DNA from: Bacteroidota bacterium
GTDB lineage: Bacteria > Bacteroidota > Bacteroidia > NS11-12g > UBA955
Direction: 5' to 3'
NCBI GenBank assembly: GCA_046301955.1
Contig: JBKCJE010000055.1
Span: 1-50,947, forward strand
Length of the DNA: 50,947 nucleotides
A program made the position numbers and the translations under genes. This document shows, one piece after another, positions 1 to 50,947 of the stretch. The notes below the pieces were generated by a model. It saw only the letters and a program-made list of their open reading frames with translations. It did not search any database and was not told where the DNA came from. Position 1 is the first letter of the stretch. Each line of letters starts with the position of its first letter.

Positions 1-67
1 GAATTGGCGAAAGGGCGGAAGATGGAAAAAATCCTGAGGTAGTCGGTATCAACGTGATGTTTGCACA

Positions 68-661
68 TTACTTCGGCAAGGTGCCTTTGATGAATTTCCA
101 AATCTCATCGCGACCGAGTTTGCTTTCGGAGCTGCTGATGAAAAATGGGGGCAATTCATTCCAAACTTCTAGTAATTTGGCATCAATGGCTGCTTTGTTT
201 GCTTCCAATTCCGCGGGTTTTAGCTTGTCTGCCTTGGTGCCTATCAAAGCCATTGGGATGTCGTGCTCGCCACACTCATTGATGAAATCTAAATCAATTT
301 GTTGTGGTTTGATGCGCAAATCGATTAGAACAAATAAGCAATACAAATTCACCCTTTCGTGCAAATAATGCTTAATCATTTTGCCGAAAATTTCCCGTTT
401 GTCCTTAGAAAGTTTCGCATATCCATACCCTGGTAAATCCACGAATTGGATCTGTTTGTTCAGTAAAAACAAATTGATGGATTGGGTTTTTCCTGGTGTA
501 GAACTGGTCTTGGCCAAGCCGTTGCGCTGGGTGAGCATGTTGATCAAGCTGCTTTTTCCCACGTTGCTTCGACCGATGAAAGCGAATTCAGGTTTTTCGG
601 TATGAGGCATGTCGGCGTTTTTCTGCCAACTGCCAATGTATTCTGCGGTGTTGATTTCCAT
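68..661 (-). CDS. engB: Ribosome biogenesis GTP-binding protein YihA/YsxC (EngB)
   Basis: PEFAFIGRSNVGKSSLIN (G1), PGKTQ (G2), DLPGYGYA (G3), TKADK (G4). Confidence 0.96.
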   Translation of the reverse strand: MEINTAEYIGSWQKNADMPHTEKPEFAFIGRSNVGKSSLINMLTQRNGLAKTSSTPGKTQSINLFLLNKQIQFVDLPGYGYAKLSKDKREIFGKMIKHYLHERVNLYCLFVLIDLRIKPQQIDLDFINECGEHDIPMALIGTKADKLKPAELEANKAAIDAKLLEVWNELPPFFISSSESKLGRDEIWKFIKGTLPK

Positions 662-726
662 GCGATTTTCTTGTGTTTTCGGTGAAAGACTTGGACTGGG
701 GATTTAAGGGAGTGATGGCAATTGCG

Positions 727-734
727 TATATTTG
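727..734 (+). promoter_or_regulatory. Bacteroidota primary-sigma -7 element (TATATTTG) for ubiE-porT-tgt
   Basis: Exact TAnnTTTG match 10 nt upstream of GTG at 745. Confidence 0.65.
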
Positions 735-744
735 TATTTTTATC

Positions 745-1473
745 GTGGCCACGCAAGTTAAACCCAATCCTGCCTCCGAGGCTTCAAAAAAACAACAAGT
801 CGAGGAAATGTTCGATAACATTTCTCCCCGATATGATTTTTTAAATCATTTTTTGTCGCTCGGCGTAGATTACTCCTGGCGTACCAAGGTGCGTAAAAAC
901 GTCAATTCCTTTGGCGCCAAACGCATTCTCGATGTGGCAACGGGTACCGCTGATTTAGCCATCGAACTGATCAAAATACCCCAAGCAAGTGTTGTGGGTG
1001 TGGACATTAGCCAAGGGATGTTGGATTTTGGACAGATTAAACTGAACCAAAAGCAGCTCACCAATCGCATCGTTTTACAACAAGCCGATTCGGAGAAATT
1101 GCCTTTTCAAGACGCTGAATTTGATGCTGTGACCGTGAGTTTTGGTGTGCGTAACTTTGAGAACCTTTTGGCCGGGTTGGCAGAAATGCAGCGTGTGCTG
1201 AAACCTGGCGGTCCGATGGTTGTTCTAGAGTTTAGTAAACCCACCAACCCCGTATTTTCCCGTTTGTATTGGTTTTACTTCAAAAATATCCTTCCGCTGT
1301 TGGGTAAGATGCTTTCTCGTAGTACCAATGCCTATACCTATTTGCCCCAGAGTGTTGCCGCTTTCCCAGAAGGGGAAGAGTTTGTGGCCAAAGCAAAATC
1401 TGTGGGCTTTTCAAACGTTACCTATAAGCCCCTTACATTTGGTATCTGTACCATGTACACATGCGTAAAATAA
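745..1473 (+). CDS. ubiE: Demethylmenaquinone/ubiquinone methyltransferase UbiE/MenG
   Basis: VEEMFDNISPRYDFLNHFLSLG, LDVATGTAD, SFGVRN, AYTYLPQS; start moved from 673 to in-frame GTG 745, downstream of the promoter motif. Confidence 0.95.
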   Translation: MATQVKPNPASEASKKQQVEEMFDNISPRYDFLNHFLSLGVDYSWRTKVRKNVNSFGAKRILDVATGTADLAIELIKIPQASVVGVDISQGMLDFGQIKLNQKQLTNRIVLQQADSEKLPFQDAEFDAVTVSFGVRNFENLLAGLAEMQRVLKPGGPMVVLEFSKPTNPVFSRLYWFYFKNILPLLGKMLSRSTNAYTYLPQSVAAFPEGEEFVAKAKSVGFSNVTYKPLTFGICTMYTCVK

Positions 1474-2153
1474 TTGTCCTCATATTGCTGTTGGTGTTGG
1501 TTGGCAAGTCAATTGCTCAACCGCGCGACTACAATCGGGATTATCGCAAGCATTTTTTCTGGGGAATCGCCTTCGCTGGTACATCGGCCAAAATGAAAAT
1601 GGAGTTGGATCCAGTTTTTTGGCAACGCACCGATTCCATCGCGAGTATTCGTCCTCAAGGACAGGCGGGTGGAGGATTTGGTGGCTCGGTGGCTTATCGC
1701 TTTGGGAAATACTGGGAAGTGAAAACATTGACCATGTTGCAATTGCACCAGCGCAACATCCAATATGCTTGGCAACATACCCCAGGTCCCAACATCAAAA
1801 TTGAAACCATTTCATTCGACGTGCCGTTGACGCTCAAGTATCGCTCTGATATGCCCAACAATACACGCATGTATGTTTTGGGTGGGGTTCGGTGGTCGCA
1901 CGATTTCCAGAGCAATGAAGGCCTGGTGATAGGAGAGTCAAAACCGCTCATCGCCCTGAAAGCCAATACCTATTACTACGAAGTGGGTGCGGGTATGGAA
2001 TTTCGCCTCGATTTTGTGGATTTGTCGCTTGAATTAAAAATGTCTAACGGACTGAATAATGCGTTAATTAAAGTGCCCAACAGTTATTACTCAGGTAGTT
2101 TGTCGGCCATCTATCCGCGTTTGTTTAGTATCTCTTTGATGGCTCAGAATTGA
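1461..2153 (+). CDS. porT: PorT/SprT-family outer-membrane beta-barrel (type IX secretion system)
   Basis: Signal peptide, alternating beta-strand pattern, PLTLKYRS, MYVLGG, ELKMSNGLNN; ubiE-porT adjacency typical of Bacteroidota. Confidence 0.78.
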   Translation: MRKIIVLILLLVLVGKSIAQPRDYNRDYRKHFFWGIAFAGTSAKMKMELDPVFWQRTDSIASIRPQGQAGGGFGGSVAYRFGKYWEVKTLTMLQLHQRNIQYAWQHTPGPNIKIETISFDVPLTLKYRSDMPNNTRMYVLGGVRWSHDFQSNEGLVIGESKPLIALKANTYYYEVGAGMEFRLDFVDLSLELKMSNGLNNALIKVPNSYYSGSLSAIYPRLFSISLMAQN

Positions 2154-3277
2154 ATTTCGTATTACAACATAAAGATCCCTTCACGAAGGCAAGGGCCGGT
2201 GTCATTGATACCGCACACGGTCGGATCCAAACCCCCATTTTTATGCCTGTTGGTACAGCAGGAACCGTTAAAGGGGTGCATCGCAATTTCCTGTTGAACA
2301 AGAACGACATCAACGCAGATATCATTTTGGGCAATACCTATCACCTGTATTTGCGTCCTGGTCTTGATGTCTTGCAGAAAGCCGGTGGCATCCATGGTTT
2401 TAGCAACTGGGATCGCCCTGTACTGACCGATAGTGGCGGCTACCAAGTGTATTCGCTGTCTGGAACGCGCAAACTCACCGATGAAGGTGTGAAATTCGCC
2501 AGTCATATCGATGGGTCAAAACATATGTTTAGCCCAGAACGTGTGATGGATATTCAGCGGGTGATTGGGGCCGATATCATCATGGCATTTGATGAGTGTA
2601 CGCCGTACCCATGTGAATATGAGTATGCCCAAAAATCGATGCACATGACCCATCGTTGGTTGGATCGGTGCTTTTCGAGATTCAATGAAACGGAGCCGAT
2701 TTATGGACATGAACAAGCGTTGATGCCCATCGTACAGGGCAGTGTTTACGATGATTTGCGCAAGCAGAGTGCCGAATATGTCTTGAAACACGACGCCAAA
2801 GGGTATGCCATCGGCGGTTTGAGTGTGGGAGAACCTCATGAGGATATGTATCGCATCACCGAATTGGTGACCGATATTTTGCCCTACGACAAGCCCCGCT
2901 ATTTGATGGGTGTGGGCACCCCTGAGAATTTGTTGAATGCCATCGCCTTGGGCGTAGATATGTTTGACTGTGTGATGCCAACCCGCAACGGCAGAAATGG
3001 CAATGTGTTCACCACAGAGGGTATTATCAATATCAAAAACAAGCAATGGGCCGATGATTTTGAACCTCTCGATTCATTACTCACACCCGAATACAACAAG
3101 GCCTACGTGCGCCATTTGTTTCAGTCGAATGAAATGATGGGCCCGATCATTGCAAGCATCCAGAATTTGCGTTTCTATTTGTGGTTGGTGCGACAGGCCC
3201 GCTTACGAATCCTTCAGGGGGATTTCCATATTTGGAAACAAAGCATCTTGAAAACGGTGTCGCGCAAATTGTCGTAG
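2150..3277 (+). CDS. tgt: tRNA-guanine transglycosylase
   Basis: TPIFMPVGT, GNTYHL, LTDSGGYQV, AFDECTPYP, GGLSVGE, DMFDCVMPTR. Confidence 0.97.
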   Translation: MNFVLQHKDPFTKARAGVIDTAHGRIQTPIFMPVGTAGTVKGVHRNFLLNKNDINADIILGNTYHLYLRPGLDVLQKAGGIHGFSNWDRPVLTDSGGYQVYSLSGTRKLTDEGVKFASHIDGSKHMFSPERVMDIQRVIGADIIMAFDECTPYPCEYEYAQKSMHMTHRWLDRCFSRFNETEPIYGHEQALMPIVQGSVYDDLRKQSAEYVLKHDAKGYAIGGLSVGEPHEDMYRITELVTDILPYDKPRYLMGVGTPENLLNAIALGVDMFDCVMPTRNGRNGNVFTTEGIINIKNKQWADDFEPLDSLLTPEYNKAYVRHLFQSNEMMGPIIASIQNLRFYLWLVRQARLRILQGDFHIWKQSILKTVSRKLS

Positions 3278-3301
3278 ATTGCAATCTCCTTCACCATCCC
3301 C

Positions 3302-4387
3302 ATGAAATTGAAAAAGTTAGACTGGTACATTTCTAAGAAATTCTTGGAAACGTTCTTCGTAACGGTGGGGTTGTTCATTGTCATCATCATGGTGTTTGAT
3401 GTGGCGGAAAAACTCGATGATTTCTTGGCCAAATCGGCGCCGGTGAATGAGATTTTCTCGGTGTACTATCTCAATTTTGTGCCGAGTTTGCTCAATACCT
3501 TCTCGCCAATTTTTATTTTTATTTCTGTTTTGTATATGACCTCTCGATTGGCTTCGCGCACGGAAATTATCTCGATGCTGGCCGGTGGGATGTCGCTCAA
3601 ACGAATTTTGGTTCCTTACATGGCTACTGCCGCTTTGCTTGCTGTGGGCAGTTACATGTTGAATGCATGGGTGATTCCCATTACCGACAAAGCGAGGGTA
3701 AGGTTTGAGAATGCGTACATGCGAGACTATTACTCACAGGCGAAATCCACCATTTTTAGACAGATTAAGCCTGGGGTGATTTTATACATGGAATACTTCA
3801 ACAACAACGATAGTTCTGGGGTTGGGGTCACTGTGGAGGAATATAAAGGACAGCAATTGAAGAGTTCCTTATTTGGTCGGTTTATCCGCTGGTCGCCCGA
3901 GGCAAAGAAATGGCGATTGGAAATGGTTTGGCAGCGGAAATTCCTGGCCAATGGCAATCAAGATATTCAATACCATTCGATGCTGGATACGCTGATACCG
4001 TTTAATCCTGAAGATTTCTTTTTTCGGCTAGAAGATGTACAGAGTTTGAATCAAAACGAGCTTCGCAGCATGATTGCCAAAGAGAAAATGCGGGGGTCGA
4101 GCAATGTAGAGTTGTTGGAAACGGAATTGAACCGGCGGTATGCATCGCCATTTAGTACGTTTATTTTGGTTTTGATTGCCGTGAGTGTGGCGGGCAGGAA
4201 AACGCGCGGTGGACTTGGATTCTCTTTGGCCGTTGGCATTTTCGTGATCCTGTTTTTCCTGTTTTTTAGCAAGTATTTTGTATCGCTCGGAAATTCGGGT
4301 GTGATTTGGCCTTGGCTATCGGTGTGGTTGCCGAATTTGCTTTTTGTGCCAGTGGCTTATTTGTTTTATCGATTTGCGCAACAATAA
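3302..4387 (+). CDS. LptF/LptG-family LPS export permease
   Basis: KKLDWYISKKFL start, three TM + periplasmic domain + three TM, RTEIISMLAGG, WLPN. Confidence 0.9.
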   Translation: MKLKKLDWYISKKFLETFFVTVGLFIVIIMVFDVAEKLDDFLAKSAPVNEIFSVYYLNFVPSLLNTFSPIFIFISVLYMTSRLASRTEIISMLAGGMSLKRILVPYMATAALLAVGSYMLNAWVIPITDKARVRFENAYMRDYYSQAKSTIFRQIKPGVILYMEYFNNNDSSGVGVTVEEYKGQQLKSSLFGRFIRWSPEAKKWRLEMVWQRKFLANGNQDIQYHSMLDTLIPFNPEDFFFRLEDVQSLNQNELRSMIAKEKMRGSSNVELLETELNRRYASPFSTFILVLIAVSVAGRKTRGGLGFSLAVGIFVILFFLFFSKYFVSLGNSGVIWPWLSVWLPNLLFVPVAYLFYRFAQQ

Positions 4388-4397
4388 TCGCAGCGAA

Positions 4398-5567
4398 TTA
4401 CTCAACCTGAATCACCAAACCTTTGAGGTAATGACCTTCGGGGTGATACAAATTCACCGGATGGTCAGCCCCTTGACCCAATCGGTAGAGGATTCTGCAA
4501 TTTCTGCCAGCTTCGATACCAGCAGCGGTCACGGTATTGGCAAATAAAACATCGTCTACCACCTGTGAGCAACTGAAGGTAAATAACAATCCTCCGGGCG
4601 ATACGCGCTTTAGGCCCATCGCATTGAGGCGTTTGTAGCCCATGACCGCTTTGTGTTTTTTAGATAGGCTTTTGGCAAATGCGGGTGGGTCGAGCACCAC
4701 AATATCGTACAATTTTTGGTCTTCGCCCAGGTGCTTCATCACATCCATCACTTGTCCTTCATGGATTTGATTGGCCTGTAATTTCATGAGCGATACGTTG
4801 TTGTTGGCGAGGTCGATGGCGGTTTGACTGATGTCGGCACTCACCACTTCTTTGGCACCACCTGCCAATGCGGCCACAGAAAATCCACCGGTGTAGCAAA
4901 AGGTATTGAGGACCGTTTTGTCTTTGGCAAAGCCCCGGAGCAGTTGGCGGTTATCGCGCTGATCCAAGAAAAATCCCGTTTTTTGACCAGTGACCCAATT
5001 CACAGTGAATAGCAGGCCATTTTCTTTTGCCGTGGTTTCGGGGGTGTCGCCGAGCAAAAAATCGTCGGGGTCCACGGTGCCATGCATGGCGGCAAAACTC
5101 TTGTTGTAAATGGTTTTGAGTTTGAGGTCTTTGAGGTTCTCAAGGGCTTCAGCAATGTGGTTGATGCTGTTGTACATGCCGAGGCTATGGGCTTGTATCA
5201 CCGCACAATCGTTGTAAATATCGATGATGAGTCCGGGTAGGTTATCGCCCTCACCGTGCACCAATCGGTAGGCGGTGGTGGGGGTTTTGAGTCCGAATCC
5301 CAGTTGTTTGCGCAATGCCAGGCAGTTTGCCAGCTTAGTTTGCCAAAATGCTGTGCCGGGTTCGATGGCTTCGAAGGCCACCATTCTGATGGCGATGCTA
5401 CCGTCGCCCACCTGTCCGGTACCCAAAAGTCGGTCGCGACTGTCAAACACTTGCACCCAATCGCCAATGTATACTTCTTCAATTTCTTGGATCGCACCAG
5501 AGAACACCCACGGATGTTTTCTAAGGAGACTGACTTCTTTTCCGGGCTTTAAGACTGCTTTTTTCAC
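4398..5567 (-). CDS. rlmI: 23S rRNA m5C1962-type class I SAM methyltransferase (RlmI-like)
   Basis: KHPWVFSGAI, YRLVHGEGDNLPGL, GQKTGFFLDQR, LDPPAFAK, FSCS, YLKG; GTG 5567 preferred because TTG 5579 overlaps a promoter-like CAACTTTG. Confidence 0.88.
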   Translation of the reverse strand: MKKAVLKPGKEVSLLRKHPWVFSGAIQEIEEVYIGDWVQVFDSRDRLLGTGQVGDGSIAIRMVAFEAIEPGTAFWQTKLANCLALRKQLGFGLKTPTTAYRLVHGEGDNLPGLIIDIYNDCAVIQAHSLGMYNSINHIAEALENLKDLKLKTIYNKSFAAMHGTVDPDDFLLGDTPETTAKENGLLFTVNWVTGQKTGFFLDQRDNRQLLRGFAKDKTVLNTFCYTGGFSVAALAGGAKEVVSADISQTAIDLANNNVSLMKLQANQIHEGQVMDVMKHLGEDQKLYDIVVLDPPAFAKSLSKKHKAVMGYKRLNAMGLKRVSPGGLLFTFSCSQVVDDVLFANTVTAAGIEAGRNCRILYRLGQGADHPVNLYHPEGHYLKGLVIQVE

Positions 5568-5611
5568 GCTGTGGTGCAAAGTTGGGTGAATTCTATGAAA
5601 TTTGAATCATC

Positions 5612-6715
5612 ATGTTGAGAATACACGAAATCATTGCGTGCTTTGAAGCTATCGCGCCCAGTCGTTTGCAGGAGTCGTACGACAATTCTGGTTTGATTGT
5701 TGGCGATGTGAATGGGGAGGTTCATCGGGCGCTGCTTTGCTTAGACAGTACGGAGGCGGTTGTAGATGAGGCCATTGCCAAGGGGTGCGACATCATTGTT
5801 GCGCATCATCCGATTGTTTTTGGCGGGTTGAAGCGTTTTACTGGTGGCGATTATGTGCAGCGAGCGGTGATGAAGGCCATCAAGAATGACATTGCCATTT
5901 ACGCTTGCCATACCAATTTGGACAATGTATTGCGCAGTGGTGTGAATGAACGCATCGCCAAGCAATTGGGATTTGCAGTGAGTAGTGTTTTGAGGCCGGC
6001 TGCCGCACTTTTGATGAAGTTGGCCGTGTATGTGCCCAATGACCACGTGGATGCTGTGAGGGATGCGCTGTTCGCTGCGGGGGCAGGGAGTATTGGGAAT
6101 TACGATGAGTGTGCATTTTCTACTCCGGGGTTGGGGACATTTAGACCCAATGCGTTGGCGAATCCCACGTTGGGCGTTTCTGGGGTGCGTGAAATGGTGC
6201 AAGAGCAGCGGGTGGAAGTGCTGGTACCAATTTGGTTGAAGGCTCAGGTGGGTAGGGCGATGGTGGCTGCGCATCCGTATGAGGAAGTGGCCCATGATTG
6301 GATTGCTTTAGATAATGTGAGTTCGGAATACGGGGCAGGTGTTTTGTGTAAATTGCCAAAGCCGATGTCGCAGTTGGATTTTTTGCAACATATCAAGTTG
6401 GAAATGGGCGTGGATGTGGTGAAGTTTACCCGTTGCGATGTAAGGGAAGTGAATACGGTGGCGATTTGCGGCGGTGCTGGGAGCTTTTTGATTGGCGATG
6501 CGATGCGTGCTGGGGCCGATGCCTTTATTACCTCGGATGTGAAGTATCACGAATTTTTTGACGCCGAGGAGAAATTGCTGCTGTGCGACATTGGCCACTA
6601 TGAAAGCGAGAAATATACAATTGATTTGTTTTCTGATATATTGTCGTCTAAATTCCCTAATTTTGCAACCATTTTTGCGGAAACTATCACCAACCCTATT
6701 GACTATTTAACATAA
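5612..6715 (+). CDS. Nif3-like (DUF34/YbgI) dinuclear metal protein with inserted PII-like domain
   Basis: QESYDNSGL, AHHPIVF, HTNLD, AGAGSIGNY, HPYEE, DIGHYESE. Confidence 0.93.
   Translation: MLRIHEIIACFEAIAPSRLQESYDNSGLIVGDVNGEVHRALLCLDSTEAVVDEAIAKGCDIIVAHHPIVFGGLKRFTGGDYVQRAVMKAIKNDIAIYACHTNLDNVLRSGVNERIAKQLGFAVSSVLRPAAALLMKLAVYVPNDHVDAVRDALFAAGAGSIGNYDECAFSTPGLGTFRPNALANPTLGVSGVREMVQEQRVEVLVPIWLKAQVGRAMVAAHPYEEVAHDWIALDNVSSEYGAGVLCKLPKPMSQLDFLQHIKLEMGVDVVKFTRCDVREVNTVAICGGAGSFLIGDAMRAGADAFITSDVKYHEFFDAEEKLLLCDIGHYESEKYTIDLFSDILSSKFPNFATIFAETITNPIDYLT
6658..6665 (+). promoter_or_regulatory. Putative internal -7 promoter (TAATTTTG) in the nif3 3' end, serving the zinc-ribbon gene
   Basis: Exact TAnnTTTG match 51 nt upstream of ATG 6717, in the P-N-F-A codons. 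Confidence 0.45.
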
Positions 6716-6716
6716 C

Positions 6717-7511
6717 ATGGACGTAACCATCGACAAAAAACTCAAGGATCTGTGGAAATTGCAGCAGATCGATTCACGACTCGACAACCTACGCGCTGTA
6801 TTGGGAGAATTACCCATGGAAGTTGCCGATTTGGAAGATGATATCGCAGGTTTGCAAACCCGTGTGTCACACATTACCGAAGAGATTGGCGAGTTGAATC
6901 ATGAGATCAGCAATAAGAAAAATGCCATCAAAGATTTTCAGCGTTTGATTGAAAAGTATGATGAGCAGTTGAACAACATTAAAAACAGCCGTGAGTACGA
7001 CGCCATCAACAAGGAGAAGGAAATCGCGGGCTTAGAAATTTTGTCAGCTGAGAAGCGTATTCGCGAATTTGGCCGTCAGATTGAAATGAAAGAAGAGTTG
7101 TTGGGCAATACCCAGAACGCTTTGAATTCGCGCAATCAGGATTTGGAATTCAAGAAAGCTGAATTGACAGAAATCGAAAAAGAGAATGCTGAGGAGATCG
7201 AGAAGATCATGCTAGAGCGCGCTACGGCCGATGGCAAATTGGATCCCCGCATGCACCGTGCCTACCACAGAATCCGTGGGAATGTGCGAAACGGTATTGC
7301 GGTAGCATCTATCATGCGTAGTTCTTGTGGAGGTTGCTTTAGCAAGATTCCATCACAGCGTCATAGCGAAATCCGCGCCCACTACCGCATCGTTGATTGC
7401 GAGAATTGCGGTCGTATTTTGGTTGACCAAGCCATCACGGGTATCGCTGCGATGGAAGAGGAGAAGGTTGAAAAGACCACTCGTCGCAAGATGCGTTTGA
7501 CCACCAAGTAA
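6717..7511 (+). CDS. Coiled-coil C4 zinc-ribbon protein (DUF164/CT398-like)
   Basis: LQQIDSRLD, long coiled coil, CGGC...CENCGRIL; usual partner of nif3. Confidence 0.9.
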   Translation: MDVTIDKKLKDLWKLQQIDSRLDNLRAVLGELPMEVADLEDDIAGLQTRVSHITEEIGELNHEISNKKNAIKDFQRLIEKYDEQLNNIKNSREYDAINKEKEIAGLEILSAEKRIREFGRQIEMKEELLGNTQNALNSRNQDLEFKKAELTEIEKENAEEIEKIMLERATADGKLDPRMHRAYHRIRGNVRNGIAVASIMRSSCGGCFSKIPSQRHSEIRAHYRIVDCENCGRILVDQAITGIAAMEEEKVEKTTRRKMRLTTK

Positions 7512-7529
7512 GAAAAAATTTTATTGTAT

Positions 7530-7565
7530 AAACGAAAGAGGCGGCCTTGGCCGCCTCTTTCGTTT
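7530..7565. terminator. Bidirectional intrinsic terminator
   Basis: Perfect 17-bp inverted repeat AAACGAAAGAGGCGGCC-tt-GGCCGCCTCTTTCGTTT between convergent genes. Confidence 0.85.
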
Positions 7566-7584
7566 TGGGATGACTGTGAGGACG

Positions 7585-8277
7585 TTATTTTACCAGTACC
7601 ACTTGTAAGTCGGGCATGATCTGTGCGATTTTCTGAGGGGGTAGGTTGGTGATATCGATGAAGTAGATGGTTTTGCCCTCGTCCAGGGTTTGTCCGCCCA
7701 TCCATTTTACATCTTGCAAGGTTTTTCCCGCTTCTGTGCGGAACATTCTCACTGGCAGCAAGCAATACCACCCCTGTAAATATCCTTGGTCGTCGAGCTT
7801 GGCTTTGGTGCGTTGCAGCGGGCCCGATAGCAATTTGAAATACGATGGCGTTCCGGGATCGTTAAATATCATGCCCAGTTTGTTCTCGTAGGATTCTATG
7901 CCACCGTTGGCTTTCACAATCGCAGGTAGGGTGTATTTTGCGTAAGTCTTCGCGTCTTTATTGATGTATGCACTGCTCAGTTCATTGGCGGCCAACTGGA
8001 ACGCAATGTGAACTTTGATGCTGTCTTTGGCCATGGGATCGCTAACGCCCGAAGTATCGGTAAATTTTGGAGGCGCGATGCCCGCACTGGTTTCTTCTCC
8101 AGCGCGCGCTTTCTCGTAGGGATCCGCAGCAACCGATTCTGTTGGTGAAGTTTCCGCTTCTTTGTTGGTATTGCAACCACCCAAAGCAAAGGCCATGGCC
8201 AATGCCATGCCAATTGGAAAAATAGATCTCCATGCGATCTTGGTAATGCGGCTCGCTGTAAAGCAGGTCGTTATCAT
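7585..8277 (-). CDS. Hypothetical lipoprotein
   Basis: Hydrophobic stretch ending in lipobox ALGG-C, then a low-complexity linker; ATG 8277 is 5 nt after TATTTTTG (8283-8290). Confidence 0.7.
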   Translation of the reverse strand: MITTCFTASRITKIAWRSIFPIGMALAMAFALGGCNTNKEAETSPTESVAADPYEKARAGEETSAGIAPPKFTDTSGVSDPMAKDSIKVHIAFQLAANELSSAYINKDAKTYAKYTLPAIVKANGGIESYENKLGMIFNDPGTPSYFKLLSGPLQRTKAKLDDQGYLQGWYCLLPVRMFRTEAGKTLQDVKWMGGQTLDEGKTIYFIDITNLPPQKIAQIMPDLQVVLVK

Positions 8278-8351
8278 GGATTCAAAAATAACACAAAGGG
8301 CGTCCTTTTGGGACACCCTTCGTGTATTCACTAACTATAACAATGAGAAAC

Positions 8352-10268
8352 TTATTTCACTTCTTCAAAATCCACGTCTTGTACTTGGTCGCCTGAACCT
8401 GTGCCTTGTCCGGCACCAGCACCAGCACCTTCGCCGGGGTTACCATCTTCATGGTTTCCGCCAGTAGCGTTGTACATGTCTTGGCTTGCTGCTTGCCATG
8501 CGGCATTCAATGCAGCGCTGGCCGTTTCAATCGATGCAAAGTTTTTCTCTGCAGCAGCCACTTTCAATTCGCCCAATGCACTTTCAATGGTTGATTTTTT
8601 CTCCGCTGGGATTTTATCGCCATATTCAGTCAATTGCTTTTCTGTGCTAAAAATTAATGCATCGGCCGCGTTTACTTTGTCGGCTTCTTCCTTGCGCTTG
8701 GCATCAGATTCGGCGTTCATTTCGGCGTCTTTCTTCATCTTTTCGATATCCTCTTTGCTCAATCCGCTAGAAGCTTCAATGCGGATCTTTTGCTCTTTGC
8801 CAGTGGCTTTGTCTTTGGCATGTACGCTCAAAATACCGTTGGCATCGATGTCGAAAGTTACTTCAATCTGTGGCACACCGCGAGGTGATGGAGGAATGCT
8901 ATCCAAAATGAATCTTCCAATGGTTTTGTTGTCTGCGGCCATTGAACGCTCACCTTGCAAGATGTGAATCTCTACAGAAGGTTGGTTGTCCATCGCCGTT
9001 GAGAAAGTTTCTGTTTTCTTGGTTGGGATGGTGGTGTTAGAATCAATCATTCTTGTCATTACACCGCCCATGGTTTCAATACCCATACTCAATGGCGTTA
9101 CATCCAACAATACCACGTCTTTCACTTCTCCTGTCAATACGCCCCCTTGAACTGCAGCTCCTACAGCTACGGCTTCGTCTGGGTTAACACCTTTGCTGGG
9201 CGATTTTCCGAAGAACTCTTCTACCAACTTCTGGATGGCAGGGATACGGGTTGATCCACCCACCAAAATTACTTCGTCGATATCACTAGGGCTCATGTTT
9301 GCATCTTTCAAGGCCTGTTTGCAAGGCTCCAAAGTGCGTTGAATCAAGCTGGCAGCCAATTGCTCGAATTTGCTACGGCTCATTTTCATCACCAAGTGCT
9401 TCGGTACCCCGTCAACAGCAGTGATGTATGGTAAGTTGATGTCGGTTTCGGTGCTGGCCGACAATTCAATTTTGGTTTTTTCAGCGGCTTCTTTCAAACG
9501 TTGCAAGGCCATAGGGTCTTTGCGCAGGTCGATGTTCTCTTGTCTTTTGAACTCATCGGCCAAGAAGTCAATACTTACTTGGTCAAAGTCGTCACCACCC
9601 AAGTGGGTGTCACCATTGGTGCTCTTTACTTCGAAGATGCCATCGCCCAATTCAAGTACAGAAACGTCGAATGTTCCACCACCCAAATCATACACGGCAA
9701 TTTTGATGTCGCGATCCAATTTATCTAGGCCGTAAGCCAATGCAGCTGCAGTAGGTTCGTTGATGATACGTTCAACCACCAAACCAGCAATCTCACCGGC
9801 TTCTTTGGTAGCCTGACGCTGGGCGTCGTTGAAGTAAGCAGGAACGGTGATTACTGCGCGGGTTACTTCTTGTCCCAAATAGTCTTCAGCGGTTTTCTTC
9901 ATTTTCTGAAGAACCATCGCACTAATTTCTTGTGGGGTGTAGTTGCGGTCGCCGATGGTCACACGTGGGGTGTCGTTATCGCCTTTCACAACTTCATAAG
10001 GTACACGACCAATTTCGGTGGTCATGTTTGAATATTTTTCACCCATGAATCGCTTAATCGATTGAATGGTGTGTTGGGGGTTGGTGATGGCTTGACGTTT
10101 GGCAGAGTCACCCACTTTGCGTTCGCCATTGCCATTGTCCATAAATGCCACAATAGAGGGGGTGGTTCTACGACCTTCACTGTTGGCAATTACAACGGGT
10201 TCGTTACCTTCCAAAACGGCTACACAGCTGTTGGTGGTACCTAAGTCAATTCCAATTATTTTACTCAT
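8352..10268 (-). CDS. dnaK: Chaperone DnaK (Hsp70)
   Basis: [39 protein letters not shown]-terminal DVDFEEVK. Confidence 0.99.
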
Positions 10269-10298
10269 GGTTTTTAAGTTCTTATTTGCCATGAATTA

Positions 10299-10313
10299 GC
10301 AATCCGTGTACCA
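10299..10313 (-). promoter_or_regulatory. Sigma54-like -24/-12 promoter upstream of dnaK
   Basis: Minus strand TGGTAC-ACGGA-TTGC versus consensus TGGCAC-N5-TTGC, 30 nt before ATG 10268. Confidence 0.6.
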
Positions 10314-10416
10314 CTAAGACAAACGCCGTTTGGGCGTGTCGTTATGGCAGAAATGCTGACAAAAAGTAAGGGTTGAGCTGGGTGATACCCCTTTGGGGCT
10401 GTCGTTTTTGCTGATT

Positions 10417-11415
10417 TTAACGAACGAAATTCAGCGCTTTGGTGAGTTCGTGTTTTTGCAAATACACAATAGAGGCTCCATCGATGGGTACTCCCCAAAC
10501 CTTTGAGGTGGATCTTGAGGCGAACAATCCATATCCACCGGCAATGTTGGTGAATTCTGCTTGTTTCTGTACGATGCCAATACTCGGCTCATTCACAGAA
10601 ATATAATCGACCAGGGTTTGGTTTCCAGCATAAAGGGTAAGCCCTACCCATTTGATGCGGTGTTTGAGATTGGGTGCTGCTGTAATATTTGATTGCAAAA
10701 ATTGTAAAAAGCTCAACCGCGGAACCTGACGCATGGGCGTGGTGTTGTTGCCCACCAAGTAATTGTTTACGACACGCCAAGTCACCATTTTTGATACCTT
10801 GGCATTGGTGTCGGATGTGTTGATTTCTTCATAGTACACATGGAAACGGGCATCGTAAGCAAATGCATTGGGTGCTGCCACATAAGAAATCGTCAAATAT
10901 TCGGGACCCACGCTAAATACGTTGGTTTGGTCAATAAAGGGCGATCTAATTTTGGTGCCGCCCACAGTTTGGGTGGTAGATACCGCCTTCGTTTTGGTTA
11001 ATGGGTTGGTTACCGTGATTTCGTATTCCTCATTGGGGTAGATTTTTTCACGGGTCACCCAAAGAATGTTCTTGTTGTTGGCGAAAATTCCGGAATCCTT
11101 TTTTGGACCTTCCTCTGCGGTGCAGACGATAATCTGTCCGTTCCACACTCGCTTCAATTCCACACGCGTAGAATCCAAATACAAACTGTCGGATATTTTG
11201 GCAGCTTCCAATGCCCCGATGTTTTCATTGAGATAGGCTTTGTTTACTTTGATGTATTGAATGCTGTCTTGTGGATCCAAAAGGCCATAAATTACGATGG
11301 TTTCTTTGTATTCGGCGTTAATGTACACTTCGTTTTCACAGGCAGTAAAAAGGGCCATTAGAATCATGGCGAAAGGGATGAGGCGGTTTCTGTACTGCTG
11401 CAATTGCTGTTTCAT
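10417..11415 (-). CDS. DUF4249-like lipoprotein
   Basis: Lipobox FTA-C, IVIYGLLDPQDSIQYIKVNKA, C-terminal FTNIAGGYGLFAS. Confidence 0.7.
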   Translation of the reverse strand: MKQQLQQYRNRLIPFAMILMALFTACENEVYINAEYKETIVIYGLLDPQDSIQYIKVNKAYLNENIGALEAAKISDSLYLDSTRVELKRVWNGQIIVCTAEEGPKKDSGIFANNKNILWVTREKIYPNEEYEITVTNPLTKTKAVSTTQTVGGTKIRSPFIDQTNVFSVGPEYLTISYVAAPNAFAYDARFHVYYEEINTSDTNAKVSKMVTWRVVNNYLVGNNTTPMRQVPRLSFLQFLQSNITAAPNLKHRIKWVGLTLYAGNQTLVDYISVNEPSIGIVQKQAEFTNIAGGYGLFASRSTSKVWGVPIDGASIVYLQKHELTKALNFVR

Positions 11416-11428
11416 TTGGAAATAATCC

Positions 11429-11436
11429 TATTTTTG
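11429..11436 (+). promoter_or_regulatory. Putative -7 element (TATTTTTG) for panB
   Basis: Exact TAnnTTTG in the divergent intergenic region. Confidence 0.45.
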
Positions 11437-11525
11437 TTTTCGAATTCTTACAAAGATGCTTCATTTGCGGGGAAAATTGGAATTTTTCACGCTGATTTCA
11501 TCGAAACTAAGAGGGGAAAATAGCC

Positions 11526-12344
11526 ATGAGCATACACAAAAAAGAAGAAAAGAAGGTAACCACCCACGTGCTACACGAAATGAAGTCGCGCGGGGAGAAA
11601 ATATCCATGTTAACGGCCTACGATTTCTCGATGGCCCGTGTGGTAGACCAAGCTGGAATTGATGTGATATTGGTTGGCGATAGCGCATCGAATGTGATGG
11701 CGGGACATGAAACGACGTTGCCCATCACCTTGGATCAAATGATTTATCATGCCAGTTCGGTGGTTAGGGGTGTGAATCGTGCCCTTGTTGTGGTGGATTT
11801 ACCATTCGGTAGTTATCAAGGAAACAGCAAAGAAGCCCTTGCCTCAACCATTCGGATCATGAAAGAAAGCGGCGCTCATGCCATAAAAATGGAAGGCGGC
11901 GAGGAGATTTTGGAAAGTATCAAGCGGATTTTGACCGCGGGTGTGCCTGTGATGGGACATTTGGGTCTAACGCCACAGAGTATTTATAAGTTTGGGACCT
12001 ACACAGTAAGGGCAACAGAAGATGCTGAGGCGGAGAAGTTAATTCGCGACAGTAAAATGTTGGAAGAAGCCGGCTGTTTTGCCATCGTATTGGAAAAAAT
12101 TCCAGCCCATTTGGCCAAACGGGTTGCCGAAAATCTCACCATTCCGGTAATTGGCATCGGAGCGGGTAGTGGGGTAGACGGACAAGTACTGGTGGTTCAC
12201 GACATGTTGGGTATCACCAATGAGTTTTCGCCGCGTTTTTTGCGTAGGTATGCCAATCTATACGATTTGATGAAAGGAGCGGTAGAGAACTATATTAGCG
12301 ATGTGAAATCGGTTGATTTTCCGAACAACAAAGAGCAGTATTGA
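11526..12344 (+). CDS. panB: 3-methyl-2-oxobutanoate hydroxymethyltransferase
   Basis: [43 protein letters not shown]. Confidence 0.98.
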
Positions 12345-12347
12345 GTT

Positions 12348-12878
12348 ATGCTTGACAGCAATCCACAGGCTCCTATTGCGTTTTACTTGGATGCGATGTC
12401 AGCGGATGATTACACCGCCGTTGCGTTGATTTTTGAGCAAGGCATTGAAGGCGGCAACGCTACCTATGACACCCGAGCGGCGTCATGGGTTGATTGGGAC
12501 CAAAAACATTTGGTGGCGGGACGGTTCGTTGCTCGTGCGCAGCAAGATAACCGGGTTTTGGGATGGGTTGCTTTGAGCCCGATCAGTGCGAGGATTGTCT
12601 TTCGCGGCGTGGCAGAATTGAGTATATACATCGACAACTCAGCCCATGGTATGGGTTTGGGCGATGCGTTGATGGCAAAATGCATCGAAGCGTCTGAGGC
12701 AGCAGGCCTGTGGACCTTACAATCGGGAATATTCCCTGAAAATCAGGCGAGTCTAAGGCTTCACGAAAAGCATGGCTTCCGAGAAGTTGGCTTCCGCGAA
12801 AAGATCGGTCAAATGAGGGATGGTCGCTGGCGCGACATTGTATTTATGGAGCGAAGAAGTAAAATCGTGGGTAATTAA
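12348..12878 (+). CDS. GNAT N-acetyltransferase (phosphinothricin acetyltransferase-like)
   Basis: GVAELSIYI, HGMGLG, WTLQSGIFPENQASLRLHEKHGF, WRDIVFMERR. Confidence 0.88.
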   Translation: MLDSNPQAPIAFYLDAMSADDYTAVALIFEQGIEGGNATYDTRAASWVDWDQKHLVAGRFVARAQQDNRVLGWVALSPISARIVFRGVAELSIYIDNSAHGMGLGDALMAKCIEASEAAGLWTLQSGIFPENQASLRLHEKHGFREVGFREKIGQMRDGRWRDIVFMERRSKIVGN

Positions 12879-12891
12879 AACCCCGAATCAA

Positions 12892-13164
12892 TTACAGATT
12901 TTTCTTTTTCTTGAACGGAGCAATCATGTCCTCCACCTGTGAAATGATCATTTCACATTGCAAGACAATTTCTTTGCCTTTTTCTGTAACGGTGATAGGC
13001 AGCGTGCTGCGATCGAAGATGTTGGTATTCATGCGATCTTCAAAAGTTTTAATTTGTTGACTTACTGTGCTTTGGTCGGCGGCACATTCGTCTGCTGCTT
13101 TTGAGAAACTACCGTGTTTGGCAACTGAAATCACGTACTGCATCTGGCGTAGGGTTACTATCAT
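12892..13164 (-). CDS. Short LysR-family protein (HTH and linker helix only)
   Basis: TLRQMQYVISVAKHGSFSKAA...QSTVSQQIKTFED...IFDR...TEKG; no effector domain, 90 aa. Confidence 0.8.
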   Translation of the reverse strand: MIVTLRQMQYVISVAKHGSFSKAADECAADQSTVSQQIKTFEDRMNTNIFDRSTLPITVTEKGKEIVLQCEMIISQVEDMIAPFKKKKNL

Positions 13165-13243
13165 GATATTTCAACAAAGAAAGTACAAGTAAGTTTAGGT
13201 TTGGTAATAAAATTCTTCAACAAAATTACGGTGTGAATGCGAG

Positions 13244-13278
13244 AAAAAGAAAGGGCCGCCGTGATAAACCGGCCCTTT
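13244..13278 (-). terminator. Intrinsic terminator after fsa
   Basis: AAAGGGCCG...CGGCCCTTT stem with a U-tract on the minus strand. Confidence 0.65.
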
Positions 13279-13300
13279 GTATGAATTGTTTAAATAGGTA

Positions 13301-13957
13301 TTACTTACTGCCCTTGGCATGGTCAGCCAAAAACTGAGCCAGACCGATATCAGTTAAGGGATGTTTCAATAATCCCAAAATGGCGCTAAGCGGGCAAGTT
13401 ACCACATCCGCACCGTGCTGAGCACACTGAACGATGTGTAAAGAGGTACGCACGCTGGCCGCCAAGATTTCCGTATCGTACCCTTGAACTGCGTAGATTT
13501 CTGCAATTTGTTTGATCAGGTCCATGCCTTCCCAGTTTTGGTCATCGATCCGACCCACGAAAGGAGACAAGTAAGTGGCCCCGGCTTTTGCTGCCAAAAT
13601 CGCCTGGCCAGCGCTGAATATGAGTGTGCAATTGGTGCGAATACCGCGATCACTAAAATATTTTATGGCTTTGACCCCGTCTTTGATCATGGGCACTTTC
13701 ACCACGATGTTTGGATGCAATGCCGCCAATTTTTCACCTTCTTTCACCATGCCCTCGAAATCAGTGCTGATTACTTCAGCGCTCACATCGCCATCCACCA
13801 TTTCACAGATGGTTTTATAATGGTTCAAAACGGCTTCTTCAGTGAAAATGCCTTCTTTGGCCATCAAGCTGGGATTGGTGGTAACCCCATCCAAAATGCC
13901 GAGGTCGTTGGCTTCTTTGATTTGTGCCAAATTGGCGGTGTCGATGAAAAACTTCAT
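13301..13957 (-). CDS. fsa: Transaldolase / fructose-6-phosphate aldolase family
   Basis: [40 protein letters not shown]. Confidence 0.95.
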
Positions 13958-13961
13958 GGCA

Positions 13962-13969
13962 CGAAGTTA
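13962..13969 (-). promoter_or_regulatory. -7 element TAACTTCG, 4 nt before the fsa ATG
   Basis: One mismatch to TAnnTTTG; spacing suggests a leaderless transcript. Confidence 0.55.
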
Positions 13970-14121
13970 GCCACGAATTGGGCATGCTGTTTTTCCATCG
14001 TTCCACATTTTTTGCACCATTTAATGCCATCTTTGGTTTATCTAACGGGCTTATGTGCTATTTTGCGACCTTTTGAAAATCAAACTATTATGGCTTTTGA
14101 GGGTTTGTAGTATAAATTCTG

Positions 14122-15258
14122 TTGCAAAATCATTATCGATATATCATTCAAGGTGCTGGCGCTTCAGGGCTGTGGTTGGCGCATTCCCTGAATGAGGCGG
14201 GATTGTTGGCCTTTGATCAATTGCTGATTGTTGAAGGGGAGGCGAACAAAGTAAACGATCGTACCTGGTGTTTTTGGAGCACGGAAGAAGAGCAGAAATT
14301 TTCATTTATTGATACACGTTGGTCATCGCTCAATATTCAAGGTGAACGACAATCGATTTCTCCTTATCAGTATAGCCATGCGAGGAGTCACGCGTTCTAC
14401 AGCTGGGTGCGCGAATCCTTAGCCAAAAATTCAAACATTCATTGGCTTAACGATTGGGTGGAGGATGTTTCTGATGTTGGTGATGGTGTCAATGTCCAGA
14501 CAAAGAAAGGCCTATATTTTGCCGATTATTTTTTTGGCAGCGGCCAATGGAAAACAAAAGTAAAGGGGAACGATATCACCCTATGGCAGTCTTTTGTGGG
14601 ATGGCGGATTCGATTAATCAATCAAACCTGGGATGCTCAATCGGCTACCCTGATGGACTTTTCCATTCCTCAGTCTGATACAACCCGTTTTTTATATGTC
14701 TTGCCGTTAAGCGAAAGCGAGGGCCTTATTGAGGCAACCCAATTTCATGCCGAACGTCTGCCGAAAGAGGAAGGCGAATTCATTTTACGGCAAATTTGTA
14801 CGCAACGGGGATGGGATATAGAAATCGTTGAAGTGGAGTGCGATGCAATTCCCATGAGTCCATTGTTTAATCAAAACCAATCGCATCATGATTCCAACGC
14901 GAGAATTATCGAAATAGGCATCGCGGCAGGAGCGCTAAAACCCACGACGGGGTATGGTTTTTTAACGATGCGCAACCATGCGAACCAAATCGCCCAGGCA
15001 CTGAAAACGGGCAATGTGCTGCCCAAGATTTACCGAAAGCGGAGATTTCGATTCTATGATGCCCTGTTATTGCAGATGTTGCAAGAAAATCCGCACAGGG
15101 GTAAAGCCATCTTTGAACGATTGTTTCAAAGACAGCCTGCCCAGTTGGTCCTGAAGTTTCTTGATGAAAAAACGTCAATTTGGGAAGAGATTCGCATATT
15201 TTCACAACTCCAAGTTCCTTGGTTTCTTAAAGCCGTAATTCACTATGCAAAACATTGA
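14122..15258 (+). CDS. crtY: Lycopene beta-cyclase (CrtY family)
   Basis: IIQGAGASGL Rossmann motif, NDRTWCFW, QSFVGW, TLMDF, FLYVLP, IGIAAGALKPTTGYGF, RFRFYD. Confidence 0.9.
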   Translation: MQNHYRYIIQGAGASGLWLAHSLNEAGLLAFDQLLIVEGEANKVNDRTWCFWSTEEEQKFSFIDTRWSSLNIQGERQSISPYQYSHARSHAFYSWVRESLAKNSNIHWLNDWVEDVSDVGDGVNVQTKKGLYFADYFFGSGQWKTKVKGNDITLWQSFVGWRIRLINQTWDAQSATLMDFSIPQSDTTRFLYVLPLSESEGLIEATQFHAERLPKEEGEFILRQICTQRGWDIEIVEVECDAIPMSPLFNQNQSHHDSNARIIEIGIAAGALKPTTGYGFLTMRNHANQIAQALKTGNVLPKIYRKRRFRFYDALLLQMLQENPHRGKAIFERLFQRQPAQLVLKFLDEKTSIWEEIRIFSQLQVPWFLKAVIHYAKH

Positions 15259-16147
15259 TGCCAAATTGTTATCGGTCAATCAACGCTTCTTTTGGACGCA
15301 AACGCTGTTGCAAATGGCTTTGATTTTAGTGGCCGCTTTTTTTGGTTCAACCGCTACCTTATTGTCAGTTTTTGCAGTTGTTGCCTTGGTTTTGGTGGGT
15401 GTTCCACACGGCGGGAACGATTTTTATTATCGCCCCAATAAATCGCTTTGGGGGAGTTTGAAATTTCTTCTTTTTTACTTGGGCTGTATGGCGATATATG
15501 CCTTGGTTTGGAAGTGGTTCCCAATGATTGCCCTCGTGGCGTTTTTGGTTATTTCGGTTCATCATTTTGGTCAGTCGAACTTTTTGGCTGAGCGATGGCA
15601 TGCCCCCGAGTCTTTGTTATGGGGATTTTGGTTGTTGTTGTTTCCAATGCTAAAGCACGGTCGCGAAGCGGTGGGTATTTTCGCTGAGATGATGGGTAGT
15701 ACACAACCTCTCCCTCCCAATTGGGGGACTTTTAGTAATCAAACCTGGGCAGTTTTTGTGCTGTCCTTTGGTGTTTTGTATGCGTTCGTTTTGTGGCGCA
15801 GAAAGGTTGTCCATCGCAATCAATTTTTACTACAATGGGCTTTGGTTACACTCTGGTATTGGTTAACGCCATTGGTGTTGGGTTTTGTGGTGGTTTTTTG
15901 CTTGTGGCATTCGGCGCAGTCGATGCGGTATCAGGTACTATACATCAGACATCATAATCCCAAACCTGTGTTGGGCATTCTCAAGGATTTTCTTCCATTG
16001 GGCATTTTGGCGATGTTGGCTTGGGTGGTATCGGCGCAGTTTGATGTGATGCAACACTTGGGTTTAGGCTTTGTGTTGCTTTCGTTGGTTACATTGCCCC
16101 ATGTGGTGGTGATGGATGGAATTTATCGTGCCGATAGCCATCGTTGA
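15245..16147 (+). CDS. blh: Brp/Blh beta-carotene 15,15'-dioxygenase
   Basis: Multi-TM protein with four His motifs GVPHGGND, SVHHFGQ, LWHS, TLPH; overlaps crtY. Confidence 0.93.
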   Translation: MQNIDAKLLSVNQRFFWTQTLLQMALILVAAFFGSTATLLSVFAVVALVLVGVPHGGNDFYYRPNKSLWGSLKFLLFYLGCMAIYALVWKWFPMIALVAFLVISVHHFGQSNFLAERWHAPESLLWGFWLLLFPMLKHGREAVGIFAEMMGSTQPLPPNWGTFSNQTWAVFVLSFGVLYAFVLWRRKVVHRNQFLLQWALVTLWYWLTPLVLGFVVVFCLWHSAQSMRYQVLYIRHHNPKPVLGILKDFLPLGILAMLAWVVSAQFDVMQHLGLGFVLLSLVTLPHVVVMDGIYRADSHR

Positions 16148-16566
16148 TACTGTGGTTTGCGCAGCAGAAACATCAGTGTGATGGGTAGGCAGAGTAGGAG
16201 TGTATACAGCGGGTTTTTTCCTTGGAATTTTACGCGATCAATTATGAGTGTCCCGGCAGCATTTGCCTTCAGTGCATGGGTGTGTTGCCATTTGTACAAG
16301 GGATGGGGTACCGAGATTTCTTCGTCGCGAAACAACCAATCTTTTTCTGTGTAGCGATGCTGGGTGATTTTGCCATGCCATGTTTGGGTGAATTTGCCAA
16401 AGCCAACGGCAAACTGAAGTTCATCGCCCCGAAACTGACCATCGTATTGAATCAATCGCATTGTAACCAACGGGGGTTTGAGTTTGAGCAACAGCGATTG
16501 GTCGAATTGCGACGCTACTGCGTCGCGCTGTGCCGATACTTGGGTGACAAATGTGAATTGCATCAT
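16123..16566 (-). CDS. SRPBCC/ligand-binding domain protein
   Basis: LLLKLKPP, W...IT, FRDE...PHPLYKWQHTH, GTLIIDRVKF; overlaps blh convergently by 25 nt. Confidence 0.7.
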   Translation of the reverse strand: MMQFTFVTQVSAQRDAVASQFDQSLLLKLKPPLVTMRLIQYDGQFRGDELQFAVGFGKFTQTWHGKITQHRYTEKDWLFRDEEISVPHPLYKWQHTHALKANAAGTLIIDRVKFQGKNPLYTLLLCLPITLMFLLRKPQYQRWLSAR

Positions 16567-16633
16567 AGATTTGTAGAATTAACAAACCATTTTCGATTTG
16601 TTTGGTTAAACTATCACTTCTTTAGATAAATAT

Positions 16634-17047
16634 ATGTCGCACCGCGTAGCCGTTTACCGAACCGCCCATTTCAATGCCGCCCATCGTTTGCATGTGCCGA
16701 GTTGGAGTGATGAGCAAAACAAGCAGTTCTTTGGACTCTGCAACAACGCCCATTACCATGGCCACAATTACGATTTGGAGGTTAGGGTAGAGGGTGAAGT
16801 GGATTCGGTGACAGGATATTTGATCGATATGAAGTTGGTAAAGCAGTACATCGACGAGGAAGTGATTGAGCGATTCGATCACAAAAATTTAAATTTAGAT
16901 ACGGAGGAGTTTCGCGAATTGAACCCTACGGCGGAGAACATTGTGTATGTGATTTGGCAAAAGTTGCGTACGAGGGTCCCGATGGAAATGAGTTTGAGTG
17001 TGCGATTGTACGAAACACCCCGTAATTTTGTAGAATTCAATGGATAA
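16634..17047 (+). CDS. 6-pyruvoyl-tetrahydropterin synthase / QueD family
   Basis: [41 protein letters not shown]. Confidence 0.92.
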
Positions 17048-17714
17048 AAAACTAGCGAACGAGCTGCTTAAGCAGTGGGAGGAGATGGGCGATTCGCACA
17101 TTTCTGGGAAGCAAGACACGCCTTTGCGCGAGGATGCTTTTGTGATGGACGATGCCTTGAAGATTGAATTGATTGCCAAGCATTTCAAGGAGATCATGCA
17201 CGTGTTGGGTTTGGATTTAACGGACGAAAGTTTGCAGGGAACGCCTTTGCGAGTTGCGAAGATGTATGTGAACGAGCATTTCAAGGGATTGGATCCTAAG
17301 AATCGTCCTGAACCAACCTTATTTGAGAACAGTTATAAGTATGCCGAAATGTTGGTAGAGAAGAATATTCAATTCCACAGCACTTGCGAGCATCATTTTG
17401 TGCCAATTTACGGATTTGCACATGTGGCCTATATCAGCTCAGGCATGGTGATTGGTTTGAGTATATTGAACAGGATTGTGGATTAATTTGCTCGCCGTCC
17501 GCAGGTTCAGGAGCGCATGACGGTTCAAGTTGCGGAGGAATTGAAGCAGGTTTTGGGAACGCAGGACGTGGCGGTGATCATTGATGCAAAGCACATGTGT
17601 GTGGCTAGCAGGGGGATTAAGGACAGTCACAGCAGTACGGTAACCAGCAGTTTTCACGGCAAGTTTTTGGATGTGGCAACGCGATCTGAGTTGCTGAAAT
17701 ACATTGGTGGCTAA
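17040..17714 (+). pseudogene. folE: GTP cyclohydrolase I interrupted by an in-frame TAA at 17484-17486 (pseudogene or sequence error)
   Basis: [17 protein letters not shown], then GLS(I)LNRIVD*FARRPQVQER and HMCVASRG in the same frame. Confidence 0.85.
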
Positions 17715-17758
17715 TTTTTTACCGCTGTTTTTGCTGAGCGAAGGCGGTGGGATTTGAT

Positions 17759-17796
17759 AAAACAAAAAAGCAGCGAATTCGCTGCTTTTTTGTTTT
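17759..17796. terminator. Bidirectional terminator, perfect 38-bp palindrome
   Basis: AAAACAAAAAAGCAGCGAA|TTCGCTGCTTTTTTGTTTT between folE and the tRNA 3' end. Confidence 0.85.
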
Positions 17797-17800
17797 TGTG

Positions 17801-17875
17801 GGCGACTAACCGGACTCGAACCGGCGACCCCTAGCGCCACAAGCTAGTGCTCTAACCACCTGAGCTATAACCGCC
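17801..17875 (-). tRNA. tRNA-His (GTG)
   Basis: Cloverleaf: G-1, acceptor GCGGTTA/TAGTCGC, D-arm GCTC/GAGC, anticodon arm CTAGC-TTGTGGC-GCTAG, T-loop TTCGAGT, discriminator C; full CCA not encoded. Confidence 0.96.
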
Positions 17876-17888
17876 ATTTATTGGACTG

Positions 17889-17896
17889 CAAAGATA
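17889..17896 (-). promoter_or_regulatory. -7 element TATCTTTG for tRNA-His
   Basis: Exact consensus 13 nt upstream of the tRNA 5' end. Confidence 0.7.
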
Positions 17897-17977
17897 GTTA
17901 TTTTTTGAATATTTTTCAATTTCGACTAGAACCTTTGCAAAAATTGGCAATAATTTGATGCGACGCTTTAGGGTGTG

Positions 17978-17985
17978 TACTTTTG
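17978..17985 (+). promoter_or_regulatory. -7 element TACTTTTG for the GT4-asnB-wzx operon
   Basis: Exact consensus, 4 nt before in-frame GTG 17990. Confidence 0.6.
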
Positions 17986-17989
17986 TTTC

Positions 17990-19261
17990 GTGGGCGATAG
18001 CAAAACGATATGGTGGTTGGCCGGTTGGTTTCCAAGTAGTTTGGATACACAGGCGGGTAATTTCATCGGTCGGCACGCCGAGGCCTTTGCTGAAAATCAG
18101 CGGGTGCAGCCCGCTGATTTTCAGTTCACCGTATTTCATTTTCCGGTATATCGGTGGGGGAAAGATATTAAGCCCAAGAATATTGTTACAATTCCCCATG
18201 TTGAGATTCGCTGCAGGCCCATTGCACAATTGCCTTGGAGAGGTTGGTTGATTAGGGGGATAAATTATTTCTACTATCGATGGGTTGCAATGCGAGAATT
18301 GAAAGCGACTCTATTGTTACAGGGTGTGCCAGATGTGGTGCATGTGCATTCGGCCGACAAAATAGCGCGATTGATTCCGCCATTGTATGAGGTGTTTAGG
18401 AAAGAGGGGAAGGGAGCGGTTCCACTTTGGTATACAGAGCATTGGGCGATATTTAATGAGGTGGTTTCTGATGGGTTTGGCAAACGGGGGTCGATTTTTA
18501 GGCGGGATTATTTTAGGCTTTGGGAAAAAGTGACAGTGTCTGCTCCGGTGAGCTTGGCGTCGCAGCAAAGTATGCAATCGTATTTGGGCGGTGCAAAGCC
18601 TTTTGTGCTGTTTCGGAATGTGGTGGATACCAATGTCTTTCGTCCGAAAGTCGCTGATGTGCCAGAAGATTCCGCAGAAAAGGCCAATTTGCCCTTCGCA
18701 TTTTTGCATGTATCTTCCCTTGAGCCCCGTAAAAATGTCATGGGTATGTTGCGGGCGTTTGCAACATTAAAGCAACAACACCCCGATTGGCGAATGCAGT
18801 TTCGGATCGTGGGTGGTAACAATGAATTGTATTTGAGTCAGGCTAGAACAGCCGCGTTGGGCTTGGGCCTGTTGCATATTTTCCAACCTAGTGTGGCGTT
18901 TTTCGGTCCTAGAGATGCCAATGATGTGGCTTTTCAAATGCAATGTGCGGATGTGTTTGTGTTGTTTTCCGACATGGAAAATGCTCCCTGCGTGATTTCT
19001 GAAGCGCACTGTTGTGGTCTCCCCGTGATATCTTCATCGGTGGCTGGTGTGCCGGAAATGATCCATGAAAGCAATGGACTTTTGGTGCCTGCTACCAATG
19101 AAATTGCCCTTACTTTAGCCATGGAGCAGGCCTATTTGAATCACCAACAATGGAGCCGTGAAAAAATAGCCCAAGAGGCAGCGGCCAAATACAACCCTTC
19201 TGCGGTAGCCGCGGTATTGAATAGATCTTACCAAAATTTGATTGAGCCATGTGTGGAATAG
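17990..19261 (+). CDS. Glycosyltransferase family 4 (GT-B)
   Basis: PDVVHVHS, YTEHW, NVVDTNVF, RKNVMGMLRAF, ENAPCVISEA..CGLPVISS (EX7E); start refined from 17975. Confidence 0.9.
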   Translation: MGDSKTIWWLAGWFPSSLDTQAGNFIGRHAEAFAENQRVQPADFQFTVFHFPVYRWGKDIKPKNIVTIPHVEIRCRPIAQLPWRGWLIRGINYFYYRWVAMRELKATLLLQGVPDVVHVHSADKIARLIPPLYEVFRKEGKGAVPLWYTEHWAIFNEVVSDGFGKRGSIFRRDYFRLWEKVTVSAPVSLASQQSMQSYLGGAKPFVLFRNVVDTNVFRPKVADVPEDSAEKANLPFAFLHVSSLEPRKNVMGMLRAFATLKQQHPDWRMQFRIVGGNNELYLSQARTAALGLGLLHIFQPSVAFFGPRDANDVAFQMQCADVFVLFSDMENAPCVISEAHCCGLPVISSSVAGVPEMIHESNGLLVPATNEIALTLAMEQAYLNHQQWSREKIAQEAAAKYNPSAVAAVLNRSYQNLIEPCVE

Positions 19262-21126
19262 CAGGTTGGGTTACTTTTACTGGGGCTCCCAAAGATCAGA
19301 TGCAACAGGTGGGAGAGCGGCTCGCAACGGAACTATTACACCGTGGTCCAGATGGCTATGGGATTGAGATTTTTGGTGAAATGCAGGGCAATGCTTTGCT
19401 TGTGCATCGCAGATTGTCAATTCTGGGTTTGGGAGTTGCAGGTTCTCAGCCCATGCTTAGTAACGACGGTCGATATGCCATCAGTTTCAACGGCGAGATT
19501 TATAATTATCTCGAATTGGCGGCCGAATACGGCCTGTCTAATTTGTCTGGAACGGATACGGAAATTTTATTGCAATTGTGGCAATTGCAGGGCGTGTCGG
19601 TTGTTGCCCAACTCGATGGTTTTTTTGCCATCGCGATATGGGATAACCTTGAGAAAACGTTGACATTGGTCAGGGATAGAACCGGTGTAAAACCCATTTA
19701 TTACTCGTTGAATGGTCAGGGGTTTTGGTTTTGTTCCGAGGAGTTTGCGTTGCTCAAAGCCATGGAATTGGTGGGTGAAAAGACGGCGGTAAACATGGAT
19801 TCTTTGCAAGCGCATTTCTCGCGAGGCGATAGTGATAGCAGGGATTTGTATGAAGGTATAAAAACATTGGGGGCTGGTGAATGTCTCGTTTGGAGTGAGT
19901 TGGCTGGATTGGAAATAAATGCATGGCATTCGGGCGAATACATCTGTTTGGATGATGAGGCCTGGGTTCAACGATTGGGGCTGAAAGAAGCGCCTTCGAC
20001 GTATTCTGATTTGTTGAGAGCGCAACTCAAATGGTCTATGAATAGGCGTTTGCGCAGCGATGTCCCCCTGGGTTTTGCGGTGAGCGGCGGTCTGGATTCG
20101 GCGGCTTTGGTGGGTTTAGCAAGAGAATTGTTGGGAAAAGAAGCCCATCTTCATGTGTTTTCAGTGATTTCTCCGGGCAGTGAGGCGGATGAAAGTGAGT
20201 ATCAGAAGCAAGTAGTGGCAGCCGTAGGCGGTATTTGGCATACTGTGGATGTGGCTGATTTAGACGCCCATGATTTAGAGCGATATATTAGAACTACCCA
20301 TCGAATTCCCGTTGCATGGAACAATATTGCGCACTTTGCTTTGTGTGAGAAAGTTCAAGAGGCGGGGGTGAAAGTGTTGTTTAACGGACAAGGTGCTGAT
20401 GAATTGTTTGGGGGATACCCACACTATTACAAAGCCGCGTTTTGCTCGGAAATGGTCAGTTTATGGCCCCATAGAAAAAAATGGCCCATTGATTTTTTCT
20501 CAGCAGGAAAGCAGTGGTTCAAATATTGGTTGGGGATTTTCAAGGGTCAGAAATACATAGATTGTGCTGATGTGCTGATGCGGGCCGATTATTATGGTCC
20601 GCGATTAAACCAGCTGTTGCGATATGAGGACCGCAATGGGATGGCTTGTGGACTTGAATCTCGCAATCCCTTTGCGGATAATTGTCTGATGGCGGATGCT
20701 TGGTTAAATGCTTGGGCGGATGATACAAATCGTTTGGAGGGATCTTTGTCGTCGAAATTGGTGAATGGATATTCCAAGGGGTATTTGCGCAAAGCGGTGG
20801 AGGGACTGGTGCCCGAATCTGTTCTGTGGCGGATAGATAAAAAAGGCTTTACTGTTCCGGCAGGGTCCAAGACTTTGTCGGCGTTGTTTCATTGGGAAAA
20901 GTGGATTCTGTCTAGCCGTTTGGATGGTGTTTCCGAGCGCGGGCAGCGCCAAAAGGCGCTGGCCCGCGCTCGGAAAATCGCGCAATCAAACGAAATTTAT
21001 GCACAGAAAACCATCACGCATCACCAACTAACCCCCAAAGAAGATGCCCTGCTAGCCCAACTCTTCCGGTGGGCAGCCGTAGGCTGTTTTCTTGAAATTC
21101 TACACCCCAATTCACCCCAATCATGA
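19249..21126 (+). CDS. asnB: Asparagine synthase-like glutamine amidotransferase, probably for glycan amidation
   Basis: MCGIAG, HRGPD, HRRLSI, FNGEIYN, RDRTGVKP, SGGLDS, GQGADELFGG; lies between GT4 and flippase genes. Confidence 0.9.
   Translation: MCGIAGWVTFTGAPKDQMQQVGERLATELLHRGPDGYGIEIFGEMQGNALLVHRRLSILGLGVAGSQPMLSNDGRYAISFNGEIYNYLELAAEYGLSNLSGTDTEILLQLWQLQGVSVVAQLDGFFAIAIWDNLEKTLTLVRDRTGVKPIYYSLNGQGFWFCSEEFALLKAMELVGEKTAVNMDSLQAHFSRGDSDSRDLYEGIKTLGAGECLVWSELAGLEINAWHSGEYICLDDEAWVQRLGLKEAPSTYSDLLRAQLKWSMNRRLRSDVPLGFAVSGGLDSAALVGLARELLGKEAHLHVFSVISPGSEADESEYQKQVVAAVGGIWHTVDVADLDAHDLERYIRTTHRIPVAWNNIAHFALCEKVQEAGVKVLFNGQGADELFGGYPHYYKAAFCSEMVSLWPHRKKWPIDFFSAGKQWFKYWLGIFKGQKYIDCADVLMRADYYGPRLNQLLRYEDRNGMACGLESRNPFADNCLMADAWLNAWADDTNRLEGSLSSKLVNGYSKGYLRKAVEGLVPESVLWRIDKKGFTVPAGSKTLSALFHWEKWILSSRLDGVSERGQRQKALARARKIAQSNEIYAQKTITHHQLTPKEDALLAQLFRWAAVGCFLEILHPNSPQS
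20930..20976. repeat. Intragenic hairpin: 21-bp stem, one bulge, AAAA loop
   Basis: TTTCCGAGCGCGGGCAGCGCC-AAAA-GGCGCTGGCCCGCGCTCGGAAA within asnB. Confidence 0.9.
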
Positions 21127-22520
21127 GGCAAACCGACGGTGGACCCATAAAAACCTTCCTCTGGCAGTTGGCAAAAGCCATGCTCGCCGCCATAGTGGTG
21201 ATTGTCTACTCGAGGGGTATGGGTGCATACGGACGGGGAGCACTGTCTATTCTTCTGCTCAATCTGCAGTTGTTACTCATGGTGAGCGAACTCTTTGCAG
21301 GAGGCGCCCTGGCAAATTTGCTGTCGAAATATCCCGCAAAACGAATCCTACCCAGTGCGTGGCTCTTTTTGTTGTTGGTGCTTATCATTGGTTACGTTGT
21401 TGGTTGGTTTGGTTACGTACTGCCCAATCAAGGCAACTTGCCCCTGAATTTTGATCACCCCAATATCATCATTCTCAATTTGCTCTTCTTTCAGGGCTTG
21501 TTTCTGGGGTCTTTGGGGATTCAATTCAATATCTATCAAGCGAAAGGCTGGGTGCAGCAGCGCAACAAATTACAAGTGGCCTTAGAAGCACTGAAACTGT
21601 TGGGTGTTGCCTTGTGTTTTGAGGCTATGTACGGATTCGTTTTTCCCAGGATTGACGCAATAGAATTGTCCAGGAAATCAGCCATTCAAGTTCCCATCGA
21701 CCAAACCATCCATTATATTGGTGGGTTCAATGAAACAGCGGTGCTTTGGATCCTTGTGTACGCCTCCGGTCTGGTGTGTTTGGTTTCTTTGGGCGTTGTA
21801 TTGAAACAAACCGGCGGGGTGTCTACAAGTGGAAAAGACATCATCGGCGAGGACAATTCCATCCGGCCGCCCAAGGAAATGTTCTCCAGCGGGTTTATGT
21901 CGCAAATCGGACATATTTTGTTGTTTTTACTGTATCGCTTGCCCCTGTGGTGGATCGCCGCCGAGTTTGGCAATGCTGAAGCCGGGGTTTTGGCCAATGC
22001 GCTCCTAATGGCGGATACGATTTGGATTTTTGGCAACTCCTTCGGGACCATTTTGCATTCACGCATGCTGCGTTGGGGTGCGCGCAAATCGAAATTCGGA
22101 AAGTTGTTGGGTATGTATGTTTTGGTTTCTGGCTTGGGGACGTTGGTTGCCATCTTGATGGCTTTGCTGCTCCCGCCGTCACTCTATGTTTGGGTATTTG
22201 GCAGCACGTTCTTCGGTTTGAAAGAGACCTTTGCTTTAATATCGCCTGCCGTCTTGTTTTTGGGGCTTTCGGCGCCTATCGGACATTACCTTCACGCACA
22301 GAATCGGTTTAAAGAACTTATCGTAAGCTATGGATTGTCTGTATTGGTGCTATTTCTTTGCTGGCAGGGAGTGGATGTGTTTATTTCTCACGAGGCTATT
22401 GGATACCACAACAGTGAATCATTACAATTTATGGATCACGTTATGTTGAACGCTAGGCAACATTTTGGCAAATTGATGGCGGTGAATATGGCGTTTTTTG
22501 TCCTCTTATTGTCTAATTAA
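21123..22520 (+). CDS. Wzx-like polysaccharide flippase (MOP/MATE superfamily); frame continues past the TAA to 22601
   Basis: Many TM helices, SRGMGAYGRG, LLYRLPLWWI...GNAEAG, VFGSTF. Confidence 0.75.
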   Translation: MRQTDGGPIKTFLWQLAKAMLAAIVVIVYSRGMGAYGRGALSILLLNLQLLLMVSELFAGGALANLLSKYPAKRILPSAWLFLLLVLIIGYVVGWFGYVLPNQGNLPLNFDHPNIIILNLLFFQGLFLGSLGIQFNIYQAKGWVQQRNKLQVALEALKLLGVALCFEAMYGFVFPRIDAIELSRKSAIQVPIDQTIHYIGGFNETAVLWILVYASGLVCLVSLGVVLKQTGGVSTSGKDIIGEDNSIRPPKEMFSSGFMSQIGHILLFLLYRLPLWWIAAEFGNAEAGVLANALLMADTIWIFGNSFGTILHSRMLRWGARKSKFGKLLGMYVLVSGLGTLVAILMALLLPPSLYVWVFGSTFFGLKETFALISPAVLFLGLSAPIGHYLHAQNRFKELIVSYGLSVLVLFLCWQGVDVFISHEAIGYHNSESLQFMDHVMLNARQHFGKLMAVNMAFFVLLLSN

Positions 22521-22668
22521 TTGCAGGTGAGAAAAGATATTCAATGGCAAGGTATCTCTTTTGTTATGAGGTATTTCGGGCAGCGTCGATTGGCCAAATA
22601 AACGGCCCTTATTGTATACTATTTGGAACAATCCCCCCATCTGTTGAGTGAACTAAAAGGATAAGTCC

Positions 22669-22676
22669 TATTTTTG
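22669..22676 (+). promoter_or_regulatory. -7 element TATTTTTG for gdh-psd
   Basis: Exact consensus followed by an A-rich 27-nt stretch to ATG 22704. Confidence 0.6.
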
Positions 22677-22703
22677 CCTCACTTAACGTAATAACAGACC
22701 ATT

Positions 22704-23978
22704 ATGTCAACCCCTAACAACGGTGGAACTCCAAGATACAATCCGCTTGAGAGCATGCAGAGACGCTTCGATGAGGCGAAAGAGAAATTAGGATTGGACG
22801 ATCAATTTGCGAATGTTTTGCGTGTCCCCGATAAAGTGGTGGCAGCGAATATTCCAGTAACCATGGATGACGGCACGATTCGTGTTTTTGAAGCGTACCG
22901 CGTTGTTCACAGCGTGCATTTGGGTCCTTCAAAAGGCGGTATACGCTACAGTATGGATGTTCATTTGGACGAGGTGAAGGCCTTGGCTGCCTGGATGACA
23001 TGGAAGTGCGCGGTTGTAAACGTTCCTTATGGCGGTGCAAAAGGGGGTATAAAATGCGATCCACGCAGCATGAGCAAAGGTGAGTTGGAGCGTTTGACCC
23101 GTGGATATACCTTGGCGATGCGCAACGTATTCGGCCCAGACAAAGATATTCCTGCGCCCGATATGGGCACCAGCGCCCAAGAAATGGCCTGGATTGTGGA
23201 TGAGTTTTCAAAAATTTCTGGCCACACTGCCTATGCCGTAGTTACCGGCAAGCCCTTGGTTTTGGGCGGTAGCTTGGGTCGTGTTGAAGCAACAGGTCGT
23301 GGCGTGATGGTGAGCACCCGCAGTGCGATGGCGAAATTGGGTTTGAACCCAACCAGCACAACTTGTGTAGTGCAAGGTTTTGGTAATGTTGGAAGTATTT
23401 CAGCGAAATTGATCGCCCAGTTGGGTGTGAAAATTGTGGCCATCTCTGATGTGACTGGAGGATATTACAACCCAGAAGGAATTGATGTAAACGCTGCCAT
23501 CGCTTATGTAGCGAACAGCGAGAGCAGAAGTTTGGATGGTTATACTGGCGGAAGCAAAGTAACCAATGCTGAGCTGTTGGAGTTGCCATGCGATATTTTG
23601 GTGCCTGCTGCCATGGAAGATCAAATCACACCGGAGAATGCTTCGCGCATCAAGGCGAAAATGATTGTTGAAGGTGCTAACGGACCAACAACGGCTGAAG
23701 CCGATTCGATTTTGAACGAAAAAGGCATTTTGGTGGTTCCTGATATTTTGGCCAATGCTGGTGGTGTTACCGTTTCTTATTTTGAGTGGGTACAGAACCG
23801 TTTGGGTTACTATTGGACAGAAGAGCGTGTGAACCGTCGTGCAGACCGTGCGATGAAACAGGCGTTCGATAATGTATATGCTACTGCAGAGAAGTATGGA
23901 GTGAACATGCGTATCGCTGCTTACATCGTGGCTTTGGATAAAGTTGCGAGTACGTTGAAATTGAGAGGGTCTTTCTAA
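22704..23978 (+). CDS. gdhA: Glutamate dehydrogenase (Glu/Leu/Phe/Val family)
   Basis: GPSKGGIRY, MTWKCA, GGAKGG, DIPAPD, VVTGKP, QGFGNVG, EGANGP, NAGGVTVSYFEW. Confidence 0.95.
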   Translation: MSTPNNGGTPRYNPLESMQRRFDEAKEKLGLDDQFANVLRVPDKVVAANIPVTMDDGTIRVFEAYRVVHSVHLGPSKGGIRYSMDVHLDEVKALAAWMTWKCAVVNVPYGGAKGGIKCDPRSMSKGELERLTRGYTLAMRNVFGPDKDIPAPDMGTSAQEMAWIVDEFSKISGHTAYAVVTGKPLVLGGSLGRVEATGRGVMVSTRSAMAKLGLNPTSTTCVVQGFGNVGSISAKLIAQLGVKIVAISDVTGGYYNPEGIDVNAAIAYVANSESRSLDGYTGGSKVTNAELLELPCDILVPAAMEDQITPENASRIKAKMIVEGANGPTTAEADSILNEKGILVVPDILANAGGVTVSYFEWVQNRLGYYWTEERVNRRADRAMKQAFDNVYATAEKYGVNMRIAAYIVALDKVASTLKLRGSF

Positions 23979-23979
23979 G

Positions 23980-24630
23980 ATGAGGTTACACAGAGAAGGA
24001 TTTACCATCATATTTGTAACCACTTTGGTCTTGGCAATCTTGAACTTTGGTGTTCAATGGATGCTGGGCGAAGGTTTGGTCTCCCAGATTATTCTGGGAT
24101 TGTCGCTGTTTTTCTTTATCATGGTTGTGCAGTTTTTTCGCAACCCTTCAAGGACGACTCCAAAAGGCGAGGGTTTGATTATTGCGCCTGCCGATGGCAA
24201 AGTGGTGGTGATTGAAAACGTTGAAGAAGGAGAGTACTTTAAAGACCAGCGCAAACAAGTTTCGATTTTCATGTCGCCCGTGAATGTTCACGTGAACAGG
24301 GCGCCAGTTACCGGTAAGGTGTTGTATCAGAAATATTTTCCTGGAAAGTACTTGGTGGCATGGCATCCCAAAAGTAGCACGGAGAACGAGCGCACCACTG
24401 TGGTGATGGAGGAGAATGGGAAACAAATCTTATTCCGACAGATTGCCGGCGCATTGGCCCGTAGGATTGTGTGTTATGCAAAGCCCGGACAATCGTATGA
24501 AAAAGGCGATGAGTATGGATTCATCAAGTTTGGCTCTCGCATTGATTTGTATCTGCCGGTGGATGCTGAGATTTTAGTGGAATTAGACCAAAAAACTGTA
24601 GGGGGAGAGACCGTTATTGCCAAGTGGTAA
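23980..24630 (+). CDS. psd: Phosphatidylserine decarboxylase proenzyme (short type)
   Basis: FFRNP, APADGKVV, SIFMS..NVHVNRAP, ENER, QIAGALARRI, IKFGSR self-cleavage motif. Confidence 0.94.
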   Translation: MRLHREGFTIIFVTTLVLAILNFGVQWMLGEGLVSQIILGLSLFFFIMVVQFFRNPSRTTPKGEGLIIAPADGKVVVIENVEEGEYFKDQRKQVSIFMSPVNVHVNRAPVTGKVLYQKYFPGKYLVAWHPKSSTENERTTVVMEENGKQILFRQIAGALARRIVCYAKPGQSYEKGDEYGFIKFGSRIDLYLPVDAEILVELDQKTVGGETVIAKW

Positions 24631-24646
24631 TTTACATTTTGTTTTG

Positions 24647-24654
24647 TATCTTTG
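24647..24654 (+). promoter_or_regulatory. -7 element TATCTTTG
   Basis: Exact consensus 18 nt before ATG 24673. Confidence 0.65.
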
Positions 24655-24672
24655 TATTAATCGATAAAAATC

Positions 24673-25101
24673 ATGAAAAAAATCATTGCTTTTGGATTGT
24701 TGATTGCGGGATTTGCAATCGCTTCTCAGGCCCAAACTGCGGCCGAAACTGCCAATAATACACCTGCCATCGAAGTAGCACAGGTGGCTCCTGCCACTGC
24801 GGTTGCTCCAACCAAAGCCTGCTGCAAAAAAGAAGGTGCTGCTGCTGGATGCAGCAAAGCGGGTGCTGCCAACGGTGAAGTAAAGGCTTGTTGCAAGAAA
24901 GAAGGTTCAGCGGCTTCTGCTTCTGTATCTGCTCCCAAAGCGGCTTGCGCTGGTGCTTCTGCTGAGCATAAGTGTGGTGGCCATGGTGATGCCGCTGCTT
25001 CAGCATCTGCTGTTGCCGCTCCAATCGCTGCCCCTGGTGCTGCTCCCGTGAAGAAAGCATGCGCTGGTGCCGCGGAAGGTAAGCCTTGCTGCAAGAAGTA
25101 A
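24673..25101 (+). CDS. Secreted Ala/Lys/Cys-rich low-complexity protein
   Basis: Signal peptide MKKIIAFGLLIAGFAIASQA, KACCKKEG twice, terminal PCCKK, 10 Cys; has its own promoter and terminator. Confidence 0.8.
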   Translation: MKKIIAFGLLIAGFAIASQAQTAAETANNTPAIEVAQVAPATAVAPTKACCKKEGAAAGCSKAGAANGEVKACCKKEGSAASASVSAPKAACAGASAEHKCGGHGDAAASASAVAAPIAAPGAAPVKKACAGAAEGKPCCKK

Positions 25102-25130
25102 TCTTCTTGCCCTTTAATAGAAACAACCTG

Positions 25131-25172
25131 ATTTGGGTGTTTGCCAATTTGGTAGACACCCAAATTTATTTT
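25131..25172 (+). terminator. Intrinsic terminator
   Basis: ATTTGGGTGTTTGCCA / TGGTAGACACCCAAAT 16-bp stem (two G-U) followed by TTATTTT. Confidence 0.7.
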
Positions 25173-25231
25173 GGGGGAGGTGTGATATTCCCTCTGCCAT
25201 TTGGCTTCTGTGTTGTTCCTTTGTAGTTGCG

Positions 25232-26128
25232 ATGGACAAAGGATTTCGGAGAATCGCTTTCACGATCATGGGGCTTACAGCCTTAACGGTGATTTCGGTG
25301 GGTGTTTACCTATGGTACAATTTTAATGCCCGTAGCCGCTTGGTGCTTGTGGTGCCTTCAACGGCGCAGTGGTTTTTGCATGTACAAACGAAATTGTTGC
25401 GAGGCGATTTTTCAGCATCAACAACGGCCCCTGAAGGTATCGATGTGCTCAGAAAAACGGTAGCCGCATTGCCCATCTTTCAAGGGATGAAAGACGCTGG
25501 CGAACCTGGTATCGCCTTGTATTCAGATGTGGTGTCGTTTGGGATGCCGGAAGGACAATTTTTGGCCTTGTCGATTACTTCTGAAGAGAGGTTTAAAACG
25601 TTCATGAAATCGCTCAAAAAGCGAAATTTGCTGAAAGGCGGAATTGATAAGGGGCGATATTTCTATGCGGAATTTCCATCGGGGAAGGCGTATGTGGCTT
25701 TCAAATACAAGGCATTGGTAATTTTTAAACCGGGTGATTCTCGTTGTGATTACCATGTGGCGGAAAGCGCATTCGATCAAGTTTTTGCAGAGAAGACCCA
25801 CACGATGATGCAGAATTCAACGGTACAGGCATTGTACGAGGATGAGCCAGAGGTGGTGTTTTACTCATCAGCTCCGGCGTTTGGATTGTCGCAATCATTG
25901 GATTTTCCTACGATAAACAACGAGCAGGCGGTTAGTAGTTATGTGAAATTTGCCTACCCCGGAAAGAAGGGGGAATTACCTGTTTCTCCATTGATGTTGG
26001 TTGCCAAAGCGGGCTATCCCATAGAATTGGAGAAGAGTATCGACAAAGAAAATCGAATGACGGCCCAAACCGCTTTGGATTTGATGGCGAAAATATTGGA
26101 CTTAAAAATACGAGAAATAGCGAAATGA
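25232..26128 (+). CDS. Hypothetical membrane-anchored protein
   Basis: One N-terminal TM ([22 protein letters not shown]); ATGA overlap with the next gene; start refined from 25133. Confidence 0.65.
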
Positions 26129-27135
26129 ATATACAAGATCACCTTAAGGAACGGATCATGATCATCGATGGGGCCATGGGCACGATGATTCAAAAACACA
26201 AATTGTCGGAGGCCGATTATCGGGGCGAGCGGTTTGCCGATTTTGAGCATCCATTGCAGGGGAATAACGACTTGTTGGTGTTGACTCAGCCACAAATTAT
26301 TTTGGATATTCACAAGCAATTTTTGGCGGCGGGTGCGGATATTTTGGAGACCAATACGTTCAATGCCAATGCCATTTCGATGTTGGATTACCACATGGTG
26401 GATTTGGTGAAAGAATTGAATACGGCGGCGGCCGCGCTTGCGCTGGCCGCCGCCGCAGAATATACCGCCCTAGATCCCTCAAAACCGAGGTATGTGGCGG
26501 GTTCTATCGGACCTACCAACAAAACAGCCAGTCTATCGCCCGATGTCAATAACCCCGGGTACAGAGCGGTCTCTTTCGATGAACTCGTAACCTGTTATAC
26601 AGAACAAACCGAAGCCTTGCTCGATGCCGGTGTGCACCTGATTTTGGTGGAGACAGTGTTCGATACGCTCAATTGTAAAGCTGCCTTGTTTGCCATCAAT
26701 ACAGTGAAAGAACAGCGCGGCATTGATATCCCCGTGATGGTAAGCGGTACCATTACTGATAATTCAGGTAGAACGCTCAGCGGACAAACGGCGGAGGCTT
26801 TTTGGATTTCTATATCGCACGGAAACCTCATGAGTGTGGGCTTGAATTGTGCGTTAGGAGCGCCTCAAATGCGTCCGTTTATTGAAGAAATGGCCCGTGT
26901 AGCTTGGGTGCCGATTAGTTGTTATCCCAACGCCGGGTTGCCCAATGAATTTGGTGAGTACGATGATACCCCAGAAGGCATGGCCGCCGTTTTGGAGGAC
27001 TGGTGTAAGCTAGGGTGGGTGAATATTGTGGGTGGCTGCTGCGGTACCACACCCGATCATATTCGCGCCATCGCTCAAGCCGCTGCAAAATACCCGCCAA
27101 GGCCTATTCCTTCAGTTGCTCAAGTGTCGGTTTGA
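26125..27135 (+). CDS. metH: Homocysteine S-methyltransferase domain (N-terminal part of a split MetH)
   Basis: [63 protein letters not shown]; stops after the Hcy domain. Confidence 0.92.
26423..26455. repeat. Intragenic all-GC quasi-palindrome
   Basis: CGGCGGCGGCC-GCGC-TT-GCGC-T-GGCCGCCGCCG within metH-N. Confidence 0.75.
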
Positions 27136-27171
27136 CACTTCTAAAAACGATTTTTTTATCTTAAATCTCCG

Positions 27172-27179
27172 TATCTTTG
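27172..27179 (+). promoter_or_regulatory. -7 element TATCTTTG
   Basis: Exact consensus 10 nt before ATG 27190. Confidence 0.7.
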
Positions 27180-27189
27180 CACCATTATC

Positions 27190-28290
27190 ATGGCTGACGT
27201 TCAAACTCAGAATTTGCCTGCAACATCATTTGATTTATTTGCAGGCCTAGAATCTACAAATCACGAACAAATCGTATTTTGTCAAGATCACGCAACTGGA
27301 CTTAAGGCAATCATTGCCATTCACAACACTGTATTGGGCCCAGGCCTAGGAGGTACCCGATTTTGGCACTATGCCCACGAGAAGGACGCCATCCGCGATG
27401 CGATGCGTTTGTCGCGCGGTATGACATACAAAGCCTCGGTGGCAGGGTTGAATTTGGGCGGAGCGAAAGCAGTCATTATTGGTGATCCCAAAATGAAGTC
27501 TGAGGCCTTGATGCGCAAATTCGGTCGCTTCGTAGAGAACCTTAACGGTAAATACATTACTGCAGAGGACGTGGGAACTACTACCCGCGACATGGAGTAT
27601 GTGAACATGGAAACCGATCACGTTGTGGGTTTGCCTGAGAGCATGGGTGGGGGTGGAGATCCATCGCCAGTAACCGCTTATGGTACTTACATGGGTATCA
27701 AGGCTTCTGCCAAACAGGCTTGGGGCAATGATAGCTTATCAGGGAAGTCTGCTGCCGTAATGGGTATCGGAAAAGTGGGTATGCACTTGTTGGAATATTT
27801 GCACAAAGAAGGCGTGAAGTTGTATGTGGCTGATATCAATGATTCAGCATTGCAAGCTGCGGCTAGTCAATTCGGTGCTACCATTGTAAGTGGCGAAGAG
27901 ATGATTGGTTTGGACGTAGATATTTTTGCTCCTTGCGCTTTGGGTGGAATCATCAACGATGCTACCTTGCCAAAGTTGAAGTGTGCGATTGTTGCTGGTG
28001 CTGCCAACAACCAATTGGAAGACGAGAAAATTCACGGCGATGCATTGAAGGCCAAGGGAATTATTTATGCCCCTGACTTTGTGATCAATGCCGGTGGATT
28101 GATTAACGTATACTCTGAGTACAACGGATATGTTCGTGAAAACGCCATGTCTCAAACTGAGAATATCTACAACACCATCTTGGAAATCTACAAGAAATCT
28201 GAGCGTGAAAATGTAAATAACCAGCAAGCTGCCATCTTGCATGCCGAAAAGCGCATTCACGATATGATGTTGGTTCACAGCACCTATTAA
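27190..28290 (+). CDS. Leucine (branched-chain/aromatic amino acid) dehydrogenase
   Basis: HEQIVFC, IAIHNTVLGP, GMTYK, GGAKAVI, YITAEDVGT, GDPSPVTA, APCALGG, GAANNQL, NAGG. Confidence 0.93.
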   Translation: MADVQTQNLPATSFDLFAGLESTNHEQIVFCQDHATGLKAIIAIHNTVLGPGLGGTRFWHYAHEKDAIRDAMRLSRGMTYKASVAGLNLGGAKAVIIGDPKMKSEALMRKFGRFVENLNGKYITAEDVGTTTRDMEYVNMETDHVVGLPESMGGGGDPSPVTAYGTYMGIKASAKQAWGNDSLSGKSAAVMGIGKVGMHLLEYLHKEGVKLYVADINDSALQAAASQFGATIVSGEEMIGLDVDIFAPCALGGIINDATLPKLKCAIVAGAANNQLEDEKIHGDALKAKGIIYAPDFVINAGGLINVYSEYNGYVRENAMSQTENIYNTILEIYKKSERENVNNQQAAILHAEKRIHDMMLVHSTY

Positions 28291-28327
28291 TTGAAATTAC
28301 TTCCTCGGTTTGAGGAAAAAGAGATAG

Positions 28328-28362
28328 GGGGCGGCAATCGTGAGATTGCCGCCCCTTTTTTT
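28328..28362 (+). terminator. Intrinsic terminator
   Basis: GGGGCGGCAATC-GTGA-GATTGCCGCCCC followed by T7. Confidence 0.9.
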
Positions 28363-28364
28363 AT

Positions 28365-28372
28365 TAACTTCG
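28365..28372 (+). promoter_or_regulatory. -7 element TAACTTCG, 4 nt before ATG 28377
   Basis: Near-consensus, directly after a terminator, so the gene needs its own promoter. Confidence 0.6.
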
Positions 28373-28376
28373 CCAC

Positions 28377-29954
28377 ATGTGGGCATCCCATCCCAAGTAT
28401 CGCATTGAATGGAATCGCAACTCGAGTGCGGCAGCCATGGCCATGGTTTTGGTGACCTTGGTGAATGTGTATTTGTCTAGCAGTATGTCGATTCCAGCAG
28501 GCGGACAAGATTCGTGGAATCACTATCTCTACGCGCGATGGGCGTGGCAACACCCCACACTTTTGCTTGATCAATGGGGCAAGCCATTCTTTACAACCTT
28601 GGCGATGCCTTTCGCCCAGTTGGGAATTGGCGCGGTGCTATTTCTCAATCATGCTTGTATCTTGGCCACAGCGTGGCTGTCGTACCTTACGGCGCGTAAA
28701 ATGGGCTTCAAAAACCCATGGATGGTCATTTTCTTATTCGCGTGGCAGCCCATTGTTTTGGCCAATGCACATTCCGTGCTTACAGAGCCATCCAATGCCT
28801 TGGTACTTGTTTGGATTTGCTATTTGTTTGCCGGAAATCGCTGGAAATGTGGTGCCGTTGTTGCGTCGTTTCTACCAGTCGTGCGAAGCGAAGGGTTTGT
28901 TCTTCTGGGTGCGATTCTTCTTTTTTTGGCCCTGAGAAATCGCTGGAAATATATGCCACTGTCGGTGGTTGGTGTGCTTTTGTATGGCATAGTGGGTGCG
29001 CTGATTAGTGGGAAATGGAACTGGCTCTTTGCCGAAAATCCCTATGTGCGACAGGAGGTTGATGGTGGGTTTGAAGCCGGACATGGTAGTTTTTGGCATT
29101 ACGCGATACACCAAAAAGAGATTATGGGAATCATCGTAGCGGCATTGTGTTTGGTTTCTTTGGTATTGGTATTGATATATGTTGCGAAGCGACTGAAACG
29201 TAAGACCCCCGCTGCGAATAGTCAGATTGCACTTTGGCTTTGGTGGCCGTTGCTCGGATTTTTCTTTTTGGCACACAGTATTTTGTGGTGGAAGGGTGCC
29301 ATGGGCTCCCATGGGCTGTTGCGTGTGTTCGTGACTGTTTCTCCGGTGATGGCGTTGCTATCGATGTATAGCTTGGATTTGATGATGCGGGTGGAAATTC
29401 AGTTTCTCAATCGTTTGCTCAAAGCGTTGGTTTCTGTGGGGATGTTTTTGCTAGCTTTTCCGGGTGCCGGTTTGCCTTATCCTTGGCAGTTGCAGGCATC
29501 CTGTGATGTGATTTATAATGGGAATAATGATGACAAGCCTGTGGCCCAAGCATTGCGTTGGATTGAACAATCGCCTGATTTCAAGGATGAAATTTTGGTT
29601 CATCAAATTCCGGCCATCAATGTGTTCAAACACTTAGATCCTTGGGGTGCAGAATCCCAGTTACATCCCATATCGGCCAATGGTGAATGGATGGATGTAA
29701 AGCCAGTGAATCAATGGCCCAACGCCAGTAAAACCCTCTCAATTTGGTCGGTGGATACCAAAGACAGTGGGGCCCAAGATTGGGTTCCGGTAGGATCGGT
29801 GATTCTTTGGGACAATTTTCACGCCCGCAGGGATGGCAACATGAATCGCGCTGCGTTGCTATCACTCAAAAACTACAAAACTGTTTACACCGCGGGATTA
29901 TCGGATGCCGATACCACCAATGATGTGATCGTCCGAGCCAAGTTGCGTCCTTAG
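28377..29954 (+). CDS. GT-C fold integral membrane glycosyltransferase (ArnT/PMT-like)
   Basis: TM1 then GGQDSWNHYLYA loop, WGKPFFT, LTEP, VRSEG, about 12 TMs and a soluble C-terminal domain. Confidence 0.65.
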   Translation: MWASHPKYRIEWNRNSSAAAMAMVLVTLVNVYLSSSMSIPAGGQDSWNHYLYARWAWQHPTLLLDQWGKPFFTTLAMPFAQLGIGAVLFLNHACILATAWLSYLTARKMGFKNPWMVIFLFAWQPIVLANAHSVLTEPSNALVLVWICYLFAGNRWKCGAVVASFLPVVRSEGFVLLGAILLFLALRNRWKYMPLSVVGVLLYGIVGALISGKWNWLFAENPYVRQEVDGGFEAGHGSFWHYAIHQKEIMGIIVAALCLVSLVLVLIYVAKRLKRKTPAANSQIALWLWWPLLGFFFLAHSILWWKGAMGSHGLLRVFVTVSPVMALLSMYSLDLMMRVEIQFLNRLLKALVSVGMFLLAFPGAGLPYPWQLQASCDVIYNGNNDDKPVAQALRWIEQSPDFKDEILVHQIPAINVFKHLDPWGAESQLHPISANGEWMDVKPVNQWPNASKTLSIWSVDTKDSGAQDWVPVGSVILWDNFHARRDGNMNRAALLSLKNYKTVYTAGLSDADTTNDVIVRAKLRP

Positions 29955-29978
29955 GCGACTGCGAATTTTCTTTTAAAA

Positions 29979-31421
29979 TTATTTGTTCCTAACTGGTTCC
30001 AAATGGGGGATCAAATCCACACAGAGTGCAGTAAAAGCCTTGTTTAGTGCGATGCAATCGCTGGTGCTGTTGCTCAGATGCGGTGTAACCCGAACACCTC
30101 GAATGACAGGATGATCGATGCCCACTGTGAAAATGCCGAATTTGTTCATTAAGGTATTGGCGAGTTCTGTGGGGGTGTATCCGCTCAATGCGGCTGTGGC
30201 TATTGCGCCGCCTCTACTGAATGGCAACAATGGCGATTGAAGTTTGAAGGAATCCATATTCGTCAAGTCTGTTACGGCATTCATGTTGGCTTGATAGAGG
30301 GGGTCGTTGAGGATGCCAAATCCTTTACCAAAATTCTCCAAGGCTTGTTTGTTGCCAATCCACAGCAATTTGAGGTAAGTAAGGCGATTGTATTTGCTGG
30401 CACTTCCCAATAATCGGTGAAATTCAATGGCTTTGGGTATGGTCTGTAGCGATTGGATAGGGCGGGTTCCCTGGTGTTCGAATTTGCGGATGTCGGTACG
30501 ATCGGCACTGATATCGCCCATGAGGGGCCAAATTTCACGAATATTTCGCTGTTTTAGGAATAAAAACCCGGCGCCAATGGGATTGCAGAGCCATTTGTGA
30601 AGGCTTCCACCGATGGCGTCGATGCCTGCGTTTCGCAATTCGGACATGTCCATTGGGGTATGGGCCAAACTGTGCGCAGCGTCAACCACAACGAATATGT
30701 TGGGGTTGATTTTCTTCGCCTCGCGGGCAATGGCTGCCACTGGGATAAGCTGTCCTGTAAGGTTGATCATGTGCGTGAGGTGCAACATTTTCGTGCGGGG
30801 GGTGATCAACGAGGTATAGGCGCGGATGATTTCAGTGTCGCTGTTGGGGTGCACTGGAACTTCTGCTACTTTAAGTCTAATAAACCAGCGGGCAACGGCC
30901 TGCTGAAAGGCTTCTACCATAGATCCATAGTCTTGGTCGCCAATAATGACCTCGTCGCCCGCTTGCCATTGGGTACCCATGATAATGATATTGAGGCTCT
31001 CAGTGGTATTGCGGGTGAATGCAACTTCTTCTGGAATTAATCCTTGAAAACCGGCAAATGCAATTCTGGCCGCTTCGATGGCTTGGGTCTGTGCCGTGCG
31101 CATGAAATGGCTGGTCTGCGTATTGATGGTGGTTTCTGCATCCTTGTGATAGCGGAGCGTGCCCTGGGGTTGGTGGCTAAAATATCCGTTTTCCAAATTG
31201 ATGAATCCTTCGGGTCGGATAAAATTGGAAGCAACCGCGCCCCAATATTTTTCATTGTGGGGCGCGTTGGAGACATCGGCCCCTTGGGGAACAGTGTATT
31301 CGGCTGATTTTTTGCCTTTGGGTGGTTTGCTGGAATCGGGGTTGCCGGCCAAGGTCTGTGGCAATAAAGCAGTACCTACCGCTGTGGCACCCAAAGACTG
31401 GATGAAATGTTTACGCTTCAC
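29979..31421 (-). CDS. Class V PLP aminotransferase/desulfurase-like enzyme with a Tat-like signal
   Basis: INLENG, TRNTTESLN, VDAAH, SLHKW (PLP Lys), FEHQGT, VRVTPH; N-terminal KRKHF + hydrophobic. Confidence 0.88.
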   Translation of the reverse strand: MKRKHFIQSLGATAVGTALLPQTLAGNPDSSKPPKGKKSAEYTVPQGADVSNAPHNEKYWGAVASNFIRPEGFINLENGYFSHQPQGTLRYHKDAETTINTQTSHFMRTAQTQAIEAARIAFAGFQGLIPEEVAFTRNTTESLNIIIMGTQWQAGDEVIIGDQDYGSMVEAFQQAVARWFIRLKVAEVPVHPNSDTEIIRAYTSLITPRTKMLHLTHMINLTGQLIPVAAIAREAKKINPNIFVVVDAAHSLAHTPMDMSELRNAGIDAIGGSLHKWLCNPIGAGFLFLKQRNIREIWPLMGDISADRTDIRKFEHQGTRPIQSLQTIPKAIEFHRLLGSASKYNRLTYLKLLWIGNKQALENFGKGFGILNDPLYQANMNAVTDLTNMDSFKLQSPLLPFSRGGAIATAALSGYTPTELANTLMNKFGIFTVGIDHPVIRGVRVTPHLSNSTSDCIALNKAFTALCVDLIPHLEPVRNK

Positions 31422-31425
31422 CCCC

Positions 31426-31433
31426 GAAAGATA
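31426..31433 (-). promoter_or_regulatory. -7-like element TATCTTTC, 4 nt before GTG 31421
   Basis: One mismatch to TAnnTTTG. Confidence 0.45.
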
Positions 31434-31445
31434 AGAAATTCTTGA

Positions 31446-33143
31446 TTAATTGGTTTTGATGTCCTGCAATCGCAACTGCAAATTCGTGCGTCCGTTGTAC
31501 GTATTCTCCTCGATGCAATAGCAAGCGTGGAAAATTTGCGCATCGGTAACGGAGGGCCAATGTTCTGCCAAGCCAAATCCAATGGAATCCATGGGGCCGT
31601 TGGGGGTTTGTACCTGCATCTTCAAGTGGCGATCCTTCAATATTTTGGCGGTTTGATTGGCTTTCAAATTGTTGCTTCGGAATACAGGAATCGAATTTCC
31701 GGGGCCGAAGGGCGAAAGTTGCTTCAGGATCTTCATCATGCCTGGTGTGATCATGGATGTTTCCATTTCCATGTCGTATTCTACCACTGGTACAAGGTCG
31801 TCCGCGGTAACAGACTCACGAACAATCGCTTCGAATTTGTCGGCAAATGCATCGAAATTCTCTACTTTAATGCTCAATCCCGCTGCGTATTTGTGTCCGC
31901 CAAACTGCTCAACCAATTCGCCACAGGCGCCGATGGCTTCATGAATGTCGAAGGTTTTGATACTGCGTGCACTGCCGGTAAGCATCCCATCGTTCAAGGA
32001 AAACACGATCGTGGGTTTATAGAATTGTTCCACCATGCGGGAGGCCACAATCCCTATGACTCCTTTCGACCAACCTTCGCCCTGCAATACCATGGAGTAT
32101 TTGCTCATAAGGCGGGGGCTGTTCTGAACCATATCTACTGCATCACGGGTGATGTCTGAGTCCAATTCTTTGCGTTCGTGGTTCCTTTCTGAGAGGACTT
32201 TTGCGTATTTCTTGGCAGTGTTATAGTCCTTTTCGATGAGCACTTTTACCGCTGCTTTGGCGTCAGCGATTCTGCCGGCGGCATTGATGCGGGGACCAAT
32301 ACCGAAGATGATGTCGGAGATGGTGTATTGCTCTTTTTTCGGACAGTCGTCTAACAAGGTTTGTAAACCGATACTAGGGTTCTCGTTGAGTTTTTTGAGT
32401 CCATAAAACGACAGTACGCGGTTTTCACCCCGGATGTCGACCAAGTCAGAAGCAATACTCACGGCCACCATGTCGAGATAGTCATAGACCATTTCGGTGG
32501 GCATGCCTTGTTTTTCGTTGTAGGCTTGAATGAGTTTGAATCCGATGCCAGCCCCTGAGAGTTCTTTGTAGGGATAGGTGCAATCACGGCGTTTTGGGTT
32601 GAGGATAGCGGCCGCTTTAGGCAGTGTATCGCCCGGTAAGTGGTGGTCGCAAATGATCATTTCCAGTCCCAGAGAATTGCCGTAATCGACCAATTCGTTT
32701 GAGCGGATACCACAATCGAGTGTGATGACCAAGGTGAATCCTTTCTCGGCAGCGTATTCAAGGCCGGCTCTACTAATGCCGTAACCTTCTTTGTAACGAT
32801 CGGGGATGTAGTATTCGATGTTTTGGTTGAACGACTTAAAATAGGAGTAGACAATGCTCACCGCTGTGGTGCCGTCAACATCGTAATCGCCATAAACCAA
32901 AATACCTTCTTGGTTGGTAACTGCCGTCTGAATTCTTTTGATGGCAACGTCCATATCCTTCATTTCGAAGGGGTTGTGCAAATCTTCAAGTTTGGGGCGA
33001 AAAAATTTCTCGGCTTTTTCGTAGGTGTCGATACCACGCTGTACCAAGATGGTGGAGATGTATGGGTTAACACGAATGCTTTCGGAGAGTTGCAAGACCT
33101 GTTCCTGATTGGGTAGAGGTTTTGCGCGCCAACGATATTCCAT
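31446..33143 (-). CDS. recJ: Single-stranded DNA exonuclease RecJ
   Basis: VYGDYDVDG, PDRYKEGYG, TLDCG, DHH, PRINAAGR, GSARS, GGHKYAAG, PFGPGN; start refined to ATG 33143. Confidence 0.97.
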   Translation of the reverse strand: MEYRWRAKPLPNQEQVLQLSESIRVNPYISTILVQRGIDTYEKAEKFFRPKLEDLHNPFEMKDMDVAIKRIQTAVTNQEGILVYGDYDVDGTTAVSIVYSYFKSFNQNIEYYIPDRYKEGYGISRAGLEYAAEKGFTLVITLDCGIRSNELVDYGNSLGLEMIICDHHLPGDTLPKAAAILNPKRRDCTYPYKELSGAGIGFKLIQAYNEKQGMPTEMVYDYLDMVAVSIASDLVDIRGENRVLSFYGLKKLNENPSIGLQTLLDDCPKKEQYTISDIIFGIGPRINAAGRIADAKAAVKVLIEKDYNTAKKYAKVLSERNHERKELDSDITRDAVDMVQNSPRLMSKYSMVLQGEGWSKGVIGIVASRMVEQFYKPTIVFSLNDGMLTGSARSIKTFDIHEAIGACGELVEQFGGHKYAAGLSIKVENFDAFADKFEAIVRESVTADDLVPVVEYDMEMETSMITPGMMKILKQLSPFGPGNSIPVFRSNNLKANQTAKILKDRHLKMQVQTPNGPMDSIGFGLAEHWPSVTDAQIFHACYCIEENTYNGRTNLQLRLQDIKTN

Positions 33144-33203
33144 AACTTTTGCAAAAATCGGCTTTTTTGAGCAGATAAACAACCCAAACTTCATCTGAAA
33201 TTG

Positions 33204-33211
33204 TATATTTG
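33204..33211 (+). promoter_or_regulatory. -7 element TATATTTG
   Basis: Exact consensus 6 nt before ATG 33218. Confidence 0.65.
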
Positions 33212-33217
33212 TTTATC

Positions 33218-34252
33218 ATGAAATCATGGATTTTTTTCGTCGTTTCGTTGTTTGCGGTTCAAGCCATCGCACAGCCTACGATAACGTCTAGTCAAATGCC
33301 GAAGTCGGGCGATACGCTGCGATATTCAAATGCATTGCCAACAGAGCTTCCGTCGAACTATGAAACTGGCGGCGCCAATATGTCGTGGGATTTTAGTGCC
33401 ATGACGCCACAAAGGCAGCAGTTGTTGAATTACCTAAGCGCCACAAAGACGCCATATTCGTTTTATTTCTTTGGGCAGATCGGACAAAAAACGGCCGATA
33501 CCATTGGTGCGGGTCCCATTACTTTAACCAATGTCTATTCATTTTACACCAACAGTAGCAAGGTGTTCAAAACAGAGGGCATCGGTTATCAATATTCTGG
33601 CTTCCCTCTGGCATCGATGTACAAGGATGAGGATGAAATTTATCAGTTTCCATTGAATTATGGAGACAAGGATACATCGACTTTCAATTTCAAGTTTAGT
33701 ATTCCGGGCGATTTGTTTGCATTGGTGCAAGATGGCACAAGATATAACGATGCGGATGGTTGGGGTACGATTAAAACACCATTCAAAGAATACACCAATG
33801 TGTTGCGTTTGCGTACCTATGTAGATGAAATTGATACGGTTACATCGCAATTTGGCAGATTTCCGCTGCCGCGCAAAACCCTTTCTTATAAATGGTTGTC
33901 GTTGAATGAACGCATTCCAGTGATGGAGGTGAGTGGAACGGTGAACGCCATTACAGGGACCTTTACACCAACCCAAGTGAGATACCGTGATGGGTTTATA
34001 GGAAGGTTGGATGCCAAAGAAGCCAACGGTATAAATCCACATTTCCAGGTATCGGTCTATCCGAATCCTGCCGTGGACATATTGCAGGTAGAGGGTGGAA
34101 TGGTTTCGGATGTTTGGGTGGCTACCGATTTGGCTGGGACGGAATTGCCAGTGGTTTGGATTGCGCCCGGGTTAATGGATGTGCGCGATTGGAAACCTGG
34201 GGTTTATACATTGCGTAATGGCCATTGCATAGTGAAGGTTTGTAAATTGTAA
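33218..34252 (+). CDS. T9SS type A sorting-domain secreted protein
   Basis: Signal peptide (AIA-Q), GANMSWDFS, DGWGTIKTP, CTD VYPNPA...PGVY. Confidence 0.85.
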   Translation: MKSWIFFVVSLFAVQAIAQPTITSSQMPKSGDTLRYSNALPTELPSNYETGGANMSWDFSAMTPQRQQLLNYLSATKTPYSFYFFGQIGQKTADTIGAGPITLTNVYSFYTNSSKVFKTEGIGYQYSGFPLASMYKDEDEIYQFPLNYGDKDTSTFNFKFSIPGDLFALVQDGTRYNDADGWGTIKTPFKEYTNVLRLRTYVDEIDTVTSQFGRFPLPRKTLSYKWLSLNERIPVMEVSGTVNAITGTFTPTQVRYRDGFIGRLDAKEANGINPHFQVSVYPNPAVDILQVEGGMVSDVWVATDLAGTELPVVWIAPGLMDVRDWKPGVYTLRNGHCIVKVCKL

Positions 34253-34272
34253 ATAATCAGTGTATAGCGAGC

Positions 34273-34300
34273 AAAAGGGGGCGGTAAGCCCCTTTTTTTT
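34273..34300 (+). terminator. Intrinsic terminator
   Basis: GGGGC-GGTAA-GCCCC stem followed by T8. Confidence 0.8.
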
Positions 34301-34303
34301 GTG

Positions 34304-34311
34304 TATCTTCG
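34304..34311 (+). promoter_or_regulatory. -7 element TATCTTCG for the pnt operon
   Basis: Near-consensus directly after the terminator, 22 nt before GTG 34334. Confidence 0.55.
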
Positions 34312-34333
34312 CTTCAAAATCTAATTAACGATT

Positions 34334-35434
34334 GTGAAAATAGCCGTCTTAAAAGAGACCCGTGTTGGAGAGAACCGTGTAGCCATTACTCCCCAGGTTG
34401 CAAAGAGTTTGATTCAAATGGGCAACGAAGTTTTGATAGAGTCGGGCGCTGGATTGGGCTCGCATTTTTCAGATGATTTGTACAAGGATGCCGGAGCGCA
34501 GGTGGTTGACCGCAGTGCGATGAAGGATGCCGCGATGTACGTTCAAATCAACATGCCCGAAGCAACTCAAGCCAAGCATTTGGCCAAAGGTAGTTTGTGG
34601 GTGAGTTTGATGTACCATCGCAGCAATGCAGATTTGATTTCTGCGTTCAATGCCGAAGGTGTTTCAGTGTTGAGTTTGGATGCCATTCCGCGGATTTCTC
34701 GTGCCCAGAGCATGGACGTGTTGAGTTCTCAAGCCAACTTGGCTGGATACCGCGCGGTGATCGAAGGCGCATATCACTTGGATAAAATTTTCCCAATGTT
34801 GATGACGGCTGCGGGAACTGTTACGCCCGCCAAGGTGTTGATTTTTGGTGTGGGTGTGGCCGGATTACAAGCCATCGCTACTGCAAAACGATTGGGTTCT
34901 GTGGTTGAAGCAACGGATGTTCGTCCGGAAACCAAAGAGCAAGTTCAATCCTTGGGTGGTAAGTTTATCGAAGTGAAAGGTGTTGAAGTGGGCTCTGAAG
35001 GCGGTTATGCCAAGGAAGCCACCGAAGAATATCGCGCAGCACAAAGAGAAGCTGTGAATAAGAGTTTGGCCCAGGCCGATTTGGTGATCACCACCGCGTT
35101 GGTCCCCGGCAGAAAAGCACCTATTTTGGTGGATGACGAGCAGTTGGGCTTGATGAAGTCGGGCTCAGTGTTGATCGATATGGCGGCCGAGCAAGGCGGA
35201 AACTGTTCTCAAACTGAAGCAGGCAAAGTGAAAGTAGTGGGTGGTGTGAAATTGGTGGGTGCAGTGAATATGCCCTCTGAGTTGAGCGCGAATGCCAGCG
35301 AGTTGTTTGCCAGAAACATATGGGAATTGTTAAAATTGATCGCCCCGAAGGGTGAGTTGATTTTGGATCGCAACGATGAAATTGTACAAGGCTGTTTGAT
35401 TTGCTCGAATGGCGAAATTTATCACAACGCATAA
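34334..35434 (+). CDS. pntAA: NAD(P) transhydrogenase alpha subunit part 1 (domain I)
   Basis: ENRVAITP, PRISRAQSMDVLSS, MTAAGT, GVGVAGLQAI, GGYAKE, TTALVPG, GGNC. Confidence 0.95.
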   Translation: MKIAVLKETRVGENRVAITPQVAKSLIQMGNEVLIESGAGLGSHFSDDLYKDAGAQVVDRSAMKDAAMYVQINMPEATQAKHLAKGSLWVSLMYHRSNADLISAFNAEGVSVLSLDAIPRISRAQSMDVLSSQANLAGYRAVIEGAYHLDKIFPMLMTAAGTVTPAKVLIFGVGVAGLQAIATAKRLGSVVEATDVRPETKEQVQSLGGKFIEVKGVEVGSEGGYAKEATEEYRAAQREAVNKSLAQADLVITTALVPGRKAPILVDDEQLGLMKSGSVLIDMAAEQGGNCSQTEAGKVKVVGGVKLVGAVNMPSELSANASELFARNIWELLKLIAPKGELILDRNDEIVQGCLICSNGEIYHNA

Positions 35435-35444
35435 TTAGAAAACG

Positions 35445-35798
35445 ATGGAAGCATTTTTTCAAGGCATTGCCGATATGATCGCGCAATACGAACAACAGAA
35501 TATTTTGAACCTTATCTACTTGGTCGTCCTGATGATCTTCGTGGGTATAGAATTGATTTCACACGTACCGAGCGTGTTGCATACGCCTTTGATGAGTGGT
35601 GCAAACGCCATCCACGGGGTGGTATTGATTGGAGCCATCATTGTGATGGGCAATGCATCGCCAGACGATACACTTTCATTGGTGTTTGGTACATTGGCGG
35701 TATTTGTGGGAACCCTGAACGTAATTGGGGGTTTTGTGGTAACCGATCGCATGTTGGAAATGTTTAAGAAGAAGCCGAAAGGAGAAAAAGCATCATGA
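35445..35798 (+). CDS. pntAB: NAD(P) transhydrogenase alpha subunit part 2 (membrane)
   Basis: LHTPLMSGANAI, NVIGGFVVTDRMLEMF. Confidence 0.95.
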   Translation: MEAFFQGIADMIAQYEQQNILNLIYLVVLMIFVGIELISHVPSVLHTPLMSGANAIHGVVLIGAIIVMGNASPDDTLSLVFGTLAVFVGTLNVIGGFVVTDRMLEMFKKKPKGEKAS

Positions 35799-37222
35799 TG
35801 CCGTATATGGAAATTGGATACCTCGTGGGCTCGGTGAGCTTCGTGGTGGGATTGAAAATGATGGGACAGCCAGATTCTGCTCGCAAGGGTAATTTGGTGG
35901 CCGCATTTGGAATGGCGATGGCGGTGATTGCCGCTTTGTTTTTCAATGCCAAAGGATTTCATGTGATCAACAATTTGACCTACATCATGGCTGCAATTGT
36001 GGCGGGAACAGTGGTTGGAACCTTGATGGCCAAGCGTGTTCAGATGACCGCGATGCCTGAAATGGTGAGTTTATTCAATGGTATGGGTGGTTTGAGCGCT
36101 GCGTTGATTTCGATCATCGAATGGCGTCATTTGTTGCATGAGGCAACCAGTCCTGAAGCGATGACCAATGCACCGGCCGTAAGCATGGGGATGTATATCC
36201 CTGTTATTGCGGGTTTGATTATAGGAACCATCTCTTTTGTGGGTTCTATCGTTGCATGGGGTAAGTTGAATGGCAAAATTGGCGACTTCCGTTTTCCATC
36301 GCAGCAAATCATCAACGCGGTGGTGTTGGTGGCTATTTTGGGTGTTGCTTACTTGAATTATGGTGAGTTTAATGCAACCCAATCTTCTTTGTACTTTTAC
36401 GTAACCATTGGCTTGGCCATTGTATACGGGTTGTTATTTGTGTTCCCTATTGGCGGGGCCGATATGCCTGTGGTTATCTCTTTGTTGAACTCGTTTACAG
36501 GTGTGGCTGCTGCTTGTGGTGGTTTCTTGTACGAGAACAAAGTGATGTTGATGGGTGGTGTGCTTGTAGGTTCTGCGGGTACCATTTTGACCGTTGTGAT
36601 GTGTAAAGCGATGAATCGCTCATTGATGAATGTGTTGATTGGTATGGCCGGTGGAAACGGTGGTGGAAGCAGCACCAGTTCCTCGGGTGGTTCTGTTCGC
36701 GAAGTGCAGGGCACCGATGTGGCGATCATGATGAAGTATGCATCGAAGGTGATCATCGTTCCTGGTTATGGTTTGGCGGTAGCACAGGCCCAACACGTTT
36801 GTCACGAATTGGAGAATTTGTTGGAGGCAGAGGGCGTAGAAGTGAAATATGCCATTCACCCGGTTGCGGGTCGTATGCCAGGTCACATGAACGTGCTGTT
36901 GGCTGAATCCAATGTGGAATACGATAAATTGATCGAGATGGAGCACATCAATCCTGAATTTGCGACAACCGATGTGGTTTTGGTGGTGGGTGCAAACGAC
37001 GTGGTTAATCCTGCGGCGAAAACCGATCCAACCAGCCCGATTTATGGTATGCCTATTTTGGATGTGGATCAGGCCAAGCAAATCATCGTATTGAAGCGAA
37101 GCATGAAAGCCGGTTACGCGGGTATTGAAAATGAATTGTTCTTCCACCCCAAATGTGGAATGCTTTTCGGTGATGCCAAAGCTAGCTTACAAAAATTGGT
37201 GAATGAAGTGAAGGCTTTGTAA
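35795..37222 (+). CDS. pntB: NAD(P) transhydrogenase beta subunit
   Basis: MTAMPEMV, IGGADMPVVISLLNS, PGYGLAVAQAQH, HPVAGRMPGHMNVLLAE, GANDVVNP. Confidence 0.97.
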   Translation: MMPYMEIGYLVGSVSFVVGLKMMGQPDSARKGNLVAAFGMAMAVIAALFFNAKGFHVINNLTYIMAAIVAGTVVGTLMAKRVQMTAMPEMVSLFNGMGGLSAALISIIEWRHLLHEATSPEAMTNAPAVSMGMYIPVIAGLIIGTISFVGSIVAWGKLNGKIGDFRFPSQQIINAVVLVAILGVAYLNYGEFNATQSSLYFYVTIGLAIVYGLLFVFPIGGADMPVVISLLNSFTGVAAACGGFLYENKVMLMGGVLVGSAGTILTVVMCKAMNRSLMNVLIGMAGGNGGGSSTSSSGGSVREVQGTDVAIMMKYASKVIIVPGYGLAVAQAQHVCHELENLLEAEGVEVKYAIHPVAGRMPGHMNVLLAESNVEYDKLIEMEHINPEFATTDVVLVVGANDVVNPAAKTDPTSPIYGMPILDVDQAKQIIVLKRSMKAGYAGIENELFFHPKCGMLFGDAKASLQKLVNEVKAL

Positions 37223-37262
37223 TCAAGCTCAATGATCATTTACCCAACTTAAATAATGCAAA

Positions 37263-39506
37263 ATGCATATTCCTAAGAGATTTATTCCATTATTGGTGGG
37301 ATTTGCTGTGGTTTCATCCGTAACAGCCCAAAACAAATATCACATCGCTGAAATCAAAACCAATGCCTCTGGCAAGATGGGTGTGAATCCCCGTTTCTTG
37401 AATGTGGAGCGCGATGATTTGGCGGAAGGACAGGGTTGGAAGGCCTTGGCTTGGGATACAGCAACCCGTGGCTATACGTTGGAGGAGGCACTGCCGTTCG
37501 CATTCGCTTTTAATGGAGCGGGAAATGTTAAGGTAGATGGGAAATTCCGTGCGACAAAAAACGGGACCATTACCTTTGAGGATTTTAAAGCGGGTTCAAT
37601 TGTGCCACCCGCCGCTGATTTCGTTATTAACAGCCTGCCAGATCCCCGTGTTGCCAACAATTCGGTGGTTGTGGGTGGAATCATCGCCAGCGGATCCAAC
37701 GACCGCGTATTGGTGAAAACATTTGGTACTGCGCCGAAACGACAGTTTTGGGTAAAATTCCAGTCGTTTACATTGGGAACAGATACCGCGAATAAATACG
37801 GAAGTTTTTCTTACAATGCCATTGTGTTAGAAGAGGGTAGCAATGCCATTCATGTTGTTCGGATGGGTTGGGGTTCGGAGTATGCTTGGTATGCCAACAA
37901 CCTTCCCTTAAAGAATGAGCAAGCCAATGGAGTACAGATCGGTCCGTTTGAGTCCTATCCGCTTTCGGGGGTAAGTGCTTTGTTGGATGTAGTTGCCAAA
38001 CAGGGCAAGTCGTTCGAGGACAACTCTTTTGTGTCGTTTTATACCGGTGCAGTAAAATTGAATGATGCCTCTTTTTCATCAGGATTTACCAATAGGCCTG
38101 CTGGAACCGCTTACGTGAAAAGTGGTAACAATGTGCCATTGGAAATTACCGGGGTGTTTACCATGCACGGAAGTGCACAGAATACCGATTACAATTTGAA
38201 TACACAGGTGAACAATGAAGCGGTGGTTTCAACGCCGTTGTCGTTTGTGAACTTTACGGATTATCGCAGTGCCCAAATTTCGCATTCGATTCTTCGCAAT
38301 ATGCAGCCTGGCGATCGTGCCAAAGTGAGAGCATGGATATCCACCAATGGTGGTGGCGCCGACGATCGTGTATCAAACGATACGTTGCCTTTGGTGTTTG
38401 ATTTTGTGGCCCAACAGGGTGGCGGTAATGCCATGAATAAGGCTTTGGTGGAATCCTACACCGCAACTTGGTGCAATCAATGTCCTGCCGTGAATGTGGC
38501 GATGGATTCATTGGCAACACAATTGTCTGGCGCTGCAAATTTTGTATCGCATCATATTAACGATAACATGCACAACAAATGGGCGCCATTGGTGATCGAT
38601 TCTATGCCTGTTGTCGTGGTCAACCGTGAGCAAATTGTTGGCAGTGCATCAGTCATTAAACAAGCGGTGGAATCTGCGGTGGCTGCGGCTTCCAAGGGAG
38701 TCGAATTGAAAATTACCAATTTGATTTACAATCCAAGTACGCGCAAGGTTACGGGTAATTTGGAGATGACGGCTCAAGATGTTTGGGTGAAATCCGGATT
38801 GCGTTTTGGTGTGATGTTGCGCGAACAAGGGGTTCGCGGATTGGGTGCAGGATGGGATCAGAAGGTTGATTTCGCACTAACCAAAGACAGTCAGAGCATT
38901 TTCTTTGGCAAGAATAAGACCTTGGTAGGATATCACCACAATCGCGTGGTTTGGGCTACAGACGGTGGTAAATACGGTGCCACAATTACTGCGGCCAACG
39001 ATATCATGAAGTCGGGTGATAAACACAGTTATTCATTCTCGTTAACCATTCCTGATACGATGTTGTCGTTGGGTATGCCTTCTGCAGCCGATTTCGGTCC
39101 TACTGGCGCGATTTTCTCTCGTTTCAAACCCGCTGATTTATCGGTTGTTGGTTTCGTTGGTAGTGATTTTGGAGCGGGAATTAGCGAAAATGTTCATTTG
39201 GGTGCTTACCAGGCCCCTATTTTGGCTTCGGTTTCTCAGCCTTTGTGGGATATGAAGAATGGAATCGCTCAGTGGAGCGAAAAGCAATCGTTGAATTTGT
39301 ATCCAAATCCAGCCACTGGATGGGTTTCTTTGGGTATCGATGGGAAAATCACTGAAATCATTGTACTAGATATTTCAGGTAGATTGGTTCAGGGTTTGTC
39401 GCTCAGCGAGAATCGTTTGGATTTGCAGGGTGTGAATCCAGGATTGTATTTTGTTCGTGTGAAGACCGAGAAGGGTAGTGGTACTGCTCGTTTGTTGGTG
39501 GATTAA
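37263..39506 (+). CDS. T9SS-secreted protein with an Omp28-like/thioredoxin CxxC domain
   Basis: Signal peptide, VESYTATWCNQCP, YHHNRV, CTD LYPNPA...GLYFVRV. Confidence 0.8.
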   Translation: MHIPKRFIPLLVGFAVVSSVTAQNKYHIAEIKTNASGKMGVNPRFLNVERDDLAEGQGWKALAWDTATRGYTLEEALPFAFAFNGAGNVKVDGKFRATKNGTITFEDFKAGSIVPPAADFVINSLPDPRVANNSVVVGGIIASGSNDRVLVKTFGTAPKRQFWVKFQSFTLGTDTANKYGSFSYNAIVLEEGSNAIHVVRMGWGSEYAWYANNLPLKNEQANGVQIGPFESYPLSGVSALLDVVAKQGKSFEDNSFVSFYTGAVKLNDASFSSGFTNRPAGTAYVKSGNNVPLEITGVFTMHGSAQNTDYNLNTQVNNEAVVSTPLSFVNFTDYRSAQISHSILRNMQPGDRAKVRAWISTNGGGADDRVSNDTLPLVFDFVAQQGGGNAMNKALVESYTATWCNQCPAVNVAMDSLATQLSGAANFVSHHINDNMHNKWAPLVIDSMPVVVVNREQIVGSASVIKQAVESAVAAASKGVELKITNLIYNPSTRKVTGNLEMTAQDVWVKSGLRFGVMLREQGVRGLGAGWDQKVDFALTKDSQSIFFGKNKTLVGYHHNRVVWATDGGKYGATITAANDIMKSGDKHSYSFSLTIPDTMLSLGMPSAADFGPTGAIFSRFKPADLSVVGFVGSDFGAGISENVHLGAYQAPILASVSQPLWDMKNGIAQWSEKQSLNLYPNPATGWVSLGIDGKITEIIVLDISGRLVQGLSLSENRLDLQGVNPGLYFVRVKTEKGSGTARLLVD

Positions 39507-39634
39507 TTTGACTACGTCTTTTCATTTAGATTTTGGGGATTTGCAATCTCTGTGGAGGATTTTGCCCGAGAGATTATTCCATTCAATCAATCGTTCAGTT
39601 GTTGGGGCGAATTTATTGTCGCGGAAGTTGGAAC

Positions 39635-39666
39635 AAAAAGAAGGGCCAGCGCTTTCGCGCTGGCCC
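39635..39666 (-). terminator. Intrinsic terminator of the large surface-protein gene
   Basis: GGGCCAGCGC-GAAA-GCGCTGGCCC followed by TTCTTTTT on the minus strand. Confidence 0.85.
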
Positions 39667-39702
39667 CTGAACCAAAAACCATATACTGTGAAAATATGGA
39701 TT

Positions 39703-42700
39703 TTATTTCTGTACTGTAATCTTTTTAGTTACTTGCTTGTCTCCTGACGTTACTTGTACCAAGTATACGCCGTTGCTCAAACCGTCAGTATTCAATACCA
39801 TCACACCTTCGTTGGCTACTGTTCTTGTGCTTACCATTTTGCCTTCAATGCTTATCACGTTTACAGTGATGTTCGCACCGAAAGTTTCTGTGGTAGCCAC
39901 TTTGATGTCGCCAGCCGTTGGGTTAGGGTAAACTGCTACACCCACAGATTGCAGATCTTTCACCGCAGCGCGGTTCATCACAATCTTTTTGGTCTTAGAG
40001 CATTCGCAACCGGTCTGACGTACAACGGCTTTCATGGTAACGGTGTATTCACCATCACTCTGCAAGTCGTAGTTTACAGCAGCGTTCACATCCTTCGACT
40101 TCATGGTTCCACCACCGGCGAATACCCATGTGTAGTCTACGTTGTTCTGACCGCCAGCAACACCATTGGAGTTTACAGGTTCAACCTTTACACCATGGAA
40201 GCTAAATCCATAGTCAGGAGTGGCCTGGAAGTCGCAAGTACGTGGAGATTCGTTGATTGTCACACGCTGTGTGATTGAATCGGCACATCCGCCAGCGATA
40301 TAAGCATACAATGTTACGTTGTAGCTGGTGGTTTGGATGATGTTGTACAACTTAGAAGGATCGCTGTTGTTAGAGTAGGTGTTGTCACCAAAATCCCAGT
40401 TGTAGCTGATATCGCCTTGGGGCCATGAAGTGTTGTTTACGAATACCACTTGGTCGCCCGCGCACACATCAGAGGCACTGAAGTTTGCTTTTGGCTGGGT
40501 CAATACACTTAAGTCTTTGGTGGTTACATCCGAACAACCATTATCCAAAGTTACCGACAATGTCACTGTCTTTGGACCCAAGTTGGTCCAGTTCTTTGAG
40601 GGAGATTTGGTCTTGCTGGTAGTGCCATCGCCGAAGTTCCATGTGTAGTTTGCGACTGCACCCGCTACATCCGCGGTGGTGTTGGTAAACTCAGTAGGCG
40701 TCAATGAACAAGCCGCTGTGTTGGTGAAGCCTGCCTTGGGCGATTCACGCACTTCAACCACTTTTACCATTGAATCCTTACAGCCGAATTCTGACAAAGC
40801 CACCAATTTTACGTTCTTCTTGCCAGGTTTTGAGAAGTTGTATGTAGGGGCTTCGTCGGTGCTTACACTACCGTTATCATCGAAGTTCCAGAAGCTACCC
40901 ACAAGTCCACTTCCAATGGTGGTTTGGTTGGTGAATGCATATACATCGTTGTCGCACACACCGCTCTTTTGGGTAAATTTGGCTACAGGCTTCTCGAATT
41001 GATACACCTTTTGGGTCAGTTTGGCCACACAACCATTCAAGTCCGCACTCAAGGTTACATTGTAAGTACCGGCTTTGTTGTATTTGTATTTGGCATCGGT
41101 GGTTGTTGCAGTTGCACCATTGCCGAAGTCCCAAGCCATTTTCGCGGTTAGAGGGTTGGTTTTGTTGGTGAAGATCAAGTCTTGACCCAAACAAGCATTG
41201 GCTTTGTCGAAGGCTACAGTTGGAATTGCATTCACCTCAATTTCATATGTTTTGGTGAATACGAAACCGTAGGGGAGGGTTTTTCCGGTCAAAGTTACTT
41301 TGAATTTGCCTGAACTTGGGAATTGGAATACTGGCTCAGGTGCGTTTGAAGTATCAGCAGCGTTTCCTGTTCCAAAGTTCCAGAAGAATTCCATCGCACC
41401 AGAAAGAACTGTTGAAGTATTGGTGAACAAAACCTCGTCGCCGTTACAAATTTTTGTTGGATAGGTAAAGTCAGGGTTGATTGAAGGGTAAATCAATACA
41501 CGACGTCTGATAAAAGTATCACAACCATTGTTGTTGTCAGTTACTTTCAACACAACACTGATCAAACTGTCTTCCAATCCGGCATCCGCAGTTTTGAATT
41601 GAACCTCTAAATTGGTAGAACCACTTGGAGGGGTTAATGTGGCACCAGAAACAGCACGACCTGAAGCGGTGTATGCTTGAACGGTTGCATACCAATCGCT
41701 TGGAGAAGAAGTTCCATAAGTACTGTTGCTGTATACACGGGGTGCGCGAACATCGTAAATCACGGGCTGATTGATCACGGTGATGTCGTTTGGTTTCCCG
41801 CGCTGATAAATTGCTGTGTTTGGCGTAGTGGTCTTCGTAGAGAATTCATAGAATCCACCACCGGGTGCAGGCTTAACAAGTGTATTGAAAGAGAAGGTGT
41901 CGTTCTTGGTGTTGTCATCTGGGATATCCAAATAAATCTTCACAGAAGTCTGACCGGCTACTTCTAATACTACGGGTGTTTTAAACTTGTATTGCAGTGA
42001 ATCACCGGGTAAAATACGCTGGGTAACCAACTCGCGGGTTGCCTTGCCGTTGATGCTGAAAGCAACAAAGAAGTTGTAAATGGTATCAACAAAAGTATTT
42101 TTAATGGTGATGTCGGCCATTGACTCGTGTCCAGCGCATACGCTACTAGCCAAAGAGTAAGATGTTTTTGTGGCCGCGATGTCCATATAGTTTTCCAAAG
42201 CTCCGCGATCACTTCTGCCCAAGTTTCGGGTATTATTCTTCAAATCTTGTGTGATGGTTGCGCTTGTGGGTTTGTTGTTTTGGGTTTCGAATGCGTTAGA
42301 ACGCATATCAAGTTTGGCAAAATCAACCCATTGTGGATCGGTGTAGTTGTCAGATGACCCAACTTTAACATCGCCCTTGTAACCGTTGTAATTGTTATAG
42401 TTTGATGTTCCAACACGCCACAATTGAGTCGCACCTGTTGCATTAACCAACCAGGAGTTAAAGTTTACAGACTGAATGTTATTCGCAGAATTTGAATTCA
42501 AATAACCAGGGTAGATGTAGTAGTTCGATGTTGCATCCAGTATATTTCCTTCAAAAGTGAAACGAGAATTCATTTCTTGGAACAAATAACCATAGCAGAA
42601 GTGATACAGATAACTTGAGTGTCGGGTGTGGATGGTGTTTTCACGAATATCCGCTGTCCAACCAGAGTTGAAATTGTAGGAGTAGATGTTATAGTTCGAG

Positions 42701-44199
42701 AAATATCCATAGTTGTTGGCAATCAAGTTGTTGTTGAAAGTCAAGTTGTTTGGGTAGTAAATCAACCAACCATACCAAAGTCCTGTAGTGCTACCACCAC
42801 GGTTGTTGGTAAAGCTGTTGCGTGATGCGCGCATTGAACCCATGAAATACAGATAGGTTGTATACATGTTTCCAGATGCAGAGTTACTGTCAACGCGGTT
42901 ATCTTCCCACACATTTAAGCTACGAACAGAGTTGTAATTGTACCAGTTGTAGAAAAGGTAGGCGGTACCGCTTGTTCCTACAGTGTGAAAACTATTGTTT
43001 GTAATTCGGTTGTTAATGATGTTATTGTCATAACAGTAGTACATCCAGTGCATGTAGTTGGTGGAGGTAGTATACGTTTGATTTTTGTCAATTACGTTGT
43101 TTTGAAAGTTTATGCAGTAAGCATAATACAAATAGGCATGGTAGAACTGCGAGTAGGCCACAATGTTGCGGGTTGTGTTACCATCAAATGTGTATGGGTT
43201 TGTTGCACTTCCGTAATTGTACCAACCGAACAATGTGTAGTAGGTGTTGATGTAGTTCGAAGTTGAACTCGCCGAAGCACCCGAGTATGGCATGTCGTGG
43301 AAGTTGTTCCCTTTGTACGATGTAGAGCGGTTGGTTCCGTATGTGTAGTAGGTCCAGATGCCATACAAAGTGGTGTTGCAAGGGCTGCTGCTGCTTGCAC
43401 CCAAACGACTGATATCGTTGTTGATGAACTGTTCCCCGTTGGTGTAGCGGTTGTAAATCGCGTAGAAGAAGAAGTTCCGGATGGTGTTGCCCTCAAACGT
43501 ATTGTTGTTCGCAGTGCTCGTGTAAAACGATACACTTTGTTGGTCGATAATACCGAAAGTTGGACCAGGAGCGTTGCTGTTGGTGGTCCTCATGGTACAG
43601 TTTCTGATGGTGTTAAACGATCCATTTTGTCCCGTTGTGGTAGAGGTTAAACTTGTTGCTGATGAAGCAAATGCGATGTAGGCACCTCCGGCAGTTGAAG
43701 AGGAAGTTTGTGCCGTGAACTCAATGGTGAGACCGTTCAATGTGTTGTAGTCCGATGCATTGCTAAAACGAATCCCTGTTTGTGCAGTACCTGTACCTGT
43801 TTTTTGAATGGTCAAATTGGTCATGGTGATGTAGTCGGCACCGTTGAAGTTGATAGCCTCGTTGGTGGAAGACGACGATAAGCGCTTGCCATTTCCATCG
43901 ATGGTGATGGTGTTGGTTGAGGAGGTTCCTGTAATGGCATTAAACGTTACCACGCTGGCGGTGGTTTCGTCTGTCATCACGGTTACACGAACTGGGCCAT
44001 TTACTCCACTTGTGCCAATGGCAGAGGCGAAGGCCGACCAAGAAGCATAGTTTGAGCCACTCGTGGTTTTTGTTGCGTCGATGGTGTAGTTACCGCTCAA
44101 TTGGGCTTGAACGAAACCTGCCATGCAACTCAACATGAACAACAAGCCAAATTTGGAAAATCGGCTGTTGCGAACAATTGGTTTGTAGTGTGTTATCAT
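39703..44199 (-). CDS. Large T9SS-secreted surface protein: parallel beta-helix, multiple PKD domains, CTD (about 1498 aa)
   Basis: Signal ending VQA-Q then LSGNYTID, beta-helix repeats (ITIDGNG, FEGNTIRN, NNLIANN), five W[DN]F[GD] PKD motifs, VYPNPT...NGVYLVQV; start refined to ATG 44199. Confidence 0.88.
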   Translation of the reverse strand: MITHYKPIVRNSRFSKFGLLFMLSCMAGFVQAQLSGNYTIDATKTTSGSNYASWSAFASAIGTSGVNGPVRVTVMTDETTASVVTFNAITGTSSTNTITIDGNGKRLSSSSTNEAINFNGADYITMTNLTIQKTGTGTAQTGIRFSNASDYNTLNGLTIEFTAQTSSSTAGGAYIAFASSATSLTSTTTGQNGSFNTIRNCTMRTTNSNAPGPTFGIIDQQSVSFYTSTANNNTFEGNTIRNFFFYAIYNRYTNGEQFINNDISRLGASSSSPCNTTLYGIWTYYTYGTNRSTSYKGNNFHDMPYSGASASSTSNYINTYYTLFGWYNYGSATNPYTFDGNTTRNIVAYSQFYHAYLYYAYCINFQNNVIDKNQTYTTSTNYMHWMYYCYDNNIINNRITNNSFHTVGTSGTAYLFYNWYNYNSVRSLNVWEDNRVDSNSASGNMYTTYLYFMGSMRASRNSFTNNRGGSTTGLWYGWLIYYPNNLTFNNNLIANNYGYFSNYNIYSYNFNSGWTADIRENTIHTRHSSYLYHFCYGYLFQEMNSRFTFEGNILDATSNYYIYPGYLNSNSANNIQSVNFNSWLVNATGATQLWRVGTSNYNNYNGYKGDVKVGSSDNYTDPQWVDFAKLDMRSNAFETQNNKPTSATITQDLKNNTRNLGRSDRGALENYMDIAATKTSYSLASSVCAGHESMADITIKNTFVDTIYNFFVAFSINGKATRELVTQRILPGDSLQYKFKTPVVLEVAGQTSVKIYLDIPDDNTKNDTFSFNTLVKPAPGGGFYEFSTKTTTPNTAIYQRGKPNDITVINQPVIYDVRAPRVYSNSTYGTSSPSDWYATVQAYTASGRAVSGATLTPPSGSTNLEVQFKTADAGLEDSLISVVLKVTDNNNGCDTFIRRRVLIYPSINPDFTYPTKICNGDEVLFTNTSTVLSGAMEFFWNFGTGNAADTSNAPEPVFQFPSSGKFKVTLTGKTLPYGFVFTKTYEIEVNAIPTVAFDKANACLGQDLIFTNKTNPLTAKMAWDFGNGATATTTDAKYKYNKAGTYNVTLSADLNGCVAKLTQKVYQFEKPVAKFTQKSGVCDNDVYAFTNQTTIGSGLVGSFWNFDDNGSVSTDEAPTYNFSKPGKKNVKLVALSEFGCKDSMVKVVEVRESPKAGFTNTAACSLTPTEFTNTTADVAGAVANYTWNFGDGTTSKTKSPSKNWTNLGPKTVTLSVTLDNGCSDVTTKDLSVLTQPKANFSASDVCAGDQVVFVNNTSWPQGDISYNWDFGDNTYSNNSDPSKLYNIIQTTSYNVTLYAYIAGGCADSITQRVTINESPRTCDFQATPDYGFSFHGVKVEPVNSNGVAGGQNNVDYTWVFAGGGTMKSKDVNAAVNYDLQSDGEYTVTMKAVVRQTGCECSKTKKIVMNRAAVKDLQSVGVAVYPNPTAGDIKVATTETFGANITVNVISIEGKMVSTRTVANEGVMVLNTDGLSNGVYLVQVTSGDKQVTKKITVQK

Positions 44200-44249
44200 A
44201 TGTGTTAGTATTGGTTCTATTGGAATGCAGTTTGAAAACCGCATCTCAA

Positions 44250-44257
44250 CAAAAGTA
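44250..44257 (-). promoter_or_regulatory. -7 element TACTTTTG for the large surface protein
   Basis: Exact consensus in an AT-rich intergenic region. Confidence 0.6.
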
Positions 44258-44431
44258 TCGTATACACATTTGTCGGAGTAGTGTCATTGAAAAAGACCAT
44301 TAGGTTATGGAAATTCACCATAGCACTACTAAAAAATATAATTACAAGTGGATAGTACTGAAATAATTGAGCGTTTGACCCAATGATGTTGAGAATGCGA
44401 ATGAAAGAGAAAAATCCCCTCCCAAAAGGGG

Positions 44432-46483
44432 TTAATCGATCAGTCTACAACTGTCGAGCGCAATCTCAAGTGCCTGATCAATTGTGTTCACGGGTGGCAT
44501 GCAATGCTGTCCGCTGCAAATCACGATGTGTTTGGGCGATGCAGTTTCTGCAAATTCCACCAAAGCCCAGGAGGGAAGGTGTTTCATGAGCGATAATACT
44601 TCGGCATCATTCCAGGAGTCACTTGAGCCCGCGTAAAATGTAACATGGCATCCACCAAGCGTTTGGGCTTGTGCGAGTTTGCACCAGTGGAAATACCAAC
44701 CCGGACTGTTGGTCATCGTTTTGGAAACTTGGGCGATGAGGGTGTAGGACAATTCGGTGAATGTTGTATTGTGATGATACTGTCCCAGTTGATACAATGC
44801 TGTTGCTAAAGATGCATTGGGGGAAGGTGTTACATCGTCGTTTAAGTCGCTCTTTCGGTAGAAAAGCTGTTCTCCATTGTTGGGCGTGAATGCCAGTTGT
44901 TGGGTGTTGTTGTCATAGAAGAGTTCAATGGCGCGATTCAACAGGATTTCGGCTTTGGTTAGGTATTCTTTGTTTCGGCTGATGCGATATAGGGCGATGA
45001 GCGCTTCGCAGAAGTAGGCATAGTCTTCCAAGAACCCGGTGATGCGCGTATTTCCATTTCGGTGTATGCGTTGGAGGTTTTGGCCGTCCCAGAATGTGTC
45101 CCAGGCCCAATCGGCCGCCGCGGCGGCCGATTGGGCCTGATTCGCGCTTTGCAGATAAAAGCCGGCGTCCGCCATGGCTTTTATCTGCAAAGCGTTCCAA
45201 CTACAAATTGCCTTGTCGTCAAACCCCGGCCTGATCCGCGTGTCCTGATAACGCCTCAACGATTCTTTGATTCGCGATAACCCCGATAAATAGTCGCTGG
45301 CCGACATCCCCATTGCTTCCATCACCTGCAAAGGCGCCATCGGTTGATGCAAAATGTTGTATCCATGCTCCCAATTGCCCTCCAACTTCAATCCAAACTG
45401 CACCGTAGCCAAGGCCATATCTTCCTCCGATAGCAACGTCTCCAACTCGTGCTGCGTAAAGACATAGAATTTGCCCTCCATCCCCTCGCTATCCGCATCC
45501 AACGCACTACCAAATCCCGGTGTACCATCGCCCAAACTCAACTCTCGTTCGCAAAAACGCAAACACTCCTCCGCAATCGTCTTGTATAACGGCGCGTCTG
45601 ACCAAGCAAACGCACGGGCATACAGTGATATCAACTGCGCATTGTCGTACAGCATCTTCTCAAAATGCGGCGCAAACCACAACGCATCGGTGCTATACCG
45701 ACAGAATCCGCCGCGCAACACATCGTAAATACCGCCGTGGCTCATCTTCAACAAACTCAAGTGCAAATAGTCTTTGGCCGCTTCTCCCTCGGTGAGTAAA
45801 TGGTGGTCTAGGATAAATTCGTACTGACCCGGCAACGGAAACTTGGGTGCCCGATTGGGTCCGCCTTCCTGCCAGTCTAACTGATCAGCCAATGTGTCAA
45901 ACATACCCAGCAAATCCTGTCTGCTCACGCGATCCCCGGCTTGCCATTGGTTGATCTGCTGTATTTTTTCCTGAATGCGTTGGGCATATTCAACGGCCTT
46001 TTCGGGTTCTGTCTTGTATACATCGGCCAACTGCAATATTACCTGCTGCCATTGTGCCTTGGGAAAGTAGGTTCCGGCGTAAATGGGCTGCATATTCGGC
46101 AAGCAAATCACGTTTAAGGGCCATCCGCCCCTGCCTGTCATGATCTGACAAGCATCCATGTAAATCATGTCGATATCAGGTCGTTCCTCGCGATCCACCT
46201 TGATGCTCACCAAATGCAAATTCATGATTTCAGCGGTTTCAAAGTCCTCAAAACTCTCGTGTTCCATCACATGACACCAATGACACGTGCTGTAGCCAAT
46301 GCTCACCAATACCAATTTGTTCTCCGCCTTAGCTTGTGACCAAGCCGCATCGCCCCATTCTTGCCAATCCACAGGGTTGTGGGCGTGTTGCAACAAATAC
46401 GGACTGTTCGCCTGGATCAGTCGGTTGGGTTCGTTTGATCCTTGTTGAGAAGCGTTTGGGTTTTGGGTGTTTGGGTGCGACAT
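44432..46483 (-). CDS. YyaL/SSP411-like thioredoxin-domain protein (DUF255)
   Basis: NRL...[52 protein letters not shown]. Confidence 0.94.
45102..45139. repeat. Perfect 38-bp GC-rich palindrome inside a CDS
   Basis: CAGGCCCAATCGGCCGCCG|CGGCGGCCGATTGGGCCTG. Confidence 0.95.
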
Positions 46484-46500
46484 TTTTTGGCGGGTTGATG

Positions 46501-46508
46501 TACTTTTG
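46501..46508 (+). promoter_or_regulatory. -7 element TACTTTTG
   Basis: Exact consensus 7 nt before ATG 46516. Confidence 0.55.
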
Positions 46509-46515
46509 CCTTAGC

Positions 46516-47145
46516 ATGAAGGTGAAGCAGCACAAAGGTCGTATCGGGATTTGGTTTATCCTTCTTTTTTTCTGTGCGATGTGTTTTCCTTCTTCTTTAA
46601 TGGGCGCAGCGATCGGCCATTTTGGAATCGCCAACCTCCATATCGATACTGCAAGGCGCGACACAGCAGTGCTGAATAATTCCCAAGCCCAAGCTTCGTC
46701 TGCCCAAAGGGATAACGACACCGCTGTTTTCTTTTTTTCGAGCAAGGAACAAGCCTTGGATACACTGATTGCATGGCTGCTAATGAAAAAACCCAGCATG
46801 AATGTGGGATACGTGACAAAGACTGAATTTATCAAGCAATGGCGTTCACATGACACCACAACCCTCAAACAGGTGGTGGAAGGTACCTGGCTAACGTATC
46901 AATTCAAATTCAAGAAGTCGCTGCTGAAAACCCAAATCAAAATGAAGCAGAGTAAGGTGAATTTCAAAATGGTGGAAGTGGTACCGAGACCAAGAGTTAC
47001 AGTGAGTTCCGCGGGGGATGGGATTACCAAGTACGACTACACCGTCAAGTATAAAAAGCTCAAATACGTGTTGAGTTTTCAGTTGTGGTGGATTGATGGA
47101 CAGGCTTTTTGGGTCAACGATGTTTCCTGGATGATGGGTGTTTAG
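46516..47145 (+). CDS. Hypothetical exported or membrane-anchored protein
   Basis: Fills the gap between yyaL and the nuclease; basic N-terminus plus hydrophobic segment; start refined from 46336. Confidence 0.6.
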   Translation: MKVKQHKGRIGIWFILLFFCAMCFPSSLMGAAIGHFGIANLHIDTARRDTAVLNNSQAQASSAQRDNDTAVFFFSSKEQALDTLIAWLLMKKPSMNVGYVTKTEFIKQWRSHDTTTLKQVVEGTWLTYQFKFKKSLLKTQIKMKQSKVNFKMVEVVPRPRVTVSSAGDGITKYDYTVKYKKLKYVLSFQLWWIDGQAFWVNDVSWMMGV

Positions 47146-48017
47146 TTGAAATTCCAGCGCTGTATTTGTAGGCTCTTTTCAAGGGTGTTCTCCCGGGTGT
47201 CTAGTAGGTTTGGGAAGAAATCGCGGCCGGTGATTTTTTCTACGGCATCGATGCTCAGCGCAAAACTACTGAGGGGTAGGGCGGAACCCATGTTCGAGAA
47301 TACAAAGCCGATGGCCCGCGCAGGCTGTGCGGTGTCTAATACCACTTTATAGAATCGCTTGGGGACAGAAATGCGGTTGTATCGTCCGATAAACTGGGAG
47401 AGGGTATCGGTCAGTACCGGACCAGTGACAATGAATAGTGGTCTGTTGGCGGGCGCCCAATCGCGGATTTTTTCCTCGAGTTGTTTCCAAATGCCTCGGT
47501 TTAATCCAGGGCGTTGGGGCGATATGTTGCTGGTATAAAAGGATTCAGCCATGGCTTGGCCAGAGTATTTCATGTCGGCGGCGGGCGCGAGATGTCCGCG
47601 ATCGAACCCCGATTTGGTATAATCCTCGGTTCTAGCTGTACGGGGCAGTATGATGGGATCCACGATGAAGCGACTCTCGCGCTCCGCCGCCCCGATTGTA
47701 TTGGACAATCTAAGTTCGTAAGCGACCCAGTTGGCTTGCATGTGTTTGTGGTTGTAAGAAACACTATAGGCGCTGTGTTTGGTGATTTTTTCGCCCGCAT
47801 TGAGTAACGGACAGCCCCAAGTGGGTGTAGTAGCGGAACGAGAAGTGTAATTGGCGATGGGATCGCTGAACTGCCCCAACTTTGAATATTGGTGGGGTTG
47901 CCTGAAAGAGGGCAGGGTTAGTGCCAATGCGATGAACCATATTGCCATGCGTGACAATTTTAGCCAACGCAACCCAGCAGTTAGACGAGTAATACGGTAC
48001 GATTTTTTGGGCGACAT
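47142..48017 (-). CDS. DNA/RNA non-specific endonuclease (NucA/EndoG family)
   Basis: ANWVAY, GFDRGHLAPAAD, ESFYTSNISPQ, NRGIWKQLE, VPKRFYKV; signal-like N-terminus. Confidence 0.93.
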   Translation of the reverse strand: MSPKKSYRITRLTAGLRWLKLSRMAIWFIALALTLPSFRQPHQYSKLGQFSDPIANYTSRSATTPTWGCPLLNAGEKITKHSAYSVSYNHKHMQANWVAYELRLSNTIGAAERESRFIVDPIILPRTARTEDYTKSGFDRGHLAPAADMKYSGQAMAESFYTSNISPQRPGLNRGIWKQLEEKIRDWAPANRPLFIVTGPVLTDTLSQFIGRYNRISVPKRFYKVVLDTAQPARAIGFVFSNMGSALPLSSFALSIDAVEKITGRDFFPNLLDTRENTLEKSLQIQRWNFN

Positions 48018-48023
48018 GCCCCG

Positions 48024-49034
48024 CTAAGATAGGATTTTTCTCACAATACGGGGTCCCACGTAAATGAAACCGGTATACACTTGCACCAAACTTGCTCCCC
48101 GTGAAATTTTTCCTTCAAAATCTTCTTTGGTGAAAACTCCGCCCACACCAATCAAAGGAATTTCACTGCCAAGCTCCATGGCCAAGAATCCCAAAATTGT
48201 GTTGGATGCTTCGTAAACGGGTTTTCCGCTCAATCCGCCGGCGCCCATCTGTTCCACTTTGGATTTTGAGGTATTGAGGTTACTTCGATCGATGGTGGTG
48301 TTGGTGGCAATCACGCCATCCACCTTTGCCTTGCGAATGGTTTGAATCAACTCATGTACTTGCGATTGCTGAAAATCGGGTGCAATTTTTAAAAATATGG
48401 GTTTCCAAATCCTGCGCTCAGCGCGCAATGCCTGCAGTTTGATGAATAAATCGCAAATGAACTCGTCTTCTTGCAAATCGCGCAAACCGGGTGTGTTGGG
48501 AGAAGAAATGTTGACTACTATGTAATCGACATGGTCATAAATGGCGTCGAAGGCAATGGTATAATCTTGTGCCGCTTGTTCGTTCGGGGTGACTTTGTTC
48601 TTGCCGATGTTTCCGCCTACAACCAATCCGGCAGGACGGTTTTTCAATCTCGCTACAACGGCCTCTATGCCTTCATTGTTGAAGCCCATCCGGTTAATCA
48701 ATGCATTGTCTTGGGGCAAACGAAACAATCGGGGTGCGGGATTTCCAGGTTGTGGTAAAGGTGTTACAGTACCAATTTCTACGTGGCCAAATCCCAAATC
48801 TTTCAACAACGGCAACCATTTTGCGTTTTTATCAAATCCTGCCGCCAATCCCACCGCGTTGGGGAAAGTGATGCCGGCAACCACCAACGGCTTTGCATTA
48901 ATGGGCTGGAAACTCTGCCTAACCCACGCACCGATCACAGGTATACGCAGTACTATTTGCAAACTTTTTAACGCAAATTCATGGGCAACTTCTGGTGGTA
49001 GGAGGAAAAAAAGCGATTTGAGGAGGTTGTACAT
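48024..49034 (-). CDS. pyrD: Quinone-dependent dihydroorotate dehydrogenase
   Basis: GLAAGFDKN, GTVTP..QPGN, NRMGFNN, NIGKN, NISSPNTPGLR, KIAPD, GGLSG. Confidence 0.97.
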   Translation of the reverse strand: MYNLLKSLFFLLPPEVAHEFALKSLQIVLRIPVIGAWVRQSFQPINAKPLVVAGITFPNAVGLAAGFDKNAKWLPLLKDLGFGHVEIGTVTPLPQPGNPAPRLFRLPQDNALINRMGFNNEGIEAVVARLKNRPAGLVVGGNIGKNKVTPNEQAAQDYTIAFDAIYDHVDYIVVNISSPNTPGLRDLQEDEFICDLFIKLQALRAERRIWKPIFLKIAPDFQQSQVHELIQTIRKAKVDGVIATNTTIDRSNLNTSKSKVEQMGAGGLSGKPVYEASNTILGFLAMELGSEIPLIGVGGVFTKEDFEGKISRGASLVQVYTGFIYVGPRIVRKILS

Positions 49035-49081
49035 GGGTTGGTTCTAGGCTTATAGACGCAATGAAACGCGTGAATGTTTGC

Positions 49082-50581
49082 TTAGTGTTTGAAATGACGA
49101 ACGCCAGTTGTTAACATGGTCATGCCGTTGGCGTTGCAGTAGTCGATCGACAATTGATCTTTGATGCTGCCGCCCGGTTGTACCACCGCGTTGATCCCTG
49201 ATTTATCGGCGATTTCTACACAATCGGGGAAAGGGAAGAAAGCATCACTCGCCATCACAGCACCTTCCAATTCAAATCCAAAGCGGTTGGCCTTTTCAAT
49301 GGCTTGTTGCAGGGCGTCTACACGCGATGTTTGTCCGGTACCGCTGGCCAATAACTGCTGGTTTTTCACCAAAACGATGGTGTTGCTCTTGGTCTGTTTT
49401 ACCAATTTTACCGCAAATTCTAAGTCGTGCAGCTGCGATTCAGTTGGCAAAGTTTCTGTAACCGCAGTCATGTTTAACTGGGTTTCAGTGAGGCTATCAC
49501 GATCTTGGATTAACTGTCCGTTCAAAGCAGTTCTTACCATATTGGGGTTCAAGGCGATATTTCCGGTAGTCTCCAATACAATGCGATTGTTTTTGCCTTT
49601 CAACAATTCCAGGGCATCCGCATCGTAGGCCGGCGCGATCAATACTTCAAAAAACAACTGGTTGATTTCTGTGGCCGTGGCCAAATCTATCGTTGTATTC
49701 GTGGCCAAAATACCACCAAATGCGCTCACGGGATCACAAGACAAAGCTGTTTTCCAAGCATCTAGCACGGTTTCGCGTGTGGCAACACCACAGGCGTTGT
49801 TGTGTTTAATAATGTTGAAAGTAGCACCTGCGTGTGTGTCAAACTCGTTCAACAAACACACGGCACTGTCAACATCCAGTAGGTTGTTATACGACAATTC
49901 CTTGCCTTGGTGCTTGGTGAACATGGCTTCCAAATTGCCATTGAAATAACCCTTTTGGTGGGGATTTTCACCATAGCGAAGGGTGTAAGTTTTGTTGCCT
50001 GCAAACCAATTGGCAATCAGGCCATCGTATTCAGCGGTAACGGCAAATGCCTTACCGGCAAATGCTTTGCGCTGCGCCAAGCTCAAACTGCCATTGCCCT
50101 CAGTGAAGGCTTCTAAGAAGGTATTGTATTCGTTTTTGTGGGCGATGATGGTTGTGTGTGCATGGTTTTTGGCACCCGCGCGAATCAATGAAACACCGCC
50201 AATGTCAATCTTTTCGATGATGTCAACTTCGCTACCACCTGCAGCCACCGTCTCTGCAAAAGGATACAAATCCACCATCACCAAGTCGTACAATGGGATT
50301 TCATACTGTGCGATCTCTTGCATGTCTTGATCCAACTCCCTGCGCGCCAAAATGCCACCGAAAACTTTTGGGTGTAACGTTTTTACGCGACCGCCCAAAA
50401 TAGAAGGATAGCCGGTGATGTCTTCAACGGCCACACAGGGGATGCCCATGTCTTCGATGAACTTGCGGGTTCCGCCGGTAGAATAAAGGGTTACATTTTT
50501 TTCGTGCAGTACTTGTACGATCTTATCTAATCCGTCTTTGTAAAAAACGGAAATCAATGCAGATTGAATGGGTGAATTCAC
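49082..50581 (-). CDS. purH: Bifunctional AICAR transformylase/IMP cyclohydrolase
   Basis: ALISV, STGGT, GGRVKTLHP, IDIGG, LRYGENPHQ, SYNNLLD, ASDAFFPF, RHFKH. Confidence 0.98.
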   Translation of the reverse strand: MNSPIQSALISVFYKDGLDKIVQVLHEKNVTLYSTGGTRKFIEDMGIPCVAVEDITGYPSILGGRVKTLHPKVFGGILARRELDQDMQEIAQYEIPLYDLVMVDLYPFAETVAAGGSEVDIIEKIDIGGVSLIRAGAKNHAHTTIIAHKNEYNTFLEAFTEGNGSLSLAQRKAFAGKAFAVTAEYDGLIANWFAGNKTYTLRYGENPHQKGYFNGNLEAMFTKHQGKELSYNNLLDVDSAVCLLNEFDTHAGATFNIIKHNNACGVATRETVLDAWKTALSCDPVSAFGGILATNTTIDLATATEINQLFFEVLIAPAYDADALELLKGKNNRIVLETTGNIALNPNMVRTALNGQLIQDRDSLTETQLNMTAVTETLPTESQLHDLEFAVKLVKQTKSNTIVLVKNQQLLASGTGQTSRVDALQQAIEKANRFGFELEGAVMASDAFFPFPDCVEIADKSGINAVVQPGGSIKDQLSIDYCNANGMTMLTTGVRHFKH

Positions 50582-50585
50582 AGCA

Positions 50586-50593
50586 CAAAATTA
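50586..50593 (-). promoter_or_regulatory. -7 element TAATTTTG, 4 nt before the purH GTG
   Basis: Exact consensus. Confidence 0.65.
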
Positions 50594-50681
50594 GGGCTAA
50601 TTGCCACGATTCGGGGCGATAAAACCTTGAAGTTTATCCCAAGTTTTTCACAACCTGAAAGGCATGGGTTAATTGTCCGAT

Positions 50682-50873
50682 CTATCGCTCCGCGTTTGGA
50701 TCGATGTCTCTGCCTCCCCGACGGTGTTTGGGGGTGTACGGACAATGTCTGCAACCATTCCCGCAACAAAATCCGCGCTTCTGGTGGTAGGCTCCAGTGA
50801 AGACCAAAAAGCCGTTTTCGAAATAATAATCCGCCTCTGCTGGTTTCTCAACCTTGGGATCAGTCTTTGCCAT
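50682..50873 (-). CDS. Small Cys-rich DUF5522-like protein
   Basis: DYYFENGFLVFT..YH.KRGFCCGNGCRHCPY; start refined to ATG 50873. Confidence 0.8.
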   Translation of the reverse strand: MAKTDPKVEKPAEADYYFENGFLVFTGAYHQKRGFCCGNGCRHCPYTPKHRRGGRDIDPNAER

Positions 50874-50947
50874 GACAAGCTTTGAACTTTTTACCGCTGC
50901 CGCAAGGACAAGGGTCGTTCCGTCCAATCTTCAAATCGTTGATAATT

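What the first reader, a model, noticed from the sequence alone, without database searches (positions are those of the whole stretch)
20881..45760. Candidate undescribed system: intragenic GC hairpins marking local reversals of strand skew
Seen: three unrelated genes on both strands (asnB 20930, metH-N 26423, yyaL 45102) contain a long GC-rich hairpin. At each, the + strand, elsewhere G/T-rich regardless of gene direction, becomes C/A-rich for some hundreds of bp without any change of gene or frame. The effect is strong at asnB and yyaL and weak at metH. On either strand the pattern reads G/T-rich, hairpin, C/A-rich. The hairpins share structure but not sequence. Inference: recurrent site-specific mutational asymmetry. 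One model is cruciform cleavage and resection exposing 3' single strands to C>T and A>G deamination, which gives this polarity. Alternatives are fork stalling/restart sites or structure-defined DNA processing sites.
Basis: partly seen in the sequence, partly recalled or inferred. Interest (0 to 1): 0.72.

Follow-up and report, generated by a model that had tools for sequence, protein, structure and literature searches.

The report
Coding DNA hairpins with mutation halos
In a freshwater bacterium, dozens of unrelated GC-rich hairpin-forming sequences are written into protein-coding genes, and the DNA strand upstream of each is enriched in G for about 0.7 kb, likely because copying stalls at the folded hairpin and the gap is filled in a biased way; I found no published description of such a footprint.

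Summary
All 22 scored strong intragenic hairpins show the G/T-then-C/A step (about 14 standard errors), 22 of the 24 sharpest steps sit on hairpins, and the halo fades over about 0.7 kb whatever the gene or fork direction. Independent contigs bridge two of the three sites, and relatives keep all three hairpins, so it is not an assembly join. The hairpins are DNA-type: C-GNA-G loops number 43 in genes against 1-4 in codon shuffles. Best reading (0.45): the hairpin blocks a DNA polymerase, and the single-stranded gap is filled with bias, possibly by the second DnaE and DinB, found in 18 and 17 of 18 hairpin-rich congeners and in neither hairpin-poor one (a single evolutionary split). Rivals: a Chi-like nuclease stop, or cutting by a clade-specific Mre11/Rad50-like pair. 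No mechanism was shown. The scan noted related halos on other genomes, mostly around repeat families; I did not check them.

The parts
20930..20976 (.). GC-rich hairpin inside asnB (codons 560-575)
   Evidence: kept with compensating changes in G012, G001, G008; bridged by contigs of 4 of 4 runs
20530..20929 (+). 5' halo of the + strand hairpin, G/T-rich at third positions (+0.42)
20977..21376 (-). 5' halo of the - strand hairpin (+ strand C/A-rich, -0.21); crosses from asnB into the next gene
21074..21086 (+). short C-GTA-G mini-hairpin (5-bp stem) inside asnB; contribution not separable
26423..26455 (.). GC-rich hairpin inside metH-N (codons 99-110), weak step
   Evidence: kept in G012, G001, G008, not found in 7 other congeners read; bridged in 4 of 4 runs
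26223..26655 (.). short halos round the metH-N hairpin (+0.41/-0.11 over 200 bp)
45102..45139 (.). perfect 38-bp palindrome inside yyaL
   Evidence: kept in 5 congeners
   Evidence: both-arm change in relatives
44502..45101 (+). 5' halo on the + strand at yyaL (+0.36 over 600 bp)
45195..45794 (-). 5' halo on the - strand at yyaL (+ strand -0.29 over 600 bp)
18090..18124 (.). intragenic hairpin in a glycosyltransferase gene, conserved as a structure through amino-acid changes but with no step here (counter-example)
19249..21126 (+). asnB-like host gene
26125..27135 (+). metH N-terminal-domain host gene
44432..46483 (-). yyaL (DUF255) host gene
31446..33194 (-). recJ, 5'-3' exonuclease; candidate gap-widening enzyme, link inferred
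   Evidence: TIGR00644 above cut-off

Best explanation
Unrelated GC-rich hairpin sequences inside genes each carry a roughly 0.7-kb G-rich halo on the 5' side of the strand predicted to fold, likely because the folded hairpin stalls the replicative DNA polymerase reading that strand, leaving the template beyond it single-stranded until the gap is filled, possibly by the error-prone second DnaE and DinB. Shown: the halo, its polarity and length, its independence of gene and fork direction, its one-sidedness at one-strand hairpins, the excess of DNA-type loops, conservation of pairing. Inferred: folding in vivo, the stall, the gap, widening by RecJ/RecQ, and which polymerase fills it. A perfect inverted repeat acts on both strands and so gives the mirror-image step. 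Arm-to-arm template switching at stalls would perfect and keep the stems, so selection may not be needed.
For: One-strand hairpins (tandem G.A pairs): +0.176 on their own 5' flank (p 7e-6), +0.028 on the other side, paired p 0.002, n=25 of 26 found; controls with other 2x2 mismatches (n=187) or other loops (n=23) show 0.01-0.04. Left effect tracks top-strand energy (0.013+-0.006), right effect bottom-strand energy (0.013+-0.005), n=398. Antisense copies work as well as sense (0.25, n=10; 0.14, n=13). Dose response with stem strength. The antisymmetric part of the spectrum resembles the replichore contrast, plus a GC gain of 0.051. A second DnaE occurs in 18 of 20 congeners and DinB (whole or in pieces) in 17 of 20; both are missing from the two hairpin-poor genomes, and the one read, G011, has UmuC/UmuD instead. 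A second hairpin-rich genus has them too (second DnaE 3 of 4, DinB-like 2 of 2). RecJ, RecQ and RecO are present; AddB/RecBCD were not found. Yeast precedent: PMC3874155 (abstract).
Against: The halo is equal on leading and lagging templates (ln G/A +0.66 vs +0.64; 0.171 n=16 vs 0.184 n=9), whereas hairpins should fold mainly on the lagging template. Divergence is not raised in the flanks (0.31-0.45 vs 0.34-0.51 far away, six pairs). Short perfect GNA stems do not favour the GNA strand (0.042 vs 0.091, n=52, p 0.18), and 26 G.T-containing stems show nothing. The inserted G.A-type hairpin in the sister clade's yyaL is two-sided, strongest 3'. A second DnaE is common in hairpin-poor genera (46 of 61 genomes have two or more matches), the genus contrast is one split, and this assembly's copy has an in-frame stop. 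Template switching does not explain the excess of G.A-mismatch hairpins (23 vs 0-7).
Confidence: 0.45

Rival explanations
1. Chi-like recombination signal: the hairpin stops 3'-to-5' exonucleases on single-stranded DNA (resected ends or DNA taken up from outside), so the strand 5' of it survives and recombines; damage or biased heteroduplex repair leaves G/T, and hairpin-bearing alleles spread.
For: Same polarity and one-sidedness; no dependence on fork direction; explains the 20-fold loop excess, low synonymous change inside hairpins (0.08-0.32), the GC gain and no rise in divergence; only GNA triloops resisted a 3' exonuclease (PMC13037366, passages); ComEC present.
Against: No AddB or RecBCD found; weak strand preference (17 of 26 on the G/T-rich strand); ComEC is also in G011, which lacks clear halos; recombination may be too rare to match the replichore amplitude (my inference); no recombination data.
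Confidence: 0.25
2. A clade-specific Mre11/Rad50-like pair cuts at the hairpins: either both strands of a cruciform followed by resection, or a nick opposite the hairpin followed by 5'-to-3' excision.
For: An SbcD-like gene and an 813-aa Rad50-like neighbour lie on contig C126; found in 15 of 20 congeners, in neither hairpin-poor genome, and in 0 of 140 other genomes of the order. E. coli SbcCD cuts cruciforms (PMC4787754, abstract); yeast inverted repeats mutate flanks after breakage (PMC3681665, abstract).
Against: One-sided halos exclude two-ended breaks at those sites. Not found in genus g16 (0 of 4) or G009 and G014, which have the hairpins. 52 distinct loci (549 kb) with distant homologues show no step, and two lie beside BREX-type genes. 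Cut sites should be purged, not enriched.
Confidence: 0.13
3. The hairpins are priming sites, and the first few hundred bases after the primer are made with a different error spectrum.
For: Same polarity if the bias comes from the new strand; mini-hairpins occur at phage G4 and ssiA priming sites (PMC13037366, section 4).
Against: Priming shortens template exposure, which would give the opposite sign under the usual deamination model (PMC10030826, passages); equal action on the leading template needs frequent repriming.
Confidence: 0.08
4. Transcription effect: hairpins pause or end transcripts from both directions and the non-template strand mutates.
For: Intergenic terminator-like hairpins of -20 or better also step (0.20+-0.04, n=28).
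Against: Independent of gene strand; antisense one-strand hairpins work; loops are DNA-type (69 of 122 triloops); equally strong intergenic hairpins in G011 give 0.01+-0.06 (n=12).
Confidence: 0.05
5. Artefact: assembly joins, codon composition or decayed long palindromes.
For: Logan contigs of 4 of 4 runs break at the 38-bp yyaL palindrome; 10 of 224 GC-rich hairpins lie within 60 bp of contig ends.
Against: asnB and metH sites are bridged in 4 of 4 runs; yyaL is continuous with both hairpins in 5 other species; skew is codon-corrected; flanks are not mirror complements (0.253 vs 0.244-0.255).
Confidence: 0.01

Closest known systems
Hairpin-stall mutagenesis by Pol zeta/Rev1 in yeast (PMC3874155, abstract read)
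   Same: short hairpins stall the replicative polymerase; an error-prone polymerase and template switching take over
   Different: laboratory mutants of a eukaryote; here a genome-wide, fixed compositional halo in a bacterium, with enriched and conserved hairpins; the stall is not shown here
Chi sites of RecBCD/AddAB (PMC2887965, passages read)
   Same: polar, strand-specific signal inside genes; the strand 5' of it is left single-stranded
   Different: Chi is a fixed 5-8-base sequence read by RecBCD/AddAB; here a structure, and AddB/RecBCD were not found
Coding palindromes of Nematomorpha mitochondria (PMC6649704, abstract start and passages read)
   Same: inverted repeats inside protein-coding sequence, kept perfect as the protein changes; conversion proposed
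   Different: up to 284 bp, mitochondrial; the word 'skew' does not occur in its main text; here 15-70 bp with DNA-type loops and halos
SbcCD cleavage of palindromes and flank mutagenesis at inverted repeats (PMC4787754, PMC3681665, abstracts read)
   Same: structure-defined sites, same polarity expected from resection
   Different: long repeats and two-ended breaks; one-sided halos here argue against it
GCGNAGC mini-hairpins at phage origins and N4 promoters (PMC13037366, passages and section 4 read)
   Same: the same C-GNA-G loops
   Different: single dedicated sites in phages and plasmids; no halo described in what I read
DGR target hairpin (PMC3240598, abstract read)
   Same: stem structure matters more than its sequence; changed bases lie upstream of the hairpin
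   Different: needs a reverse transcriptase and template repeat and changes only A; no RT found
REP/MITE hairpin repeats with RAYT transposases (recalled, not read)
   Same: the G.A-type core recurs 12 times, and one copy arrived by in-frame insertion in a sister clade
   Different: most hairpins share no sequence and arose by substitutions; no Y1 transposase found

Membership tests
Chi/RecBCD-AddAB | RecBCD or AddAB encoded | tested here: not met
   two UvrD-family and one PD-(D/E)xK protein only, no AddB partner, in G000, G011, G018; G000 is 93% complete
Chi/RecBCD-AddAB | one short fixed sequence | tested here: not met
   loop motifs without a stem give 0.00-0.03; the effect needs pairing; no exhaustive k-mer scan was run
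Chi/RecBCD-AddAB | polar action on the strand's 5' side | tested here: met
   as a compositional halo only
Chi/RecBCD-AddAB | raised recombination beside the site | not testable with these tools
   only contigs, truncated variant lists
SbcCD palindrome breakage | SbcC and SbcD encoded | tested here: inconclusive
   Mre11-type motifs and Rad50-type ATPase motifs, but below every NCBIfam cut-off and no CxxC hook
SbcCD palindrome breakage | two-ended break, both flanks affected | tested here: not met
   one-sided at one-strand hairpins; two-sided at perfect repeats
Hairpin-stall translesion mutagenesis | error-prone polymerase encoded | tested here: met
   DinB above NF002677 cut-off; second DnaE below NF004225 cut-off and with an in-frame stop in this assembly
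Hairpin-stall translesion mutagenesis | polymerase pausing at the hairpin | not testable with these tools
   needs biochemistry or gap mapping
Hairpin-stall translesion mutagenesis | raised mutation rate in the flank | tested here: inconclusive
   no rise seen at three sites; small counts, partly saturated
REP/RAYT repeats | sequence family and Y1 transposase | tested here: not met
   48 of 53 sites with a G011 orthologue align without gaps; few cross-matches; PF01797 in 0 of 5 genomes
DGR | reverse transcriptase | tested here: not met
   PF00078 in 0 of 5 genomes
Structured RNA / terminator | Rfam match or sense-strand dependence | tested here: not met
   only a tRNA in the window; antisense copies active

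The most novel reading that the evidence does not exclude
A structure-coded, Chi-like signal: this lineage, in which AddAB and RecBCD were not found, writes exonuclease-resistant DNA mini-hairpins into its codons as selected or self-spreading landmarks that set the 3' end of recombining single strands, read by the acquired Mre11/Rad50-like pair or by RecJ/RecQ, with the halo recording each landmark's use.
Probability: 0.22. Interest if true: 0.92.

Novelty: categorically new. Interest (0 to 1): 0.77.

Why it matters
Bacterial strand skew is read as a chromosome-scale product of replication. Here a local DNA structure overrides it within single genes, at roughly one site per 30 kb. The halo is a record, readable from sequence alone, of where one strand is left unpaired, and the one-strand hairpins give a built-in control for which strand acts. 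It makes two open questions testable in any genome: whether short DNA hairpins fold and block enzymes in living bacteria, and what marks recombination ends in lineages without Chi. It also shows DNA-level constraint shaping codons and amino acids. The label 'categorically new' is for the element class and footprint; the chemistry in the best explanation is known from yeast.

Tried and rejected
Mirror complementarity of flanks: none. Repeat family or insertion origin for most hairpins: rejected. RT, Y1 transposase, stand-alone GIY-YIG: not found. Uracil glycosylase loss: present in 5 of 5. Genes lost from G000 relative to G011: 121 of 143 candidates scanned; the only replication or repair hits were UmuC/UmuD and FtsK, the latter in a missing block. 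Of 422 G000 proteins without a G011 orthologue I annotated only a handful, so other clade genes may matter. The Mre11/Rad50-like pair was my lead until. G009's low loop count as support for it was dropped because G004 has the pair and a similar count. DNA ends could not be mapped: all runs were contigs. Variant lists were cut by the tool, so no polymorphism test. Halos in genus g16 and genome-wide in other hairpin-rich congeners were not measured; no DNA of g16 was read beyond short pattern matches. Ten literature searches found no description of the footprint; the library lacks most subscription papers, and one paper on fork deamination was not held. No supplements were read.
Full report
Setting. 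The window is contig C55 of a 2.16-Mb, 163-contig, 93%-complete genome. Type IX secretion tails and DnaK hits place it in Bacteroidota; the runs that hold it are mostly river and lake samples. I called 1,835 genes with my own model, folded the genome as DNA, and measured keto skew (G+T against C+A) at third codon positions, corrected for codon family.

The observation. The three hairpins are there, yyaL has two in tandem, and the steps have the stated relative strength. Genome-wide, 20 of 20 scored intragenic hairpins of -20 kcal/mol or better step from G/T to C/A. A second gene caller gives 22 of 22, mean 0.447 against a null sd of 0.15, and 9 of 9 hold with both flanks inside one gene. The step shrinks with stem strength and vanishes for stems weaker than about -13. 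In reverse, 22 of 24 steps with z>=4.5 and 49 of 88 with z>=3.5 carry a hairpin, against 0 of 2 and 4 of 59 opposite steps and 6.4% of random places. I widened that hairpin definition after seeing the data; the control uses the same one. Over 69 sites the halo is 0.21 at 0-150 bp, about 0.11 at 400-600, 0.07 at 800-1000 and about 0.01 beyond 1.6 kb. It does not depend on gene strand or on replichore orientation, which I inferred from contig skew.

Not an artefact. Contigs of 4 of 4 runs bridge the asnB and metH hairpins with no joints. None of 4 runs bridges the 38-bp yyaL palindrome, as short-word assembly graphs would be expected to do (my knowledge); no foreign sequence joins there, and five other species have the gene intact with both hairpins. 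Flanks are not mirror images.

What the hairpins are. Of 122 GC-rich triloop hairpins, 69 have a C-GNA-G loop, with all four middle bases. Genes hold 43 against 1-4 in eight codon shuffles. GNA is the loop that forms the exonuclease-resistant DNA mini-hairpin (PMC13037366). They are not a repeat family: 48 of 53 sites with an orthologue align without gaps. Synonymous change inside the three window hairpins is 0.08-0.32 against 0.34-0.51 far away, with both-arm and even amino-acid-changing substitutions keeping the pairing. Selection or arm-to-arm conversion could each do this.

Natural experiment. A sister clade lacks the yyaL pair but has an in-frame inserted hairpin about 110 codons upstream. 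The same codons 360-425 read +0.08 to +0.45 in the seven genomes of this clade and -0.34 to -0.47 in the nine of the sister clade. The skew follows the hairpin, and there the hairpin came by insertion.

The deciding test. A subclass has tandem G.A pairs in the stem and is predicted to fold on one strand only (23 in genes against 0-7 in ten shuffles). Its halo is +0.176 on its own 5' flank and +0.028 on the other side (n=25, paired p 0.002); mismatch and loop controls are flat; sense and antisense, leading and lagging copies all work. Across 398 hairpins each side follows its own strand's energy. So each strand acts alone, and something moving 3'-to-5' along it, a polymerase reading it or an exonuclease eating it, likely stops at the hairpin. 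Against a strict rule: short perfect GNA stems show no such preference, G.T-containing stems show nothing, and the inserted yyaL copy, which has a longer outer stem, is two-sided.

Spectrum. On the 5' flank strand at fourfold sites G gains 0.109, C loses 0.058, A loses 0.046 and T is unchanged (se 0.006, n=5,102). The antisymmetric part is 1.0-1.3 times the replichore contrast; the 0.051 GC gain is extra. Polarised changes in yyaL shift as expected for A/G but not clearly for C/T, on small counts, and total rates are not raised.

Distribution. A GC-flanked GNA pattern occurs 31-63 times in 16 of 20 congeners, 12 and 15 times in two, 2 and 3 times in G011 and G017, and 19-41 times in all 4 genomes of genus g16; most other genera sampled show no excess. 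In G011 (1.886 Mb read) step scores are symmetric, strong intergenic hairpins give 0.01 and the few strong genic ones 0.15 (n=3) and 0.04 (n=4), so the effect is weak or absent. No step appeared in 72 of 80 distant loci long enough to test, 400 kb of the sister family or 52 metagenome loci, but these hold few strong hairpins, so power is low. The genome-wide halo is shown for G000 only.

Candidate machinery. AddB and RecBCD were not found; RecJ, RecQ, RecO, RecG, PriA and MutS/L are present (several assigned through G011 orthologues). An Mre11/Rad50-like pair is confined to this clade but missing from g16, and its distant homologues have no halos. A second DnaE and DinB match the hairpin-rich genomes in both genera but are widespread in hairpin-poor ones, so at most necessary. 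The strongest step in the genome lies inside the second dnaE itself. All genus-level matches rest on one split.

Verdict. I put 0.45 on stall-and-biased-fill, 0.25 on a Chi-like nuclease stop, 0.13 on cutting by the pair, 0.08 on priming, 0.05 on transcription. It works like yeast hairpin-stall mutagenesis or like Chi, and is a member of neither. Ten searches found no description. Earlier notes of this scan report halos round repeat families in other genomes, two with the opposite polarity; they are unchecked, and my polymerase reading was noted before I saw the one that agrees. What this case adds is unrelated hairpins written into codons and the one-strand test.

Noticed in passing
window 17040-17714: folE (GTP cyclohydrolase I) is split by an in-frame stop at 17484-17486; G011 reads through at that codon, so a recent nonsense change or consensus error.
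   Followed up: partly
G000:C6:10969-14172: Second dnaE with an in-frame TAA between two hairpins; other congeners show no stop in their matches. It holds the strongest skew step in the genome.
   Followed up: partly
G000:C126:1746-5311 (L277): Mre11-like plus hook-less Rad50-like pair below all family cut-offs, limited to this clade within the order sample; SbcD-like protein 99% identical in G012 where yyaL is 89%; distant homologues sometimes sit beside BREX and dynamin genes (L284, L308).
   Followed up: partly
L008-L018, yyaL near codon 321: In-frame insertion of variable length in the sister clade: tandem 18-bp units plus a G.A-type hairpin, partly deleted in G004 and G009, which keep the downstream skew.
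   Followed up: yes
G000:C6:31727-34189 and C31:9758-11635: priA carries two and mutL one of the halo-bearing hairpins.
   Followed up: no
window 14122-16147: Lycopene cyclase and beta-carotene dioxygenase (retinal synthesis), absent from G011; no rhodopsin gene seen in the window.
   Followed up: no
window 24673-25101: 142-aa secreted Ala/Cys/Lys-rich protein with repeated CCKK motifs and no Pfam hit.
   Followed up: no
window 20778-20866 and 47094-47121: Clusters of 5-6 differences from other populations within 30-90 bp, like imported recombination tracts; one lies just 5' of the asnB hairpin, but such clusters also occur elsewhere.
   Followed up: no
G011 versus G000: The hairpin-poor clade has lower GC at fourfold sites (0.42 vs 0.53), half the replichore skew, and UmuC/UmuD in place of DinB and the second DnaE.
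   Followed up: partly
G000 contig ends (C64:1-40, C118:1-65, others): 10 of 224 GC-rich hairpins lie within 60 bp of a contig end, probably assembly breaks.
   Followed up: no
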